Shown here piece after piece: positions 1 through 64,000 of a stretch of DNA of 64,000 bases. The position numbers and the translations under genes were made by a program. The stretch comes from Candidatus Omnitrophota bacterium (GTDB taxonomy: Bacteria; Omnitrophota; Gorgyraeia; Gygaellales; Profunditerraquicolaceae): assembly GCA_028716965.1 (NCBI GenBank), contig JAQUOV010000004.1, forward strand, positions 8,377-72,376. Reading direction: 5' to 3'. Position 1 is the stretch's first letter. Each line of letters begins with the position of its first letter. Below the pieces are notes generated by a model. That model did no database searches. It worked only from the letters and a program-made list of their open reading frames with translations, and was not told where the DNA came from.

Positions 1-3
1 AAA

Positions 4-504
4 ATGCCTAGTGAAATATCTGTCGAAGTGATCGCTTCAAAGATTCTAATGATTCGCGGTAAAAGGGTTATGCTGGATAGAGATTTGGCTAACCTTTATG
101 AAGTTGATACAAGACAATTAACCCGCCAGGTAAGACGTAATATTGATAGATTCCCGGATGATTTTATGTTTCAGTTAACGAGGGAGGAACTCCAAAACTT
201 GATGTGCCAAATTGGCACATCAAGTTGGGGCGGTAATCGTAAGTTTCCTTATGTTTTTACTGAACAGGGTGTGGCTATGCTTTCGGGAGTGTTACGCAGC
301 AAGAGAGCCATACAGGTAAATATTCAAATTATGCGTGCTTTTATCCAATTAAAACGCTTGTTATTAGCTAACGTAGATCTTAGGCGTAAGATTGAAGGGA
401 TGGAGAAGAAATACGATAAGCAATTTGCAATCGTATTTCAGGCTATTAAACAGCTGTTAGAGTCGGCTCCGGTAAAAGAAAAAAGGATAACCGGTTTTCG
501 TTAG
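4..504 (+). CDS. ORF6N (KilA-N-like) domain DNA-binding protein
   Basis: Characteristic motifs IRGKRVMLDRDLANLYEV, RNIDRFPDDFMFQLT, PYVFTEQGVAMLSGVL and a C-terminal 'RITGF' (variant of the usual IGF). Confidence 0.9.
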   Translation: MPSEISVEVIASKILMIRGKRVMLDRDLANLYEVDTRQLTRQVRRNIDRFPDDFMFQLTREELQNLMCQIGTSSWGGNRKFPYVFTEQGVAMLSGVLRSKRAIQVNIQIMRAFIQLKRLLLANVDLRRKIEGMEKKYDKQFAIVFQAIKQLLESAPVKEKRITGFR

Positions 505-642
505 ATATAAAGACGTTTTATATAACCCACCCAGCCTCTTCGATTTACAAAACAATTCTTTGCAATCAAGAAAAAACAATTGTCTCATAACCTTAAGATA
601 TATAAATAGATATATAAAGCGTCTTTGAAACTTTGAAAATGT

Positions 643-670
643 TTGCCAAAAACAGTATTTCTGTTATAAT
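643..670 (+). promoter_or_regulatory. Putative sigma70 promoter of the pur operon
   Basis: TTGCCA (643-648), 16-nt spacer, extended -10 TGtTATAAT (662-670), upstream of the AAGGAG RBS and purB start. Confidence 0.6.
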
Positions 671-701
671 ATATTTCCCTAAAGATTAAGAAGGAGATGA
701 G

Positions 702-1994
702 ATGATTGAACGTTACAGCCTGCCGGAAATGAAAGCCATCTGGCAGGAGGAGTTTAAGTTTAAGACCATGCTGTTGATTGAGATACTGGCGCTTGAGGCC
801 TACTCTCAAAAAAAGATCGTCCCGCCGCAGGCAGTAGAACGCATCAAACAAAAAGCCAGGTTCAACCTTACCGAAATCCGCAGGATTGAAGAGAGGACAC
901 AACATGATGTTGTAGCTTTTGTCTCTAATGTAGCCCAATATATAGGAAAAGACGCCCAATATCTGCATATGGGCCTTACCTCTTCCGATATACTGGATAC
1001 TACCCTGGGGGTGCAGCTAAAATCCGCTTCCGATATATTGATTGAAGATTTAGAAAAGCTATTGCAGGTCCTGGCGAAAAAAGCCGGTGTTTATAAAGAT
1101 ATGGCCTGTATCGGACGCACGCACGGGGTGCATGCCGAGCCGACTACATTTGGCTTAAAGCTGGCGCTCTGGTTTGATGAAACATCCAGGAACCTGGCGC
1201 GTTTAAAGCAAGCCAAAGATGAAATTTGTGTAGGAAAGCTTTCCGGGGCCGTAGGCACATATTCCAATATTGAGCCGTTTGTAGAAAGTTATGTCTGCAG
1301 GAAGCTTGCCCTTAAGCCGGTGAACATCGCAACGCAGGTAATACAGAGGGATGTATACGCACAATATATAGCTACTCTTGCGGTTATCGGAGCTTCCCTG
1401 GAAAAATTCGCTACCGAAATCCGGCATTTGCAAAAGACAGAGGTCCTGGAAGCGGAAGAGCCTTTTGGCAAGGGCCAGAAGGGTTCAAGCGCCATGCCGC
1501 ATAAGCGCAACCCGGTGATCTGTGAACGTATCTGCGGGTTAGCGCGCCTGTTGCGCGCCAACGCCCAGGTAGCTTTAGAGAATGTCGCGCTCTGGCATGA
1601 AAGGGATATCAGCCATTCTTCGGTTGAGCGCGTGATCTTCCCGGATTCTACTTTGGCCCTGGATTATATGCTCAATAAGTTTATGGAGGTAGTCTCCGGG
1701 ATGAAGGTGTATCCGGAAAACATGCTTTCTAACCTGGCAAAGACGCGCGGACTGATCTTTTCGCAGCGGGTGTTGATTGCTTTAATGAATAAAGGCTTGT
1801 CCCGCACAAAGGCATACGATTTAGTGCAAAAAGCAGCTATGAAGACCTGGAGCGGAACAGGAAATTTTAAAGATAATCTTTTATCTATTCCGGAGGCAGC
1901 GAAATACTTAAGCGCCAAAGAACTGGATAAGATATTTGACCTGGATTATTATCTGCGTAACGTAAATAAGATTTTTAAGAAGGTCGGTTTATAG
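702..1994 (+). CDS. purB: Adenylosuccinate lyase
   Basis: MIERYS start, GRTHGVHAEPTT, SSAMPHKRNP signature. Confidence 0.97.
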   Translation: MIERYSLPEMKAIWQEEFKFKTMLLIEILALEAYSQKKIVPPQAVERIKQKARFNLTEIRRIEERTQHDVVAFVSNVAQYIGKDAQYLHMGLTSSDILDTTLGVQLKSASDILIEDLEKLLQVLAKKAGVYKDMACIGRTHGVHAEPTTFGLKLALWFDETSRNLARLKQAKDEICVGKLSGAVGTYSNIEPFVESYVCRKLALKPVNIATQVIQRDVYAQYIATLAVIGASLEKFATEIRHLQKTEVLEAEEPFGKGQKGSSAMPHKRNPVICERICGLARLLRANAQVALENVALWHERDISHSSVERVIFPDSTLALDYMLNKFMEVVSGMKVYPENMLSNLAKTRGLIFSQRVLIALMNKGLSRTKAYDLVQKAAMKTWSGTGNFKDNLLSIPEAAKYLSAKELDKIFDLDYYLRNVNKIFKKVGL

Positions 1995-2032
1995 TATTTT
2001 TAATCCTTCCTTTTAAAGCCTCTTGGATAGAT

Positions 2033-4972
2033 ATGCAGTATAAAATAGAAGTAGTGGATAAACCCGGTATTTTTGACGCCATCGGCCAGGGTGTAAGGAA
2101 GGATATTCTTGACCTGGGGATAAACAGCGTTAAAGAGGTCAAGTTCATCCAGTGCTATATCCTCGAGGGTAATCTTACCGAAAACCAAGCCATTACAATC
2201 TGCCGGGAGCTTTTAACGGATAAAGTAGCGCAAGAGTACAGGATTGTATCTTCTTCCGGAAAAGCCCCTCTTAAAGCCAATCACCCGGCCTTATCGGATA
2301 GACCGGTGCGCGCCTCTGCGCTGCAGCATATAGTAGAAATCGCTTATAACCCGGGAGTGATGGACCCTGTAGAAGCATCGGTATTAAAAGGTATCCGCGA
2401 CCTGGGGATATTGGGAGCCGAATCAGTTAAGACCGCCAAAAAATATATTCTTTACGGAAAACTTTCCGCATCACAGCTAAAGACCATCTCGGAAAAACTT
2501 CTCTATAATAAGCTTATTCAGCATATAGTTGGCCCATCTCTGCCGCAGGGCGATATTAAGCATCAGCCCGGGTACTATTTTAATTTAGTTACAGTGGAGC
2601 TGCTTAAGGCTACAGACGCACGGCTTTTGGAGATAAGCAAGAAAGGCCAGCTCTTCCTGAATTTAGATGAGATGCGCCGGATCCGTGATTATTTCCGTAA
2701 GCAAAAACGCCAGCCCGTTGATTGCGAGCTGGAGACGATCGCCCAGACCTGGTCCGAACACTGTTACCATAAGACATTCCGCGGCAACATCGCCTATAAA
2801 GAAAGCAGGGCCGTTCCCGCCTTAGGGAACATGTCTATTAAAGGCTTGCTTAAGTCCACGATCATGAAGGCGACTAAAGAGTTGAATAAGAGCTGGTGTG
2901 TTTCTGTTTTTAAAGATAACGCCGGGGTGATCCGGTTTGATGAAAAAAACAATATCTGTTTTAAAGTTGAGACGCATAACCATCCGTCGGCCCTGGAGCC
3001 GTTCGGCGGGGCAAATACCGGTATCGGCGGGGTAATCCGCGACCCCATGGGCACGGGAATGGGCGCCAAACCGATCTTAAACAGCGATATATTTTGTTTT
3101 GCGCCGCCGGACCTGGAGTTTAATAAAGTGCCTGCCGGCTCTTTGCATCCGAAGCGGGTGATGAAGGGCGTAGTAAGCGGCGTGCGCGATTACGGCAACA
3201 AGATGGGGATCCCTACGGTAAACGGCGCGATATTGTTCCATAAGGATTTCGCAGGGAACCCGCTGGTATATTGCGGCACAGTGGGGATCATGCCCAAAGA
3301 TAAATCTTTTAAGAAAACCAATCCAGGCGACCTGGTGGTTGTTGTGGGCGGAGCAACCGGAAGGGACGGTATCCACGGAGCGACTTTTTCTTCCGGAGAG
3401 CTGACCCATGAATCCGAAACCATCTCAAGCGGCGCTGTGCAGATCGGCAATCCCATCCAGGAAAAAAAGATACTGGATACTATTTTGCAGGCCCGCGACA
3501 AAAACCTTTATAGCGCAATTACCGATTGCGGAGCAGGAGGCTTATCCAGCGCGGTAGGAGAGATGGGGGCGGAATTAGGGGCTAAAGTTTACCTGGACCG
3601 GGTGCCTTTAAAATACTCCGGACTCTCTTATATGGAGATATGGATATCCGAATCGCAGGAGAGGATGGTATTGTCCGTACCTTGCGGCAACATAGATAAG
3701 TTGATTGAGTTATTTGCCAGCGAAGATGTTGAGGCTACGGTAATCGGAGAGTTTACTAATACCAAAAGGCTTGAGCTTTATTACGAAGATAATCTGGTTT
3801 GTGATTTAGATATGCATTTCTTGCATGACGGCATACCGCAGGTTACCAAAAAAGCAGTATACACGCAGCCCAGGCACAAAGAGCCAAAAATACCTCTAAA
3901 GAAAAATCTTGCCGCCGACTTATTGAAACTGCTTGCGCATTACGATATCTGTTCCAAGGAGTGGATAATCCGGCAATATGACCATGAGGTGCAGGGCGGC
4001 TCGGTGATCAAGCCTTTGACAGGCATTGTCAACGACGGACCCTCTGACGCCAGTGTCACCAGGCCTTTGTTTGGTTGCCGCAAAGGAATAATCATTTCAA
4101 ACGGCATAAATTTCCGTTTTGGTTTTATTGACCCTTACTGGATGGCAGCATCCTGCATCGATGAAGCGTTGCGCCAGATTATTGCAGTGGGGGGGTCGCT
4201 TGAGGAGGTGGCGATACTGGATAATTTCTGCTGGGGCAACCCGGATAAACCCGACCGTTTAGGCAGCCTGGTGCGCGCTGCTTACGGCTGTTATGATGCC
4301 GCTAAAGCATACGGCGTGCCTTTTATCTCCGGCAAAGACAGCCTTTATAATGAATTCAGCGTGCACGGCAGGTCAACGGCTATTCCCGGCACGCTGCTTA
4401 TTTCGGCAATCAGCGTGATGAAAGACATAAATAAATCCGTATCCATGTACGCAAAAGAACCGGGCAATCTGGTCTATATAGCGGGAAAGACCCGCGATGA
4501 ATTAGGCGGCTCGCATTATTATGATTTATATAACGCCATCGGCAACCAGGTGCCTAAACTTAAGTACCGGGAGTCAAAAAGAACATTTACTGCTTTGAGC
4601 AAGGCGGCAGAAAAAGGCCTGGTTGAGTCCATGCATGATTGTTCTGACGGAGGGCTGGCAGTGGCGCTTTCCGAGATGGCTTTTAGCGGAGGCTTGGGCG
4701 CTGAAATATTCTTATCCGAAGCGCCTTATGAATCGTCAAACCCGAGAAATGACTTCCTGCTTTTTTCAGAGTCCAACTCCCGTTTTGTGGTAGAGGTAGA
4801 GAGGAAGAATAAAGAAAGGTTTGAGAAAATATTAAAGGGCGCGGATTTCGGGCTTGCAGGATGCTTAACAGGCGGCAATAATTTCAAGATATACGGCTTA
4901 GACGGCAAGCTTTGCGTGGATGCAGATACGCGTAGATTGAAAGAAAGCTGGCAAAAACCTTTAAGCTGGTAA
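2033..4972 (+). CDS. purL: Phosphoribosylformylglycinamidine synthase PurL with N-terminal tandem PurS-like domains
   Basis: QTWSEHCYHK, KVETHNHPSALEPFGGA, DCGAGGLSSA, SESQERM; N-terminus has two 'PGxxD' PurS-like repeats. Confidence 0.95.
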   Translation: MQYKIEVVDKPGIFDAIGQGVRKDILDLGINSVKEVKFIQCYILEGNLTENQAITICRELLTDKVAQEYRIVSSSGKAPLKANHPALSDRPVRASALQHIVEIAYNPGVMDPVEASVLKGIRDLGILGAESVKTAKKYILYGKLSASQLKTISEKLLYNKLIQHIVGPSLPQGDIKHQPGYYFNLVTVELLKATDARLLEISKKGQLFLNLDEMRRIRDYFRKQKRQPVDCELETIAQTWSEHCYHKTFRGNIAYKESRAVPALGNMSIKGLLKSTIMKATKELNKSWCVSVFKDNAGVIRFDEKNNICFKVETHNHPSALEPFGGANTGIGGVIRDPMGTGMGAKPILNSDIFCFAPPDLEFNKVPAGSLHPKRVMKGVVSGVRDYGNKMGIPTVNGAILFHKDFAGNPLVYCGTVGIMPKDKSFKKTNPGDLVVVVGGATGRDGIHGATFSSGELTHESETISSGAVQIGNPIQEKKILDTILQARDKNLYSAITDCGAGGLSSAVGEMGAELGAKVYLDRVPLKYSGLSYMEIWISESQERMVLSVPCGNIDKLIELFASEDVEATVIGEFTNTKRLELYYEDNLVCDLDMHFLHDGIPQVTKKAVYTQPRHKEPKIPLKKNLAADLLKLLAHYDICSKEWIIRQYDHEVQGGSVIKPLTGIVNDGPSDASVTRPLFGCRKGIIISNGINFRFGFIDPYWMAASCIDEALRQIIAVGGSLEEVAILDNFCWGNPDKPDRLGSLVRAAYGCYDAAKAYGVPFISGKDSLYNEFSVHGRSTAIPGTLLISAISVMKDINKSVSMYAKEPGNLVYIAGKTRDELGGSHYYDLYNAIGNQVPKLKYRESKRTFTALSKAAEKGLVESMHDCSDGGLAVALSEMAFSGGLGAEIFLSEAPYESSNPRNDFLLFSESNSRFVVEVERKNKERFEKILKGADFGLAGCLTGGNNFKIYGLDGKLCVDADTRRLKESWQKPLSW

Positions 4973-4984
4973 GGGGGGTTTGAG

Positions 4985-5662
4985 ATGTCTAAAATAAAAT
5001 CGTGCGCTAAAAAAGATATGCTTGCCAGGGATGATTTTATCCAGGATGATACCTGGAGGATATTCCGTATTATGTCGGAGTTCGTGGACGGCTTTGAGAT
5101 ACTTTCCAGGGTAGGCAAGGCGGTTTCTATCTTCGGCTCGGCGCGCGCCAAACCCGAAAGCAGGCATTATAAGCACGCCGAGGAGATAGCTTATAATATC
5201 GCCAAGGCAGGCTACGCCGTAATTACCGGAAGCGGCCCGGGGCTGATGGAAGCTGCCAACAAAGGCGCCCGCAGGGCAGACGGTTATTCTATCGGATTAA
5301 ATATCCAGCTCCCCTGCGAACAGAAGCCGAACAGGTTCGTAGATACTGTTTTGAGCTTCCGTTATTTTTTCGTACGCAAGGTGATGTTTGTAAAATACGC
5401 CAAGGCTTTTGTAATCTTACCCGGAGGGTACGGCACGCTGGATGAGTTCTTTGAAGCAATTACACTTATTCAGACCAACAGGATAGCCAAATTTCCGGTG
5501 GTCCTTTTTGACAGCAAATATTGGAGGCCGTTATTGGATTGGTTGAAGTCCACGGTTTACAAACACGGCAATATAGACAAAGAGGATATGGAGTTGTTTG
5601 TTTTAGCCGATAACCCCAAAGAGGTGGTGCAGGCTATAAAAAGATTTTATGAAAAAGATTAA
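4985..5662 (+). CDS. LOG family (TIGR00730-like) nucleotide monophosphate nucleosidase / Rossmann-fold protein
   Basis: VSIFGSAR, ITGSGPGLMEAAN, PGGYGTLDE motifs. Confidence 0.92.
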   Translation: MSKIKSCAKKDMLARDDFIQDDTWRIFRIMSEFVDGFEILSRVGKAVSIFGSARAKPESRHYKHAEEIAYNIAKAGYAVITGSGPGLMEAANKGARRADGYSIGLNIQLPCEQKPNRFVDTVLSFRYFFVRKVMFVKYAKAFVILPGGYGTLDEFFEAITLIQTNRIAKFPVVLFDSKYWRPLLDWLKSTVYKHGNIDKEDMELFVLADNPKEVVQAIKRFYEKD

Positions 5663-6428
5663 AGTTTGTATTTTAAGAAGCGCAGGCACTAATTGCGACA
5701 AGGAGACCGCAGCGGCATTTAAGATTGCCGGGGCAGAGCCGGAACTATTGCATATCAACAGCCTGGTAAGCCGCAAGCGCGTGCTTGGCGATTTCCATAT
5801 ACTGGCCCTTCCCGGAGGTTTTAGCTATGGCGACGATATTGCCTCGGGTAAAATATTTGCCAATGAGTTAAGGTTTAAGCTGGCGGATTCCCTGCGCCAG
5901 TTCATCGCCGAAGGAAAACTGATCATCGGTATCTGCAATGGTTTCCAGATTTTAGTTAAAAGCGGGCTTCTCCCGGGGTCTAAAGACCTAAAACAAGATA
6001 CCAGCCTGATCATCAATGACTCCGGTAAATTTGAAGCACGCTGGGTGTATCTTAAGCCGGGTGGAAAATGTGTATGGACAAAGGGCTTAAAGAAGGCCAT
6101 CTATCTTCCCGTAGCCCACGGGGAAGGAAAATTTGTCACGCAGGATAGATCTGTATTGAACCGGCTTAAAAAGAACAGGCAGGTTGTTTTTCAATATTGC
6201 GACGCAGAAGGCAGATTGTGCGCTTACCCGGGCAACCCGAACGGCTCAATAGAAAATATTGCCGGCATCACTGACCAGACAGGCAGGATCCTGGGTTTGA
6301 TGCCGCATCCGGAAAGGCATATCTACGCAGCAGCTCATCCGCGTAAATGGGGATTAAGATTTAACCGTGAAGGGGACGGCTTACAAATATTCAGAAATGG
6401 AGTGGAATATGTTAAAGAAAATCTGTGA
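5649..6428 (+). CDS. purQ: FGAM synthase glutaminase subunit
   Basis: GTNCD, PGGFSYGD, GICNGFQ, MPHPER. Confidence 0.96.
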   Translation: MKKIKVCILRSAGTNCDKETAAAFKIAGAEPELLHINSLVSRKRVLGDFHILALPGGFSYGDDIASGKIFANELRFKLADSLRQFIAEGKLIIGICNGFQILVKSGLLPGSKDLKQDTSLIINDSGKFEARWVYLKPGGKCVWTKGLKKAIYLPVAHGEGKFVTQDRSVLNRLKKNRQVVFQYCDAEGRLCAYPGNPNGSIENIAGITDQTGRILGLMPHPERHIYAAAHPRKWGLRFNREGDGLQIFRNGVEYVKENL

Positions 6429-7884
6429 ATACAAGCGATGCCTGCCTGCCGACAGGCAGGAGCCAAAAGAGTATTGCGGGTTATTCGGGATAACTAATAA
6501 CAGGCAGGCAGTCTGGCTTACCTACCTTGGGCTTTTTGCCCAGCAGCACCGCGGCCAGGAGGCATGCGGGATCGTGGCGAATAACCAGGGGGTGCTTTCC
6601 ATCCATAAGAATATGGGGTTGGTCAGCGATGTATTCAGCGAGCAGGTGTTAAGCCGCCTGAAAGGGAATATAGCGGTGGGGCATGTGCGGTATTCTACTA
6701 CCGGCTCAAGCGTGTTAAAAAACTCCCAGCCGCTTTTGATTGACTACGCCAACGGCTCTATCTGTATCGCGCATAACGGCAACCTGGTGAATTCGCTTGA
6801 GCTGCGCCAGAAGCTTGAGAAAAGCGGTTCCATCTTTCAGACTACAACCGATTCGGAACTGGTCATCCATCTTATGGCGCGCAGCAATAAGCGCAGCCTG
6901 GAGGACAGCCTGGTTTATGCTTTAAAAAGGGTCAAAGGCGCCTATTCACTGGTATTGATGAACAGCAATTATTTAATCGGCGTAAGGGACCCGCACGGTT
7001 TCCGGCCGCTGGTTTTAGGGAAACTCGGCGCTTCATACTGCCTTGCTTCGGAGACTTGCGCTTTTGATTTGATCGGCGCTAAATTCGTGCGCGAGATTGA
7101 GCCCGGGGAGATAGTGCTGATTAATAACCAGGGTGATATAAAATCAATCAAGCCGAAAGAGCTGCTTGCCTGCCACCATTCGTTTTGTATCTTTGAGCAT
7201 GTTTATTTTTCCCGGCCGGATTCCAATGTCTTCGGCGAGACCGTGCATACTGTCCGGCGCAAGCTGGGCGCGCGATTAGCCAAAGAATACCCGGTAGAAG
7301 CTGATTTTGTGGTCCCGGTGCCGGACTCCGGGTTTTCAGCGGCCCTGGGCTATTCGCAGGAATCAGGTATCCCGTTGGAGATGGGGATCATCCGCAACCA
7401 TTATGTGGGCAGGACATTTATCCAGCCGGCGCAGGATTCCCGGGATATGGGGGTGCGGGTAAAGTTTAATATTTTAAAGGATATCCTTAAGGGCAAGCGC
7501 ATTATCGTAGTTGATGATTCTATTGTGCGCGGCACAACTTCAAAGATCCGCGTGCGCAACCTGCGTAAGGCCGGGGTAAAAGAGGTACATTTGAGGATCT
7601 CCTGCCCGGCGCACCGCTTTCCGTGTTTTTACGGGATTGATTTCCACCGCGCAAGCGAACTGATCGCAAATAAATACGATAGCCTGGAGAAGATCAGTAA
7701 ATATCTTGAGGTAGACAGCCTGGGATATTTAAGCTTAGAAGGGATGTTGGGCTGCCTTAAGCATCCTAAGGAAAGCTATTGCGCTTCATGCTGGACAGGA
7801 AAATACCCGTTAAGGCCGGAGAAGAGGCATAGTAAGTTTTCTTTAGAGAGAAGCTGCTGCGGACAGGGGGAGTTACAAGTATAA
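6409..7884 (+). CDS. purF: Amidophosphoribosyltransferase
   Basis: CGLFG Ntn nucleophile, QHRGQE, GHVRYST, VDDSIVRGTT; start placed at ATG 6409 behind a GGAG RBS rather than the ORF-track GTG. Confidence 0.95.
   Translation: MLKKICEYKRCLPADRQEPKEYCGLFGITNNRQAVWLTYLGLFAQQHRGQEACGIVANNQGVLSIHKNMGLVSDVFSEQVLSRLKGNIAVGHVRYSTTGSSVLKNSQPLLIDYANGSICIAHNGNLVNSLELRQKLEKSGSIFQTTTDSELVIHLMARSNKRSLEDSLVYALKRVKGAYSLVLMNSNYLIGVRDPHGFRPLVLGKLGASYCLASETCAFDLIGAKFVREIEPGEIVLINNQGDIKSIKPKELLACHHSFCIFEHVYFSRPDSNVFGETVHTVRRKLGARLAKEYPVEADFVVPVPDSGFSAALGYSQESGIPLEMGIIRNHYVGRTFIQPAQDSRDMGVRVKFNILKDILKGKRIIVVDDSIVRGTTSKIRVRNLRKAGVKEVHLRISCPAHRFPCFYGIDFHRASELIANKYDSLEKISKYLEVDSLGYLSLEGMLGCLKHPKESYCASCWTGKYPLRPEKRHSKFSLERSCCGQGELQV
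6441..6460. repeat. Short palindrome CCTGCCTGCCGACAGGCAGG inside the PurF propeptide
   Basis: 8-bp perfect stem CCTGCCTG/CAGGCAGG with a 4-nt loop, translated in frame as CLPADRQ. Confidence 0.7.
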
Positions 7885-7893
7885 AATAAGTAT

Positions 7894-7974
7894 TTAGTGT
7901 TTTACGGGTCCTGTCGAGCCTTGTTTTCGCCGCACATTGCGGCTCAAATCAAGTCTCGCCACCCGTAAAACTAA
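7894..7974. repeat. Family D palindromic repeat, copy 1 (purF-purM)
   Basis: TTTTACGGGT...ACCCGTAAAA hairpin; core nearly identical to 19477-19547. Confidence 0.85.
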
Positions 7975-8000
7975 TCAAGCATTTTATACAAAGGAGATAA

Positions 8001-9008
8001 GTGGTGGGGAAAATAACGTATAAGAAATCCGGAGTGGATATTGCCGGCGCCAATGTTTTTAAAAATAAGATAAAAAGTTTAGTCAGGAGATCCTTCCGCA
8101 AAGAGGTGCTTACGGATATCGGGGGTTTCGGCAGCTTCTTTAAATTACATAAGAATCAGTATAAAGACCCGGTGCTTGTCTCATCAAGCGACGGGGTGGG
8201 GACAAAACTGGTAATTGCAAAGCTGGTTAATAAGCATGATACAGTCGGAATTGATGCGGTGGCGATGAATGTTAACGACATCCTTTGCACCGGAGCCCAG
8301 CCGCTTTTCTTCCTGGATTATGTGGCTTTCAGCAAGGTCAAGGAGGATGTTTTAATTGATGTAGTAAGCGGAATAAATAAAGGTTGCATAGAGAGCGGTT
8401 GCTCGCTTATCGGAGGCGAGACCGCGCAGATGCCTGGGATGTATAAAGACGGTGAATACGATATCGCCGGTTTCTGCGTGGGGGTTGTAGAAAGGAATAA
8501 GATAATTAACGGCAAAAAGATTGAAGTTGGCGATAAGATAATCGGCATTGCCTCAAGCGGCCTGCATTCTAACGGCTATTCTTTGGTAAGAAAAGTTTTT
8601 AATCCCGCAGAACTAAAGAGAATGGGCGCGGAGCTGCTTAAACCTACGCGCATTTATGTTAAGCCTGTCTTAGAGATATTGCGCCAGTACGCAGAATCCG
8701 TCCATGGGGTAGCCCATATTACCGGAGGAGCATTTTACGATAAGATAAGCCGCGTATTGCCGAAAAATATTAACGCCCGTATAGAGAAGAATTCCTGGAT
8801 GCCACCCGAAATATTCCGCCTCATCCAGAGGAAAGGTAATATTGAAGATAAAGAGATGTATCATACCCTGAATATGGGCATTGGCCTGATTTTAGTTGTC
8901 AATGCGCAAGAAGCTTCAGCAATAATCAAGAAATTATCTGAATTGAAATTAAGGTCCTGGGTCATCGGCCAGGCAGTAAAGGGCAGGAGAAAGGTTGAGG
9001 TAGTATAG
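8001..9008 (+). CDS. purM: Phosphoribosylformylglycinamidine cyclo-ligase
   Basis: TYKKSGVDI, DGVGTK, GGETAQMP, SSGLHSNGYSL. Confidence 0.97.
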   Translation: MVGKITYKKSGVDIAGANVFKNKIKSLVRRSFRKEVLTDIGGFGSFFKLHKNQYKDPVLVSSSDGVGTKLVIAKLVNKHDTVGIDAVAMNVNDILCTGAQPLFFLDYVAFSKVKEDVLIDVVSGINKGCIESGCSLIGGETAQMPGMYKDGEYDIAGFCVGVVERNKIINGKKIEVGDKIIGIASSGLHSNGYSLVRKVFNPAELKRMGAELLKPTRIYVKPVLEILRQYAESVHGVAHITGGAFYDKISRVLPKNINARIEKNSWMPPEIFRLIQRKGNIEDKEMYHTLNMGIGLILVVNAQEASAIIKKLSELKLRSWVIGQAVKGRRKVEVV

Positions 9009-9023
9009 GGGGAGGCAATCAGG

Positions 9024-9491
9024 ATGGACGCTTATATAGAATTATTAAAAGAGTCTTATTATAAAGAGCGTAAAAAGCTTGAGGGGATGTGGATTTTTAA
9101 TCAAGAAGGGAAGCTAAGATTTCTGGCGGCAAGAAAAGAGATGCTGGATAAGGCTAAAGAGAACCTTTCCATATCACAAATGTTAGGCCGGCAGGATATT
9201 ACAGAAGATATTAAGGAAAATTTACTGCGCGACCGCAATAATGCAGAAAAAATAGAGGAATATTTGAAGAAGGCTATTGAGGGCGAGTTTTCGAATATTG
9301 AAAATGATGAAAAGGCGGAATTGAGGAACTCACAATATTCTTGCGATGATTACGCGGAATATGTATTGCAGATAGAGAAGGTAAATGCCCTGGAGGCGGA
9401 ATTAGAAAATAACCGTATGTTCTCTGATGCGGTTTATGAAGAGCAGAAAGCAATTGCCGAAGGTAAGAATAAAACAGGAGGTGGGGAATGA
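9024..9491 (+). CDS. Hypothetical acidic, coiled-coil-rich protein
   Basis: GGAGG RBS, coupled to the next gene; no recognised motif. Confidence 0.7.
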   Translation: MDAYIELLKESYYKERKKLEGMWIFNQEGKLRFLAARKEMLDKAKENLSISQMLGRQDITEDIKENLLRDRNNAEKIEEYLKKAIEGEFSNIENDEKAELRNSQYSCDDYAEYVLQIEKVNALEAELENNRMFSDAVYEEQKAIAEGKNKTGGGE

Positions 9492-10357
9492 ATATTTTAG
9501 GTATGGTAATTACGGCAGCAGTAGTAATATTCTTTATGGGTATCAGGATCGTGCGGCCTACACATAGAGGCTTAGTTGAAAGATTTGGCAAGTATAATCG
9601 CTTTGCTAACCCGGGATTTAACTGGGTATTTCCTATAATTGAAAATCTCTACCAGATTAATATCACTGAACAAATGGTGGATGCCGAGCCGCAGGAGATT
9701 ATCACTAATGACAACCTTAATGCCAAGGTTGACGCGCAGGTTTATTTTAAGGTAAAGGCAGATGAGGCGGATGTCAAGAACTGCCAGTACAGCGTCAATA
9801 ATTACCAGTGGCAGATCGTAAATTTAGCGCGCACCACATTAAGGAATATAATCGGTACTTTGACTTTAAAATCCGCCAACAGCGAAAGAGGCAAGATCAA
9901 CGCAGAGTTGCATAAAACGCTTTGCGAAGAGACTGCCAGCTGGGGCTTGGAGATTGTAAGGACCGAGTTAAAAGAGATTGACCCGCCCAAAGATGTGCAG
10001 GAGACGATGAATAAGGTTGTAAAAGCCGAGAATGAGAAGATCGCGGCAATTGATTATGCTACGGCAACTGAAACTGCTGCTGACGGTCAAAAAAGAGCAG
10101 AGATTAAAAAGGCCGAAGGTATCAAGCAGGCGCGCATATTAGAAGCTGAAGGCGAAGCCGCAGCGATAAAGTTAGTAAATGAAGCCGCAGAGCATTATTT
10201 TGTAGGTAATGCGCAGGTATTAAGAAAACTGGAAGCGGTTGAGAAGTCATTAGTAAATAACGCCAAGATTGTTATTCCGGCAAATACGGAGTTGGTGAAT
10301 GTGATTGGCGAAATGGCCGGCTTTTTACCGATTAAAAACAAAGAAGAAAAGAAATAG
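9488..10357 (+). CDS. SPFH/band 7 (stomatin/QmcA-like) membrane protein
   Basis: N-terminal TM helix, LVERFGKY, QEIITNDN, TTLRNIIG, AEG repeats. Confidence 0.93.
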   Translation: MNILGMVITAAVVIFFMGIRIVRPTHRGLVERFGKYNRFANPGFNWVFPIIENLYQINITEQMVDAEPQEIITNDNLNAKVDAQVYFKVKADEADVKNCQYSVNNYQWQIVNLARTTLRNIIGTLTLKSANSERGKINAELHKTLCEETASWGLEIVRTELKEIDPPKDVQETMNKVVKAENEKIAAIDYATATETAADGQKRAEIKKAEGIKQARILEAEGEAAAIKLVNEAAEHYFVGNAQVLRKLEAVEKSLVNNAKIVIPANTELVNVIGEMAGFLPIKNKEEKK

Positions 10358-10397
10358 CTTTTGACATTTTACCTTTGGGTTGTTGTTTGCGTGCATT

Positions 10398-10612
10398 AAT
10401 GAATCTGTCGTTTTGCTCGCTCAGGTCGATTTTTTAACGCCAATGCTCTTTCGCATTTCGGTGGCTGCGGAACTTGCGGTATTTGCTCTTGCAAATACCG
10501 CTCAAGCATCCTCGCCATCCCCGTTTTGTCGCTTCGCTCCACGGGGATACCCGAAATGCTCAAGCTCCATTGGCTAAAATCGACATTCACTCGCAATAAC
10601 GCCAGATTCATT
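10398..10612. repeat. Family B 215-bp long-hairpin repeat, copy 1
   Basis: Terminal IR AATGAATCTG/CAGATTCATT with nested stems; paralogous to 36728-36942. Confidence 0.9.
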
Positions 10613-10642
10613 TAGGCGTATTTAAGAGATAAGTTGTATTGT

Positions 10643-10693
10643 GCACATTTGCCGAAAATTTTCTAATGCGCGCTCCGCCAAAACCGCAAAACT
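10643..10693. repeat. Partial (right-arm) copy of family C repeat
   Basis: GCACATTTGCCGAAAATTTTCTAAT resembles GCACACTTTTGCCGAAAATCTTCTAAT at ~54306. Confidence 0.65.
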
Positions 10694-10750
10694 TGATGAT
10701 TTTTAAAATCGCGCCTATAGATGTAATAAGAACAAATAAGAGGATTTATT

Positions 10751-11479
10751 ATGGATGATGGTCGTAAGTTTTTGAGATATATTGTTCCTGCTTTTGTTTA
10801 TTTTGTTGAAGTAATTTTATTTCTATCTTTATTTTTAGTTTTTAATCCTTCAATATGCACATTTAACTTATCAAACGATCTAATCAACGAAAATAATATT
10901 TTAGAAATCATTATTATGGGTTTTATTGTAAGTGGAGGATTAGGTGCTTTTTTTTGTCAAATATACCATGTAATCTATTCATTTCACGTAGTTGACCTTC
11001 GAAATTCCATAATAGATGCTATAGAAAAAGGATGTTTAAAAGTAATGGAGAGGGGCAAAGCTTTAGAAGCTAAGAACATAAAGAATTGTAACAAAAGAAT
11101 TTTCTTAATGATTGATACTGTTTTGTGGAGTCAGCGTAGTGAACTTAACAATAAAATTAAAGGAGCAAAAGATAGGACTCAAACATACCATGATCATTTG
11201 CATGGTATAGGTGGAGTAATTGTTGCTACTTTTTTTGCTTTTGTAAGTTGGTTCTTCATAATCGGATACATAGCAGAAGAAATGTGTCTATTCAATCTTG
11301 CGTATTGGTTTATTATTTGTTCCTGGGTTGTATTATTTATTATCTTCTTTCTTGGATACTTTAGAATAAGGGAACAACTAGAATTTCATCGCTATTCTAT
11401 TTTAATAGATGTTTTGAAAGATGATTTCTTTTGGAATAATAAGAAACCTGCGGAGGTAGATATTCCTTGGGTTAAGTAA
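10751..11479 (+). CDS. AT-rich hypothetical membrane protein (about 4 TM helices)
   Basis: Hydrophobic segments; visibly lower GC than the flanking genes; GAGG RBS. Confidence 0.75.
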   Translation: MDDGRKFLRYIVPAFVYFVEVILFLSLFLVFNPSICTFNLSNDLINENNILEIIIMGFIVSGGLGAFFCQIYHVIYSFHVVDLRNSIIDAIEKGCLKVMERGKALEAKNIKNCNKRIFLMIDTVLWSQRSELNNKIKGAKDRTQTYHDHLHGIGGVIVATFFAFVSWFFIIGYIAEEMCLFNLAYWFIICSWVVLFIIFFLGYFRIREQLEFHRYSILIDVLKDDFFWNNKKPAEVDIPWVK

Positions 11480-11533
11480 ATGAAAATAGAGGAGTAAATG
11501 GAGACAGAATGAGTAAATGGTTTCAAGATTATT

Positions 11534-11702
11534 TTAGCGGGTGAGTTGGTTTGATTTTGAGCAGGGCGTGGAGGCAAGGAGCGGGCACGGTTCCGTCATT
11601 TTAGTGTCAGAGAGCGACGCCAGCCGACTCGAGCGAAGTTTTGACACGCCGGGGCAAAACGAGCGTCCCTGCGAAAAACAAACCAAGCCAGGGCCCGCGC
11701 AA
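11534..11702 (-). repeat. Long variant of family D repeat in reverse orientation
   Basis: Ends TTAGCGGGTG..TTGATTTTGAG and GCGAAAAACAAACCAAGCCAGGGCCCGC align with the reverse complement of 19477-19547, with a ~100-bp larger interior. Confidence 0.7.
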
Positions 11703-11722
11703 GGCAGGATTGAGGAGGGAAA

Positions 11723-12178
11723 ATGAGAAAAAGATTTATTTATCTTGGGTTAAGCGTTTTATGTTCTTTAGGTTTTCTGTTAAGTTATGCTGAAGCAGCG
11801 GACCAGGTGTCGGTAGAATTCAAGCTGGTTTGTGCAGGCTCAAGCCAGTCTGATTGCAGGAAAGCGGAAACGCCGAATAGATTTGAAGAACTTTATGTCA
11901 GCAAAACCCCATTTCTTTCAACAAAAGATATTGCGTCTGCAAAAATAACAGAGCAGGAGCCTAATATAGTGATTGATTTAAGATTTAATAAGGAAGCAAC
12001 GCAGAAATTTAACGAGATTACCTCTAAGAATGCGGGGAGAAGAATAGCCGTATTTCTTGATGGAAGCCTGCTTACTACTTCTAAGATTTATGATCCTGTT
12101 ACAACAGGAAAAATTACAATAACCACCAGCCTTACAAAAGAAAAAGCAAAGGCTTTAGTAGATTCTATTAACAAATAG
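11723..12178 (+). CDS. Exported protein with a SecDF P1-head-like domain
   Basis: Signal peptide; DIASAK...IDLRFNKEATQKFNEITSKNAGRRIAVFLDG...ITT pattern. Confidence 0.8.
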   Translation: MRKRFIYLGLSVLCSLGFLLSYAEAADQVSVEFKLVCAGSSQSDCRKAETPNRFEELYVSKTPFLSTKDIASAKITEQEPNIVIDLRFNKEATQKFNEITSKNAGRRIAVFLDGSLLTTSKIYDPVTTGKITITTSLTKEKAKALVDSINK

Positions 12179-12193
12179 TTATGTTAAAATAAG

Positions 12194-12883
12194 ATGTTGA
12201 AGAAAATCTTGTGTGTTATAACATTAGTTTTATTTCCTTTGATGGCCTGGGCCGCGGAGTCTTGGGAGAAAAAAGGGGATTATTATTTTCTTGCCAAGAC
12301 CAGGGACAACTTTGCCTTGGAAGGCGCAGGCCCGAATATATTTGCCAGCAAATATTTGGCATACGGCGGAGTGGATTTCCTGGTGCGCGGGGAAAGCAGT
12401 TGGCAGGATTACGGAAGGCTTGATCTTGAAGGCAATAATATGTTCTCCCTGCCGATAAGGCCGGGGATGAAGGTGGAGGAGGTGCATTTTTTAGCAGGCG
12501 GCAATTACAGCAACAGCTATGAGCATGATGCGTCAATGCGCTTGTTCGGGGATAAATATTTTTACGCTACCCTTAGCGTTATCTTTGCATATGAAGACGG
12601 CACACATAATAACCTTTCCGTGCCGGTTTTCTGGGATTGGTTTGATATTGGAATCGGCGAATGGTCGAAGAACGGGGCAACCATTAAATCCTTAGGTGAA
12701 AACCCGGTGCGTCAAAAATGCAGCATGTTCCATATTATCTTTGTTAACCCCCGGCCGATGGAGCCGGTAAAGGATATCCTGGTTGCGGATAGCTGGATAG
12801 ATGACCGGCCTTTTTCAGATGTCTTTGCAGTAACAATTAAATCTTCTGATACACTGGATGCGGCAGCAAAAGGAGAGAAATAA
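12194..12883 (+). CDS. Hypothetical exported protein
   Basis: Signal peptide (AWA), 229-aa ORF coupled to purD. Confidence 0.75.
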   Translation: MLKKILCVITLVLFPLMAWAAESWEKKGDYYFLAKTRDNFALEGAGPNIFASKYLAYGGVDFLVRGESSWQDYGRLDLEGNNMFSLPIRPGMKVEEVHFLAGGNYSNSYEHDASMRLFGDKYFYATLSVIFAYEDGTHNNLSVPVFWDWFDIGIGEWSKNGATIKSLGENPVRQKCSMFHIIFVNPRPMEPVKDILVADSWIDDRPFSDVFAVTIKSSDTLDAAAKGEK

Positions 12884-14172
12884 TGCGCATATTAGTGGTT
12901 GGTTCAGGCGGAAGAGAACATGCGTTGGCCTGGAAGATCGCTCAATCGCAAGCCGTGGATAAGATCTTTTGCGCTCCCGGTAACGGCGGTATTACGCACC
13001 TGGCAGAGTGCGTTGATATAAAGTCTGATGATATCTTTGGTTTGCTGGATTTTGCCAGAAAAGAAAAGATCGGCCTGACCGTGGTCGGTCCGGAGATACC
13101 TTTGGCTTTAGGTATCGTGGATGAGTTTATAAAAGCAGGGCTTAAGATATTCGGGCCGAATAAGAAAGCTGCTGCTCTTGAGGCAAGCAAGATTTTTAGC
13201 AAGCAGTTGATGGCAAAATACAATGTGCCTACCGCCGAGTTTAAGGTTTTTGATGACCCGGAAGAAGCGAAAAAATATATTGAGAAGAAGGGCGCGCCCT
13301 GCGTAGTCAAGGCTGACGGCCTGGCCGCCGGAAAAGGCGTGGTTGTGGCCAAAACCGTTAAGGAGGCAAAGGATGCGGTAAAAGCTATGATGCAGGACAA
13401 GGTCTTCGGCGATGCCGGCAAGAAAATAATCATTGAGGAGTGCCTTACCGGGCAGGAGGCCTCAATCATTGTGATCACGGATTCAAAACAGGTATTGGCA
13501 TTGGCTTCAGCACAGGACCACAAAAGTATTTTTGACAATGACCAGGGAGCAAACACCGGGGGCATGGGCGCTTATTCCCCCGCTTCCATTGTTACTCCTG
13601 GCATCCTGGTTGAGGTTATGGAAAAGATAATTTACCGCACTATTGACGGCTTGGCCAAAGAAGGCATAGATTATCGGGGAGTTTTGTATGCCGGAATAAT
13701 GCTGACTAAAGAAGGGCCGAAGACGCTTGAGTTTAATGTGCGTTTTGGCGATCCGGAGACAGAAGCAATACTGCCCAGGTTAAAATCGGATTTAGTGGAG
13801 GTAATGCTGGCGGCAACCGACGGAGAGTTGACCAAGGTAAAGAATTTATACTGGGATTCCCGCGCCTGTGTATGCGTGGTTTGCGCATCCGGAGGCTATC
13901 CGGGAAGTTATGCAAAAGATAAAGAGATCAAGGGGTTAAAGGAAGCGGAGAAATTAAAGGATATCGTGGTTTTTCACGCCGGGACTAAAAAAATGGGTGA
14001 TAAAATATTGACCAGCGGAGGCAGGGTCTTGGGGGTAACCGGATTAGGCACAACAATTGAGGATGCGATAGATAAAACATATAAAGCAGTGAGCAAGATC
14101 AGTTTTGAAGGCATGCACTATCGTACTGACATCGGGCATAAGGCAATAGGGCAGAAGGTAAGCCGCATATGA
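12883..14172 (+). CDS. purD: Phosphoribosylamine--glycine ligase
   Basis: GSGGREHALAW, KADGLAAGKGV, NTGGMGAYSP, EFNVRFGDPE. Confidence 0.97.
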   Translation: MRILVVGSGGREHALAWKIAQSQAVDKIFCAPGNGGITHLAECVDIKSDDIFGLLDFARKEKIGLTVVGPEIPLALGIVDEFIKAGLKIFGPNKKAAALEASKIFSKQLMAKYNVPTAEFKVFDDPEEAKKYIEKKGAPCVVKADGLAAGKGVVVAKTVKEAKDAVKAMMQDKVFGDAGKKIIIEECLTGQEASIIVITDSKQVLALASAQDHKSIFDNDQGANTGGMGAYSPASIVTPGILVEVMEKIIYRTIDGLAKEGIDYRGVLYAGIMLTKEGPKTLEFNVRFGDPETEAILPRLKSDLVEVMLAATDGELTKVKNLYWDSRACVCVVCASGGYPGSYAKDKEIKGLKEAEKLKDIVVFHAGTKKMGDKILTSGGRVLGVTGLGTTIEDAIDKTYKAVSKISFEGMHYRTDIGHKAIGQKVSRI

Positions 14173-14885
14173 GTTTAGAAAAGGAAAACCAGGCAGGCAA
14201 TTGGCCGGTTTTAGGAACAAAAGACATAGCCGGGGCTTATAAATTTTATGTTGAGAAGCTGGATTTTGTTCCCTGCGGGCAGTATGATAATGTTGCCGGC
14301 TTGGAGCAGGTGATTGTTAAACTGGATGGGTTTTTCCTTGTTCTTCGTAAATCGCAAGCAAGCGGCCCGCTTATCCAGGCAGAGCAAAAAATAGAAGGCA
14401 GGCAGGATCAGGACAGGGAGTTAGCGTTGTATATACCTGTGAGAGGTGTATTTGATTATTACAACGCGATAAAGAATAAAGGCGTAGATACGGTCACGGA
14501 AATCATAAAAGGGCCGGATGATTCGGATTTAAACTTTTTCAATCCGGATGAAGACGGTTTCTACCTCAAGGATGAAGACGGTAACCTTCTGGTTTTTTGG
14601 ACATATTATAGCGATCATTACAATCCCAGGTTTTGGGCTTGGGTTTGGGAACTTAAATTAACACCTGAAAGGATTATGCAGTTTAAGAAGCCGGCTAAGT
14701 TATCCGGAAAAGACAAAATCATTAATTGGGGATGTTTTATCGTTTTTTTCGCGGCTCTTATGGTTATCTTGGCTATTATAACAACTCATTACGCGGTATT
14801 TATAGCCGCGTCATTGGGTTTAGCGATTATAGGGGCTGTTATCAAATCTATTAATTGTTTTTGCCGTAAGCGTTATTCAAAATAG
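14169..14885 (+). CDS. VOC/glyoxalase-like domain protein with two C-terminal TM helices
   Basis: PVLGTKDIAGAYKFYVEKLDF and FYLKDEDGNLLVF match the VOC pattern; hydrophobic C-terminus. Confidence 0.7.
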   Translation: MSLEKENQAGNWPVLGTKDIAGAYKFYVEKLDFVPCGQYDNVAGLEQVIVKLDGFFLVLRKSQASGPLIQAEQKIEGRQDQDRELALYIPVRGVFDYYNAIKNKGVDTVTEIIKGPDDSDLNFFNPDEDGFYLKDEDGNLLVFWTYYSDHYNPRFWAWVWELKLTPERIMQFKKPAKLSGKDKIINWGCFIVFFAALMVILAIITTHYAVFIAASLGLAIIGAVIKSINCFCRKRYSK

Positions 14886-14921
14886 TATTTCGCCGGTTAA
14901 ATCTAAATATCAGGAGGAAAA

Positions 14922-15410
14922 ATGAAAAAAGCAGCGATAAGTATTATTATGGGCAGCCAATCCGACCTGGAGACGGTAAGCGAAGCAGTGGATGTCTTGA
15001 GGGAATTTAAGGCGGATTTTGAGGTGAGGATTTTATCTGCGCACCGCACTCCTAAAGAGGTTGCTCAATATGTAGAGGCGGCGCCGAAAAAAGGGACAAA
15101 GGTTTTTATCGCAGCAGCGGGGATGTCCGCGGCTTTAGCCGGGGTAGTGGCAGCGCATACCACATTGCCGGTTATCGGCATACCCATTGAAACAAAAAAC
15201 TTAAAAGGACTGGACTCTCTTTTATCAACCGTGCAGATGCCTGCCGGCATACCGGTTGCCTGTATGGCCATAGGAAAATCAGGGGCAAAGAATGCCGCGC
15301 TTTTTGCTTTGGAGATACTGGCAGTAAGCGACCATAAAATTACCACTAAGTTGCTTAATTACAAGAAACAGATGTGCCTTAAGATCAAGCAGGCGAAGAT
15401 CAGGTTATGA
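14922..15410 (+). CDS. purE: N5-CAIR mutase
   Basis: IIMGSQSD, SAHRTP, LLSTVQMPAGIPVA. Confidence 0.97.
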   Translation: MKKAAISIIMGSQSDLETVSEAVDVLREFKADFEVRILSAHRTPKEVAQYVEAAPKKGTKVFIAAAGMSAALAGVVAAHTTLPVIGIPIETKNLKGLDSLLSTVQMPAGIPVACMAIGKSGAKNAALFALEILAVSDHKITTKLLNYKKQMCLKIKQAKIRL

Positions 15411-16468
15411 GTGCGACAAAAATAATAAAAATCAATCCGGTTTTGCCTGAAGAGGAGTATATCAGCCAGGCAGCTAAGGTTATTGCAGATGGCGGTCTGG
15501 TGGTTATCCCCACGGAGACTGTTTATGGTATTGCGGCCAATGCCTTGGATAAAAATACTTTGGATAAACTTTATGAGATTAAAAAGCGGTCAAAGGATAA
15601 GCCTTTTGCTTTGCTCATTGCGGATAAGATTAAGGTTGATGAACTTGCAAGCGATATACCGGTTGCTGCGTATAAATTAATGCATAAATTCTGGCCCGGG
15701 CCTTTGACAATTTTATTGAAGGCGCCAAGCGGCGGTAAGGTGGGGTTGCGTATGCCGGATGACCAGGTTGCTTTGAAGATTGTTGAGCGTTCAGCTGTTC
15801 CCGTAGCCTGTCCTTCGGCAAATATTTCGGGTTCTGCTGCCCCGGTTAACTTTGCAGAGGCGATTAAGGATATGAATGGCTTGGTAGAGCTGGCGCTTGA
15901 CGCCGGGGAAGCAAAAATAGGGATGGAATCCACTATTGTAGATTTAAGCGTTGAGCCGCTTAAAATAACAAGGAGCGGCTCAATAAAAGATGAAGAGATA
16001 AACGCGGTTGTAAAATCCAGGACCGTACTCTTTATCTGCACGGGAAACTCCTGCCGTTCGGTAATGGCCGAGGCGTATTTAAAAAAGCTCCTGGAAGAAC
16101 AGAAAAGGAGCGATGTGGAGGTGTTCTCCGCGGGGGTAATGATCCTTGCCGGGCTTGGCGCAAGCACAGAGACCAGGCAGGTATTGAAGAACGAAGGCAT
16201 GGATGTAAGTGCTCACCGTTCGCAAAGATTGACCAGGGAGATGGTGGACAGGTCCGATATCATACTGGTAATGGAGCCCATGCATGAGAAAAGGGTGCTT
16301 GAGCTTGCGCCGGAAGCAATGAACAGGCTTTTTTTATTGAAGGAATTTGCTAAAATGGATGATAATGATTTGGATATTGTTGACCCTATAGGAGGGTCGC
16401 TTGAGTTTTACGAGGATACTTTTCGCACAATTAAAGATGCCGTAGAAAGGATAAGTAAAATCATATGA
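15407..16468 (+). CDS. tsaC: TsaC/Sua5 threonylcarbamoyl-AMP synthase fused to a low-molecular-weight phosphatase domain
   Basis: PTETVYG, FWPGPLT, PSANISG; then VLFICTGNSCRSVMAE...DIVDPIGG. Confidence 0.92.
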   Translation: MSATKIIKINPVLPEEEYISQAAKVIADGGLVVIPTETVYGIAANALDKNTLDKLYEIKKRSKDKPFALLIADKIKVDELASDIPVAAYKLMHKFWPGPLTILLKAPSGGKVGLRMPDDQVALKIVERSAVPVACPSANISGSAAPVNFAEAIKDMNGLVELALDAGEAKIGMESTIVDLSVEPLKITRSGSIKDEEINAVVKSRTVLFICTGNSCRSVMAEAYLKKLLEEQKRSDVEVFSAGVMILAGLGASTETRQVLKNEGMDVSAHRSQRLTREMVDRSDIILVMEPMHEKRVLELAPEAMNRLFLLKEFAKMDDNDLDIVDPIGGSLEFYEDTFRTIKDAVERISKII

Positions 16469-16926
16469 GCGCGCTATTTATTGCTTCCGACCACGCAGGG
16501 TTTATTTTAAAAGAGAGGTTAAAAGAATACCTTAATAAAAATGGGCTTGCCATAAAAGACCTGGGCACATATTCAAAGGAGCGCTGCGATTATCCAGAAT
16601 ATGCCTATGGTTTGGCTAAGGCTGTTGCTTCAGGTAAGAATAACCGCGGGGTGCTTATTTGTAAAAGCGGTATAGGAAATTCTATCGTCGCCAACAAGGT
16701 CCCGGGAGTGCGCGCTGCGCTTTGCTATAACCTTAAGGCAGCAAAACTTAGCCGTCAGCATAATGATAGTAATGTTTTGGTGCTGGGTTCGGCTTTTGTC
16801 AGGACGGATTTAGCCAAGAGGATGGTTCCTGCTTGGTTAAACACGCAGTTCCTGGGAGGAAGGCATTTAAGAAGGGTAAAATTAATCAACAGCATTGAGA
16901 AAAAGATAAGGAGAGGCGCCAAGTGA
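16465..16926 (+). CDS. rpiB: Ribose-5-phosphate isomerase B
   Basis: [32 protein letters not shown]. Confidence 0.95.
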
Positions 16927-18170
16927 AACATTTAAAACAGATTGACCCGGAGATTTACGCAGCGATTAAGAAAGAGATGCAGCGCCAGGATGAGAACCTT
17001 GAGTTGATCGCCTCGGAGAACTTTGCTTCTTTGGGAGTGTTGGAGGCCCAGGGCTCTGTGTTGACCAATAAATATGCCGAGGGATATCCCGGCAGGCGCT
17101 GGTATGGCGGGTGTGAATATGTAGATACCGCAGAGAGCCTTGCTATTGAACGGGCCAAAGCAATATTCGGCGCAGAGCACGCCAATGTCCAGCCGCATTC
17201 AGGTTCGCAGGCGAATATGGCGGTGTATTTTGCGGCGATAAAACCGGGAGATACGGTCCTGGCTATGGATTTAGCTGCCGGAGGCCACCTCACCCACGGC
17301 CACCCGCATAATTTCTCCGGGATGTTTTATAAGATCGTCGGTTACGGCGTGGACAGGAAAAGCGAAACCCTGGATTATGATGCCATCCTTGAGCTTGCCA
17401 AAACACATAAGCCGAAGATGATACTGGCAGGCGCCTCGGCGTATCCAAGGACAATTGATTTTAAGAAGTTCCGCCAGATCGCTGACAGCGTCGGGGCGTA
17501 TCTATTCGTGGATATGGCGCATATCGCAGGGCTGGTCGCTGCCGGGGTTCATCCTTCTCCCGTACCTTACGCGGAGTTTGTTACCTCTACTACGCATAAG
17601 ACCTTGCGCGGCCCGCGCGGCGGGTTTATCCTTTGCAGGAAAGAGTTTGCCAAGAAAATAGACAGCCAGATCTTCCCCGGGATACAGGGGGGGCCGTTGA
17701 TGCATGTGGTTGCCGCCAAAGCCGTGGCATTTGCCGAGGCAATGACGCCGGAGTTTAAGCAATACCAGGCCCAGCTGGCTGAAAATGCCAGGGAGTTAGC
17801 AAAGGCTTTGGAGAAAAAAGGCTTTCGCATCGTATCCGGAGGCACGGATACGCATTTAATGCTCGTAGATCTGAATGCCAAAAATATTACCGGCTCCGAT
17901 GCTTCAAGGATTTTAGGGCAGGTAAATATTACGGTAAACAAGAACCTTATACCTTTTGATCAGAAGTCTCCGCTTGTAACAAGCGGTATCCGCCTGGGCA
18001 CGGCGGCAGTAAGCACGCGCAAGATGAAAGAGGCGCAGATGCAGAAGATCGCCGGTTTAATCAACGATGCGCTGGAAAACCAGGCCGATATGAATAAATT
18101 AACTGAAATCAAAAAGGAAACGATCGCTTTAGCCAGAAAGTTTCCGCTATATCCGGAGCTATTGAAATAA
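16923..18170 (+). CDS. glyA: Serine hydroxymethyltransferase
   Basis: [28 protein letters not shown]. Confidence 0.98.
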
Positions 18171-18171
18171 T

Positions 18172-18252
18172 ATGAACCCCTCGCCTTCTGTAAATTTAAC
18201 TATTGAAGCCATGGGGTTTAATGAGCTGACTAAGGAAGAAGGTGCGGGATGA
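18172..18252 (+). repeat. Family A junction element, short copy (glyA / dCMP deaminase)
   Basis: ATGAACCCCTCGCCTTC...GAAGGTGCGGGATGA; supplies the start codon of the next gene. Confidence 0.9.
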
Positions 18253-18710
18253 AAAAGAGCAGAACTATACATAAGCGCCCTACGTGGGATGAATATTTCC
18301 TGGAGATGGCAGGCTTGGTTGCCAAAAGGTCAACCTGCCTGCGCCGCTCTGTTGGTGCGGTATTGGTAAGAGAAAAAAGAATTTTGGCTACCGGTTATAA
18401 CGGCGCTCCCAGCGGTTTGAAGCACTGTGTTGAAATCGGCTGTATACGCCAGCAGTTAAAGATACCTTCCGGAGAACGCCATGAATTATGCCGCGCCTTA
18501 CATGCAGAGCAGAACGCGCTTATCCAGGCCTGCCTGCACGGCATAAGCGTAAAAGGCGCAACTTTATATGCCACTAATCAGCCGTGCGTTATCTGCGCCA
18601 AGATGCTCATTAACGCCGGGATAAGGGAGATCGTAATTGCCGAAGGCTACCCGGACAAAATGGCGATGAGCTTCTTAAGGCAGGCAAAGATAAGAATAAG
18701 GAAAATATGA
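18249..18710 (+). CDS. dCMP deaminase / ComEB family
   Basis: [35 protein letters not shown]. Confidence 0.93.
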
Positions 18711-19009
18711 ACCCCGCACCTTCTTTAAATTCAATAATGTACCATGCGTATCTTCTTAAAAGTAAAAAGAATGATACTTTTTATATTGGATATACAAATA
18801 ATATTGAAAGAAGGTTAAAAGATCATAGCTCCGGGATAGTTGAATATGCAGGGAAATATGTGCCTTGGGAAATAGTGTATTATGAAAGCTCTATTTCCTT
18901 GGTTGATGCTAATCAAAGGGAGAGATCTCTTAAATCTTTTGGGAGGGCATATTCAGGTTTAAAACTTAGAATTAAAAATAGCTTGAATAAGAAAGAAGGT
19001 GCGGGGTGA
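18707..19009 (+). mobile_element. Family A full-length element: GIY-YIG gene bounded by 16-bp perfect inverted repeats
   Basis: ACCCCGCACCTTCTTT (18711-18726) / AAAGAAGGTGCGGGGT (18992-19007); same termini as five gene-less copies. Confidence 0.8.
18737..19009 (+). CDS. Small GIY-YIG nuclease (UPF0213/YhbQ-like)
   Basis: YHAYLL...FYIGYTNNIERRLKDH...PWEIVYYE...ANQRERSLK; the start may instead be ATG 18707. Confidence 0.9.
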   Translation: MYHAYLLKSKKNDTFYIGYTNNIERRLKDHSSGIVEYAGKYVPWEIVYYESSISLVDANQRERSLKSFGRAYSGLKLRIKNSLNKKEGAG

Positions 19010-19473
19010 AGTGTCCGTTTTGCGGATATAAAGAGGATAAGGTCGTGGACTCCCGCGCTACAGCCGAAGAATCGGCAGTCAGGCGCAGAAGGGAATGCCT
19101 GAAATGCGGCAAGCGTTTCACTACTTATGAGTATGTTGAAGAGGTCTCTTTGTTAGTGATCAAGAAAGACGGCCGCAGGGAGGCCTTTGACCGTAAAAAG
19201 ATCTTAGCCGGTATAATCCGCGCCTGCGAAAAGCGTCCGGTGAGCGTGGAAAAGATGGAAGGGGTAGTTGTCCAGGTTGAGCATGCCATCCAGAAGAAAA
19301 GTGACCGCGAGGTTTTGTCCAGCAGGATAGGGGAGCTGGTTATGGAGAAGCTTAAGCAGATTGATGATGTTGCTTATGTGCGCTTTGCCTCGGTCTATAG
19401 GCAGTTTAAGGACGTGGGGCAGTTTATGGTGGAGTTGAGGGATATTTTGGGCAAAGATAAGAAGAAGAAATAG
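19006..19473 (+). CDS. nrdR: Transcriptional repressor NrdR
   Basis: KCPFC..DKVVDSR..RRRRECLKCGKRFTTYE, ATP-cone, VAYVRFASVY. Confidence 0.97.
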   Translation: MKCPFCGYKEDKVVDSRATAEESAVRRRRECLKCGKRFTTYEYVEEVSLLVIKKDGRREAFDRKKILAGIIRACEKRPVSVEKMEGVVVQVEHAIQKKSDREVLSSRIGELVMEKLKQIDDVAYVRFASVYRQFKDVGQFMVELRDILGKDKKKK

Positions 19474-19476
19474 GCG

Positions 19477-19547
19477 GTTAGCGGGTCCTGGCGAGGCTTG
19501 TTTTCGCCGCGCACCGCGACTCAAATCAAGCCTCGCCACCCGCTAAC
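19477..19547. repeat. Family D palindromic repeat, copy 2
   Basis: GTTAGCGGGT...ACCCGCTAAC; core shared with 7894-7974. Confidence 0.85.
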
Positions 19548-19587
19548 TATATTTCTTGTCTTTCCCTAAAACATAGAGGAGCCGGTA

Positions 19588-20001
19588 ATGGTTGAGATGG
19601 AGTTGAATAAGATTGTAATTGACGAGAAACGGCATGACCAGTTGATTGTTTTGAAAGAAAAAGGCGGCACGCGGGTTTTGCCGATCGTCATCGGCCTAAA
19701 TGAGGCCTCGGCCATAAAATTAAAGATCAGCGGGTTCAACCCGCCGCGGCCCCTTACGCACGATTTAATTTATACGATGCTTAAGGATTTAAACGCGGAT
19801 GTGGAGAAGGTGATTATCGATAAGCTGGAAGATACCACCTTTCATGCCAAGATCTTTATTAAAACCGGCAGCGGAGATTCAAGGATCATTGATGCCCGCC
19901 CTTCGGATAGCGTGGCTTTGGCAGTGAGGTTCCATGCTCCGATTTTTGTAGAAGATGAGATCGTCAGGCAGTTTGAGTTGTTTGATAAAGATAAGCAGTA
20001 A
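19588..20001 (+). CDS. Bifunctional nuclease family (DUF151)
   Basis: LPIVIGLNEA, RPLTHDL, IDARPSDSVALA. Confidence 0.92.
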   Translation: MVEMELNKIVIDEKRHDQLIVLKEKGGTRVLPIVIGLNEASAIKLKISGFNPPRPLTHDLIYTMLKDLNADVEKVIIDKLEDTTFHAKIFIKTGSGDSRIIDARPSDSVALAVRFHAPIFVEDEIVRQFELFDKDKQ

Positions 20002-20028
20002 AATACCCCACCTTAAATCTTAACGCTT

Positions 20029-21477
20029 ATGGAGCTTGGATTTAACGAGAAAGATAAAAGTATTTTAAGGCCGGTTTATGATTTTGCCAAAACCAGGAAG
20101 GTAAAATTATACCTTGTGGGCGGGGCGCTGCGCGATTTAATCTTAAGACGCCGGAAGAGTAATCCGGATTTTGATTTTTGCCTGTGCCGCGGGGCGATAA
20201 ATTTCGGCCGTAAGTTAGCCGCGAAACTAAGGGCAGGATTTGTAGTCCTGGATGAGGAGCACGCTGCCTGCCGGCTGGTAAAGAAGATCGGCGATAAGGT
20301 TTATACTTTTGATTTTACGGATTTCCGCGCCAGGACCCTGGAAAAAGACCTTTTGCACCGGGATTTTACCATAAACTCCATGGCCGTGGAGTTTAAAGAT
20401 GTCTTTAGCGGAGAAGATTTAAGCACATTAATTATTGATCCTTATTCCGGCAGGCAGGATATTAAGCGCAAGATCATCCGTGCCTGCGGCAGCAACTCTT
20501 TCAAAGAAGACCCTTTGCGGATCCTGCGCGCTTTTAGCTTTAGCTGTATGCTGGATTTTGCCCTGGATAAAGAAACATTGCGCCTGGCAAAAAAAGATAA
20601 ACATTTGATCAGCGATGTATCAAGCGAGCGCATCCGGGAAGAGTTATTCAAGATCTTTGACAGCCTTACGGCCGGTGCTTCTTTAGCTGTGTTGGACAAG
20701 CTTAAGATTTTAGAGATTATTTTCCCCGAGATAAAGCCCATGCGCGGTATCGGCCAGGGGCCTTATCATCACCTGGACGTCTGGCAGCATACCCTGGAGA
20801 CCTTAAGCCAGTTTGAGTTATTATTGAGCTCCTTTAAACAGAACCCTGAAATAAGCAAGTATCTGGAAGAGGAGGTCGCCGGACAGCGCAAAAGGTCAAG
20901 CCTTTTGAAGCTGGCCTGTATTTTGCACGATGTAGGTAAGCCGAAAGCCTTGCGCAGGGAAAAGGGCAAGATTATCTTCCATGGCCATGAAAGAATAGGC
21001 CTGGGAATAACCCGTATGATTTCCCGCAGGCTGAAGTTATCCAATGACGAAACCCGCTCCCTGGAAAGGATTGTACTCTGGCATTTAAGGCCGGGATACC
21101 TGGCGGACTGCATTCGGCCGACTGAGCGGGCGATCTTCAGGTATTTTCGCGATACCGGGGATGATGCCCTGGCAGTGCTTTTGTTATCGCTGGCTGACCA
21201 GCGTGCTACCAAAGGCCCGCTGACCACAGCGCTTTCGCGCGTACGCCATGAGAAAACAACAAAGGCGTTAATTAAAAGGCTGTTAAAACAAAAAGACGAA
21301 AAGGAATTAACCCGCCTTTTAAACGGCAATGACCTGATGCGTAAATTCAAATTAATGCCTTCGCCGCTGATCGGCAAAGTGCTCGCGGGCCTGGAGGAGG
21401 CGCAGGCCATCGGCAGGATTAAGAATAAAGAGCAGGCTTTTAAACTGGCAGCTTCCATAATTAAACAAAAAAAATGA
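20029..21477 (+). CDS. CCA-adding enzyme / poly(A) polymerase family nucleotidyltransferase with HD domain
   Basis: LVGGALRD, DFDF, RDFTINSMA, EDPLRILRA, HHLDVWQH, LHDVGKP. Confidence 0.92.
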   Translation: MELGFNEKDKSILRPVYDFAKTRKVKLYLVGGALRDLILRRRKSNPDFDFCLCRGAINFGRKLAAKLRAGFVVLDEEHAACRLVKKIGDKVYTFDFTDFRARTLEKDLLHRDFTINSMAVEFKDVFSGEDLSTLIIDPYSGRQDIKRKIIRACGSNSFKEDPLRILRAFSFSCMLDFALDKETLRLAKKDKHLISDVSSERIREELFKIFDSLTAGASLAVLDKLKILEIIFPEIKPMRGIGQGPYHHLDVWQHTLETLSQFELLLSSFKQNPEISKYLEEEVAGQRKRSSLLKLACILHDVGKPKALRREKGKIIFHGHERIGLGITRMISRRLKLSNDETRSLERIVLWHLRPGYLADCIRPTERAIFRYFRDTGDDALAVLLLSLADQRATKGPLTTALSRVRHEKTTKALIKRLLKQKDEKELTRLLNGNDLMRKFKLMPSPLIGKVLAGLEEAQAIGRIKNKEQAFKLAASIIKQKK

Positions 21478-23969
21478 AGAAGTTCATCATAATCGCCTTA
21501 ATCCTGCTTCTGCTTGTTTTTGCGGGGGCCGTGTATCTGAACGCTTTTTTCCTCCCCGGAAAGATAAAATCCATCATTGTCTCCACTTTGGCCCAGAAAA
21601 CAGGCAAGAATGTTACTCTTAGGTCTGTAGAGTTTAATATATTCAAAGGGCTGGTGCTGCGCGACCTGTCCATCTCAGACAACCAGCAGGTAATTGTAAG
21701 CGCCCGCCAGGCAAACTGCGTTATTTTCATCTGGCCTGTCTTTAAAAAGAAGATTATTATCCCCAGTATAAGCCTTAAAAGCCCGTATATATTTTTGGAG
21801 CGCAGAAAGGACGGTTCTTTTAACCTCCAGGATATTTTTGCCTCTGGCCCTGCGCTTGTAAAGTTGCCTGAAGCAAAGGAATCTAAATCAGGGAACTCCC
21901 AATTCAGCGTATCGGTTTACAGGATAAATATATCTTCCGGAACTATTGTTTTCCAGGATGATACCCCGGCAGTTCAGTTCAAGAAAGAGATAAACAATAT
22001 CCAGCTTAGCGTTGGCCTTGCTCTGCCGGTAAGCGTAAAGTTTAATTTTAAAGGGGACCTCGTTAATAACTCCGCGCCTTCTGCCCCTGCCGCCGGCTCT
22101 GTTTATGCCTGGGGAGAATACAGGATTTTAGGCCGAAAGCTATCCGCTAATTTATCGGCCAATAACCTGCTGCCCGCTGATTTCAAGCCTTATTACGGTA
22201 ATCTTGGTTTGGATTTGCTTTCGGGTACAGTTGACGCGCAGGCAAAAATAAATCTTAGGGAACAGGTCTTGCATATTGAGACAACCGCCAAAGCTGCCAA
22301 GCTGATTTTTGCGAAGAATAAGGTCACTGCCAGTTTAAACCTGGGCCTGGAAACCAAGGTCAATTATAACCTGCAGTCTAAAAAGGTTTCTTTTGACGGT
22401 AATTGCGATATCCGGCAGGCCGATATAAGCGGTTTGGATTTCTTCGGGGAACTGAAAAATCTTTATGGAAAAATTTCTTTTAACGAGCGTTCTTTGGTGG
22501 CCCAGGGTTTAAAGGCGGAAGTTTTAGGTATCCCATTTGAGGTTAACCTGGGGATCAAAGATTTTAACACTTGGGCCTTGAATATAAGCACTAATTTGAG
22601 CTTAAGCTTTCTGCCGGAGATCGCAAAGGAGAAATTTAATTTTACAAATGTGAACTCCGCGCTGGGCAAGGCGGAGTTGTTTGTTAAACTGCATCCGGAC
22701 GGAAAAGGCGGCTGGGCAATACAAGGTAAAGTGGATATCGCAGAGGCAGGCCTGAAATTTTCCCGGCAGGACGTGCCGGTAGAGAATATTTTCGCCACCT
22801 TTGAATTCAGCCAGCAGGGATTCAGCTGGTCGGAGACAAGATTTAAATATCAGGGGGTGGATTACCAGAGCAGCGGTGAGCTGTCTGACTTCTCCGCGCC
22901 TAAGGTAAGGATGCAGTTGTCTTCGCGGAGTTTATCCGTGGCCACTGTTTTTGAGATTGTTGGTAAGAAGATCAAGATTACCCAGGCCAAAGGTAAATAC
23001 CTTAATTCCCAGTTTCTCATCAGCGGCGATATTGATAATTCCGATCCTGCCGCACCGCAGGTGGATGTTGACGGAAAAGTTAACCTGGACCTGGGGGATT
23101 TAAGCGCGGCATGGGAGAAGAAATATCCTGCCATAAAGAATATGCAGCCAAAAGGCCAGCTGGATGCGCAGTTTAATCTGAACGGGCGGGTCCATGATAT
23201 CAAGAGTTGTTCTATCCAGGCAAAATTGTCCAGCAATAACATTTCTTTGCATGGTTTAAGCGCAAGCCAGTTCATGCTGGATTACCTGCAAGAGCAGAAG
23301 ATAGCCAGGGTAACTTCAATAGGCGCCGTTTTTTACGACGGGACAATTAACGGCAGCGCATCGCTTAACCTTGATTCGGATAATTTGCCGTATCATATAG
23401 AGCTGGCGGCAGAGGGAGTAAGGCTTGAGAAGCTGAAGCAGGATACATCATCCAGGAATAAAAATATCTCCGGTGTTTTGCGCGGGGAAATTAAACTTAA
23501 CGGTTTCTCCGGGGATTTGAATAAACTTAGCGGCTCGGGTGATTTTTCCGTCAAAGAAGGCAGGCTCTGGGAGTTGAATTTACTCCAGGGAGTGGGAAAG
23601 CTGTTATTTGCCAAGGACCTGGCAAGTATTGAGCTTTCGGAATGCGCATGCGCATTCCTGGTAAAAAGCGGCTTTGCTTATACGGATAACCTGAAGCTAA
23701 AGGGAAATGTCGCCGAACTTGCCGGGCCATTCAAGATCGGTTTTAACGGTTCCCTTGACGCAGCTTTAGAGGTGGATATCTTAAGCGAGATGGTGCCTTT
23801 AAGCGGTACGTTAAAGGATATTACTACCGCATTTATGGGCAAGGTGGGTAAAATCGGCGTAATTAAATTAAGCGGCTCGCTAAGTGAACCAAAATATTCC
23901 TTCCGGCCGGCTGTAACCAATATTATTAAAGGCCTTACCGATGTTTTTTTTGGTAAGAAGCCCCAATAA
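21474..23969 (+). CDS. AsmA-like / DUF748 envelope lipid-transport protein
   Basis: N-terminal TM anchor, ERRKDGSFN motif, beta-rich repeats, C-terminal 'IKLSGSLSEPKY'. Confidence 0.75.
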   Translation: MKKFIIIALILLLLVFAGAVYLNAFFLPGKIKSIIVSTLAQKTGKNVTLRSVEFNIFKGLVLRDLSISDNQQVIVSARQANCVIFIWPVFKKKIIIPSISLKSPYIFLERRKDGSFNLQDIFASGPALVKLPEAKESKSGNSQFSVSVYRINISSGTIVFQDDTPAVQFKKEINNIQLSVGLALPVSVKFNFKGDLVNNSAPSAPAAGSVYAWGEYRILGRKLSANLSANNLLPADFKPYYGNLGLDLLSGTVDAQAKINLREQVLHIETTAKAAKLIFAKNKVTASLNLGLETKVNYNLQSKKVSFDGNCDIRQADISGLDFFGELKNLYGKISFNERSLVAQGLKAEVLGIPFEVNLGIKDFNTWALNISTNLSLSFLPEIAKEKFNFTNVNSALGKAELFVKLHPDGKGGWAIQGKVDIAEAGLKFSRQDVPVENIFATFEFSQQGFSWSETRFKYQGVDYQSSGELSDFSAPKVRMQLSSRSLSVATVFEIVGKKIKITQAKGKYLNSQFLISGDIDNSDPAAPQVDVDGKVNLDLGDLSAAWEKKYPAIKNMQPKGQLDAQFNLNGRVHDIKSCSIQAKLSSNNISLHGLSASQFMLDYLQEQKIARVTSIGAVFYDGTINGSASLNLDSDNLPYHIELAAEGVRLEKLKQDTSSRNKNISGVLRGEIKLNGFSGDLNKLSGSGDFSVKEGRLWELNLLQGVGKLLFAKDLASIELSECACAFLVKSGFAYTDNLKLKGNVAELAGPFKIGFNGSLDAALEVDILSEMVPLSGTLKDITTAFMGKVGKIGVIKLSGSLSEPKYSFRPAVTNIIKGLTDVFFGKKPQ

Positions 23970-24001
23970 TTAGAAAAGAGAGGGGTAGCATCCGGGTATA
24001 A

Positions 24002-24928
24002 ATGCAAGAGTCCAGGTTGATTTTATTCGCGTTGTTTATTGGCTTATTCAGCCAGGCCCATCTTTATGATGTATACGCAGAAGAATCCGGTGCTGCGGTA
24101 AAGTCCGTCTATCGCCAGAAGCTCGGACAGGTTATAGAGGTAAAAAAGGAGGAGCTTCCTTGTGAACTGGACAGCTATGTGCGTTATATGCCCTCACAAC
24201 AGGCCCGTGCCCAATCAGGTAAAGTAGCAGTTACGGATTCAGCCTCCGAATTCAGTTATGATGTCAAAATTTTCGGTAAATTGCCGGTGGAGCTGGCGGT
24301 TGGGTCAAGATATATAGGGATAAACAATACAACTGACATAAAGTTTCCGGCGCGCTTGACCCAGTTATCGGTAGGCGCTGAAACCGTCCTGCCGTTCTTT
24401 TTTAATAAGACTTATTTTGTCCTGGGGTTTGCCCCGTCGTTTTACAGTGATAATTGGAATCTTAATTCTTCCTCTTTCCGCATCCCGCAGCGTTACTTCC
24501 TTATTTATCAGCCGGACCAGAAATGGACTTTTATCTGCGGTGTGGGTGTGTATCCGGATTTTAAGGATGTGGTCATACCGATCCTGGGTTTTATCTATAA
24601 GCCTGACTCCAGGCTTACCTTTAATATTGTCCCCAATAAGCCGGAGATCACTTATGATCTAAGCGATAAATTAACCCTGTTTTTTGAAGGGGAAATATCG
24701 GAAGATGAGTTTGAGGTGGACAAGGATAACCTGAAAAATGTGGTGCTTGAATACAATGAAATGCATTTAGGCGCGGGGGTTAAATACCGGGTCAATAAAT
24801 ATATCCAAAGCTCAATCTCCGCCGGATGCGTATTCAACCGTTCCATTAAATACCGGCACGAGGAGCTGGGCAAGGCAGGAATTAAAAACGGCTTATATAC
24901 TGAATTGCGCCTGGATATATCAATATGA
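24002..24928 (+). CDS. Putative outer-membrane beta-barrel protein
   Basis: Signal peptide, alternating amphipathic strands, PILGFIYKP motif. Confidence 0.65.
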   Translation: MQESRLILFALFIGLFSQAHLYDVYAEESGAAVKSVYRQKLGQVIEVKKEELPCELDSYVRYMPSQQARAQSGKVAVTDSASEFSYDVKIFGKLPVELAVGSRYIGINNTTDIKFPARLTQLSVGAETVLPFFFNKTYFVLGFAPSFYSDNWNLNSSSFRIPQRYFLIYQPDQKWTFICGVGVYPDFKDVVIPILGFIYKPDSRLTFNIVPNKPEITYDLSDKLTLFFEGEISEDEFEVDKDNLKNVVLEYNEMHLGAGVKYRVNKYIQSSISAGCVFNRSIKYRHEELGKAGIKNGLYTELRLDISI

Positions 24929-25578
24929 GCGTAAATAAAATATTAAAGACTTTAAGATTAATTGAAGCTCAGGTCAAAGATTATATCATCCCTTCGGTTA
25001 CCCGGGTTTCTAAAAGCAAAGACCCTTACCGCGTCTTAATCTCCTGCCTGCTTTCGCTGCGCACAAAAGACAAAACTACGATTAATGCCAGCCAAAGATT
25101 GTTTAAGGTTGCGGACAGCCCGGAAAGTATGCTAAAATTAACTGTTGGAAAACTCCGGAGGTTGATCTACCCTGTAGGTTTTTACCGCAATAAAAGCAAG
25201 GTAATCTTAAGTTTAAGCAGGAGGTTAATTGAGGAATATTCCGGCAAGGTCCCGGGCTCATTGCATGCCCTTTTAGGGTTAAACGGCGTAGGCAGGAAAA
25301 CAGCTAACCTGGTTTTAGGTTTGGGTTTTGGTATCCCGGCAATCTGCGTGGATACGCATGTGCACAGGATATCAAACCGTCTGGGCTGGGTAAGCACAAA
25401 TAATCCTGAAGAGACAGAACTTGCCCTGCAAAAGATTATTCCCAGGGGGAAGTGGATCAAGTTAAATACCATCCTGGTAAGTTTCGGGCAGAATCTATGT
25501 TTTCCGGTTTCGCCATTTTGCAGCAGGTGCGATGTTTACGGGTTTTGTAAAAGAAGGGGCGTGGGTAAATCGCGTTAA
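24925..25578 (+). CDS. nth: Endonuclease III
   Basis: LLSLRTKD, GFYRNK, HhH LNGVGRKTANLV, VDTHVHR, C-x6-C-x2-C-x5-C. Confidence 0.95.
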   Translation: MSVNKILKTLRLIEAQVKDYIIPSVTRVSKSKDPYRVLISCLLSLRTKDKTTINASQRLFKVADSPESMLKLTVGKLRRLIYPVGFYRNKSKVILSLSRRLIEEYSGKVPGSLHALLGLNGVGRKTANLVLGLGFGIPAICVDTHVHRISNRLGWVSTNNPEETELALQKIIPRGKWIKLNTILVSFGQNLCFPVSPFCSRCDVYGFCKRRGVGKSR

Positions 25579-25584
25579 CCAAAA

Positions 25585-26319
25585 ATGAGGATGCGCTTGA
25601 TTAAAGAGGGCAGGCTTAGTAAATACAACCCGGTTGCTCTATTGCTGTTTTTCTTAAGTGTACCGGGTTTCATGCCCTGGGCAGCCGCAGACACCATTTA
25701 TTTAAAAAACGGCCGCAGCATTGAAGGGATAGTGAAGAAAGAAAATGCGGATGATATAGAGCTTGAAATCAGCTTTGGCTCAATGAAATTTCCCCAAAAG
25801 CAGATTGACCATATAGTCAGGTCTTCTCCCAGGGAGGCTGAGCTGATCAGGCAGGAGTGGGTTAAGGAAAAAATAAGAGCGCAGGAAAGGGCAAAAGAGG
25901 CGGAGTTAAGAAGGGAGTATGAGCCTAAGGAAGTAAGCGTGGATAAGCAGAGCGGGCATGTAAAGGTGACGACCACCTTGAATAATAAGGCCAAGGCCAA
26001 CCTTATCCTGGACACGGGGGCCTCCTTGGTAATATTATCAAGTAAAATAGCCAATAGCTTAGGGATAAAAGATGATGCCAATAGCCCCAGCGCAGTAGAT
26101 TTGATAATGGCAGACGGCCGCTCGGTTAGGGCAAGGATGGTCACTTTGGATTCTGTTAAGGTCCAGGATTCCGAGGTTAAGGATATTGAGGCGGCGATCA
26201 TGCCTGAAAAGGAGAGTGCCTCTATTCCCGAGGACGGCCTATTGGGTATGTCTTTTTTAAAGAAATTTAACTTTAAAATTGACCAGAAAAACGACAAATT
26301 GATATTGGAGAAATTGTAA
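25585..26319 (+). CDS. Exported clan AA (retropepsin-like) aspartic protease
   Basis: [20 protein letters not shown]; N-terminal [13 protein letters not shown] module. Confidence 0.88.
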
Positions 26320-26320
26320 A

Positions 26321-26737
26321 ATGAAATCCTACACAGGCTACCTTTATTTTAATACTGCTAAAAAACAGGAGTTTATCAATATCACTGACCAGGTGGAAGA
26401 GGCCTTGCGTAAAAGCAAGATCAAAGAAGGGTTGTGTCTGGTTAACTCTATGCATATAACCGCAAGCGTTTTTATCAATGACGATGAAAGCGGGCTGCAT
26501 AAAGATTTCTCCGTCTGGCTTGAGAAGCTGGCGCCGTTTGGGAAAGACAAGTATCAGCATAATTTAACCGGCGAAGACAATGGGGACGCGCATTTGAAGC
26601 GTACGGTTATGGGCAGGGAGGTAGTGGCGGCGGTGACGGAGGGGAAACTGGATTTCGGGCCGTGGGAACAGATCTTTTACGGAGAGTTTGACGGGCAGAG
26701 GAAGAAGAGGGTGTTAATAAAAATAATAGGTGAATAA
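26321..26737 (+). CDS. yjbQ: YjbQ / UPF0047 family protein
   Basis: [29 protein letters not shown]. Confidence 0.92.
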
Positions 26738-26745
26738 TTTGCGGC

Positions 26746-26881
26746 TGCTTTGGTTTGTTTTCTGTATACTGGCCTCGGGGTCCTGCCGCCGAAGTCTCCC
26801 CATTCCTGCGGGCAAGTTTGTCCTCGGAACGGGGATGCCCCTCTTTGGCGTCACCCCTCGGCAGGCAATATGAATCAAGCA
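26746..26881. repeat. GC-rich imperfect long hairpin (single copy in this window)
   Basis: GCC-TC-GGGGT / ACCCC-TC-GGC and GCCGAAG / CTTTGGC stems; intergenic. Confidence 0.55.
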
Positions 26882-26921
26882 CCTTTTATTTCTAATATTT
26901 TGATTAATACAGGAGGAATTT

Positions 26922-27851
26922 GTGAGGATAAAGAATACGGAGATTAAGGTTGTGCTGGGGGATATTACGGAGATAAGGGCGGATGCGATTGTGAATGCCG
27001 CTAACAACAAGCTGGTTATGGGCGGGGGAGTAGCCGGGGTAATTAAGAAAAAAGGCGGCAAGGTGATTGAAGAGGAGGCGCTTAAGAAGGGGCCGATAGG
27101 TATCGGAGAGGCGGTTGAGACTTCCGCCGGAGAGCTGGCGGCAAAATATGTGATTCATGCGGCGACCATGGGAATGGATTTTAAAACAGATGAAGTGATG
27201 ATCCGTAATGCCTGCAGGAGTTCCTTAAAGCTGGCCGAAGAATTGAAGATTGGTTCTGTTGTTTTTCCGGCTTTGGGGTGCGGCACAGGAGGCTTTCCGC
27301 TTTTGGCTTGCGCAAAGATTATGGCGCAGGAAGTGCTAAGACACCTGCGGGAAGAAAATACCTGTTTAGATGAGATTGTTTTCTGCCTTTATACTCAAGA
27401 TGCGTTTACGGTTTTTAATAAAGGCGTTTTAGGGTATTTGGAATACGTGACTACAAAGTTATCCTCGGGCCCGTTTGTGACGGTAGATGCGATTATTGAA
27501 TTGCCCGAGGGGATTGTAATTATCCAGCGCAGCAACCCGCCGTTTGGCTGGGCGCTTCCGGGAGGGTTTGTGGATTACGGCGAAAGCCTGGAGCAGGCGG
27601 TAAAAAGAGAGGCTAAAGAAGAAACAAACCTGGATTTAATTAACATCAAGCAATTCCGCACTTATTCAAATCCCAAGCGCGACCCAAGATTCCACACTAT
27701 CGGTACGGTATTCATTGCTAAAGCAAAAGGTAGGCCTAAGGCAGGGGATGACGCGGCAGGTTTAAAAATTATCAAACCTGCCGAGATAGAGAAGCTTGAT
27801 TTTGCTTTTGACCACAAAGACATCCTTCATGATTACCTCAAAACAAAATAG
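26922..27851 (+). CDS. Macro domain - NUDIX hydrolase fusion
   Basis: [29 protein letters not shown], then [27 protein letters not shown] and RDPRFH. Confidence 0.92.
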
Positions 27852-27925
27852 GGACGTTTCTTGACCCAATCGGAGAAGTGTCCCCATAGGGGACACTTCT
27901 CCCTTTAGCTTGAGAAACGTCCCTA
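27849..27925. repeat. Family E REP-like palindrome, copy 1 (between convergent genes; may also terminate transcription)
   Basis: TAGGGACGTTTCT..GGAGAAGTGTCCCC-ATA-GGGGACACTTCTCC..AGAAACGTCCCTA. Confidence 0.88.
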
Positions 27926-27928
27926 ATA

Positions 27929-29809
27929 TTAACCTTCGCGGAGTTGTTTTTCGGCGTCAACAATATCGCGGTTTATTACGCGGATAGTTTCTTTTATTTT
28001 GTCTTTAAGCAGGTAAGAGGCAATCGGCGCCTGCGAGATCTCCCTTAAAACCTGCACGCTCATCCTGAAATAACGCACTACCTCGCCTTCGTCGCAATCA
28101 GTCATCTGCAGGGTTTTACCGAAGTTTGTCCCGCGCAGCCATGCCTCCATGCTGGAACAGAGATGAAAATAGGGCAGCTTACTGAAGGGGTAGATCTTAT
28201 AGCGGCGCTCCTTGTCTTTTAATCTGTCATATGTTTCTTCGCAGGTACGTTTGAGCGCGCGGCTGGATTTAGATATACTTGACGGCATGCGCTGATTTTT
28301 GCGCGGCTCAAAAACAACCGCGGAAGCCACTACGCCTAATTCAAATTCATCCAGCTGCTCAAGTATATTTTGGTCATATAATTCCGCCAGGACCAATTCA
28401 TATCCGTAAATAGTTTTAGCGAACCTTCCTTTTTCGGAAAGTTTCCCTTCATGGATGTAACCCAATTCTTTGAGCAGCCTTAGTTTTGCGTCCAGCAGGT
28501 TTAATGCCTGTTTTTGCTCATTCTTGCGCGACTGATAATAATGCAAAGAGAGGGGGTAGATTTTAAATAAATCCTCCTGGTATTTTTCGTAAAGGTTAAG
28601 AATAGTGGCATAAGAGGTGTTCAGCTGGCTCTTTACCTCTTCGGGCTTGCCGAAGATTATCCTGCTGACCTCTTCAAAATTTATCCTCTGCGGGTTAACC
28701 CGCGTGTAAACAAACCCTTCTTTATCTATCCCGCGCCTTCCGGCCCTGCCGGCCATCTGATAAAAGTCGCGCGTTTTCAGGTTGCGCACGTAAGTGCCGT
28801 AAAATTTACGCAGGCCGTCAAACATTACCGAGCGGCTGGGCATATTGATCCCCAGGGCAAAGGTTTCGGTAGTAAAAATAACTTTGAGCAGGCGGCTGGT
28901 AAAAAGCCGCTCGATTACCTCCTTTAAGGTAGGCAGCATCCCGGCATGATGATAGGCAATGCCGCGCTGTACCAGGGGATAGAGGATCTGCGCCGACTGT
29001 TCATGTTTTAAATTAAACCGTTCAAGCAGGTCTTCGTACATCTGGGTGATCGCGCGGGATTCTTTGGCGTCCAGGAATTTAAATCCGTATAAATCCTGGG
29101 CTAATTCCTCCGCGCGTTTGCGGCTGAAGACAAAATATATCGCCGGCAGCCCGTCGTTTGTACGCAGGTAGTCGATCAGTGAATTCAACCTGTTGGGTTT
29201 AGCGGAGCGCAGGCGTTTAAGGCGCTCAATTTTATCCACGATTTCATTCTGGCACTGGAAAAGGAAATGCAGCGGCACCGGCCGGTTTTCTTCAATGACT
29301 ACTTTTATGGCTTTATCGTGGATAGATTCGATCCAGCTGGCGAATTGTTTGATATTGGGGATGGTCGCGGATAACCCCAGCAGGTTCATCTGTTTAGGCA
29401 GGAAGATCAATGATTCCTCCCAGACCGTGCCGCGTTCGGGGTTATCAATGTAATGGATCTCGTCAAAGATGATCCAGGAGTATTTATCAAGGCTCTCTGG
29501 CTCATCCAGTATTTTGTTGCGGAAGATCTCGGTAGTCATGATCAGTACCGGGGCCTGGGGATTAATGGAAACGTCGCCGGTAAGGATGCCGATATTGTCC
29601 TGGAACTGGGCCTGGAAGTCGCGGAACTTCTGGTTGGAGAGAGCTTTAATCGGCGCGGTATAAATTACCCCCAGGTTATTGCGGATAGAGTTACTGATAA
29701 TGTACTCGGCAATCGCTGTTTTACCCGCCCCTGTAGGAGCAGAGACAATTACGGAGTGGCCCTGGTTGATATGGTCAATGGCTTCCTGCTGGAACCGGTC
29801 GTAAATCAT
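27929..29809 (-). CDS. Ski2/HelY-like DEAD/DEAH-box RNA helicase
   Basis: APTGAGKT, PIKALSNQK, MTTEIFRN, DEIH, LSAT, HHAGMLP, QMAGRAGRRG, C-terminal DSHCT (DEGEVVR, INRDIV). Confidence 0.93.
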   Translation of the reverse strand: MIYDRFQQEAIDHINQGHSVIVSAPTGAGKTAIAEYIISNSIRNNLGVIYTAPIKALSNQKFRDFQAQFQDNIGILTGDVSINPQAPVLIMTTEIFRNKILDEPESLDKYSWIIFDEIHYIDNPERGTVWEESLIFLPKQMNLLGLSATIPNIKQFASWIESIHDKAIKVVIEENRPVPLHFLFQCQNEIVDKIERLKRLRSAKPNRLNSLIDYLRTNDGLPAIYFVFSRKRAEELAQDLYGFKFLDAKESRAITQMYEDLLERFNLKHEQSAQILYPLVQRGIAYHHAGMLPTLKEVIERLFTSRLLKVIFTTETFALGINMPSRSVMFDGLRKFYGTYVRNLKTRDFYQMAGRAGRRGIDKEGFVYTRVNPQRINFEEVSRIIFGKPEEVKSQLNTSYATILNLYEKYQEDLFKIYPLSLHYYQSRKNEQKQALNLLDAKLRLLKELGYIHEGKLSEKGRFAKTIYGYELVLAELYDQNILEQLDEFELGVVASAVVFEPRKNQRMPSSISKSSRALKRTCEETYDRLKDKERRYKIYPFSKLPYFHLCSSMEAWLRGTNFGKTLQMTDCDEGEVVRYFRMSVQVLREISQAPIASYLLKDKIKETIRVINRDIVDAEKQLREG

Positions 29810-29816
29810 GATTTCT

Positions 29817-29844
29817 ATTATAAGCCAAAAAGCCGCAACCGCAA
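29817..29844 (-). promoter_or_regulatory. Putative sigma70 promoter of the helicase (leaderless geometry)
   Basis: Minus strand TTGCGG-16nt-TATAAT ending 7 nt before the ATG; no SD sequence. Confidence 0.5.
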
Positions 29845-29864
29845 TATAATAATCTCAATTATTC

Positions 29865-30073
29865 GCTTTCCGTCTTTCGCTTCGGCACGAAGATTTTCGC
29901 TGTGTGCTTCGGTTTACGTCTCGTTTCGGCAGCGCAGGTTCCTTACGCAATAAGGCATTGCCTGCACTCGCCGTAAAGCCTTGCACACTTTTGCCGAAAA
30001 TCTTCTCATTGTGCCTCCAGCAAAAGACGGAAATCTCATGGCGAGAAACAAGCCAAGGCAGCTCCGATAGCTA
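29865..30073. repeat. Family C long-hairpin repeat, copy 1
   Basis: TTTCCGTCTTT..GGCAC.GAAGATTTTCG..GTGTGC / GCACAC..CGAAAATCTTC..GTGCC..AAAAGACGGAAA; paralogous to 54182-54391. Confidence 0.88.
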
Positions 30074-30079
30074 AAATCA

Positions 30080-30107
30080 TTGATTTATCTTATAATAATA
30101 ATATAAT
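30080..30107 (+). promoter_or_regulatory. Putative sigma70 promoter (leaderless geometry)
   Basis: TTGATT-16nt-TATAAT ending 6 nt before ATG 30114. Confidence 0.45.
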
Positions 30108-30113
30108 AAAAAT

Positions 30114-30671
30114 ATGGGATATGAGGCAGCGCTTGATAAAGCGTGGAAGGATTTATTTAATCTTAACCCTAATCCTGCCAAGAATTTATTAGTTAAGTTC
30201 CTGGCGGATGAATATAGCGTAGATACGCAGGAAAGAAAGATTTTTTCTTCTTCCTGCAATGTACAGGCGAAGGATTTTGTCAGTATTCTGCTCTTGCATT
30301 ATCTGGCGCAAAAATTAAGAGGTTTGCCTGCGTTAAGCGGCCGCTGGCTTACCTTTAGGGAGTTTTCCGGTGTGGAGGGTTATTATGAGGCTTTCCACAG
30401 GCGTTGTATAGGGCCGGTAATCCGCAAATATGGCAAGAATACGGATGCCTTAAAAGATGTATTATCCAGATTGCCGGCGAAGCTTTCGCAGGGAGGGGAT
30501 ATCAGCCTGGTTATAGAGGCCTTTGCAGGCGTACCGGTACTGGTAAAATTATGGAAGCAGGACCCCGAGTTCGGGCCTGACGCAAATATGTATTTTGATG
30601 CGAGCATAAAGAGTATTTTTTGTACCGAAGATATCGTGGTATTGGCCCAGATAGTTGCTTCCCAGTTATGA
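30114..30671 (+). CDS. DUF3786 family protein
   Basis: ILLLHYL, WLTFREFSG..YYEAF, VPVLVKLW..DPEFGPDANMYFD, TEDIVVLA. Confidence 0.8.
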   Translation: MGYEAALDKAWKDLFNLNPNPAKNLLVKFLADEYSVDTQERKIFSSSCNVQAKDFVSILLLHYLAQKLRGLPALSGRWLTFREFSGVEGYYEAFHRRCIGPVIRKYGKNTDALKDVLSRLPAKLSQGGDISLVIEAFAGVPVLVKLWKQDPEFGPDANMYFDASIKSIFCTEDIVVLAQIVASQL

Positions 30672-31249
30672 GGAAAACTAAATCCCGGCAGAAGAAAATA
30701 ATTCTTTCGTTTCTCTTAGGGCTGTTGGCCTTAACGGGGTATTTTTTCGGCGATAATTTAGGGCTGCCTTTTAAGCATAAGGAAGGTTTCCGGGGGTATG
30801 TTTCCTCCGGCGATAATGACGATTATGGGAATCCCCTGGTAACAAGAGTTGTTGATGGGGATACCTTGAAGTTGGAAAACGGCAAATTCCTGCGTTTGTT
30901 GGGGATTGATACGCCGGAGATGCATGAGTCAGCCAAGCTTTTTCGCGATGCCAGGCGTACCGGGCAGAAGGCTGAAGAGATCAAGAAGCTTGGCAGGCAG
31001 TCTTATGAATTCACTAAGCAACTGGCGCAGGGTAAGCGCGTAAGGCTGGAGTTTGATAAGGAAAGATACGATAAGTATGGAAGAATCCTGGCCTATGTTT
31101 ATTTGCCCGACGGAAGGTTGCTGAATGCCTTGATTGTTGAGGAGGGGTATGCCTCGTTGATGAATTACCCTCCGAATGTAAAATATGCGGATTTATTCTC
31201 AAGGCTGTACCGCCAGGCGCGTGAAAATAAGCGCGGGCTCTGGAGATAA
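30668..31249 (+). CDS. Thermonuclease (SNase) family protein
   Basis: VTRVVDGDT, RLLGIDTPE, DKYGRILAYV, ARENKRGLW; ATGA overlap with the upstream stop. Confidence 0.92.
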   Translation: MRKTKSRQKKIILSFLLGLLALTGYFFGDNLGLPFKHKEGFRGYVSSGDNDDYGNPLVTRVVDGDTLKLENGKFLRLLGIDTPEMHESAKLFRDARRTGQKAEEIKKLGRQSYEFTKQLAQGKRVRLEFDKERYDKYGRILAYVYLPDGRLLNALIVEEGYASLMNYPPNVKYADLFSRLYRQARENKRGLWR

Positions 31250-31276
31250 ACGGATAAATAATTTAAGGAGGAATAT

Positions 31277-32323
31277 ATGTTGAGATATTTGACCGCAGGC
31301 GAATCACACGGAAAAGCAATTGTGGCTATCCTGGAAGGGTTTCCCGCAGGCCTTAAAGTGGATGTAAACAGGATGAATAAGGAATTAAAGCGCAGGCAGT
31401 GCGGGTTTGGCAGGGGTAAGCGCATGCAAATAGAAAACGACCGGGTGGAAATAACCTCCGGCCTTAAGAATAATATTACTCTCGGCAGCCCGGTTACCTT
31501 ATTCATCAAGAATAAGGACACCAGCATTGAAAAACTGCATAAGGTTATTGCTGCCCGGCCCGGCCATGCGGATTTAGCCGGATTATTGAAATATGGTTTT
31601 ACGGATATAAGAGAGGTATTGGAACGCGCCTCGGCGCGCAGCACGGCAGGCACCGTCGGCTTAGGGGCACTATGCAAAAAATTCCTGGATGAGTTTGGCA
31701 TAACTATTACCAGCAGGGTTTTGTCGATAGGCGGCGAATCTACCTCTAAGGGGATAATTGCAAAAATAACCGAAGCGATTAAAAATAAAGATACAGTAGG
31801 CGGCGTTTTTGAGGTAGTCGCCAAAAAAGTCCCCGTCGGCCTGGGTAGTTATGTGCAGGCTGACCGCAGGCTGGACAGCCGCTTGGCAGGCTCAGTCATC
31901 TCTATCCCGGGAGTCAAATCTTTTGAGGTTGGGCTGGGTTTAGGTTATGCCGTCAGCTTCGGTTCAGAGGTGCACGATGCGATTTATTATAATAAGAACA
32001 AAGGGTATTCCAGAAGGACCAATAATGCCGGAGGCATTGAAGGCGGGGTATCTAACGGCCAGGATATAGTGTTGCGCGCCTGTATGAAGCCGATAGCGAC
32101 ACTGATGAACCCGCTGGATTCGGTAAATATATCTACTAAGAAACCCGCCAAGGCAGCCACCGAGCGTTCGGATACCTGCGTGGTGGAATCCGCCGGCGTG
32201 GTGGCCGAGGCAGCATGCGCGCTTGTCTTGGCCGATGCCTTTCTTGAAAAATTCGGCTCGGATTCATTGGCTGATATTAAAAAAAATTATGCTAATTACA
32301 GGAACAGGATAGCACATGCCTAA
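31277..32323 (+). CDS. aroC: Chorismate synthase
   Basis: TAGESHG, RPGHAD, ERASARST, NNAGGIEGGVSNG, MKPIATL. Confidence 0.97.
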   Translation: MLRYLTAGESHGKAIVAILEGFPAGLKVDVNRMNKELKRRQCGFGRGKRMQIENDRVEITSGLKNNITLGSPVTLFIKNKDTSIEKLHKVIAARPGHADLAGLLKYGFTDIREVLERASARSTAGTVGLGALCKKFLDEFGITITSRVLSIGGESTSKGIIAKITEAIKNKDTVGGVFEVVAKKVPVGLGSYVQADRRLDSRLAGSVISIPGVKSFEVGLGLGYAVSFGSEVHDAIYYNKNKGYSRRTNNAGGIEGGVSNGQDIVLRACMKPIATLMNPLDSVNISTKKPAKAATERSDTCVVESAGVVAEAACALVLADAFLEKFGSDSLADIKKNYANYRNRIAHA

Positions 32324-32603
32324 TCTCAGTTACCATAATATAAAAATTGCAAAATCCGAACACACTAAAGAAGTAGTCGTAGAAGGGGAGGTGAGCAACC
32401 ATACTGAAAAGTCTTATGCTACGGTTGCGGTACGGGTTGTGCTTTTTATCAAGAATATAACTGTGGCCAATATGGTGTTTACGATTAACGGCCTGCCTGC
32501 GGGGGGCACCAGGCCATTTAAAAAGACCATTGATGACCTGGAGTATGAGCAGGTAGGCAAGGATATCAACCGTTACGATATCTATACCGAAAGCGCATTT
32601 TGA
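32316..32603 (+). CDS. Small Ig-like (FxLYD-like) hypothetical protein
   Basis: VEGEVSNHTEKSY..V.V.V.LF..INGLPAGGTRPF pattern. Confidence 0.6.
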   Translation: MPNLSYHNIKIAKSEHTKEVVVEGEVSNHTEKSYATVAVRVVLFIKNITVANMVFTINGLPAGGTRPFKKTIDDLEYEQVGKDINRYDIYTESAF

Positions 32604-32674
32604 TTTTTTAAAGAATATTTCAAGTTAGATAGTTTCCCCTTTTTCGTCTATTGCCGCAGAAAGGGGTGATCAAG

Positions 32675-32926
32675 ATGGAAAAGGCAATAAGCGTCAGCCG
32701 TGTCTGCAGGTTAGACAGTGATTCAAAACTTAAGGCTTTTGTTGATGTTTCAATCTCAGGAGTAGTGGTCAAAGGCTTTAGCGTAGTAAATGGCAGTAAA
32801 GGGTTATTCGTGAGTATGCCGCGTCATCAAGGCAAGGATGGGAAATGGTATAACACGGTTTATCCTTCTACCAAGGAGTTGAAACAGCAGTTAAGCGAAG
32901 CGGTATTAGAAGCGTATAACAGTTAG
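32675..32926 (+). CDS. spoVG: SpoVG family nucleic-acid-binding protein
   Basis: LKAFVDV, GLFVSMP, DGKWYNTVYP, AVLEAY. Confidence 0.9.
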   Translation: MEKAISVSRVCRLDSDSKLKAFVDVSISGVVVKGFSVVNGSKGLFVSMPRHQGKDGKWYNTVYPSTKELKQQLSEAVLEAYNS

Positions 32927-32935
32927 TTAACTAAC

Positions 32936-33026
32936 GGATGGTCCTTAAGCCAAGGGAAAAGTGTCCTTTGTAGAGGAAGTTATCCACTACGGGGACACTT
33001 CTCCGATTGGCTCAAGAAACGTCCCT
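32936..33026. repeat. Family E palindrome, copy 2 (inverted, degenerate left arm)
   Basis: GGGGACACTTCTCCGATTGGCTCAAGAAACGTCCCT matches the reverse complement of 27850-27885. Confidence 0.85.
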
Positions 33027-33035
33027 GCTTAAAAG

Positions 33036-33653
33036 ATGAATATTTATTTAGTGGGGTTTATGGGTACCGGAAAAACCTCTGTCGGCTGCCAGTTGGCTAA
33101 GGAAAAGGGGTTGAATTTCGTGGATTTGGATGAGCTTATTGAATTGAAAGAACAACGCAGGATTGTGGATATTTTCTGCAGGGAAGGCGAGGCATATTTC
33201 CGTAAAATCGAGAAAAGGGTTTTAAGAGATGTTTCAACCCAAAAGGACTTTGTAGTTGCCTGCGGCGGCGGAGTTGTTTTAGACAAAGACAATATCAAGC
33301 TGATGAAAAAAACAGGTACGATGATTTGCCTTAGCGCCAGCCCCGAAGAAATACTCAAGAGGACCTCCGCAAATAAAGACCGGCCGCTTTTGAATGTAGA
33401 TAAACCCAAGAAACGCATAGAGCTTTTATTAAAGATGCGCGCGCCTTATTATATGCAGGCCGATAAGATAATTGACACATCGCGCTTTTCGGTTAAGCAG
33501 GTGGCCGGGAAGATATCTAAAATGCTTGCCAGTAAGGGGCGGAGCCTCTCCTCCGGGTCAAAGCCCGGGGTTGCCAAAAGCGGAATATTTGAGCGGCCAA
33601 AAATCCATCCTTGCACTAAAGGGCGGGGTTCCCGGCCGCGAAAGCATGAATGA
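33036..33653 (+). CDS. aroK: Shikimate kinase with a non-homologous C-terminal extension
   Basis: NIYLVGFMGTGKT, DLD, GEAYFR, CGGG, RPLL. Confidence 0.95.
   Translation: MNIYLVGFMGTGKTSVGCQLAKEKGLNFVDLDELIELKEQRRIVDIFCREGEAYFRKIEKRVLRDVSTQKDFVVACGGGVVLDKDNIKLMKKTGTMICLSASPEEILKRTSANKDRPLLNVDKPKKRIELLLKMRAPYYMQADKIIDTSRFSVKQVAGKISKMLASKGRSLSSGSKPGVAKSGIFERPKIHPCTKGRGSRPRKHE
33530..33645. mobile_element. Possible IS200/IS605-end-like miniature palindromic element
   Basis: Two hairpins CTCCGGG-TCAAAG-CCCGGGG and CCTTGCAC-TAAA-GGGCGGGG read through as the aroK tail. Confidence 0.45.
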
Positions 33654-34731
33654 TTTTGAGTCTTTGGTAAGCCTGAACCTTATCCCGCAGATAGGCAGCG
33701 TATGCCTGGAGCGCCTGCTCGGATATTTTAATAAACCCCAGGATATATTCAAAGCCAGCCGGAAGAGCCTGGAAGGGGCCGTAGGCGCAAAGATCAGCGA
33801 GCGTATAGTTGCATTTGATACCAGGAATTTAGATAATGACTTAGGGCAGGCTAAAAAAGCGGGAGTGGAGATTGTCACGCTCTTTGACGCAGGTTACCCG
33901 CAGAGCTTAAAACAGATACCGGGTTTGCCGATTGTGCTTTATGTTTCAGGCAGGATAACCGAGGCAGATAATTTAAGCCTGGGCATTGTCGGTTCACGCC
34001 GCGCCTCGTTTTACGGCTTAAGCAGCGCGGAGAGGTTTGCTGCGGAGCTGGCTTCAAATAACCTGACCGTTGTTTCGGGTATGGCCAGGGGCGTGGATAC
34101 TTATGCCCATCGCGGAGCATTAAAAGTACGCGGCCGCACGATCGCGGTAATGGGCAGCGGTTTTAATCATATTTATCCTCCTGAAAACCGGGGGCTTGCC
34201 GCAGAGATAGCAGAAAGCGGCGCGGTGATTTCAGAGTTTCCAATGGATGCAAAGCCCCTGGCGCAGAATTTCCCCCGGCGCAACCGCCTGATCAGCGGCT
34301 TGAGTTTAGGTGTCTTGGTTACCGAAGCAGCCAGGAACAGCGGGGCGTTAATTACCGTAGATTTTGCTTTGGAGCAAGGAAGAGAGGTTTTTGCTTTGCC
34401 GGGCAGGATTGATTCCTGCGGGTCAATGGGGACTAATGAGATGCTTAAACAGGGCGCAAAGCTGGTTACCTCCAGCCAGGATATCCTTGAGGAGCTGGGT
34501 TTGGATCCTTCCCGTAATGGGGACCAATCTGCGCCGGCGGAAAAAGAAAATATTTTATGTGCAAAAGAAGAAGATATGCTTTATAATTGCATAAACCGCA
34601 AGGCCGTCGCAATCGATGATTTGATAGAAAAAACATCCTTAGAAAGCGGCAAAGTTTCAGAGCTGATTTTGAAGTTACAATTTAAGAAGTTGATCAGGGA
34701 GTTACCGGGTAAACAATTTATAAGGAGCTAA
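33646..34731 (+). CDS. dprA: DNA-processing protein DprA
   Basis: IVGSRRAS, VSGMARGVD, NFPRRNRLISGLS, SGALIT, ALEQGREVFA; start at ATG 33646. Confidence 0.95.
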   Translation: MNDFESLVSLNLIPQIGSVCLERLLGYFNKPQDIFKASRKSLEGAVGAKISERIVAFDTRNLDNDLGQAKKAGVEIVTLFDAGYPQSLKQIPGLPIVLYVSGRITEADNLSLGIVGSRRASFYGLSSAERFAAELASNNLTVVSGMARGVDTYAHRGALKVRGRTIAVMGSGFNHIYPPENRGLAAEIAESGAVISEFPMDAKPLAQNFPRRNRLISGLSLGVLVTEAARNSGALITVDFALEQGREVFALPGRIDSCGSMGTNEMLKQGAKLVTSSQDILEELGLDPSRNGDQSAPAEKENILCAKEEDMLYNCINRKAVAIDDLIEKTSLESGKVSELILKLQFKKLIRELPGKQFIRS

Positions 34732-36732
34732 ATGTCTAAAAATCTGGTTATCGTAGAGTCGCCTACCAAGGCTAAAACCATAAGCAAGATCCTGGGCCAG
34801 GATTTTAGCGTGGTTTCCTCCATGGGGCATATTATTGACCTGCCGCAGAAAGAATTGGGCGTAGATGTAGATAATAATTTCAAGCCGGAATATGTGATTA
34901 TCCCGGCCAGAAAGAAATTGTTGACCCAGCTTAGAAAAGAGGCCAAGTCAAAAGAGAAGATATATGTGGCAACCGACCCTGACCGGGAGGGTGAGGCAAT
35001 CGGCTGGCAGATAAAAGAAAAGGTCTTTAAGGGCAAGGATGTCCTGCGGGTAAGTTTTCATGAGATTACCCCGCATGCGGTAGGGGAGGCCTTTAAATCC
35101 GCACGTGAGTTTGACGCCAATATGATTGAGGCCCAGGTCGGCCGCAGGGTGCTGGACCGTATCGTCGGATATTTCTTGAGCCCTTTACTTTGGAAAAAAC
35201 TTGCCCGCGGTTTAAGCGCAGGGCGCGTGCAATCCGTAGCCTTAAGGCTGATCGTGGAACGGGAACGCCAGATCCAGGCCTTTACCGCCAGCGAATATTG
35301 GGAGATTATCGCGGAGTTATTTAAGCCTAAGGTCTTCGGGGAGAGTAGTTTTTGCGCTAAACTTGAAAAGATAGACGGTGAAAAAGCGCAGATTAAGACC
35401 CAGGATGAAGCGCAAGCGATCGTAGAGCAGCTTAAGGAAAAAGAGTTTAAGGTCCTGGAGGTTAAGCAAACAGAAAAGAAACGCTATGCCCCGGCTCCAT
35501 TTATCACCAGCACTATGCAGCAGGAGGCCTTTAATAAGCTTAAGTTTAATGCCTCCAAAACCATGATGGTGGCGCAGCAGCTTTACGAGGGTATTGATAT
35601 CGGCGGGGATAACCCCCTGGGCTTGATTACTTATATGCGTACGGATTCTCCGAATACCGCTCCGGAGGCAGTTGCCGAAGTGCGTGAGCATATCGGCAGG
35701 GTCTTCGGCAAGGATTTTGTCCCGGAGAAACCGAATTTTTTCAAGGCTAAAAAATCAGCGCAGCAGGCGCATGAAGCGATCCGGCCAAGCTATGTTTCGC
35801 GTTCTCCGGAAAGCATGAAAGATTTCTTAAGCCACGACCAGTTTCGTTTATATGAGCTCATTTATAACCGTTTCCTGGCCAGCCAGATGAAACCCGCTGA
35901 ATTCCTGGCTACTTCGGTAGATATCTGCGCGGATAAATATTTGTTTGCGGCTAACGGAAGCCATTTGCTTTTTGAGGGGTTCCTGGCTGCTTACAACAGG
36001 ACCGAAGAGGAGGAAAAGGATGACGAGGAGGAGAAAGAAAAAAACAAGAATGTGGTCCCTCCTTTAGAACAAGGAGAGGTTCTCGGTCTGACTAAGCTTG
36101 TGCCCTCCCAACATTTTACCAAGCCGCCTCCGAGGTTTTCGGACAGCTCTTTAGTCAAGGCCCTGGAAGAGGACGGGATCGGCCGGCCTTCAACCTACGC
36201 GCCGATTATTTACACGCTCATTCTGCGCGATTATGTGCGCAGGATTAAAGGCTATCTTAACCCCACGGAGCTTGGTTTCAAGGTCAGCGATATGCTGGTA
36301 GAATATTTCCCGAAGATTATAGATGTCAAGTTTACCGCGCTTATGGAGGATGAGCTGGATGAGATTGAAGAAGGCAGGCTTAAGCGCGTGGAGGTATTAA
36401 AAGAATTCTACGCCCCTTTTAAAGAGAGCCTGGATTTTGCCCAGGCGAATATAAAGAAGGAGGTTATTACTACCGATCAGATTTGCGATAAATGCGGCAA
36501 GCCTTTTATCATAAAGTGGGGCCGGCGCGGTAAATTCCTGAGTTGTTCGGGTTTTCCCTCCTGCAAGAATTCCAGGTCTATTACTTCCGGTGTCAAATGC
36601 CCGGAAGAAAATTGCGGCGGGGAATTGATCGAGCGCAGGTCAAAGCGCGGTTTTTTCTATGGTTGTTCAAACTTTCCGAAATGCACCTTTACCTCGCGTA
36701 CGTTGCCGCAGGATAAGGAAGATACGCAATGA
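34732..36732 (+). CDS. topA: DNA topoisomerase I
   Basis: LVIVESPTKAK, ATDPDREGE, SAGRVQS, ITYMRTD, GIGRPSTYA, C-terminal zinc ribbons. Confidence 0.98.
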   Translation: MSKNLVIVESPTKAKTISKILGQDFSVVSSMGHIIDLPQKELGVDVDNNFKPEYVIIPARKKLLTQLRKEAKSKEKIYVATDPDREGEAIGWQIKEKVFKGKDVLRVSFHEITPHAVGEAFKSAREFDANMIEAQVGRRVLDRIVGYFLSPLLWKKLARGLSAGRVQSVALRLIVERERQIQAFTASEYWEIIAELFKPKVFGESSFCAKLEKIDGEKAQIKTQDEAQAIVEQLKEKEFKVLEVKQTEKKRYAPAPFITSTMQQEAFNKLKFNASKTMMVAQQLYEGIDIGGDNPLGLITYMRTDSPNTAPEAVAEVREHIGRVFGKDFVPEKPNFFKAKKSAQQAHEAIRPSYVSRSPESMKDFLSHDQFRLYELIYNRFLASQMKPAEFLATSVDICADKYLFAANGSHLLFEGFLAAYNRTEEEEKDDEEEKEKNKNVVPPLEQGEVLGLTKLVPSQHFTKPPPRFSDSSLVKALEEDGIGRPSTYAPIIYTLILRDYVRRIKGYLNPTELGFKVSDMLVEYFPKIIDVKFTALMEDELDEIEEGRLKRVEVLKEFYAPFKESLDFAQANIKKEVITTDQICDKCGKPFIIKWGRRGKFLSCSGFPSCKNSRSITSGVKCPEENCGGELIERRSKRGFFYGCSNFPKCTFTSRTLPQDKEDTQ

Positions 36733-36942
36733 ACCTTGTAAATTTCTCGCTCAAGCCGATTTTTTAACGCCAATGTTCTTTCATATTCCGGCGGTTGCAG
36801 AACTTACGGTATTTGCTCTGGCAAATACCACTCAAACAGCTTCGCCGTCCCCGTTTTGTCGCTTCGCTCCACGGGGATTCCCGGAATACTGAAAGCTCCA
36901 TTGGCTAAAATCGACATTCGCTCGAAATTTACCAGGTTCATT
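36728..36942. repeat. Family B 215-bp long-hairpin repeat, copy 2
   Basis: AATGAACCTTGTAAATTTC...GAAATTTACCAGGTTCATT; overlaps the topA stop codon; paralogue of 10398-10612. Confidence 0.9.
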
Positions 36943-36970
36943 TTACGAGACCGGAAAACGAATAAAATAT

Positions 36971-37840
36971 ATGGAAAAATATATTGAGAAGTTTATCCGT
37001 TACCTGGAGATAGAAAAGAATTATTCCGGGCACACTGTGCTTAACTACAGGTTGGACCTTGAGGATTTCGGCAGGTTCCTTGCCGGCACGGAATTAGAAA
37101 AGATAGACTATCTTTCGCTTAGGAAATACCTGGGGGTCTTAAAAGAAAAGAATTTAGGCAACCAGAGTATCGGCCGCCGGCTTTCTGCCCTGCGCAGTTT
37201 TTTCAGGTTTCTCTGCCGTGAAGGGTATCTTAAAACAAACCCTATCCTTATGCTTTCCAGCCCCAAACTGGATAAACACCTGCCTTCTTTTATGACGGAG
37301 GATGAGGTGAGCAAACTTATTGAGTCAGCTTTTGCCAGGGGTGAAGCCGACATCCTGGGTTTACGCGACCGGGCGGTCCTGGAGGCATTTTACTCAAGCG
37401 GCCTGCGTATTTCGGAGCTGGTGGGTTTGAATTTAGACGATATTGATTTTATCGGCGGCATCTTAAAAATAAGAGGGAAGGGAAAGAAGGAAAGGGTGGT
37501 GCCGGTCGGGGAAGCGGCGCTGATGGCGATTAAGAAATACCTGGATAGGAGAAAAAAGCAATCCTCCGCCGTATTCTTAAACAGAAATTCCCGGCGGATT
37601 ACTACGCGCGGCGTACGTTATATACTGGTAAAATACCTGCGCCTGGCCGGGACAAAGCCGGGGGTTTCCGCGCATACCTTCAGGCATTCCTTTGCCACCC
37701 ATCTTTTAAACCGCGGGGCAGACCTGCGCACGGTGCAGGAACTCCTGGGGCATGCGAACCTTTCTACGACCCAGATTTATACGCATCTGACAACTGAAAA
37801 GCTAAAGAGTGTTTATGATAAGGCACACCCGCACGCATAG
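36971..37840 (+). CDS. xerC: Tyrosine recombinase XerC
   Basis: RDRA..SGLRISE, GKGKKER, HTFRHSFATHLL, LLGHANLSTTQIYTH; dprA-topA-xerC synteny. Confidence 0.9.
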   Translation: MEKYIEKFIRYLEIEKNYSGHTVLNYRLDLEDFGRFLAGTELEKIDYLSLRKYLGVLKEKNLGNQSIGRRLSALRSFFRFLCREGYLKTNPILMLSSPKLDKHLPSFMTEDEVSKLIESAFARGEADILGLRDRAVLEAFYSSGLRISELVGLNLDDIDFIGGILKIRGKGKKERVVPVGEAALMAIKKYLDRRKKQSSAVFLNRNSRRITTRGVRYILVKYLRLAGTKPGVSAHTFRHSFATHLLNRGADLRTVQELLGHANLSTTQIYTHLTTEKLKSVYDKAHPHA

Positions 37841-37885
37841 GAAAGCAGCATATAGCAGGTAGCATATGGAATTTAGGGAAAAACT

Positions 37886-39157
37886 ATGTTTATATTGTAT
37901 GATTTTATATTTTTAATCTTCGCGCTACTTTACCTGCCGGTATATTTATTCAAAGGCAAGTTTCATCGCGGTTTCTTAAGGCGGCTGGGGTTTTTGCCCG
38001 ACGGTTTAGAGTTGGACAGGCCTATCTGGATCCATGCGGTAAGCGTAGGGGAGGCTGTCTCAATAAAAGGGCTGGCCGGCGGGTTAAGAAAGGCATATCC
38101 CGGCAAGAAGTTAGTCATCTCTACCGTCACTGCCACAGGCAATAAGATTGCCGCGGGATTAACTGTTGAAGGCGACCTCTTGACCTATCTTCCTTTGGAT
38201 TTTAGCTTTATCGTAAGAAAAGTAATAAAGAAGGTCAACCCTTGTTTGTTTATCATCGCGGAAACGGAGATCTGGCCGAATTTAATCACCTGCCTGCATA
38301 AACAGAAGATCCCGGTATTTACGGTTAACGGCCGGATATCGGACGGCTCTTATTCCGGATACCGCGCGGTAAGATTTTTGATCGGGCCGATCTTACGCAA
38401 GATCAGGCAGTTCTGCGTGCAATCGGATGTTGATGCAGCGCGGTTAAGAAGCCTGGGCGTAGATGGAGAGAATATCCAGGTTACCGGGAACGTAAAATTT
38501 GACATTGATCTTGAGACTGCCGCAGGTTTTGATGCGCAGGCGTTCCGGCAGAAACTCTGGCTGGGTTTAGATGAGAAATTATGGGTCTGCGGCAGCACGC
38601 ATCCGCATGAAGAAGAATTGATTATTGAGGCCTACAAAAAGATTCTGCCTGCTTTTCCCAAGTTGAAACTTCTTCTTGCGCCGAGGCATCCTGAGCGCAG
38701 CGGCGATGTAGGCAGATTAGTTTCGGAAAATCATTTTATGCCGGTATTCATCTCAAGTATATCCGGTGCATGCCCTACCTGCATAAATAGCCCCGTCTTT
38801 ATCCTTGATCTGATGGGGGAGCTGCCGGATTATTATTCCGCCGCGGATATTGTTTTTGTCGGCGGCAGCCTGGTTAAGACAGGTGGACACAATATCCTTG
38901 AGCCGTCCAGCCTGAAGAAGCCGGTATTCTTCGGCCCGTATATGTTTAATTTCCGGGATATCAGCCGCCTGTTCGTAGAAAATAAAGCCGGTATTATGGT
39001 AGGTGATGCCGATGATCTGGTAATCAAGATGAAAGAGGTATTAGGCAGCAGCCTGCTGGCTAAACAGCTGGGCGGGCGTGCGTATGATTTGATTGCCAGT
39101 AACAGGGGCGCAACCGGAAGAAATATTGGGGTGATCAGGCGGTTTGTGCCGGGATAA
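37886..39157 (+). CDS. waaA: Kdo transferase
   Basis: IWIHAVSVGE, ETEIWPN, NGRIS, LAPRHPER, GGHNILEP. Confidence 0.95.
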   Translation: MFILYDFIFLIFALLYLPVYLFKGKFHRGFLRRLGFLPDGLELDRPIWIHAVSVGEAVSIKGLAGGLRKAYPGKKLVISTVTATGNKIAAGLTVEGDLLTYLPLDFSFIVRKVIKKVNPCLFIIAETEIWPNLITCLHKQKIPVFTVNGRISDGSYSGYRAVRFLIGPILRKIRQFCVQSDVDAARLRSLGVDGENIQVTGNVKFDIDLETAAGFDAQAFRQKLWLGLDEKLWVCGSTHPHEEELIIEAYKKILPAFPKLKLLLAPRHPERSGDVGRLVSENHFMPVFISSISGACPTCINSPVFILDLMGELPDYYSAADIVFVGGSLVKTGGHNILEPSSLKKPVFFGPYMFNFRDISRLFVENKAGIMVGDADDLVIKMKEVLGSSLLAKQLGGRAYDLIASNRGATGRNIGVIRRFVPG

Positions 39158-39169
39158 AAAGGAGATAAA

Positions 39170-39640
39170 ATGCCGGAGGATATTTATTTGACCCAGGAAG
39201 GTTATGAGAAGTTAGTTAACGAGCTGGAGTATTTAAAGACAGTTAAACGCCGGCAGCTTTCTAAGGCGGTAGGGGATGCCCGCTCGCACGGAGATATCAG
39301 CGAGAATGCCGAGTATGACGCGGCAAAAGATGCCCAGGGGCATAATGAAAAACATATCGCGGAGCTGGAAGAAAAACTTTCGCGGGTGCGCATACTGGAT
39401 AAAGATATGCCCCGGGACCAGGTCCTTATCGGGGCAAAAGTAAAACTGGTTGATCTGGACACAGAAGAGGAGATGGAGTATACGCTGGTTTCAGAGCTTG
39501 AGGCCGACTATAATCAAAATAAGATTTCTGTCACCTCTCCGGTGGGAGAGGGTTTGTTGGGGCATAAGGAGAATGAGACAGTAGAGATAAAGGTCCCGGC
39601 AGGCCTCTTGAAATATAAAATAATCAAGATATCGCGTTAG
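39170..39640 (+). CDS. greA: Transcription elongation factor GreA
   Basis: HGDISENAEYDAAK, ISVTSPVGEGLLG. Confidence 0.96.
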   Translation: MPEDIYLTQEGYEKLVNELEYLKTVKRRQLSKAVGDARSHGDISENAEYDAAKDAQGHNEKHIAELEEKLSRVRILDKDMPRDQVLIGAKVKLVDLDTEEEMEYTLVSELEADYNQNKISVTSPVGEGLLGHKENETVEIKVPAGLLKYKIIKISR

Positions 39641-40084
39641 GTGCTTATGGAAAAGTTTATGCGGGAGGCAATTAGGGAGGCCAGGAAAAGCCTTATTGAA
39701 GAGGGTATCCCCATCGGGGCGGTACTGGTAAAGGATGGCGTAATTATTGCCAGGGGCCATAACAGGCGCATACAAAAGAATTCCGCGATCCTGCACGCGG
39801 AGATGGATTGCCTGGAGAATGCCGGCAGATTAAAAAGCGCAGATTACAAAAAATGCGTTATTTATTCCACGCTTTCGCCCTGCGATATGTGCATGGGGGC
39901 AATACTGCTTTATAAAATACCTAAGGTGGTAATCGGCGAAAATAAAACTTTCAAAGGGCCTGAGAGTTACGCCAGAAAAAGAGGGGTAAAGATTATCAAC
40001 CTGGATTCTGCGGATTGCAAAGATTTGATGCGGCAGTTTATCAAAAACCGCCCTAAATTATGGGATGAAGATATAGGAGAATAG
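39641..40084 (+). CDS. Zn-dependent nucleoside/cytosine deaminase (FCY1-like)
   Basis: EGIPIGAVL, GHNRRIQ, HAEMDCLENAGR, TLSPCDMC. Confidence 0.9.
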   Translation: MLMEKFMREAIREARKSLIEEGIPIGAVLVKDGVIIARGHNRRIQKNSAILHAEMDCLENAGRLKSADYKKCVIYSTLSPCDMCMGAILLYKIPKVVIGENKTFKGPESYARKRGVKIINLDSADCKDLMRQFIKNRPKLWDEDIGE

Positions 40085-40087
40085 CCT

Positions 40088-40261
40088 GTGGCAATTGAAA
40101 AGATCGGGCATCTGAAAGTCCAGATTTTTAAGATTAAGAACCGCCGGGGGTATGCGGCTGTCTGCTTTGACCATCTTACGGAAGGCAAGTCGGCGCAGGA
40201 GGCTTATGCGCGCATGGTCAAGGCCTTGCGCCGCAGCAGCAATATCGAGAAAGGCTTTTAA
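40088..40261 (+). CDS. 57-aa small protein, HicB-like pattern (absent from the ORF track)
   Basis: GTG start after AGGAGA; MAIEKIGHLKVQIFKIKNRRGYAAVCFDHLTEGKSAQEAYARMVKALRRSSNIEKGF; fills the gap between genes exactly. Confidence 0.75.
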   Translation: MAIEKIGHLKVQIFKIKNRRGYAAVCFDHLTEGKSAQEAYARMVKALRRSSNIEKGF

Positions 40262-40269
40262 TAAGAGCA

Positions 40270-40695
40270 ATGTTTAAACCTAAGAAACAATGTTTGAACT
40301 GTATGGCCAGGACCAGGTGCAGGGATACCGCTGTTTCCTGGCTGTTCCTCTTTATAGGGATAATGGCGACGATCTCCATAAGGGTGATAAACCTTGTTTT
40401 ATCATTTGGGCCATTCTGGCCGAAGTTTTTCTGGTATTTAGGCGTAGCAGGGTTCTTTTTGTATTTTCTTTATAAATTCAGGCAGGACAAGGTATTGCGC
40501 CGGGAACTGGAAAAATACCAGATCCATAATAAGATTTCAAATACCCAGGTTTTAGATAGCCAGGACAGGGAATTTTTGCGCACCATGCTCTGCCGCCTGC
40601 GTTCAAACAAAGATGCCATAAATTATTTTTTCATTTTCAGCAGTTCAGCTATTGTGATGGTCCTGGCGCTTTATCAGGATTTTATCAGAAGATAA
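40270..40695 (+). CDS. Hypothetical membrane protein (about 3 TM helices, N-terminal Cys cluster)
   Basis: CLNC...C followed by hydrophobic helices. Confidence 0.75.
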   Translation: MFKPKKQCLNCMARTRCRDTAVSWLFLFIGIMATISIRVINLVLSFGPFWPKFFWYLGVAGFFLYFLYKFRQDKVLRRELEKYQIHNKISNTQVLDSQDREFLRTMLCRLRSNKDAINYFFIFSSSAIVMVLALYQDFIRR

Positions 40696-40699
40696 AGAA

Positions 40700-41614
40700 A
40701 TGAAGATCAAATATTGGGTTTTGCTTTCGCGCGCCCCGTTCTTAAGCGTGGTTATCCTGCCGTTTGTTTTGGGCACGCTGCTGGCGCAGCGCCTTACGGG
40801 AAAATTTAACCCGGCAATCTTCTTCTTAGGATTATCAGGTGCTATACTTATACAATTATCCGCCCACTATAGCGGAGAGGTTTATGATCTAAAAGAAGAC
40901 CGCCTGGCCGGGGCTTTAGGCAAAAGCCAGTTTAGCGGCGGCAGCCAGGTACTGGTGGATAATTTAATCCCCGGGGGAAAAGTAAAGGCTTTAATATATG
41001 CGGTTATTGCGCTGGCCCTGGCAATAGGGGCGATCCTGCAGTTTTATTTTAAAACCGGGGGATCTACTCTCCTCTTGGGCATTTCAGGGATGATCTGCGC
41101 TTTATTCTATTCTAAGCCTCCGTTGCGCTGGGTAAGCCGTGGTTTAGGCGAGATTTTAATTGCCTATAGCTTCGGCCTTTTAGCCGTAAATACCGCATTC
41201 TATATCCAGGTTTCCAGGTTTGATATTTCAGCTCTTTTCATATCCCTGCCTATTGCTTTTTCCGTGGCAAATATAATATTGATTAATGAATACCCGCATT
41301 ACCGGGCGGATAAAGAGGCAGGCAAAGAGAATCTATTGGTGCGCATAGGAAAAGAAAAAGGGGCTTTTCTTTATACATTGCTTGTTGTCTGCGCGGGGGC
41401 AGCTTTTTGCCTGGCTTTGACCAAGTCCCTGCCTATGGAGAGCGCCTTATTTTATTTCCCGGTATTAATTACTGCCGTGATCCTGGCATATTTAATGCTT
41501 AGAGGCGCATATGAAAATAGGCTCTTGCTTGAAAGAATGTGCGCGATGACTATCCTGGTTAATTTAGGGACTTGTTTTTCTTGTATATTGGGGTTATTGA
41601 TAAGCAAGGCATGA
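40700..41614 (+). CDS. UbiA/MenA-family prenyltransferase
   Basis: RAPFL, YD..ED, SGGS, YSKPPLR..RGLGE, NEYP...DKEAGKENL. Confidence 0.88.
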   Translation: MKIKYWVLLSRAPFLSVVILPFVLGTLLAQRLTGKFNPAIFFLGLSGAILIQLSAHYSGEVYDLKEDRLAGALGKSQFSGGSQVLVDNLIPGGKVKALIYAVIALALAIGAILQFYFKTGGSTLLLGISGMICALFYSKPPLRWVSRGLGEILIAYSFGLLAVNTAFYIQVSRFDISALFISLPIAFSVANIILINEYPHYRADKEAGKENLLVRIGKEKGAFLYTLLVVCAGAAFCLALTKSLPMESALFYFPVLITAVILAYLMLRGAYENRLLLERMCAMTILVNLGTCFSCILGLLISKA

Positions 41615-41997
41615 TGAAGATCACCGGTTTCAGGTTAATTATACTTATTTTGCCGCTTGCTTTATTCACCATGGCTTTCGCAGAAGGAGATTTTTCCCGC
41701 GAATTCAAAATTATACGCCTCCCCCAGGGGAAGAGCATGACCATAGATTTGAAGTCTAATCCCGCAACCGGATACAGCTGGCGCTTAGCCGCAATATCGG
41801 ATAAAGGCGTGCTTGAGTTTCTGAAAAAAGAGTTTTTCCCGGCCGAAGAAAAACTTTTAGGCGCGGGGGGCGTAGAAAAGTGGAGTTTTAAGACGCTTAA
41901 AAGCGGCAAGGCAACTGTTGTTTTTGAATATGCGCGCGAATGGGAAAAGGATGCGCCGCCGGCGAAGAAAGAGGAGTTTAGTATTTTTGTAAAATGA
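41611..41997 (+). CDS. Chagasin / I42 cysteine-protease inhibitor family protein
   Basis: Signal peptide, LKSNPATGYSW, LGAGG, YAREWE. Confidence 0.9.
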   Translation: MMKITGFRLIILILPLALFTMAFAEGDFSREFKIIRLPQGKSMTIDLKSNPATGYSWRLAAISDKGVLEFLKKEFFPAEEKLLGAGGVEKWSFKTLKSGKATVVFEYAREWEKDAPPAKKEEFSIFVK

Positions 41998-42041
41998 AGC
42001 CTGCGGGCTAATGTCCGGGTTAACTTTCGGGGCAGGTTAAT

Positions 42042-42518
42042 ATGAAAACTAATGATAAAAAATTTATGCGCCTGGCGATCGAAAAGGCCAGGGATGGCAT
42101 AAGCAAAGGCCAGACGCCGTTTGGCGCCTGTATCGTAAAAGGGAACAAGGTCATCTCTTGTTGTCATAACCTTGTTTGGAAAAATACCGATATTACCGGC
42201 CATGCCGAAATAACGGCAATCCGCCAGGCCTGCAAAAAGCTTAAAAAAGTTGACCTCTCCGGTTGTGTTATCTATTCCACATGCGAGCCTTGCCCGATGT
42301 GTTTTGCGGCATGCCATTGGGCAAGGGTCAGAAGGGTTGTTTTCGGCTGCGCGATTAAAGATGCGAAGGGTTATGGTTTTAATGAATTGCAGGTTTCTAA
42401 CCGGCAATTAAAACTTCTGGCAAAAAGCAAGGTCAGGATCACCGCGGGAGTATTACTGGAGGAGAATATCGGGCTTTTTAATCTCTGGAAGGCGCAGGCA
42501 AAGCCCAGGGCTTATTAA
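42042..42518 (+). CDS. Nucleoside deaminase (GuaD/TadA-like, probable guanine deaminase)
   Basis: PFGACIV, HAEITAIR, STCEPCPMC, YGFNE. Confidence 0.88.
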   Translation: MKTNDKKFMRLAIEKARDGISKGQTPFGACIVKGNKVISCCHNLVWKNTDITGHAEITAIRQACKKLKKVDLSGCVIYSTCEPCPMCFAACHWARVRRVVFGCAIKDAKGYGFNELQVSNRQLKLLAKSKVRITAGVLLEENIGLFNLWKAQAKPRAY

Positions 42519-42572
42519 CGAAGATTGTAATATATTCCCGGGCGTGTTAATATAGAGAAAGTGAGGGGATAA

Positions 42573-42956
42573 ATGTATAAGGTGGAGGTTGTGCATAAAC
42601 AGGACCTGGCCTTCAGTGTAAAGTCAGGCGAAAGCGAATTCTTGGTGGATGCAAAAGGCAATGGGTTGACCCCTTTGCATGCGCTGCTGGCCGGTTTAGG
42701 CAGTTGTGTCGGAGTTTATATCCGCAAATATGCCGAAGGCTCAAAGTTGAACCTGGAAAATTTCGAGGTTAATGTTTCTGCGGAGCTTTCTAAGGAATCT
42801 CCTTTGTCTTTCAGGCAGATCAGTGTGGGGATAGATTTAAAATCCTCTCTGGCCGATGAACGCAGGCAGAAGGCGCTGCTTGAGTTTATCAAAAACTGCC
42901 CCGTGCATAATACTTTGAAGATAAACCCGCTTATTGAATTTAAATTGATATGTTAG
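42573..42956 (+). CDS. OsmC family protein
   Basis: TPLHALLAGLGSC and CPVHNTL. Confidence 0.9.
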   Translation: MYKVEVVHKQDLAFSVKSGESEFLVDAKGNGLTPLHALLAGLGSCVGVYIRKYAEGSKLNLENFEVNVSAELSKESPLSFRQISVGIDLKSSLADERRQKALLEFIKNCPVHNTLKINPLIEFKLIC

Positions 42957-43672
42957 AGATAAAGATAAGGCAGAATAGCAATATCATTATCCTGGATTTA
43001 TCCGGCCGTGTAGATGCCAATTCCGCAAAACTGGTGGAGATAGTCGGCCAGTGCCTGCGTGAAGGGTATGCGGATATCCTCTGTAATTTAGAGGAGGTGG
43101 AGAGTATTGATTATATCGGTATCTCGGTGCTGGTTATCGCCTATAAAGAGGTGGTTAATAACCGCGGGAGAATGAAATTCATGAATATCCCCATACATCT
43201 CAGGGGGGTGTTTACGGTTTCCGGAATGGATAGGGCCATTGAGATTTACGCTACGGAAGAGTCGGCATTGAATAGTTTTAAGGAAGATAAGGTGATTGAA
43301 GGCATCAAGAAGATGCAGCTTCGCCGCAGGTTCAAGCGCCTGCCCATTGATTTAAAAATAGAGTTAAAATCTAAAACCTCCGGTCAGCCAAGCTGCCTTA
43401 AGGTTGATATATTAAATTTAAGCGCCGTAGGCGCCTTTATATTCGGTTGCGATAAGTTCAAGCTCGGCGACGAATTAATACTTAACATGAAACTGGCGCC
43501 CAGAGAGGAAGAGCTTGTGCTTGACGCATCCGTAGTATGGATCCCGGATAAAGAGGTCCAGCCGCACGAGTATCCGGGTATCGGCGTAGAGTTCCGTAAC
43601 CTCTCTGCCGAAACTCAGCAAAAGCTGATTGATTTCATCGAACGTAACCTTTCCTTTATGTCCTCTGATTGA
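42950..43672 (+). CDS. STAS (anti-sigma-factor antagonist) - PilZ fusion
   Basis: STAS (ILDLSGRVD..VESIDYIGI), then RRRFKR and NLSAVG PilZ motifs, GIGVEF. Confidence 0.88.
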   Translation: MLEIKIRQNSNIIILDLSGRVDANSAKLVEIVGQCLREGYADILCNLEEVESIDYIGISVLVIAYKEVVNNRGRMKFMNIPIHLRGVFTVSGMDRAIEIYATEESALNSFKEDKVIEGIKKMQLRRRFKRLPIDLKIELKSKTSGQPSCLKVDILNLSAVGAFIFGCDKFKLGDELILNMKLAPREEELVLDASVVWIPDKEVQPHEYPGIGVEFRNLSAETQQKLIDFIERNLSFMSSD

Positions 43673-43682
43673 TTATTGATAT

Positions 43683-44339
43683 ATGAAAAAGCTGAAAATA
43701 AGGCCGCGGGCAATTATTTTTGACATGGACGGGGTAATTGTTGATTCCATGCCTTATCACTTTATCGCCTGGTATGAGGCTTTAAGGCCATGGGGGGTGC
43801 GGGTAAGCTGTTTTGAGGTTTACATGCAGGAAGGGGAGCGTTGGGAAGCTACCCTTAAGGGGCTGCTAAGGCGCGCAAAGATCAAACCGACCAAGAAAAT
43901 CTTAAAGGCAATATTCAGCCTGCGCCAGAAGGTATTCAGGCGTTATTTCAAGCGTTATATCTTTCATGGCGCTTATGAATTATTGGTTGCATTAAAAAAA
44001 CAGGGTTTCAGGCTGGGATTAGTTACGGGAAGCCCGCTCAACGAGATAAAAAGTATCCTGCCTGTTAAGCTGCGCAGGGTTTTTAACGCCGTAGTAGCCG
44101 GCAACCAGGTTAAAAAAGGTAAGCCTCATCCTGAACCTTATCTTAAGGCAGCCGGATTATTGGGGCTTGAACCGGGAACCTGTTTGGTTGTAGAGAACGC
44201 TCCCCTCGGTATAGCTTCAGCTAAACAGGCAGGGATGCCGTGTATAGCTGTTTCCACCAGCCTGCCTAAAGAGTATTTGTCCGGTGCGGATATAGTTGTC
44301 AGCCAACTCGCTCAGATCTCCAGTTACATCCCGCTTTAA
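43683..44339 (+). CDS. HAD family phosphatase (beta-PGM-like)
   Basis: FDMDGVIVDS, GKPHPEPY, VENAPLG. Confidence 0.92.
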   Translation: MKKLKIRPRAIIFDMDGVIVDSMPYHFIAWYEALRPWGVRVSCFEVYMQEGERWEATLKGLLRRAKIKPTKKILKAIFSLRQKVFRRYFKRYIFHGAYELLVALKKQGFRLGLVTGSPLNEIKSILPVKLRRVFNAVVAGNQVKKGKPHPEPYLKAAGLLGLEPGTCLVVENAPLGIASAKQAGMPCIAVSTSLPKEYLSGADIVVSQLAQISSYIPL

Positions 44340-44454
44340 TTACATATCTTATTGGTATTCTTGCGTTTTAATCTTTGAAACCATTTGCTTGGATACGCCT
44401 TATGTGATAATATACTTTTTTAAAGAACCCTTATTCGGAGAGAGGAGCAGGAGT

Positions 44455-44727
44455 ATGGATTGGAAGATTTTCTTGGCTACTTTTGGCGCAGTATTCTTTG
44501 CGGAATTAGCGGATAAGACCCAGTTGGTGGGTATCGGCATGGCAGCTAAGACCGGTAAGCCCGTTTCTGTCTGGTTAGGTTCAGTATCGGCCTATGTTAT
44601 TGTCACGTTGATCTCGGTTTTCCTGGGATCTGTTTTAGCCAAATTTATCCGGCCCGAGCTGGTGCGTTATATAGGCGCATCCCTGTTTATTATTATCGGG
44701 TTTTTGATGCTTTTTAAGGCAATTTAA
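44455..44727 (+). CDS. TMEM165/GDT1 (UPF0016) single-domain membrane protein
   Basis: FFAELADKTQL motif; AGGAG RBS; start at ATG 44455. Confidence 0.9.
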   Translation: MDWKIFLATFGAVFFAELADKTQLVGIGMAAKTGKPVSVWLGSVSAYVIVTLISVFLGSVLAKFIRPELVRYIGASLFIIIGFLMLFKAI

Positions 44728-44735
44728 TATTCATT

Positions 44736-45797
44736 ATGTCTTTATCAAGAGATTATTTGTATGATTTAGTTACCTGTAAGGCAAAAGGGCCGTTGGCGGC
44801 GCTTTTAAGAGGTTTGTTGTTTTTATTTTCCTTGCTTTATGGGCTGGCTGTGGTTATCCTGGCGGGTTTTTATAAGCTGCGTCCGGCGCATGTTAGTTGC
44901 AAAGTAATCAGCGTAGGCAATATTACTTTGGGCGGCACAGGGAAGACTGCCCTTGTGGAATATTTGGCGGCTAAGTTAAGCAGGAAAGGGATCAAAGTGG
45001 CGGTGCTCACCCGGGGATATAAAAGAAACGTAAAGCTCCCGGGGATGCAGGGCATGGGTGATGAGCCGCAGATGCTGCAAAAGAAACTTCCGCAGGTACC
45101 AGTGGTTGTAGATAAGGACAGGTTGAGGGCGGCAGGTCAGGCAATCAAAGATTATGCCGCCGATGCCCTGATCCTGGACGACGGTATGCAGCAGTGGAGG
45201 ATATTCAAAGATTTGGAGTTTATAACGATTGATGCCGGGAATCCTTTTGGCAATTATCGCTTGCTTCCGGCAGGTTTTTTACGCCAGCCGCTGGGTGCAT
45301 TAAGGCATTCAGAGATATTTGTTTTGACCCAGGTTAACCCCGGGCAGGATACAACAGCCCTTACGGAGAGGTTAAAGCAGATTAATCCCCGCGCCTTGAT
45401 TGCGGAATCAAGACATAAGCCCGAGGGCTTTAGCAAGCTGGGCAGCCCGGGTGAAATTTTAAGCGTGGACAGCTTTAAGGGTGTATCTGCGGTAGTCTTC
45501 TCGGGGATTGGCAGCCCACAGGCGTTTGAAGATACGGTCCGCTGGCTGGGAATTGGTGTAGCCCGGGCTTTAAGGTTTGCCGATCATCATGATTATACGG
45601 AGACGGATTTAGAAGGCATTATCGGATGCGCAAAAAAAATGTGTTTGGATACGATTATTACAACTGAAAAGGATGCCGTAAAGATCGCCAGGCTTAAATT
45701 TGGCCGCTCGCGCATATTTTCTTTGAACATCAAACTGGTTATAACTAAAAATGAAGCAGAATTTGATCGCCGATTACTTAAGCTGTTTTCTCTTTAG
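44736..45797 (+). CDS. lpxK: Tetraacyldisaccharide 4'-kinase
   Basis: VGNITLGGTGKT, TRGY, GDEP, LDDGMQ, LPAGFLR, TTEKDAVK. Confidence 0.95.
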   Translation: MSLSRDYLYDLVTCKAKGPLAALLRGLLFLFSLLYGLAVVILAGFYKLRPAHVSCKVISVGNITLGGTGKTALVEYLAAKLSRKGIKVAVLTRGYKRNVKLPGMQGMGDEPQMLQKKLPQVPVVVDKDRLRAAGQAIKDYAADALILDDGMQQWRIFKDLEFITIDAGNPFGNYRLLPAGFLRQPLGALRHSEIFVLTQVNPGQDTTALTERLKQINPRALIAESRHKPEGFSKLGSPGEILSVDSFKGVSAVVFSGIGSPQAFEDTVRWLGIGVARALRFADHHDYTETDLEGIIGCAKKMCLDTIITTEKDAVKIARLKFGRSRIFSLNIKLVITKNEAEFDRRLLKLFSL

Positions 45798-47715
45798 GGC
45801 CGCAAGCCTCCTTACTTCTTTTCTGCCTTTAAATGTGAGCCTGTTTTTTGGCAGGAGGCTGGGGGACCTTATTTATTTCTTTGATGCCCGGCACCGCGGG
45901 ATCGCCTGCGCCAATATCAGGAGGGCCATAGTAATGAATAATGACTTCCTGCAGGCCCGCAAGATAACACGCAGGGCTTATCAGTCTTTTGGCCAGAACC
46001 TTATAGAGATTTCTTTTATCCCGCGCATAAATAAAAAATATCTTGATAAATTCATCCATATTGAAAACAGGCAGTATATTGATGAAGCCTTTAAAAGGGG
46101 CAAAGGGGTAATCTTTCTGGCTGCCCATGAAGGTAATTGGGAGCTTTCTAATATTATCTGTGCCAACCTGGGTTTTTCGTTTATCCTGTTTGTCCGCGAC
46201 CAGGGTTTCGTGCGGCTAAACGCCCTGCTTAATTCTTACCGGCTTAAGCAGGGCGCAAAGATTATCCATAAAAAAACCGGGCTGCGCCAGTTGATTGATG
46301 TGCTTGAAAGCAACCAATCCATAGGCATGACCGTTGACCAGGGGGGCAAGCACGGAGAGGTAGTGAATTTCTTTGGCAAATCCGCCTCGATGTCTACCGG
46401 TGCGGTGAAGCTGGCCCTGAAACATGACTGTTCCATAATCCCTGTTTTTTATACGCGCATAAAAGGGCCTCATACTAAAGTTATCCTGGATCAGGTTTAT
46501 ACGGTAAGCAAAAGCGGGGACCTGCAAAGGGACCTGCGCGATAACCTGGAGAGGCTGGTCAATATTTACGAGAAATATATCCGGCAATACCCCCACGAGT
46601 ATCTCTGGACTTATAAAATTTGGAAGTATGGCAAAGAAAAAGATATCCTCATTCTTTCCGACGGTAAGGCCGGGCACCTGCGCCAGTCTGAAAGCGTAGC
46701 TAAGTTAGCCAGCCGGAAATCAGCTGCCCGGGGGGTAAAGACTACTTTGTCTATTTGCGAAGTGAAATTCCGCACCAGCCTGCGCAGGTTTATATTCAGC
46801 CGGATGGTTGTACTATGCGGCAGGCATCAATACCATCTCTGCCTGCGTTATCTGCGCTATGCGCTGGAGGCAGCAAGCTGGCAGAGTTTGATCGGTTTCA
46901 AGCCCGATATTGTTATTTCCGCAGGGGGTAAATTGAGCGGGGTAAATTATATGCTGGCTAAAATAAACCAGGCTAAATCAATTGTCCTGATGCGTCCGGC
47001 AGCCCTAAACCCAAAGGGATTTGACCTGGCAATTATTCCCGAACACGATATGCCGCAGGGCCGTGGTTTGGCTTTCAGGAAAAATATAGTACTAACCGAA
47101 GGGGCGCTTAATTTGGTGGATGCGGATTATCTAAGAGAAAGGTCAGAGAGGCTGCAGCAGTCAGGTTTTTTGAAAGGGCCTTTGTTGAAACCCTGTATCG
47201 GAGTTTTGATCGGCGGCAATAGCAGGAAGTTTTCAATTACCCGGCAGGCGATAATAGAACTGGCAGGTCAAATCAAGGGGGCTGCTGAAAAGCTTGATGC
47301 GGATATCCTCTTATCCACCTCGCGCCGTACGCCGCCTGAAATAGAACAGCTGCTTAAAAATGAATTTGAAGCTTATCCGCGCTGCAGGCTTTTAATTATT
47401 GCCAATGAAAGAAATCATCCTGATGCCGTAGGCGGCATACTGGGGTTAAGCAGGGTAATTGTCAGTTCGCCGGAGAGCATCTCCATGATCTCCGAAGCGG
47501 TGGCGGCAGAAAGATATGTTATCGTATTTATGGCCTCCGGCCTTAGTATGAAGCATCGGCGTTTCTTGAAAAGTTTTCAGGACAAGAGGTATATATATAT
47601 AAAACAGGCTGGAGAGTTGTTTAGCTCCATTGAAGAGATATGGCAAAACCGTCCTGAGCTTAACTTTTCTGCGGATAACTCAAGGGTAAGCGCAGCTTTA
47701 GATAAAATACTATGA
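45751..47715 (+). CDS. Lipid A lauroyl/myristoyl acyltransferase (LpxL-like) fused to an ELM1/GtrOC1-like putative glycosyltransferase domain
   Basis: AHEGNWE, VDQ, YLWTYKIWK; then LSDGKAGHLRQS, FDLAIIPEHD, LIGG, TSRRTP, ESISMISEA. Confidence 0.85.
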   Translation: MKQNLIADYLSCFLFRAASLLTSFLPLNVSLFFGRRLGDLIYFFDARHRGIACANIRRAIVMNNDFLQARKITRRAYQSFGQNLIEISFIPRINKKYLDKFIHIENRQYIDEAFKRGKGVIFLAAHEGNWELSNIICANLGFSFILFVRDQGFVRLNALLNSYRLKQGAKIIHKKTGLRQLIDVLESNQSIGMTVDQGGKHGEVVNFFGKSASMSTGAVKLALKHDCSIIPVFYTRIKGPHTKVILDQVYTVSKSGDLQRDLRDNLERLVNIYEKYIRQYPHEYLWTYKIWKYGKEKDILILSDGKAGHLRQSESVAKLASRKSAARGVKTTLSICEVKFRTSLRRFIFSRMVVLCGRHQYHLCLRYLRYALEAASWQSLIGFKPDIVISAGGKLSGVNYMLAKINQAKSIVLMRPAALNPKGFDLAIIPEHDMPQGRGLAFRKNIVLTEGALNLVDADYLRERSERLQQSGFLKGPLLKPCIGVLIGGNSRKFSITRQAIIELAGQIKGAAEKLDADILLSTSRRTPPEIEQLLKNEFEAYPRCRLLIIANERNHPDAVGGILGLSRVIVSSPESISMISEAVAAERYVIVFMASGLSMKHRRFLKSFQDKRYIYIKQAGELFSSIEEIWQNRPELNFSADNSRVSAALDKIL

Positions 47716-47792
47716 ACCTCGCACCTTCTAAGTATCCGACTATTAAAGGTATGAGGTTGAATGGATTTATTAAAGAGGAAGGTGCGGGGTGA
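47712..47792 (+). repeat. Family A junction element, short copy
   Basis: ATGAACCTCGCACCTTC...GAAGGTGCGGGGTGA; overlaps the upstream TGA and the downstream GTG. Confidence 0.92.
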
Positions 47793-49882
47793 AGATACTG
47801 CAGATATTACCGGAGCTTAATGTGGGGGGAGTTGAGACCGGGACCCTGGATTTATCTAAATACCTTGTGCGCCTTGGGCATAAGGTAGTAGTGGTTTCTG
47901 CCGGCGGAAAACTGGTGGAAGAACTTCAGGCATGCGGCGCCAGGCATTACACTCTGGCAGTGCATAAGAAATCAATCTTTTCTATATTTAAATTGGTCCC
48001 AGTATTGGCGCAGATCATTAAACAGGAAGAGATTGATATCGTGCATGCCCGTTCGCGCGTACCGGCATGGATTGCTTATTTTGCCTGCCGCAGGACGCGG
48101 GCCGTATTTGTAACTACCTGCCACGGTTATTATAAAAAACATTTTTTCAGCCTGGTAATGGGCTGGGCCAAGAGGGTGATTGTTTTAAGCAATGTGATCG
48201 CCCGGCACATGATTGATGATTTCGCAGTGCCGCATGAGCGCATCAGGCTTATCCCGCGCAGCGTGGATTTAGAGAGGTTTAAATACCTTGACCCCAAGCT
48301 GAAAAGAAAAGATGAATTTAACGTGGGGATCATCGGCAGGATTACTCCTTTAAAAGGCCACTTGCATTTTATTAAAGCTATGGCGCGCATCTCCAGGATC
48401 GTCCCCCGTTTAAAGATCTGGATAGTCGGCGATGCCCCGGCGTCAAAAGAGGCGTATAAGGAAGAGGTGCAGGTGTTGGTGCGCCGGCTCGGGCTCTGGC
48501 ATTGCACAGAATTTTTGGGCACGCAGCGGGATATCCCGGGGATATTGGCGCATTTAGACCTTGTAGTTCTGGCTACTACAACCCATGAAGCATTCGGCAG
48601 GGTGATCGTTGAGGCCCAGGCTTCCGGCGTGCCGGTAGTAGCTACCAAAGTAGGCGGGGTAATCGATATTATTGAGGATGGGAAAAACGGGCTGTTAGTG
48701 CCTCCTGCCGACCACAAAAGTATGGCGGATGCCGTATTACGTATTTTTGAAGATACGCAGTTAGCTCAGAACCTGGCTGAAAATGCCTATATAAAGATTA
48801 AAGAAAAGTATACCGTAGAGTTGATGGTTAAAAATACCCTGGATGTTTACCGTGAAGCATTAAGCAATTTTAAGCTCCTGATAATCAAATTCAGTTCCCT
48901 GGGGGATATAATCCTATCCACGGCGGCATTAAGGGCAATATGGCAGAAGTTTTCCAAAAGCAATTACAAGATAAGTTTCCTGACCGGGGAGGAATCAAAA
49001 GAGGTGCTCTTAAGGAGCCCTTACATTGACGAGCTTTTGGTATGCGACCTGAAGAATAACGATAAAGGGCTAAAAGGTCTATGGGGTATCGGCAGTGTAT
49101 TAAGAAAAAAGCATTTTGATATGGTCATCGACCTGCAGAATAACCGGGCCAGCCATATACTTTCTTATTTAAGCGGCTGTATTAATTGCTACGGTTATGA
49201 CAACGGGAAGTTTTCCTTTTTGCTCCAGCACCGCATTAAAGACGAGAAGCCTCCTATTGACCCGGTAACGCACCAGTTCAGGATATTGAAGATGCTTGGT
49301 ATTGACCTTTTGGATAATGCGCTTGAGCTCTGGCCTTCTTCCGAAGACGTAAAACATATAGAGGAGCTTTTGAATGCCCAATGGTTAAGCCAGGCGCAGA
49401 AAATAGTAGGTATTAATATCAGCGCTTCCAAGAGATGGAGTACTAAGCTTTGGCCGCACCAGTACCTGGTGCGGCTTTGCGAGGAGCTGGGTATGCGCGA
49501 TATCCGCGTGGTAATCACCGGCACGGCCCAGGATTTAGGTGATGCAGAGCTGCTCGTAAACTCTCTTAAGGGCGCAAAGGTTATTAATGCCTGCGGGAAA
49601 ACCACTGTTAATGAGCTGGCGGTTTTAATTAAAAAATGCCATGTATTTATTTCAGCTGATTCTTCCCCTTTGCATATAGCATCGGCGGTGGGGACACCTT
49701 TTATCGCGCTCTTTGGCCCGACTGACGCCAGGCGGCATCTGCCTCCCGGCAAGGACCGCATTGTGATGAATAAGGATTTAAACTGCAGTCCTTGTTATAA
49801 AACTAAGTGCCGCTCTATGCGCTGTATGAAAGGTATTGCTCCGGATGAGGTGCTATCGGCGGTGGAAAAGTTGCTCAGATGA
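47789..49882 (+). CDS. GT4 glycosyltransferase - GT9 heptosyltransferase fusion
   Basis: GGVETGT, HARSRVPAW, EAFGRVIVEA; then SSLGDII, DLQ, DSSPLHIA, LFGPT. Confidence 0.9.
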   Translation: MKILQILPELNVGGVETGTLDLSKYLVRLGHKVVVVSAGGKLVEELQACGARHYTLAVHKKSIFSIFKLVPVLAQIIKQEEIDIVHARSRVPAWIAYFACRRTRAVFVTTCHGYYKKHFFSLVMGWAKRVIVLSNVIARHMIDDFAVPHERIRLIPRSVDLERFKYLDPKLKRKDEFNVGIIGRITPLKGHLHFIKAMARISRIVPRLKIWIVGDAPASKEAYKEEVQVLVRRLGLWHCTEFLGTQRDIPGILAHLDLVVLATTTHEAFGRVIVEAQASGVPVVATKVGGVIDIIEDGKNGLLVPPADHKSMADAVLRIFEDTQLAQNLAENAYIKIKEKYTVELMVKNTLDVYREALSNFKLLIIKFSSLGDIILSTAALRAIWQKFSKSNYKISFLTGEESKEVLLRSPYIDELLVCDLKNNDKGLKGLWGIGSVLRKKHFDMVIDLQNNRASHILSYLSGCINCYGYDNGKFSFLLQHRIKDEKPPIDPVTHQFRILKMLGIDLLDNALELWPSSEDVKHIEELLNAQWLSQAQKIVGINISASKRWSTKLWPHQYLVRLCEELGMRDIRVVITGTAQDLGDAELLVNSLKGAKVINACGKTTVNELAVLIKKCHVFISADSSPLHIASAVGTPFIALFGPTDARRHLPPGKDRIVMNKDLNCSPCYKTKCRSMRCMKGIAPDEVLSAVEKLLR

Positions 49883-49956
49883 ACCCCGTATCTTCTCTAT
49901 TTAACTATTGAAGCCCATACGGGTTAAAGAATTGGTTAAGAATGAAGGTGCGATGA
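49879..49956 (+). repeat. Family A junction element, short copy
   Basis: ATGAACCCCGTATCTTC...GAAGGTGCGATGA. Confidence 0.88.
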
Positions 49957-51053
49957 ATATATTATTTATAGCTAATCATCTTAATATAGGCGGCATATCC
50001 AGTTACCTGTATGCCTTGGCAGGCGGGTTAAGGGAGGATGGGCATAATGTTTATGTTGCTTCCAGCTCCGGCGAGCTTTTGGAAGACTTTGCGTCAGCGG
50101 GTATAAAACATATAACAATTCCGATAAGCACGAAAAAAGAGGTTAGCCCGAAAATTATAATTAGCTTCTTAAAACTCAAAAAAGAGATCAAAAGATATAA
50201 TATTGATTTGCTGCATTCAAACAGCCGGACTACCCAGGTTTTAGGAAGCCTGTTGAGCCGTTATACGGGGAAGCCACATATCTTTACCTGCCACGGTTTT
50301 TTTAAGCCGAGATTCTCGCGCAGGCTTTTTCCCTGCTGGGGCAAGGCCATGATCGCAATAAGCCGAGAGGTAAAGGAGCATTTGATCTCTGATTTCAAGC
50401 TGGATAATGAGAGGATAAACGTAATCAATAATGGCATAGACCTGCAAAGATTTGGCGATTTCTCCGCCCGGCAAAAACTAAGGGAGGGTTTAGGCATAGG
50501 AAACATTCTTTTGGTCGGTATTGTTGCCCGTTTATCCGATGTCAAAGGGCATACCTACCTGCTTAAAGCTATGCGGTCCGTTATAAAGAGTTTCCCTTTG
50601 GTTAAGCTGCTTATCGTAGGCGAAGGGAAAATGAGGGATATACTGGTAAAGGAAACCGAAGATTTAGGTATTAAAGATAATGTTTTATTTTTGCCGCAAG
50701 CAGGAGGCAGGGAAAATGTGCTTGCGGCAATGGATGTTTTTGTCATGCCGTCATTGCAGGAAGGATTAGGTCTGGCACTTATGGAGGCGATGGCACAGGG
50801 GTTGGCAGTTGTGGGCTCGGCAGTAGGGGGAATAAAGAGTTTGATTAAAGACGGTTATAACGGGCTGCTGGTTGAGCCAGCTTGCCCCGAAGCTTTGGCG
50901 CAGGCAATCATGCGCCTGCTTGGCGATGAGCGGATGCGCAATGTTTTAGGCTCCAACGCGCGCAGGTTCATCACCGATAATTTCTCAAAGAAGAAAATGG
51001 TTGATGCGACAGAAAAGGTCTACGAAAAATGTTTAGAGAAAACGGGTAATTAA
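49953..51053 (+). CDS. GT4 family glycosyltransferase
   Basis: GGISSY, NGID, KGH, EGLGLALMEAMA; start at ATG 49953. Confidence 0.92.
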   Translation: MNILFIANHLNIGGISSYLYALAGGLREDGHNVYVASSSGELLEDFASAGIKHITIPISTKKEVSPKIIISFLKLKKEIKRYNIDLLHSNSRTTQVLGSLLSRYTGKPHIFTCHGFFKPRFSRRLFPCWGKAMIAISREVKEHLISDFKLDNERINVINNGIDLQRFGDFSARQKLREGLGIGNILLVGIVARLSDVKGHTYLLKAMRSVIKSFPLVKLLIVGEGKMRDILVKETEDLGIKDNVLFLPQAGGRENVLAAMDVFVMPSLQEGLGLALMEAMAQGLAVVGSAVGGIKSLIKDGYNGLLVEPACPEALAQAIMRLLGDERMRNVLGSNARRFITDNFSKKKMVDATEKVYEKCLEKTGN

Positions 51054-51081
51054 TGTTTATTCTCCGGGGGTATAAGCGTAA

Positions 51082-52119
51082 ATGAGCAAGGTTAAGCAGG
51101 CAGAACGTATCCTTATTTTTAATGTTAACTGGCTGGGGGATGTTTTGTTTTCTACCGCCACCATCAGGAATGTGCGCAGGAATTACCCCGAAAGCTATAT
51201 CGCCTGCGTGATCCCCAGCCGTTGTTACCCGATATTAAAAGGCAATCCGCATCTAGATGAAGTGATTATCTTTGATGAAAAAGACAGGCATAAGGGGATG
51301 CTTGCCAAGCTCAATTTTATCAGGCTGCTGAAGAGCAAGAAATTTGATACTGTATTCCTGTTGCACCGTTCATTCAGCCGGGCTCTCATTTGCCGATTGG
51401 CCGGCATAGGGCAGAGGATCGGCTATCATACCAAAAAACGTTCTTTCCTCCTTACCCGCAGGATTGTTATGCCGAAACAGGATTCCCTACACCGCATAGA
51501 TTTTTACCTGAATGTTATTGAAAAGGCGGGGCTGCGCGTAGAAGACAGGTACCTGGATTTTTCTTTTACCCCCGAAGAAGAAAAATATGTGGATGATTTT
51601 TTAAGCCGGAACTCTGTGCATCAAGATGATCTCCTGGTTGTGCTTAACCCCGGGGGAAATTGGATCCCCAAGCGTTGGCCCAGGGATTATTGGGCGCTCC
51701 TGGCGGATAAATTAATCAGCGAAATAAAAGCGAAAGTGGTCATCACCGGCAGCATCTCTGATTTGCCATTGGTTAACCAGATAAAAGAAAAAATGAGAGA
51801 GAAGCCTTTAGTCTCCTGCGGAGTTTTTAATATAAAACACCTGGGTGCGCTGGCCAGGAGGGCGGATATGTTTATTACCGCCGATACCGGCCCGATGCAT
51901 ATCGCCAATGCCGTGGGGGCTAAAAAGGTGATAGCGATTTTCGGGCCGACGGCCAAAGAGATTACCGGCCCCTATCCGGATACGAATGTGGTTATTTTAC
52001 AGAAAGATACCGGCTGCCTGATACCGTGTTATAGGGTAAATTGCCGGAATAACCGTTGCATGAAAGCGGTTACTCCCGATGATGTCTTGGCGCAAATCAG
52101 GAAGATCAGGAAGAGATGA
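51082..52119 (+). CDS. waaF: LPS heptosyltransferase II-like (GT9)
   Basis: NWLGDVLFST, KRWP, DTGPMHIA, IFGPT. Confidence 0.8.
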   Translation: MSKVKQAERILIFNVNWLGDVLFSTATIRNVRRNYPESYIACVIPSRCYPILKGNPHLDEVIIFDEKDRHKGMLAKLNFIRLLKSKKFDTVFLLHRSFSRALICRLAGIGQRIGYHTKKRSFLLTRRIVMPKQDSLHRIDFYLNVIEKAGLRVEDRYLDFSFTPEEEKYVDDFLSRNSVHQDDLLVVLNPGGNWIPKRWPRDYWALLADKLISEIKAKVVITGSISDLPLVNQIKEKMREKPLVSCGVFNIKHLGALARRADMFITADTGPMHIANAVGAKKVIAIFGPTAKEITGPYPDTNVVILQKDTGCLIPCYRVNCRNNRCMKAVTPDDVLAQIRKIRKR

Positions 52120-54131
52120 AGATACTTTTCGTGACTTTAAGCAATATAGGCGACTGCATTTTGACCCTTCCGGTTTTAGATGCCTTGCGCAACGAATACC
52201 CTCAGGCCCTGATCAGCTGTCTTGTGCCTGAACGGCCTAAGGAAATTTTCATCAACAATCCCGCCGTAGAAAAGATAATCGTTTTTGATAAGCGTTCCAG
52301 CCTGGCGGATAAGATAAAATTGTTCCTTTCTCTGAGCAGGGAAAGGTTTGATATAGTCATTGATTTACGAAACAGCTTTTTCGGGGCCTTCCTGCCGGCT
52401 AAAAAAAGGAGTTCGCCGCTGCGCTTCATTCCGGGCAAGTTCAGGCATATGAAAGATAAGCATCTGTTCTGGGCGGGTTTTGCCGGTTATCCTATGAGGG
52501 ATAAAAAACAGCAATCTTTGGTTATTGCCCCCGAAGATGTTGCTTATATTGAGAAGATTTTGAATAGCCGCGGGCTGACTGACAGCGCTAAATTGATCGT
52601 GGTTTCTCCCGGAGCAAGGAGCCAGGTCAAACGCTGGGATAAGCATAATTTCAGCCTGCTTTGCAGTCGGCTTATAAAAGAAGGCTGGGATATCGCCCTG
52701 GCAGGGGATAAGAGCGATGAGCCTGTATGTGAATATGTTTTTCATGCGGCTCCGGAAAAAATACTCAATCTTTGTTCTAAAACTTCAATCAGCCAACTGG
52801 CTGCCTTGTTAAAAAAATCACGCCTTCTTGTTACTAACGACAGCGCGGTAATGCATTTGGCCAGCTATTTAAATGTCCCGGTTGCTTCAATATTCGGGCC
52901 TACTGATGAAAACAAATACGGTCCCTGGTCGCAGAAGAAACTAATTATAAAAAAAGACATCTTCTGCCGGCCGTGCGAAAAAGCCCAGTGCCGTTTTGCT
53001 ACTCTGGCATGTTTATCTTGCCTGAAGGTTGATGATGTGCTTGGGCAGATAAAGGGTTTGCTTAAGGGTGCGGAAAATCCGGATACCGGCAATACCCGCC
53101 AAAGCTATAGGCGTATCCTGGTTGTGCGCACTGACCGCATAGGCGATGTGCTGTTGTCTACGCCGGTAATTAAAGCTTTAAGGGATAAGTATCCCCAGGC
53201 TTACATTTCCATGATCGTGGCCCCTTATGCGCGGGATATTGTGGAGGGCAACCCGTATCTGGATGAAATTATAATTTATGATAAGGATAACAAACATAAA
53301 GGTTGGCTGCATTCACTTAAATTTGCCCGCAAATTAAGAAAAAAGAGATTTGATTTAGCGGTGATATTACATCCTACCAACCGCATGCATCTGCTGCTTT
53401 TTCTTACCGGGATCCCCAAGCGGTTAGGTTATAAACGCAAATTTGGTTTTTTGAATAATCCGGCAAAAGCCCATCTAAAACAGGAAGGCCTAAAGCATGA
53501 ATCAGAATATAACCTGGATTTAGTGCGCGATTTAGGCATAAGCGGCAATCCGCAGGACCTCTTCATGCCTGTAAGGCAGGAATCAGAGCAGTGGGTCAAT
53601 GATTTATTCTCCGGGTGCGGGATCAAAGAGGCGGATAAATTGCTGGCGATTAATCCCGGCGCAAGCTGTCCCTCAAAGATCTGGCCGGCGGCTAACTTTG
53701 CGCAGGTTGCCGAAATATTAGCCAGGCGGCATAGTTTTAAAATCCTGATTGTCTCCGGGCCCAAGGATACTTTGCTTGCAAACATGATCGCTAATAAAAT
53801 CGGTGAGCAGGCGGTAAACCTGTCCGGCAAGACCTCGGTAAGCCACCTGGCCAGTGTCCTTAAAAGGTGCGTTTTATTTATTTCTAATGATTCCGGGCCG
53901 GTTCATATTGCGTCAAGTTTAGGGGTGCCGGTTGTTTCTATTTTTGGGCGTAACCAGCCCGGGCTTAGCCCGCGGCGCTGGGGGCCGTTAGGCAGGAAGG
54001 ATAAATACCTGCATAAAGACGTAGGCTGCATCCAATGCCTGGCGCATAACTGTAAAAAGGAGTTTGCCTGCCTTAAGGCAATCAGCGTTGAGGATGTGCT
54101 TGCTGCCGTCGAATCCATACTCAAAGGTTAA
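52116..54131 (+). CDS. Tandem double GT9 heptosyltransferase
   Basis: Two modules: SNIGDCIL..NDSAVMH..FGPT and DRIGDVLL..NDSGPVH..IFG. Confidence 0.9.
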   Translation: MKILFVTLSNIGDCILTLPVLDALRNEYPQALISCLVPERPKEIFINNPAVEKIIVFDKRSSLADKIKLFLSLSRERFDIVIDLRNSFFGAFLPAKKRSSPLRFIPGKFRHMKDKHLFWAGFAGYPMRDKKQQSLVIAPEDVAYIEKILNSRGLTDSAKLIVVSPGARSQVKRWDKHNFSLLCSRLIKEGWDIALAGDKSDEPVCEYVFHAAPEKILNLCSKTSISQLAALLKKSRLLVTNDSAVMHLASYLNVPVASIFGPTDENKYGPWSQKKLIIKKDIFCRPCEKAQCRFATLACLSCLKVDDVLGQIKGLLKGAENPDTGNTRQSYRRILVVRTDRIGDVLLSTPVIKALRDKYPQAYISMIVAPYARDIVEGNPYLDEIIIYDKDNKHKGWLHSLKFARKLRKKRFDLAVILHPTNRMHLLLFLTGIPKRLGYKRKFGFLNNPAKAHLKQEGLKHESEYNLDLVRDLGISGNPQDLFMPVRQESEQWVNDLFSGCGIKEADKLLAINPGASCPSKIWPAANFAQVAEILARRHSFKILIVSGPKDTLLANMIANKIGEQAVNLSGKTSVSHLASVLKRCVLFISNDSGPVHIASSLGVPVVSIFGRNQPGLSPRRWGPLGRKDKYLHKDVGCIQCLAHNCKKEFACLKAISVEDVLAAVESILKG

Positions 54132-54181
54132 TTGATATTTTGTTCTTCGAGATATTGTTCGCATGCGAAAATTTCGCCGTG

Positions 54182-54391
54182 CGCTAAGCTTTCCGTCTTT
54201 TGTTTCGGCACGAAGATTTTCGCCGTGTGCTTTAAGTTTACGTCTCGCTGCGGCTGCAGTATACTTACGCTGGTAAGATTCTGCCTTCGCTCGACGTAAT
54301 TCCTCGCACACTTTTGCCGAAAATCTTCTAATTGTGCCTTAAGCAAAAGCCGTAAATCTTAGCGAGAGGCAAGTCTCGGCAAACCCGCTAA
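54182..54391. repeat. Family C long-hairpin repeat, copy 2
   Basis: CGCTAAGCTTTCCGTCTTTTG...CAAAAGCCGTAAATCTTAGCG; paralogue of 29865-30073. Confidence 0.88.
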
Positions 54392-54426
54392 ATTGAATAA
54401 ATATCCATTTGCTTTGGGATTAAATT

Positions 54427-55374
54427 GTGCTAAAATCATTGTCTATGATTGATCCAAAGAAGGTAAAAAGGTATTCTATCAAAACACGCTTCAGTAAGGT
54501 GAATGAGAAGGATTTTGCACTTAAGCCGGCTAAACTTAAGAGCTTCCGCGCCTTCTTAGATTCCTTGCCGGATATCCTTAAAGCCAGGGATTTGCGCGCC
54601 CTTTCTGCGGATGTCGCCTCGGCAGCCAGGAAGAAGAAGGCGGTGATTTTGATGGCCGGCGCGCACGTGATTAAGTGCGGGCTTAACCCGGTGTTAATAG
54701 AGCTGATGAGAAAGAAGGTAATCAGCTGTATCTGCCTTAACGGCGCCGGGATCATCCATGATTTTGAGATTGCCTTTCAGGGCAAAACATCCGAAGACGT
54801 TGCCGAAAACCTTAAAAACGGCAGTTTCGGCATGGGCAAGGAAACCGCGGATTTTATTAATCAGGCGGTTAAAGACGGGGTGAGCGAAGGCTTAGGCCTG
54901 GGCAGTTCCGTGGGAAAGATGATCTCCGATGAGAAATTGGCGTATAAGGATTTGAGCCTGCTTTATAACGCTTATAAATATAATCTGCCGGTATGCGTTT
55001 TCGTGGGGATCGGTACGGATATCATCCATCAGCATCCTTCATTTGACGCCGGTTTAACCGCCGAAGGCTCGTTGCGCGATTTCCACACTCTCGTCGAGAA
55101 GATAAGCTCGTTAAACAAAGGGGGAGTGGTTTTAAATTTTGGTTCAGCGGTGCTTTTACCCGAAGTATTCTTAAAAGCGCTTAACCTGGCGCGAAACCTC
55201 GGGAATAAAGTCAAGGATTTTACTACCGCCAACTTTGATATGATTTATCATTACCGGCCGGCGCAGAATGTGGTGAACCGTCCTACTCATTCAGGAGGCA
55301 GGGGCTATTACATTATCGGCCATCACGAGATAATGCTGCCGCTTTTAGCGCAGGCGGTCATCGAAAAAATATGA
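54427..55374 (+). CDS. Conserved protein with a deoxyhypusine-synthase-like fold, in the LPS locus
   Basis: GAHVIKCGL, NGAGIIHDFE, TSEDV, GTDIIHQHP, GSAVLLPEVFLKA, GHHEIMLPL. Confidence 0.7.
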   Translation: MLKSLSMIDPKKVKRYSIKTRFSKVNEKDFALKPAKLKSFRAFLDSLPDILKARDLRALSADVASAARKKKAVILMAGAHVIKCGLNPVLIELMRKKVISCICLNGAGIIHDFEIAFQGKTSEDVAENLKNGSFGMGKETADFINQAVKDGVSEGLGLGSSVGKMISDEKLAYKDLSLLYNAYKYNLPVCVFVGIGTDIIHQHPSFDAGLTAEGSLRDFHTLVEKISSLNKGGVVLNFGSAVLLPEVFLKALNLARNLGNKVKDFTTANFDMIYHYRPAQNVVNRPTHSGGRGYYIIGHHEIMLPLLAQAVIEKI

Positions 55375-55451
55375 ACCCCGCACCTTTTTTAATTTAGTTA
55401 TTATAAGGTGCAGGGGTTAGAATTCATGAATAAAGAGAAGGTGCGGGGTGA
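55371..55451 (+). repeat. Family A junction element, short copy
   Basis: ATGAACCCCGCACCTT...GAAGGTGCGGGGTGA. Confidence 0.92.
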
Positions 55452-56464
55452 AGAACCTAAAAAAGATAATCGCAAAGTTCAATCAGGCAAAGATCTTAGT
55501 TGCCGGCGATCTGATTCTTGATCAGCATATTTGGGGCAATGTTGAAAGAATCTCTCCGGAGGCGCCTGTACCGATTGTCCGCGCCAATAGAAGGAATTAT
55601 GTCCCCGGAGGCGCAGCCAATGTCGCTAACAATATTAGCGCTTTCGGCGCCAAAGTCAGCCTATGCGGGGTATTGGGTGACAGCAAAGACCCGGCTACAG
55701 AAAAGTTTCAGCTTGAGGCTAAGAAACTGGGCATTGATACTAAAGGTGTATTTTTTGAAGAGGGCAGGAAAACAACCCTCAAGACCAGGATTATTGCCGG
55801 CCATCAGCAGGTAGTAAGAGTTGATTGGGAAGATGTGCATAATGTCTCCAGGCATATAAAAGATAAGCTTATTAAATACCTTGTTGATAATATAAGAAAA
55901 TTTGACGCTGTTATTATTGAGGATTATGGAAAGGGGCTTCTTGACCGGCAATTGACGAGGCATATTATTAAAACAGCCAGAGATTTTAAGAAGATAGTAA
56001 CCGTTGATCCGAAAGAGAATAATTTTGATTGCTATAAGCAGGCTACCTGTATTACCCCTAACCGAAAAGAAACCCAGAACGCCATTAGGTATCTTAAGAT
56101 GAATGACCGGGGGAATTTGTTCAGGATTTACAAAGAGGACCTGCTTATGGACGGTGATATTATAAAAGCGGGAGAGGAAATATTGGAGTATTTGCAATTA
56201 GAGAGCCTTTTGATTACGCTTGGCGAAGGCGGCATGTGGCTTTTTGAGAAGGGGCAGAATAAACCTATTCCGACCGTAGCACAGGAGGTTTTTGATGTAT
56301 CAGGCGCAGGGGATACGGTAATCAGCAGTTTTACCCTGGCGCTTTGTGCCGGCGCTTCAAAACTGGAGGCTGCGCATATCGCTAATTTCGCCGCAGGAAT
56401 TGTAGTGGGTAAATTGGGTACTGCTGTAACAAATTGCCGGGAACTTTTAGAGAGGATTAAATAA
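55448..56464 (+). CDS. rfaE1: D-glycero-beta-D-manno-heptose-7-phosphate kinase (HldE/RfaE domain I)
   Basis: RISPEAPVP, GGAANVA, DYGKG, TPN, DVSGAGDTV. Confidence 0.92.
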   Translation: MKNLKKIIAKFNQAKILVAGDLILDQHIWGNVERISPEAPVPIVRANRRNYVPGGAANVANNISAFGAKVSLCGVLGDSKDPATEKFQLEAKKLGIDTKGVFFEEGRKTTLKTRIIAGHQQVVRVDWEDVHNVSRHIKDKLIKYLVDNIRKFDAVIIEDYGKGLLDRQLTRHIIKTARDFKKIVTVDPKENNFDCYKQATCITPNRKETQNAIRYLKMNDRGNLFRIYKEDLLMDGDIIKAGEEILEYLQLESLLITLGEGGMWLFEKGQNKPIPTVAQEVFDVSGAGDTVISSFTLALCAGASKLEAAHIANFAAGIVVGKLGTAVTNCRELLERIK

Positions 56465-56465
56465 A

Positions 56466-57206
56466 ATGGATGTAATCGCAGTTATACCGGCCAGGTATTC
56501 ATCTACCAGGTTTAAAGCCAAAGTGCTGGCTGATATCATGGGTAAGCCCATGTTGCAGCATGTATGGGAACGGGCTAAGGCAAGCCGCATATTGGATGAT
56601 TTGATTATTGCCTGTGATGATGAGATAATCCGCAAGGCAGCTGTGAAGTTCGGGGCTAAAACCGTGATGACCTCAAAAGAGCATACCTGCGGCACTGACA
56701 GGATAAGCGAGGTGGTCAACCCCCTGGATGTAAAGGTTGTTATAAATATACAAGGGGATGAACCGTTGATCCATCCGATGATGATCGATAATGTCGCGCG
56801 GGCATTATTAGAAGACAGCTCATTGAGCATGGCGACGATTATGAAGAGGATTGAAGACCCCGCGCAGGTTGCCGATCCGAACGTGGTAAAGGTAGTGGTG
56901 GACAAGAACGGCCTTGCCTTGTATTTCTCGCGTGCCCCTATTCCTTATCTGGCAGAGAACGCAGAGGTAAAAGATGCACTTTATTACAAACATATCGGGC
57001 TTTACGGTTATACCAAGGATTTCCTTTTTACTTATAAAAACCTGCCTGTTTCCAATCTTGAGAAGGCCGAGAAACTGGAGCAGCTGCGCGTATTGGCGGA
57101 AGGATTTAAAATTAAAGTGATCGAGACTAAATTTGATACCATAAGCGTGGATACTCCGGAGGACCTGGAGAAGGTGAAAGAATTATTGCAAAAGGGGATA
57201 AGCTGA
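56466..57206 (+). CDS. kdsB: CMP-Kdo synthetase
   Basis: IPARYSSTRF, GTDR, NIQGDEP, HIGLYGY, LEQLR. Confidence 0.96.
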   Translation: MDVIAVIPARYSSTRFKAKVLADIMGKPMLQHVWERAKASRILDDLIIACDDEIIRKAAVKFGAKTVMTSKEHTCGTDRISEVVNPLDVKVVINIQGDEPLIHPMMIDNVARALLEDSSLSMATIMKRIEDPAQVADPNVVKVVVDKNGLALYFSRAPIPYLAENAEVKDALYYKHIGLYGYTKDFLFTYKNLPVSNLEKAEKLEQLRVLAEGFKIKVIETKFDTISVDTPEDLEKVKELLQKGIS

Positions 57207-58018
57207 TGCATGAGGTTAGCGCGGGGAATATAAAATTCGGGGCCGGCAATCCGCTCGTGCTTATTGCCGGGCCTTGTGTTATTGAGTCGGAAAGCTCATG
57301 CCTTAAGGCTGCCGGAAGGATTAAGGCGATCGTTTCTTCCTGCGGGGTCCCGTTTGTTTTTAAATCCAGCTTTGATAAGGCCAACCGGCTTTCCGGAGAT
57401 TCTTACCGCGGCCCGGGCCTAAGCAAGGGTTTGGTTATTTTGAAAAAAGTAAAGCAGCAGTTAAAGGTCCCTGTTTTAAGCGATGTGCACTGCGCAAAGG
57501 ATATGCCTGCGGCCGCTGAAGTGCTGGATATTATCCAGATACCGGCTTTTTTGTGCCGTCAGACGGATATTGTATTGGCAGCCGCAAAAACCGGCAAGGT
57601 GGTCAATATAAAGAAAGGCCAGTTCCTTGCGCCCTGGGATATTTTACCCATCATCAAAAAGGTGGAATCCGCCGGGAATAAGAAGATATTGATTACGGAA
57701 AGAGGGGTAAGTTTTGGTTATAATAACCTGGTTACGGATTACCGCAGCCTTTCGATTATGCGTAATTTCGGGTATCCGGTAATTTACGATGCTACCCACA
57801 GCGTGCAGCTTCCCGGCGGGAAAGGCACCTGTTCAGGCGGGCAAAGCGAATTTGTTGCGGGGTTATCCAGGGCAGCCGTAGCTTTCGGCTGCGACGGGCT
57901 GTTCCTTGAGGTGCATGTTGACCCTAAAAGCGCGCCTTGCGACGGAGCGAACATGATTAATTTCAGCAAGCTGGAAGCCTTATTGAAACAAATCAGAAAG
58001 ATCGAGAGAGCATTATGA
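57206..58018 (+). CDS. kdsA: Kdo-8-phosphate synthase
   Basis: IAGPCVIE, SFDKANR, QIPAFLCRQTD, KKGQF, DATHSVQ. Confidence 0.97.
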   Translation: MHEVSAGNIKFGAGNPLVLIAGPCVIESESSCLKAAGRIKAIVSSCGVPFVFKSSFDKANRLSGDSYRGPGLSKGLVILKKVKQQLKVPVLSDVHCAKDMPAAAEVLDIIQIPAFLCRQTDIVLAAAKTGKVVNIKKGQFLAPWDILPIIKKVESAGNKKILITERGVSFGYNNLVTDYRSLSIMRNFGYPVIYDATHSVQLPGGKGTCSGGQSEFVAGLSRAAVAFGCDGLFLEVHVDPKSAPCDGANMINFSKLEALLKQIRKIERAL

Positions 58019-58157
58019 ACCCCCGCACCTTCTGTAAATTCAAGTATCAGGAGAATACGGCTTAATGATTTAAATAAGAATGAAGGTTCCGGGATAAGTT
58101 GGTTTGAGGTTAAGATTTAAGATTTGAATGAATTCATAGGAGGAAGGTGCTGGGTGA
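58015..58157 (+). repeat. Family A junction element, extended copy with a duplicated right end
   Basis: ATGAACCCCCGCACCTTC..GAAGGTTCCGGG (58082-58093)..GAAGGTGCTGGGTGA (58143-58157). Confidence 0.85.
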
Positions 58158-59122
58158 AGATAAACGTGATTAAACGGGCAAAAGAGGTCCTGGATATTGA
58201 GGCGCAAGCAATCAGGCTGCTTAAGGGCCGTCTGGATAAGGGGTTTGTTAAGGCAGTGGAATTAATCCTTAAGAATAAAGGCCGGGTCGTAGTCAGCGGT
58301 ATGGGCAAGACCGGCATTATCGCGCAAAAACTTTCCGCCACCCTTGCTTCTACCGGCACGCCCAGTTTGTTTATGCATACGGCAGAAGCCATTCACGGAG
58401 ACCTGGGAAAGGTTACCGATGATGATGTAGTGGTCATTCTTTCCAACAGCGGCTCGACGGAGGAGATGAAACAACTGCTGCCTTTGCTTAAAAAAATAGG
58501 CTCGCCGATTATTTCGCTCACCGGAAATTTAAAATCAGTGCTTGCCAGGCACAGTGATGTGGTCCTGGATGTTTCAGTTGAAAAAGAGGCCTGTCCGTTA
58601 GGATTGGCGCCTACGGCTTCCACTACCGCTACTTTGGCGATGGCGGATGCTTTGGCAGTGTGTCTTTTGGAGTTAAAAGGGTTTAAGGAAAAAGATTTTG
58701 CTTTTTTCCATCCCGGAGGGGCTTTAGGCAGGCGCCTGCTTTTAAAGGTTGAGGATATTATGCGCCGGGCGCATGGCAACGCCGTGGTGGATGAGCATAA
58801 AAAAGTTTCACAGGTCTTATGCGCGATTACCCGCGCCCGGGCAGGTTCGGCAACAGTCGTGGATAAACGCGGTAAATTAAAAGGCATTTTTACCGACGGA
58901 GACTTGCGCCGGCACCTGGAGAGCGATAAGGATTTGACTAATCGTGCGGTCAAAGAGGTAATGACCAGGAACCCTACCGTTGTCAATAAGGATATGCTGG
59001 CCGCAGAGGCAATGCGCATATTACAGGCTAAGAAAATAGATGAGGTGCCCGTAGTAGACAAGTTTATGCGTCCGGTGGGTTTGTTAGATGTGCAGGACCT
59101 GCTTAAGGCAGGCCTGGTTTAA
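58154..59122 (+). CDS. kdsD: Arabinose-5-phosphate isomerase (KpsF/GutQ, SIS-CBS)
   Basis: SGMGKTG, STGTP, HGDLG, EACPLGLAPTAST, HPGGALG, TDGDLRR; GTG start supplied by the family A element. Confidence 0.95.
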   Translation: MKINVIKRAKEVLDIEAQAIRLLKGRLDKGFVKAVELILKNKGRVVVSGMGKTGIIAQKLSATLASTGTPSLFMHTAEAIHGDLGKVTDDDVVVILSNSGSTEEMKQLLPLLKKIGSPIISLTGNLKSVLARHSDVVLDVSVEKEACPLGLAPTASTTATLAMADALAVCLLELKGFKEKDFAFFHPGGALGRRLLLKVEDIMRRAHGNAVVDEHKKVSQVLCAITRARAGSATVVDKRGKLKGIFTDGDLRRHLESDKDLTNRAVKEVMTRNPTVVNKDMLAAEAMRILQAKKIDEVPVVDKFMRPVGLLDVQDLLKAGLV

Positions 59123-59124
59123 CC

Positions 59125-59667
59125 ATGCTTGATAAAATAACAAAAAAAGAGTTGAAGAGGCGCCTGGGGAAGATCAGGCTGCTTTTGCTGGATGTCGACG
59201 GCGTCTTGACCGACGGCAGGATAATCTACGATTCGCAGGGTGGTGAGCTTAAATTTTTTGATGTGCACGACGGCCTGGGGGTTTTCGTTTTGCGTAAAGC
59301 AGGGATCCCTACGATTTTGATTACCGCCAAAGGCTCCAGGGCCATTTTGCCGCGCGCCAGAGATATGGGGGTGGCCGAAGTCTTCTCCGATATCTTTCCT
59401 AAGACCGCGGTGCTGGGAAAGATTATCAGGAGATACAAAGTTTCGGTAGATGAGATTTGTTTTGTGGGGGATGACCTGGTGGACCTTTCGCTGATGCGTG
59501 AAGTGGGCTTACCGGTAGCAGTAGGTAATGCTTCCGGCGAAATAAAGGAAGCTGCGCTTTATGTAACCACCCATACGGGCGGCCGCGGCGCCGTCAGGGA
59601 GGTAGCCGAAATGATCATTAAATCGCAGGGCAAGTGGAAAGATATCTTAAAATTTTATGGCGTTTAG
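59125..59667 (+). CDS. kdsC: Kdo-8-phosphate phosphatase
   Basis: LLDVDGVLTDG, DGLG, VGDDLVD, GGRGAVRE. Confidence 0.95.
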   Translation: MLDKITKKELKRRLGKIRLLLLDVDGVLTDGRIIYDSQGGELKFFDVHDGLGVFVLRKAGIPTILITAKGSRAILPRARDMGVAEVFSDIFPKTAVLGKIIRRYKVSVDEICFVGDDLVDLSLMREVGLPVAVGNASGEIKEAALYVTTHTGGRGAVREVAEMIIKSQGKWKDILKFYGV

Positions 59668-60553
59668 GAAGTTCGTATTCTTAACCTTAGCCTTTATATT
59701 CTTTTCCGGGAGTTCTTTCGCGGTTGAAACCGATAAGGCAATAAACGAAGATAAAGATTCCGGCCAGCAGATCGGTGATTTCTCTCTCTCCGGGTACGGA
59801 GAGAAGGGGAAGAAGGCCTGGGACTTAGCCGGAAAATCAGCGGATATATATAATGAAGTAGTCAAACTTAAAGAGGTAGTGGGCAACCATTACGCGGATA
59901 AAGATGAGATTAACCTTACCGCCGATAACGGGGATTTCAACAAGAGCAGCGGGGTGGTGCATTTAGAAAATAATGTGGTAATCACCACTTCTAACGGCGC
60001 AAAACTCACTACTGATTCCCTGGATTGGGACCGCAAGCAGCAGATAGTCAGCACATTGGATAAAATCAGCCTCAAGCGCCCGGATATGAACCTTACCGGA
60101 GAAGGCGCGATAGGCCAGACCGCCCTTAAACAGATGTCCCTGGAAAAAAATGTGCGCCTGGATATTGAGCCTTTAGATAAACAGAAGGGGAAGAAAAATA
60201 AGATCATCATTATCTGTGACGGCCCCCTGGAGGTGAATTACGAAAAAAATATTGCCATATTTAATAATAATGTTAAAGTAGAAACGCCGGATTTGACCAT
60301 GTATAGCGATAAGATGCGGGTTTATTTTACTCCCAAACAGGAAGGCTTAAAGAAGGATGCCGATCCTGCGGGGATGTCCAGTTCCATCAATAAAATTATT
60401 GCCCAGGGGAATGTGCGTATATTACGCGGCGAAAATACTTCTTTCAGCCAGGAGGCTGTCTATACCGCCCTGGATAAAAGGATAGTTTTGACCGGCAGGC
60501 CGCAGATAGAGATTTATCAGACGGAGAATTTGAATGCAGCTTTTGGAAACTAA
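59657..60553 (+). CDS. LptC-LptA-like fused LPS transport periplasmic protein
   Basis: LptC-like (GKKAWDL, LTTDSLDWD) followed by LptA/OstA-like (IIAQGNVRI, IVLTGRP); located between kdsC and lptB. Confidence 0.8.
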   Translation: MAFRKFVFLTLAFIFFSGSSFAVETDKAINEDKDSGQQIGDFSLSGYGEKGKKAWDLAGKSADIYNEVVKLKEVVGNHYADKDEINLTADNGDFNKSSGVVHLENNVVITTSNGAKLTTDSLDWDRKQQIVSTLDKISLKRPDMNLTGEGAIGQTALKQMSLEKNVRLDIEPLDKQKGKKNKIIIICDGPLEVNYEKNIAIFNNNVKVETPDLTMYSDKMRVYFTPKQEGLKKDADPAGMSSSINKIIAQGNVRILRGENTSFSQEAVYTALDKRIVLTGRPQIEIYQTENLNAAFGN

Positions 60554-61256
60554 AGGTTTAGCCAAGTCTTACGACGGCCGGACGGTAGTCAACGGAGTGG
60601 ATATTACGGTCAAGCGGGGAGAGATCGTCGGTTTATTGGGGCCTAACGGCGCGGGAAAGACCACGACTTTTTACATGATCGTAGGCATTGTCCCGCCGAA
60701 GTGCGGTACGATTGTTTTTGACAACCATGAAATTACGAACCTGCCGATCCATGAACGCGCGCGTTTCGGTATCGGTTATCTTTCCCAGGAGGCTTCCATA
60801 TTCCGGAAGCTGACGGTTGCGGAAAACATAAATGCGATCCTGGAAACACTTCCCCTCAGCCGTTCGCAGAGGAAGCGCAGGCTGGTTTCCCTGCTGGAAG
60901 AATTGAATATCGCGCATTTGGCTAAAAACAAGGCATACACCTTAAGCGGAGGGGAAAGGAGGCGCCTTGAGATTACCCGCGCGCTTGTGACCAACCCTTC
61001 TTTTATACTTTTGGATGAACCTTTTTCCGGCATTGACCCTATAGTAGTAAACGAGGCCCAGGAGATTATCAAGGAACTGAAGGCAAAGGGGCTGGGGATT
61101 TTATTAACCGATCATAATGTGCGCGAGACCCTGGCTATAACTGACCGGGCATATTTGATCGCCGACGGCTCTATTCTCATTTCAGGCACGGCGCATGAGT
61201 TGATTAACCATCCGCGCGCGCGCCAGGTTTACCTGGGGGAGAAGTTTAGAATGTGA
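60534..61256 (+). CDS. lptB: LPS export ABC transporter ATPase
   Basis: GPNGAGKTT, LSGGERRRLEI, LLDEPFSGIDP, TDHNVRETL, YLGEKF. Confidence 0.96.
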   Translation: MQLLETKGLAKSYDGRTVVNGVDITVKRGEIVGLLGPNGAGKTTTFYMIVGIVPPKCGTIVFDNHEITNLPIHERARFGIGYLSQEASIFRKLTVAENINAILETLPLSRSQRKRRLVSLLEELNIAHLAKNKAYTLSGGERRRLEITRALVTNPSFILLDEPFSGIDPIVVNEAQEIIKELKAKGLGILLTDHNVRETLAITDRAYLIADGSILISGTAHELINHPRARQVYLGEKFRM

Positions 61257-61369
61257 GTGAGGCCACGACTTAGCGAGCGGTAAGCGAAGCTAAGTCGTTT
61301 GGCCGAACTCATACCCGCGAATGCGTGAAAATTTTAGTTAAAATTTTCACGCAGAATCTGAGCGGGTAT
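61254..61369 (+). repeat. Two adjacent long imperfect hairpins with GA internal loops
   Basis: TGAGT-GA-GGCC.ACGACTTAGC / GCTAAGTCGT.GGCC-GA-ACTCA, then ATACCCGC..TGCGTGAAAATTTTA / TAAAATTTTCACGCA..GCGGGTAT. Confidence 0.8.
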
Positions 61370-61405
61370 ATTGTATTAATAAAGAAAAAATACGAAAGGA
61401 TTCAA

Positions 61406-62284
61406 ATGAAAACTGAAGTAAAGAAATTAGATAGCACTAAATATGAGTTAAATGTAGCGGTAAGCGGTGAACTGGTCAAGAATAAATTTGATCTGGTCTT
61501 CTCCCAGGTGGCAAAAGAAGCAAAGGTGCCGGGCTTCCGGCCGGGTAAAGCTCCGCGTGATGTTTTAGAAAAACATTATTCTTCTTCTATCCGCCAGCAG
61601 GTCTTAAAGGAGCTTGTCCCGGATGTGTATAATCAGGCGGTTACGGCGGAAAAACTTGACGTGATCGAACTGCCGCAGATAAGCGATGTGAAGCTGGACA
61701 ATAATAACCTTTCTTTTAAGGCGGTAGTTGAGGTAACTCCGGAGATTGCGATTAAGGATTATAAGAAGCAAAAGATAAATTACAAGATAGTATCGGTAAG
61801 CGCCGATGAAGTCAAGAAGCAGATTGATTCCGTTAAGCAGTCGCGCAAAGCGGAAGTTTTAGACGATAAATTCTGCCGCTCTTTGGGTTATCCCAGCCTG
61901 GCGGAGTTCGAGAAGGCAGTGGAAAGGCAGATTTTTATTTCCAAGGAAAACCAAGAGCGCCAGCGCATTGAGAATGAATTCATCGCTGACCTCTTGAAGG
62001 GTTTAGAATTTAAACTGCCGGAAAGCCTGGTCGCCCGGCAGACAGAGGATATGCTGCGTCAGGCAAAATTGGATTTGGCGATGAAGGGTATCCCGCGGGA
62101 TAAGATCGAGGAGCAGGAGAAGATGATCCTGGAAGGGATAGAGCCGCAGGCTAAAAAACAGGTTAAGGTTTATCTGGTTTTAGCCCAGATTGCCAAGAAA
62201 GAGGGTATTGCCGTAGATGACCACATGCCGGCTAAGGTAATGGAGTTTTTGTTAAGCCATGCGGATTGGCAGGAAACTAATTAA
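61406..62284 (+). CDS. tig: Trigger factor, short form apparently lacking the FKBP PPIase domain
   Basis: [10 protein letters not shown] ribosome-binding motif, C-terminal SurA-like domain, 292 aa; AAAGGA RBS. Confidence 0.9.
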
Positions 62285-62297
62285 AGCGGAGGATACT

Positions 62298-62903
62298 ATG
62301 GAGACAAAAATGCAGACACTGGTTCCGATGGTAATTGAACAAACCGCCAGAGGCTATGAACGCGCTTACGATATTTATTCACGCCTTTTAAAAGACCGCA
62401 TTGTTTTTATCGGCACGCCCATTGATGATTATGTGGCCAACCTGGTGATTGCCCAGATGCTTTTTTTGCAGATGGAAGAGAAGGATAAGGACATTAATAT
62501 ATATATCAATTCGCCCGGAGGTTCGGTTACCGCCGGCCTGGCGATATATGATACCATGCAGTTCATAAAATGCGACGTGGCAACCTATTGCGTGGGCCAG
62601 GCAGCCAGCATGGGAGCGATCCTGTTGGCGGCAGGGACCCGGGGGAAACGTTTTGTTCTTCCTAATTCGCGCATAATGATCCATCAGCCCTGGGGCGGGG
62701 TGCAGGGGGCGGCAGCCGATATATCCATCCAGGCCAAGGAGATCTTAAAGTTGCGCGATAAAATTAATGAGATCCTGGCGCAGCATACCTCCCAGCCGCT
62801 GGACAAGATACAAAAGGATACGGACAGGGATTATTTCATGTCCGCTCAAGAGGCAAAGGATTACGGGATAATTGATGAAGTAGTATTAAACAACAAGAAA
62901 TAA
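62298..62903 (+). CDS. clpP: ATP-dependent Clp protease proteolytic subunit
   Basis: [41 protein letters not shown]. Confidence 0.97.
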
Positions 62904-62919
62904 AAAAGGGGAATGAAAG

Positions 62920-64000
62920 ATGAGAAAAAATTATTTGCTAACACCGGGTCCGACTCCGCTGCCGCCTGAAGTATGCCAGGCTTTGGGTAAACCGATTATC
63001 CATCACCGTACACCGCAGTTTCAGGCAATACTTAAAGAGGCCGGCGAAGGGTTAAAATATGTGTTTCAGACACAGTCGGATGTCTTTATCCTTACCTCAT
63101 CCGGTACAGGCGCGATGGAGGCAGCGGTAGCGAACCTGCTTTCAGCGCAGGAGATTGCGATTACCGTCGAAGGCGGTAAGTTTGGAGAACGCTGGACAGA
63201 GTTATGCAAAAGTTACGGCGTGCAGGCAGAGGTAATTAAGGTTGAATGGGGCAAGGCAGTGGACCCCGCAGAGATCGAGAAGCGCCTTAAGAATAATCCG
63301 GATATAAAAGCCGTTTTTACCACGCTTTGCGAAACATCTACCGGAGTGGTCAGCGATATTGAGGCAATCGGCAAGGTTGTGGCTAAATATAATGCGGTCC
63401 TGGTCGTGGATGCGATCAGCGGCCTGGGAGCTATTGATTTAAAAACCGATGCCTGGGGTGTTGATGTCTGCGTTTCAGGTTCACAAAAAGGTTTTATGCT
63501 TCCCCCCGGACTTGCCTTTATATCCGTAAGCAAGAAGGCGTGGGATTTGATCGCCGTTTCCAAAAGCCCAAGGTTTTATTTTGATTTAAAGGCAGCTAAA
63601 AAAGCAATTCAAAGCGTAGATACCCCTTTTACTCCGGCGATCTCGCTGGTTATCGCTTTAGTAGAGGTGTTAAAAATTATGAAACAGGACGGCCTGGATA
63701 ATATATTCAAGCGCCATAGGATTATGGCCGACGCTACCAAGGCTGCCATGAAGGCATTAGGCCTGGAGCTGTTTGCGCCCAGCGCTTCTTCAGACGTAGT
63801 CACCGCGGTAAAAGTCCCTGCCGGTGTTGAAGGGGAGAAACTGGTTAAAACCATGCGCGATGTTTACGGGGTAACTATCGCCGGCGGCCAGGCGGAGTTA
63901 AAAGGAAAGGTCTTCAGGTTTGCCCATATGGGGTTTATTGAAGAGTTTGATATTATCGCCGGTATCGCCTGCCTGGAGAAGGTTTTGAAAGAGGCGGGGT
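62920..64000 (+). CDS. Class V PLP aminotransferase (serine-pyruvate / alanine-glyoxylate type), truncated by the window end
   Basis: Manual translation: MRKNYLLTPGPTP..IHHRTPQF..SSGTGAMEAA..ETSTG..VDAIS..SGSQKGFMLPPG. Confidence 0.92.
   Translation, partial: MRKNYLLTPGPTPLPPEVCQALGKPIIHHRTPQFQAILKEAGEGLKYVFQTQSDVFILTSSGTGAMEAAVANLLSAQEIAITVEGGKFGERWTELCKSYGVQAEVIKVEWGKAVDPAEIEKRLKNNPDIKAVFTTLCETSTGVVSDIEAIGKVVAKYNAVLVVDAISGLGAIDLKTDAWGVDVCVSGSQKGFMLPPGLAFISVSKKAWDLIAVSKSPRFYFDLKAAKKAIQSVDTPFTPAISLVIALVEVLKIMKQDGLDNIFKRHRIMADATKAAMKALGLELFAPSASSDVVTAVKVPAGVEGEKLVKTMRDVYGVTIAGGQAELKGKVFRFAHMGFIEEFDIIAGIACLEKVLKEAG

Follow-up and report, generated by a model that had tools for sequence, protein, structure and literature searches.

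A tiny element found on start codons behind genes in Omnitrophota, likely mobilised by an Ssn-like GIY-YIG nuclease

Introduction

Ssn enzymes are single-domain GIY-YIG nucleases that cleave beside hairpin repeats flanking their own genes, and the authors who described them state in the main text that the repeat-gene-repeat layout "is identical to" insertion-sequence architecture (Chenal et al. 2025, Nat Commun 16:2388, PMC11893778). In Neisseria, Ssn and its repeats modulate natural transformation, and a domesticated IS-like unit was proposed (PMC11893778). MIRUs (Supply et al. 1997, as summarised by Delihas 2011, PMC3184786) are a second class of repeats relevant here. Going by these accounts, the Ssn nuclease with its hairpin repeats appears to be the nearest described system to the elements reported here, denoted family A, and MIRUs appear to be their positional analogue.

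Results

The window, a 64,000-nt stretch of the 1.85-Mb genome of an uncultured Omnitrophota bacterium, contains six family A copies, all on the plus strand where a first-pass annotation of the sequence had placed them. The element proper runs from CCCCGCACCTTC to GAAGGTGCGGGG, with a 4-bp target duplication on either side. Copy 1 (18172-18252, 81 nt) lies between glyA (SHMT) and a dCMP deaminase gene (Pfam), is flanked by TGAA at 18173-18176 and 18250-18253, and has a new ATG start at 18249 and an intact 26-codon mini-ORF. The long copy (18707-19009, 303 nt) lies between the dCMP deaminase gene and nrdR, with TGAA on either side and perfect 12-bp inverted repeats (CCCCGCACCTTC at 18712-18723 and GAAGGTGCGGGG at 18995-19006); the ATG of its ORF overlaps the deaminase TGA, and the TGA of its ORF overlaps the nrdR GTG at 19006. 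Copy 3 (47712-47792, 81 nt), between a lipid A acyltransferase fusion gene and a GT4+GT9 glycosyltransferase gene, has an ATGA overlap on its left, a GTG start at 47789, an intact mini-ORF, and an RNA fold z-score of -3.9.

Copy 4 (49879-49956, 78 nt) is situated between two glycosyltransferase genes; its left arm is the variant CCCCGTATCTTC, its right end is shortened to GAAGGTGCGATGA, its new start is the ATG at 49953, and its mini-ORF is interrupted. Copy 5 (55371-55451, 81 nt), located 5' of a PfkB-family kinase gene, has three arms, of which the middle one (AAGGTGCAGGGG) also pairs with the left, and a new GTG start at 55448 (RNA fold z-score -4.6). The composite copy 6 (58015-58157, 143 nt), between kdsA (DAHP_synth_1 family) and a SIS+CBS sugar isomerase gene, has two right arms besides its left one, an inner one that is decayed (GAAGGTTCCGGG, 58082-58093) and an outer one (GAAGGTGCTGGG, 58143-58154), and its new start is the GTG at 58154.

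The ends of the six copies bore out the first-pass annotation. Five left ends are ATGA, whose TGA closes upstream ORFs of 158-702 open codons, and the sixth, at 18172, begins 1 nt 3' of the glyA TAA. All six right ends are RTGA, whose RTG opens ORFs of 153-697 codons, and the Shine-Dalgarno-like GAAGG of the right arm stands 6 nt upstream of the new start in 6/6 copies. The rebuilt starts agree with the N-termini of orthologous genes in sister genomes. Terminal inverted repeats are present, with 8-14 of 14 Watson-Crick pairs between the arms of 16 copies and perfect pairing in the long copy. In four short window copies, arm pairing is calculated at -22 to -29 kcal/mol (z-score -2.8 to -4.6) and covers GAAGG.

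The 4 bp flanking the element are a genuine target duplication, in most cases TGAA. Identical 4-nt flanks were found in 34/39 elements from two sister genomes, and among the 11 elements with a right flank other than TGAA, the left flank matched in nine (five TGAG, two TTGA, one TGAT, and one TGCG). TGA falls within the duplication in 36/39 elements, compared with 46% of starts generally (P = 8e-10). For the TGAT case, an empty relative reads ATGATAAAG. In other genomes, the TGCG duplication sits at an ATG-CGT start and TTGA sits at TTG starts. Because the duplications vary in this way, the target is best described as the start codon (N-TGAN). The first-pass annotation had noted that ATGA...RTGA resembles a target duplication; the duplication is real, but its unit is TGAN, shifted rightward from ATGA by one base, and the base that opens the right-hand RTGA belongs to the element, closing its inverted repeat.

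All six window sites have empty orthologous junctions in sister species. The empty form is TAA-N-ATGAAAAAG in sister genomes for copy 1, ...GTATGAAGTGTCC in 18/30 sister loci for the long copy, and a plain ATGA overlap in 25/30, 17/30, and 21/30 sister loci for copies 3, 5, and 6, respectively. The copy 4 site has empty forms RTGAA or TAATGAA, and elements of other subfamilies occupy this junction in other species. One metagenome contig lacking copy 6 skips exactly 139 nt, with four letters shared at the joint. These comparisons support the view that the copies are insertions. Empty sites had been predicted to be plain overlaps, which was the case at 5/6 junctions ((A/G)TGA or TAATGA), whereas the sixth is stop-N-ATGA.

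A profile built from the short copies retrieved 18 copies in the window genome, about 17 of them without a gene. All 18, including the six in the window, have the orientation of the host genes. The right-end RTGA opens at least 80 codons and a co-directional upstream ORF ends at the element in 18/18 copies. On the left, 11 copies begin at an ATGA overlap and five have TAA or TAG 0-2 nt before the element; in the remaining two, an ORF of 366 or 421 codons reads 17 nt into the element. This tabulation, a check proposed in the first-pass annotation, found every genomic copy co-oriented, at the end of one gene and the start of the next. For TGAA sites interrupting no ORF, as defined by crude gene calls, the chance of lying on a co-oriented start is ~0.25-0.33, and 18/18 copies give P ~2e-11 to 2e-9. 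In an independent replicate set of 40 elements, fetched from two sister genomes by a context-blind pattern, a start codon and long ORF stood at the right end in 40/40 in one orientation and 0/40 in the opposite one. The position and orientation rule therefore holds in three genomes.

An upstream stop lies within 8 nt of 37% of NTGA starts, compared with 16/18 elements (P = 7e-6); 16/18 copies lie at most 5 nt from the upstream stop, against the same 37% background. ATGA overlaps are likewise enriched, at 11/18 copies compared with 23% of NTGA starts (P = 7e-4). The proposal that the element targets a 4-bp ATGA overlap survives as a preference, but the glyA/dcd junction is TAA-N-ATGA, and TGCG and TTGA duplications lie on starts in other genomes. 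The constant feature is the start codon and not the overlap, with tight stop/start junctions enriched but not exclusive.

Such a rule might also arise with no start targeting, if insertion occurred almost anywhere at TGA-like tetranucleotides and selection left only co-oriented starts behind genes, where a rebuilt start saves an essential operon. The genome is 93% coding by crude calls, and most random insertions would therefore be lethal; the duplication sequence varies and therefore cannot alone define the site; and a strong stem could do harm in untranslated leaders. However, there are ~1060 intergenic TGAA sites against 361-526 on starts, yet copies off a start number 0/18 in the window genome and 0/40 in the two sister genomes. 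Furthermore, subfamilies with differing inner arms have inserted independently at one junction, and tandem insertions recur at the GTGAA that the element itself rebuilds. We therefore consider selection as the sole source of the rule rather unlikely.

The 303-nt copy is a single ORF of 100 codons, a complete GIY-YIG nuclease gene, whose ATG and TGA are donated by the host site and its duplication and whose ORF ends are the element's inverted repeats. Residues 11-77 of the 100 aa match Pfam GIY-YIG (PF01541, E = 3.4e-12). Pfam found only GIY-YIG and T5orf172 nuclease domains; the catalytic domain is the sole domain, with no recognised transposase and no DNA-binding domain, and NCBIfam gave nothing above cut-off. 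Among solved structures, the UPF0213 proteins 1zg2 and 1ywl are nearest, with Slx1 next. There are 45 homologues, down to 47% identity, most of which retain MNPAPS... and ...EGAG, and Y15, Y26, G28, R36, H40, and E60 are invariant among them. With dN/dS of 0.08-0.23, the nuclease is under purifying selection. The long copy is the only close nuclease copy in the window genome and occupies the same dcd/nrdR junction in three species; it therefore looks inherited and not recently moved.

Alignments match the short copies to the long copy at either end (families D2 and D3), and the 74-84-nt copies are internal-deletion derivatives of the nuclease copy. Neither the 303-nt nuclease gene nor the deletion origin of the short copies figured in the first-pass annotation. 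The left arm and the nuclease are in different frames in roughly half of the related long copies, and in some relatives a whole short element stands on one side of the nuclease gene.

Across 48 genomes of the genus, matches occur in 16 and copy numbers span 0 to 27, which speaks for mobility, but copy number tracks nuclease presence poorly. The short copies of the window genome are mutually diverged (64-81% identity to reference copies, shared ends), and the mini-ORF is open in only 6/17 of them. The frame is kept in 8/18 length variants, no more than common descent gives, and arm mismatches (16 G.T against 11 A.C) show no clear strand bias. These points, the poor tracking, the shared dcd/nrdR position of the long copy and the out-of-frame left arms count against the mobile-element reading preferred below.

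Alternatively, the short elements could be ordinary MITEs mobilised in trans by a conventional transposase whose gene lies elsewhere or is missing from the assemblies; the GIY-YIG gene would then be a passenger or a homing invader of one MITE lineage and would not drive transposition. A 4-bp duplication with terminal inverted repeats, as found here, is the classical signature of DDE transposition, and metagenome-assembled genomes often lack assembled insertion sequences. Genome G023 carries 25 short copies and no nuclease homologue at E <= 1e-15, while G044 carries 27 and its sole close nuclease copy is broken by an internal TAA. Y1_Tnp homologues occur in 5/5 genomes checked, and DDE_Tnp_1 occurs in G044. 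Against such an origin, no arm pair lies more than 303 nt apart in the window genome, where no larger element carries the arms, and 0/10 DDE or Y1 transposase loci checked (six of them Y1_Tnp) have family A arms within 1.5 kb. Down to 47% protein identity, the nuclease ORF is still found with the arms, and the short copies keep remnants of both the 5' and 3' coding ends of the nuclease gene. We regard movement in trans by a conventional transposase as unlikely.

Discussion

Taken together, we think it probable that family A is a tiny mobile element that makes an N-TGAN duplication, inserts exactly on start codons directly behind genes and in gene orientation, is likely mobilised by an Ssn-like nuclease, and is predicted to spare operons. 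It resembles the Ssn/SRM/NTS system, as described in the main text of PMC11893778, in its single-domain GIY-YIG protein (~94-100 residues), and may also resemble it in the inverted-repeat DNA that flanks the gene and recurs in many gene-less genomic copies. In contrast to the Ssn flanks, each of which forms its own hairpin, the family A arms pair across the whole element. Family A also differs in its 4-bp target duplication, in its start-codon insertion in one orientation, and in an ORF that borrows start and stop from the target while a new Shine-Dalgarno sequence and start are supplied. The main text of PMC11893778 never uses the terms "start codon", "target site duplication", "direct repeat", or "intergenic", and Omnitrophota, Planctomycetes, and Patescibacteria are not named in the 12 supplement files searched (of 14).

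The likeness shown here to MIRUs is one of layout only. In the summary of Delihas 2011 (PMC3184786), MIRUs are 40-100 bp long, lie inside polycistronic operons, and show tetranucleotide direct repeats, empty and filled sites, and a small ORF whose ends overlap the neighbouring genes; family A shares these features. MIRUs, however, have no nuclease or other gene known to go with them and are best known from tandem arrays, and the passages of that summary consulted state no start-codon rule with a rebuilt start. We found no description of start-codon targeting in print. Bacterial MITEs that have an insertion-sequence parent, such as Correia/NEMIS (PMC3184786), are, like family A, small and present in many copies, with terminal inverted repeats, a target duplication, and a longer coding relative sharing their ends, and family A has empty sites as well. 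However, the coding relative in family A is ~300 bp long, and its product is a 100-residue nuclease instead of a transposase of the DDE or another known type. The insertion site of family A is functional (a start codon) and not a simple short sequence.

Two further classes were considered and set aside. The free-standing GIY-YIG homing genes of T4-like phages (seg genes, I-TevI) are selfish and wedged between host genes, like family A; their enzymes include DNA-binding domains and use recombination to home into a single cognate allele, and the genes lack inverted repeats, target duplications, and dispersed gene-less copies. A free-standing homing endonuclease is not indicated for family A, as Pfam found no DNA-binding domain in the 100 residues. 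IS200/IS605 and REP/RAYT elements also insert orientation-specifically, but they use HUH/Y1 transposases and make no target duplication. They share with family A multiplied hairpin repeats tied to one small flanked nuclease-type gene (PMC11893778), but the duplication and the arm-free Y1_Tnp loci speak against placing family A among them.

A domesticated, non-parasitic system is very unlikely. In it, the repeats would be substrates of a host Ssn-type single-strand nuclease that might, for instance, restrict recombination or transformation, and would be retained as intercistronic hairpins tuning coupling or mRNA stability. The shared junction in three species, the purifying selection, and the Neisseria precedent in natural transformation (PMC11893778) speak for it; the patchy distribution among the 48 genomes, mostly empty orthologous junctions, decayed and truncated copies, and many repeat-bearing genomes without the nuclease speak against it.

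We return to a mobile element on start codons as the preferred reading, in which family A was likely moved by the nuclease from the long copy. Cleavage by the nuclease would fall at the base of the paired arms and on start-codon targets, and host repair or ligation would finish the move. To our knowledge, no GIY-YIG enzyme is known to carry out transposition, which counts against nuclease-driven movement. GIY-YIG enzymes are hydrolytic nucleases, and a 4-bp duplication usually reflects a staggered double-strand cut. The reported restriction of Ssn enzymes to single-stranded DNA also speaks against it (PMC11893778).

After insertion, the host's old ribosome site and ATG would drive the element's own frame, which is the nuclease in the long copy or the 26-codon mini-ORF in short copies and would stop at the TGA of the right duplication. 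The displaced gene would restart at a new codon made of the last repeat base (G or A) and the TG of the duplication, with GAAGG(TG) of the right arm, 6 nt upstream, as its Shine-Dalgarno sequence; the new ribosome site is predicted to be functional. The arms would pair in the mRNA and hide this site until an upstream ribosome melted the left arm, so that the hairpin may re-create translational coupling, in line with the fold that covers GAAGG and with the 16/18 copies close to an upstream stop. Both neighbouring genes are thus predicted to stay translated, and insertion of family A into operons may be nearly harmless to the host.

Family A copies and their junctions

All six family A copies in the window, repeats whose ends are formed by paired arms, were found in the same orientation on the + strand, in agreement with the first-pass annotation. 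Four are 78–81 nt in size, one is 303 nt (the long copy, 18707..19009, between the dCMP deaminase gene dcd and nrdR), and one is a 143-nt composite with an additional decayed inner right arm (copy 6, 58015..58157). Five of the six open with ATGA (18707, 47712, 49879, 55371, and 58015), whose TGA is the stop codon of an upstream ORF with 158–702 open codons, and the remaining copy begins 1 base past the TAA of glyA. At the right end, all six read RTGA, with the RTG (18249, 19006, 47789, 49953, 55448, and 58154) starting an ORF of 153–697 codons. These probable new starts match where the corresponding proteins begin in sister genomes of the genus. Gene callers will mis-set starts at the copies, and the mechanically listed longest-ORF starts (TTG at 49908 and 58124) disagree with the sister N-termini and are wrong. 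The flanking genes belong to the SHMT, dCMP deaminase, NrdR, lipid A acyltransferase fusion, glycosyltransferase, PfkB kinase, KdsB, KdsA, and SIS+CBS isomerase families (Pfam).

In the whole genome to which the window belongs (G000; 1.85 Mb, 21 contigs; the window is C4:8377-72376), a profile built from four short window copies retrieved 18 copies. Each of the 18 has RTGA at its right end, from which at least 80 codons are open, and sits where a co-directional ORF ends. The upstream junction is an ATGA overlap in 11 copies, and five have TAA or TAG 0–2 nt before the element; in the other two, an ORF of 366 or 421 codons enters the element by 17 nt and stops inside it. Three more remnants consisting of the right arm only (GAAGGTGCGGGG/A, then TGA) precede genes in this genome. 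They start a 37-codon ORF, presumably rpmJ (C5:108035-108060, - strand), a 219-codon ORF beginning MKIFIDTANVKEI (C6:81600-81625, - strand), and a 381-codon ORF (C4:84012-84065).

Chance expectation was calculated from crude gene calls (1446 genes, 93% coding). The genome holds 17,834 TGAA sites, including 1,060 that are fully intergenic and 361–526 on a start codon, so that a tolerated site would be a co-oriented start with P = 0.25–0.33, and the occurrence of 18/18 copies on co-oriented starts has a P of about 2e-11 to 2e-9. ATGA overlaps are enriched (11/18 copies vs 23% of NTGA starts, P = 7e-4), as is nearness to an upstream stop (16/18 copies vs 37% in the background, P = 7e-6). The enrichment directly behind the upstream stop fits either a need for coupling or a targeting preference.

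The window also contains other repeats. An 81-nt family with its own palindrome (GGCGAGGCTTG...CAAGCCTCGCC) occurs at 7885-7965 and 19462-19542 (80% alike), the second copy starting at the end of nrdR. The dispersed repeats D1, D9, D4, D6, and D8 (10398-10597 and 36728-36928; 29865-30045 and 54188-54368; 10639-10683; 83-94% alike) have no relation to family A.

Insertion at start codons with a 4-bp target duplication

A comparison between empty sites and filled ones delimits the element proper as CCCC...GGGG, with four identical bases on either side. Of 48 genomes in the genus, 16 matched a context-blind pattern of two arm cores 35–60 nt apart; copy number per genome ranged from 0 to 27. From two sister genomes (G044 and G023) we sampled 40 of 52 listed elements: a start codon followed by a long ORF stood at the right end in 40/40 when read in one orientation and in 0/40 when read in the other. 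Later counts refer to 39 elements, one of the 40 loci being cut by a contig end.

The 4-nt flanks are identical in 34/39 elements, and a few left flanks match in only three of the four bases. The right flank is other than TGAA in 11 elements, and in nine of these the left flank matches it (TGAG in five, TTGA in two, TGAT, and TGCG), which indicates that the duplication is a copy of target sequence and no part of the element itself. For the TGAT element, the empty relative reads ATGATAAAG. The first-pass annotation had likened ATGA...RTGA to a target duplication at ATGA overlaps. The 4-bp duplication is real, but the constant feature is the start codon and not the overlap, since the TGCG duplication lies at an ATG-CGT start and the TTGA duplications lie at TTG starts. 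TGA is nevertheless preferred within the duplication (36/39, whereas A follows 46% of starts, P = 8e-10). In one subfamily both arms end in T...A and not C...G, so that the new start is ATG and not GTG. Five of the 39 elements stand in tandem, at a GTGAA that an earlier copy had rebuilt, and the same kind of insertion was seen in another phylum-level relative (L059). We hold with high confidence that family A inserts at co-oriented start codons at gene junctions with a 4-bp duplication; with these corrections, the earlier interpretation is largely right.

Empty and filled sites in sister genomes

Thirty sister-genome loci of the same genus were surveyed around each of three genes. The expectation that empty sites would be plain ATGA overlaps was mostly borne out at dcd|nrdR and at the sites of copies 3, 5, and 6, but failed at glyA|dcd. 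The 30 dcd|nrdR loci comprised 18 plain overlaps (...GTATGAAGTGTCC), seven short spacers, three filled sites, one different insertion, and one locus ended by a contig edge. The filled sites carry the long form in the window's genome and G019 and a short form in G017; G020 also has the long form at this junction. The glyA|dcd junction, when empty, usually reads TAA-N-ATGAAAAAG, without an overlap; the window's genome and G044 carry the element here, and G019 retains a remnant. An empty ATGA overlap was found in 25/30 loci for copy 3, 17/30 for copy 5, and 21/30 for copy 6. In another sister genome (G011:C15:17106-18800), the dCMP deaminase gene aligns to the query as two segments (residues 1-83 and 80-153) separated by about 1.2 kb inside a single 575-codon open frame, which could be an intein or other in-frame insertion.

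At the copy 4 site, the empty forms are RTGAA or TAATGAA, and about ten genomes are filled by subfamilies that differ in their inner arms, e.g., CCCCGCCCTTTTGGC...GCCAAAAGGGCGGGG at locus L173 and CCCCGTTACATCTC...GAGATGTAACGGGG at locus L190. These two loci (copy 4/copy 3 junction) retain the outer CCCCG...CGGGG together with the TGAA flanks, while their inner arms are wholly different and mutually complementary, indicating that the ends have diversified with pairing kept.

Public contigs from four runs of one study were compared with window positions 47000-58500. In one contig, 58015 is joined to 58155, with 139 nt absent and 4 letters common to both sides; this contig without copy 6 may derive from a relative, since its shorter side spans just 30 letters and matching was done at a likeness threshold of 90. 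Contigs from two runs join 55392 (copy 5) to 47771 (copy 3) via 9 unrelated letters. These joins suggest that the copies, as repeats, break or mis-join short-read assemblies.

The long copy and its nuclease

The 303-nt element is a single 100-codon ORF with a GIY-YIG domain (E = 3.4e-12) and is the sole close copy within the window's genome. It begins with the host's own ATG, whose TG belongs to the left duplication, and stops at the TGA of the right one; its inverted repeats are the first and last codons of the nuclease ORF (MNPAPS..., ...EGAG). AAGGA lies 6 nt ahead of the host ATG and a purine-rich stretch is absent before the internal Met11, so the nuclease of the long copy is likely translated from host signals. 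However, roughly half of the related long copies have a left arm that is out of frame with the nuclease or set apart from it, so the host ATG is not borrowed in every case.

Of 48 nuclease homologues found, 45 were aligned; they mostly keep both terminal peptides, at identities as low as 47%, and share invariant Y15, Y26, G28, R36, H40, and E60. The dN/dS between copies is 0.08–0.23. Homologues bordered by the same arms occur in Omnitrophota MAGs as well as in MAGs carrying a Planctomycetota label, and no family A arms were found at the distant Patescibacteria homologues examined. Several of these armless homologues (L066-L075) end right before a tRNA-like gene (GGGGCGGTTAGCTCAGTTGG...). Naming the nuclease by NCBIfam was abandoned, the sole match being a sub-threshold group I intron endonuclease.

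Short copies and predicted translational coupling

The match between short copies and the long copy covers about 30 nt on the left side and 35–45 nt on the right, and the short-copy peptide MNPAPS...R-F-N-x-L-N-K-K-E-G-A-G parallels ...R-I-K-N-S-L-N-K-K-E-G-A-G of the long copy. These common ends identify them as internal-deletion derivatives. The mini-ORF is open in 6/17 short copies of the window's genome and 22/39 in sister genomes, and unit length is a multiple of three in 29/39. Selection on the frame was rejected because only 8/18 length variants are in frame, a pattern for which common descent accounts; judged by its frames, the mini-ORF does not look selected.

In the proposed mechanism, the host ribosome site and ATG would start the element's own frame, which would end at the TGA overlapping the new G/ATG, and GAAGG(TG), 6 nt before the new start, would serve as the new Shine-Dalgarno (SD) sequence. 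In the predicted RNA of four short window copies, the two arms pair (-22 to -29 kcal/mol, z-score -2.8 to -4.6) and cover GAAGG, so that the new site would stay hidden until the left arm opened. That arm would be opened, and the site exposed, by a ribosome that terminates or initiates there at the element's left edge; unmasking of a downstream site by a ribosome is the classical mechanism of translational coupling. The fold of the copy 6 composite was no better than shuffles (z-score -0.17). A middle-arm hairpin as the main structure was rejected, since the minimum-energy fold pairs the left with the right arm in 12 of 14 folded short copies. Arm mismatches, compared for strand specificity, are 16 G.T vs 11 A.C. 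No Rfam family reached gathering scores anywhere in the window.

Candidates for the mobilising enzyme

We lean slightly towards the nuclease as the enzyme that drives element movement. In its favour, nuclease and arms have long travelled together. Furthermore, Ssn enzymes, which are single-domain GIY-YIG nucleases, have been shown to cut single-stranded DNA beside hairpin repeats that border the enzymes' genes and also fill host genomes, and the authors remark on an IS-like layout (PMC11893778). However, these enzymes cut single strands only (PMC11893778), and the 4-bp duplication suggests a staggered double-strand cut. Also speaking against the nuclease, none was detected in G023, which has 25 copies, the nuclease copy of G044 is broken, and the long copy occupies a single junction in three species.

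A conventional transposase acting on the arms is less likely, as no arms lay near transposase homologues at the 10 loci checked (DDE_Tnp_1 and Y1_Tnp only). The right arm resembles the outer end of IS5, with the motif here reading outward and not inward. A larger parent element was rejected, since no arm pair more than 303 nt apart exists in the window's genome. Y1_Tnp (IS200/IS605 or RAYT-like) homologues number four in this genome (C3:193843-194178, C1:195431-195769, C1:155828-156172, and C1:267374-267688) and eight in G023. Family A arms were absent near the six Y1_Tnp loci checked, and these homologues may belong to another hairpin-repeat family of the window's genome.

Returning to the nuclease, we offer only tentatively the joint reading that family A would be the smallest self-contained transposon known (about 295 bp), with one Ssn-type GIY-YIG nuclease of 90–100 residues as its only enzyme. 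It would actively recognise translation starts, perhaps through pairing of an anti-Shine-Dalgarno-like left arm (CACCTTCT) with the target's purine-rich ribosome site in single-stranded DNA. The element's gene would take over the host ribosome site and ATG, which the element would repay with a new SD and start, and so be able to colonise essential operons in Omnitrophota, Planctomycetota, and CPR bacteria.

Relation to known systems and significance

In kind, the element is an Ssn-type nuclease with repeats and a MITE, and Ssn with its SRM repeats is the closest described system. Neither start codons nor target duplications are mentioned in the main text of the Ssn paper, nor are direct repeats or intergenic placement, and Omnitrophota, Planctomycetota, and Patescibacteria are unnamed in 12 of its 14 supplement files (PMC11893778). 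MIRUs, as described in passages of PMC3184786, resemble family A in operon position, an overlapping small ORF, and tetranucleotide repeats, but are without a known gene. In the literature searched, the insertion rule is undescribed and no start-codon-targeting GIY-YIG or MITE element was found, the Ssn paper being the sole relevant match; a mention of GIY-YIG in PMC12455944 is about horizontal transfer only.

If the nuclease mobilises the element, family A would be a new, extremely small class of bacterial transposons with a GIY-YIG single-strand nuclease as its basis, and the recently described Ssn nucleases would gain a natural role. A start-codon-targeting pair of nuclease and arms could also become a tool. 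Landing on start codons is unusual, and host translation signals are predicted to be both borrowed and replaced. By such predicted replacement of the start, selfish DNA could inhabit essential coupled operons (Kdo/LPS, nrdR, glyA) at low cost.

Follow-up and report, generated by a model that had tools for sequence, protein, structure and literature searches.

A GIY-YIG gene between inverted repeats at the start of nrdR

The window, a stretch of 64,000 nucleotides from the genome of a Candidatus Omnitrophota bacterium (G000 below), contains a small GIY-YIG nuclease ORF (18707..19009, +; identified by Pfam PF01541, AlphaFold and a frame check) between the dCMP deaminase gene and nrdR. The ORF belongs to a full-length element of 295 bp (18712..19006, +), which has no counterpart at 36 of 43 orthologous junctions and whose ends fold together (z -5.9). 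These ends are perfect 15-bp inverted repeats with an imperfect extension (ATTCAA/TTGAAT), the left one, CCCCGCACCTTCTTT, at 18712..18726 (+) and the right one at 18992..19006 (+). Outside them stand the left (18708..18711, +) and right (19007..19010, +) copies of a duplicated target, TGAA, as seen when empty alleles (...ATGA[AG]...) are compared with filled ones. An earlier note on this DNA had described a perfect 16-bp inverted repeat, and its arms (18711-18726 and 18992-19007) are exact reverse complements; one base of each is part of the duplicated TGAA, the arms proper being 15 bp long. We set the boundary at 18712-19006 with a 4-base target duplication because filled alleles read ATGA[A/G]-element-TGA[A/G]. 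The bases inside the ends are shared with other copies, as that note had also proposed, TAAATTCAA being present at both 18726 and 58035, and the 12-mer CCCCGCACCTTC has 9 matches in the window at up to 1 mismatch compared with 0.30 expected. The gene is indeed AT-rich, with 33% GC in the ORF versus 49-51% in glyA, dcd and nrdR.

The TGA of the left copy terminates the dCMP deaminase gene and shares bases with the ATG at 18707 from which nrdR originally started. This host ATG is in frame with the nuclease, which is 100 aa long if read from the captured host start and 90 aa if its own ATG (18737) is used. The nuclease stop codon is the right duplicated TGA and overlaps a new nrdR GTG, the G of which, together with a Shine-Dalgarno-like GAAGG motif, lies in the right terminal repeat.

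Insertion on start codons

Generally, the insertion point is the TGA[A/G] of ATGA or GTGA start codons, with 4 bases duplicated, and copies on host start codons share one orientation. The left target copy preserves the upstream stop, and in 5 of 6 cases in the window a long upstream ORF ends at the left TGA. The right end closes with GAAGGTGCGGG[G/A], the last base of which forms GTG or ATG with the duplicated TG behind the GAAGG motif, and the host gene survives since the right end supplies both a Shine-Dalgarno-like sequence and a new start. ORFs of at least 60 codons are opened by 13 of 14 right ends in G000 and 44 of 54 in the related genome G023, compared with 25% of 10,804 background sites, and the G023 right ends without such an ORF are mostly internal to nested or tandem copies. 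The host start is in frame with the nuclease in 17 of 25 full elements on start codons, and in all 11 start-codon elements that lack a start codon themselves (from about four independent lineages). We infer that selection retains insertions in which the host gene is spared and the nuclease is expressed.

Full elements of the window type were found at nine different host gene starts, namely nrdR, a CDP-alcohol phosphatidyltransferase, a geranylgeranyl reductase-family gene (in a record titled Planctomycetales), gpsA, an epimerase, an RND permease and three ORFs without a family match.

Empty sites and target duplication

That the element splits the dCMP deaminase-nrdR junction was borne out by its empty orthologous sites. 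We compared the junction across the genus, at 43 loci in 42 genomes, and the 36 empty ones either have an ATGA stop/start overlap (25) or a spacing of -1 to +4 (11). Three junctions hold the full element, in G000, G019 (79% identical protein) and G020 (55%), and the other four hold a 73-bp copy (1), a 14-bp remnant (1) or unrelated repeats (2). In a dcd+nrdR tree the filled alleles are dispersed, with empty sisters around them, a pattern that suggests repeated gain at the nrdR start. The two unrelated fillings are hairpin repeats in G023 and G022 (loci L073 and L095; that of G022 is SRM-like), so this junction attracts several repeat families.

The same nrdR start is filled in the non-sister genomes G000, G019, G020 and G017, as might follow from a homing-like process in which the nuclease cleaves either empty alleles or DNA that enters the cell, host homologous recombination copies the element, and new sites are reached rarely, by microhomology repair. 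The first 90 nt of nrdR, 94% identical between G019 and G000 versus 80% for the rest (no other of the 41 comparisons has so large an excess), agree with this; however, these 90 nt are more conserved anyway and the upstream side has no excess. Homing also sits badly with dozens of unrelated target genes, exact ends, target-matched duplications and a protein without an extra DNA-binding domain, and we consider it unlikely. As a separate observation, the excess identity of G000 and G019 at the nrdR start (L082 compared with 19006-19140 of the window) possibly reflects co-conversion with the element.

Empty and filled alleles were established at six window sites. In a wider sample (G000 and about 290 kb of G023, in 20 regions picked around known right ends), 38 of 56 paired elements, some mis-paired ends included, have the same 4-mer on both sides, compared with 17.5 after shuffling, and 14 of the 38 identical pairs are other than TGAA (TGAG, TAAA/TTTA, TTAA). 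The 4-base duplication is a true target duplication. Since copies of 26 bp insert at TGAA or TAAA within other copies, what is targeted is a short sequence rather than the start codon as such.

Among 54 full elements, a duplication of at least 3 bp is present in only 25. At least 17 of the 54 lie inside larger hairpin arms, and 16 of those have no duplication of 3 bp or more; they are mostly of other end types, and the duplication is usually absent at the inner repeat. The larger left arm reads ATGA..hairpin..GCCGAATTTGA and the larger right arm TT[CT]AATTCG..hairpin..CTCATT, in the interval that separates a stop codon from the following ribosome-binding site (L177, L180, L183, L186, L188, L190, L031, L034 and L265; gene-less forms L312, L320 and L327). 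These arms may represent a second repeat family that acts as a hot spot; alternatively, they may be the real termini of the types concerned.

Contigs of four DNA runs, in which rare variants are dropped, contained neither a precise empty-allele joint nor a circle junction at 97% likeness or above. An exact skip of 299 bases in two DNA runs at 85% likeness is not counted as excision because it probably comes from a related species.

Gene-less copies of the element

Five copies without the gene had been noted from 18172, 47712, 49879, 55371 and 58015, and all five are present. Three are 73 bp long: one where the dCMP deaminase gene begins, after glyA (18177..18249, +), a site that is empty in most of the genus and carries independently placed copies in G044 and G059; one at the start of a glycosyltransferase gene (47717..47789, +), whose ATGAA site is empty in 3 of 3 relatives; and one at the start of a PfkB-family kinase gene (55376..55448, +). 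The others are a degenerate 70-bp copy at the start of a GT4 glycosyltransferase gene (49884..49953, +) and a 135-bp copy at the start of a SIS-CBS gene (58020..58154, +). The kinase, GT4 and SIS-CBS insertions likewise correspond to an empty ATGAA site in 3 of 3 relatives, and the host genes from 47717 onwards were named by Pfam.

Genome-wide there are 17 gene-less copies in the 1.85-Mb assembly. An nhmmer profile built from six short copies finds 18 distinct loci, among which are the full element and a doubtful 48-bp hairpin; the same mini-element profile gives 0 hits in the reversed genome. A single nuclease of the window's subclade is present in G000. Copies range from 26-bp perfect hairpins through about 73, 94 and 124 bp up to 295 bp, and they occur nested as well as in tandem arrays joined by TGAA. 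Folding is better than in shuffled sequences for 2 of 5 minis, and no better for the two degenerate minis and the 135-bp copy.

The short copies had been taken for internal-deletion derivatives of the full element, a proposal that our comparisons do not support in its simple form. The middles of six copies of about 72 bp do not align to the gene; p<0.05 was reached in 2 of 24 comparisons, at inconsistent places, and a gene-derived middle is thus unsupported. In 4 of 6 such copies the middle matches a second right end.

Several unusual copies were encountered. A gene-less copy in L321 (G093) seems to join a window-type left end to the right end of another type. In G000, 147 bp separate a left and a right end with imperfect flanks at C7:120083-120229, which the mini profile missed. 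A second hairpin family (GGGGACGGTTCTC / GAGAACCGTCCCC) is nested in miniature elements of G023 (L208:1362-1491, L209:11050-11163, L211:3743-3860 and L213:1328-1454) and also occurs near a Y1 transposase in L284.

The nuclease clade and its end types

The nuclease is a single-domain GIY-YIG protein of 90-100 aa (PF01541, E 3e-12), for which NCBIfam has no model. Its AlphaFold model (pLDDT 88.5) has a Slx1/UPF0213-like fold, and the best structural matches are prokaryotic Slx1-like / UPF0213 (YhbQ) stand-alone GIY-YIG proteins (PDB 1zg2, 1ywl). Slx1 and UPF0213 enzymes cut at junctions of single- and double-stranded DNA. A homodimer was predicted with a score of 0.44 versus 0.01 for the best control (runs agreeing 100%, pLDDT at least 71), which marginally passes a mark attained for 20 of 30 solved homodimers and for 1 of 23 monomers; in this model the subunits would pair via strand 45-54 and the clade-invariant R78, the predicted interface covering residues 45-57 and 78-82.

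Homologues were gathered from 26 GTDB loci, 41 relatives and 251 class genomes (the top 30 loci and 40 further of about 350), giving 135 proteins, of which 122 entered the tree after truncated ones, those below 70 aa and L017 were left out. The window protein falls in a Slx1-like GIY-YIG clade of 51 members (support 0.97, or 0.92 on residues 1-80 only). Close homologues should be flanked by the inverted repeat if the two form a system, and by motif search matched ends were found in 47 of the 51 members; among the remaining four, two have degenerate ends and two a left end only.

The ends also co-vary with protein phylogeny: eight end types follow protein subclades. On the protein tree the end type changes 8-9 times for 54 elements, counted with a ninth type outside the clade (minimum 8), compared with about 37 times after shuffling, and this holds when the columns that overlap the repeat are removed. 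The tracking shows co-inheritance rather than recognition, because the types were defined from the same data and kin share labels. Between the arms of 64 elements, 12 changes are compensatory compared with 3.7 after shuffling, and one-sided changes (24) outnumber them.

For 10 of 11 pairs the dN/dS relative to the window copy is 0.09-0.22, and one pair is saturated; judging from these sequence comparisons the nuclease gene is under purifying selection. The earlier note had suspected that the window copy is decaying. Six of its positions do differ from all 9 closest relatives, but the 16 residues conserved in at least 90% of the clade are all intact, including Y5, Y16, R26, H30 and E62. Within the subclade, the G019-type protein comes nearest to the consensus. 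The suspicion loses force because the catalytic core is intact, and decay of this copy is possible.

Viral proteins gave 3 hits only, 30% identical to the nuclease. The 67 exact left-end matches in viral contigs were read as chance, none having a matching right end at element distance except for two short local hairpins. Rfam searches on 20 loci returned only tRNAs and no intron.

Evidence on the mobilising enzyme

If the nuclease moves the repeats, the two should occur together, and across the class genomes extra left ends are present in 7 of 8 genomes with the cognate subclade versus 15 of 243 without it (Fisher p 1e-7, overstated by kinship). Among the 41 relatives, at least 5 right ends occur in 4 of 4 genomes with the cognate nuclease versus 5 of 37 without. 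No cognate nuclease was found in these copy-rich genomes, G023 (66 right ends, 93% complete), G005 (16), G018 (11), G022 (8) and G035 (6), or in G208, which has 9 left ends. They could have lost the autonomous copy, or its assembly could have failed.

Copy-rich genomes without the nuclease also suit another explanation, in which an unseen DDE transposase would mobilise the ends as a MITE family, with the nuclease gene travelling as a passenger, as in a transporter IS. Terminal inverted repeats with 4-bp duplications are a DDE signature, and the element shows it. However, where a right end was found at 30 left-end loci, it lies at most 325 bp from the left end (24 of 31 left ends were paired by script, most others by eye), and the only long pairs are nuclease elements. 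The refuting case, a DDE or HUH gene that bears these ends, was looked for with seven families in five copy-rich genomes of MAG quality, and no such gene was found. The six DDE families (PF01609, PF00665, PF13701, PF12762, PF13358 and PF02371) included none common to the five genomes, and 0 of 6 hit loci had paired ends. It is also improbable that one passenger would stay under purifying selection across eight end types, and we regard a DDE transposase with a passenger as quite unlikely.

Y1_Tnp is the only searched family found in all five copy-rich genomes. Paired family ends were found at 0 of 15 Y1 loci examined (of 19 matches), and two of these loci hold one lone 10-mer with 1 mismatch.

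From the above, the element is real and mobile, and a GIY-YIG-driven IS/MITE pair is the best reading of it. We give a probability of about 0.65 to a minimal mobile element, bounded by inverted repeats and making a short target duplication, whose GIY-YIG nuclease probably moves both full and gene-less copies.

Comparison with known systems

The pairing had been thought to have no characterised counterpart, which is not the case: the Ssn/NTS system exists, and the text available from Chenal et al. 2025 (PMC11893778) already proposes that it is IS-like. As in the window, a single-domain GIY-YIG gene of about 90 aa (Ssn, cd10448) is flanked there by a many-copy repeat, and each homologue is paired with its own repeat variant, an IS-like layout on which its authors remark (PMC11893778). 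According to the same text, the binding of SsnA to a hairpin on ssDNA is sequence-specific, and the cut falls a few bases 5' of the hairpin (PMC11893778). On the other hand, mobility is a hypothesis in that text, which reports no target duplication, empty sites or start-codon targeting (PMC11893778), and in the window's element two arms bracket the whole gene. Ssn membership is not claimed, since NTS has 0 matches in the window at up to 3 mismatches. The window clade (support 0.92-0.97) stands apart from a clade of four SRM-flanked proxies for Ssn (0.99), one of which is 38% identical to the window protein over 72 aa.

A third explanation builds on this likeness: a host-domesticated Ssn-like restriction nuclease would cut incoming ssDNA at the repeats, as SsnA does in Neisseria according to the available text (PMC11893778), and replication slippage or an HUH (RAYT) enzyme would account for the spread of the repeats. 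The 26-bp REP-like hairpins and the Y1_Tnp genes of all five copy-rich genomes are in keeping with it. Against it, the gene is patchy, AT-rich and at changing loci instead of being conserved in place, and none of the 15 Y1 loci has paired family ends. HUH transposases, to our knowledge, make no target duplication, and duplications are present here. We regard a domesticated restriction nuclease as very unlikely.

With DDE-type IS and their MITEs the family shares terminal inverted repeats, a short duplication, autonomous and non-autonomous size classes and tandem or nested insertions; unlike them, the window's element has no DDE transposase, its whole autonomous-type unit is 260-330 bp, and it lies in one orientation on start codons. 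REP/REPIN with RAYT and IS200/IS605 (HUH Y1) are similar in their hairpin repeats, in having one gene copy and many short ones, and in target-oriented insertion, but the window's enzyme has another fold, duplications are present (the 38 of 56 paired elements above) and the local Y1 genes do not have these ends. GIY-YIG homing endonucleases differ in that the element has no intron (Rfam, 20 loci) and no extra domain and sits in nine different host genes, and Penelope-like elements, in which a reverse transcriptase is fused to GIY-YIG, differ from a 295-bp element with one 90-aa ORF only. Non-intron GIY-YIG insertions in CPR rRNA genes also occupy scattered sites and are judged by their authors not to be spread by homing, but the accessible part of that paper describes no ends, duplications or miniature partners (PMC11270868). 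The Slx1-like / UPF0213 (YhbQ) stand-alone proteins are the closest structures, yet the available text treats them as repair proteins (PMC1564403). In the literature searched, mostly without subscription papers, no GIY-YIG element with target duplications or start-codon capture is described.

A possible mechanism and its implications

The Slx1/UPF0213-like fold, the predicted homodimer and the hairpin binding and cutting of SsnA led us to propose a model of stem recognition. The two arms would pair on single-stranded or cruciform DNA, and a nuclease dimer would recognise the arm stem by sequence. Nicking would occur at the base of the stem, by analogy with Ssn near its hairpin and Slx1 at junctions. 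The dimer would then make a 4-nt staggered cut in the target, and joining might proceed via host polymerase (fill-in) and ligase, or by direct 3'-OH attack. The GIY-YIG domain is a hydrolase, and we know of no strand-transfer precedent for it; every step of this chemistry is conjectural and we put it forward with clear doubt.

In its widest form, the reading is a new class of bacterial transposable element, in which a dimeric GIY-YIG protein of about 90 residues would act as transposase, read its own paired ends (at least eight end/enzyme specificities), land on start codons, borrow the host start and give the host gene a new one. We hold this to be possible, at somewhat less than even odds. 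If the enzyme proves to be the mobiliser, the element would form a new transposon class that resembles an IS/MITE pair and Ssn/NTS in its working; DDE and HUH genes with these ends, and NTS flanks, were absent from the sequences searched. If autonomous, it would be the smallest autonomous transposable element known to us.

GIY-YIG would then be a further transposition chemistry beside those of the DDE, HUH, serine/tyrosine and IS110 enzymes, within a unit of less than 300 bp. Such an element would be direct evidence for the idea that Ssn-type gene/hairpin pairs are selfish elements, would account for numerous stand-alone genes of uncultured bacteria that are labelled 'Slx1-like repair', and would show one way in which operon genes can have their ribosome-binding sites and start codons rewritten while no gene is lost. 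The eight paired end/enzyme types are candidate programmable nucleases.

Other GIY-YIG genes

Besides the clade described above, the genus conserves another GIY-YIG gene in synteny, a stand-alone paralogue that has no repeats and falls outside the clade (L042, L043, L046, L047, L053-L056 and L301); it is likely the housekeeping counterpart. More distant GIY-YIG genes of about 85 aa lie directly 5' of tRNA genes (L003, L009, L013, L015, L016, L041 and L044), with a duplicated tRNA 5' end upstream that is often split by a CCGCC..GGCGG hairpin. Many proteins of 190-360 aa start with the same domain (P0004, P0009, P0010, P0022, P0027 and others) and may be fusions or read-through into host genes.
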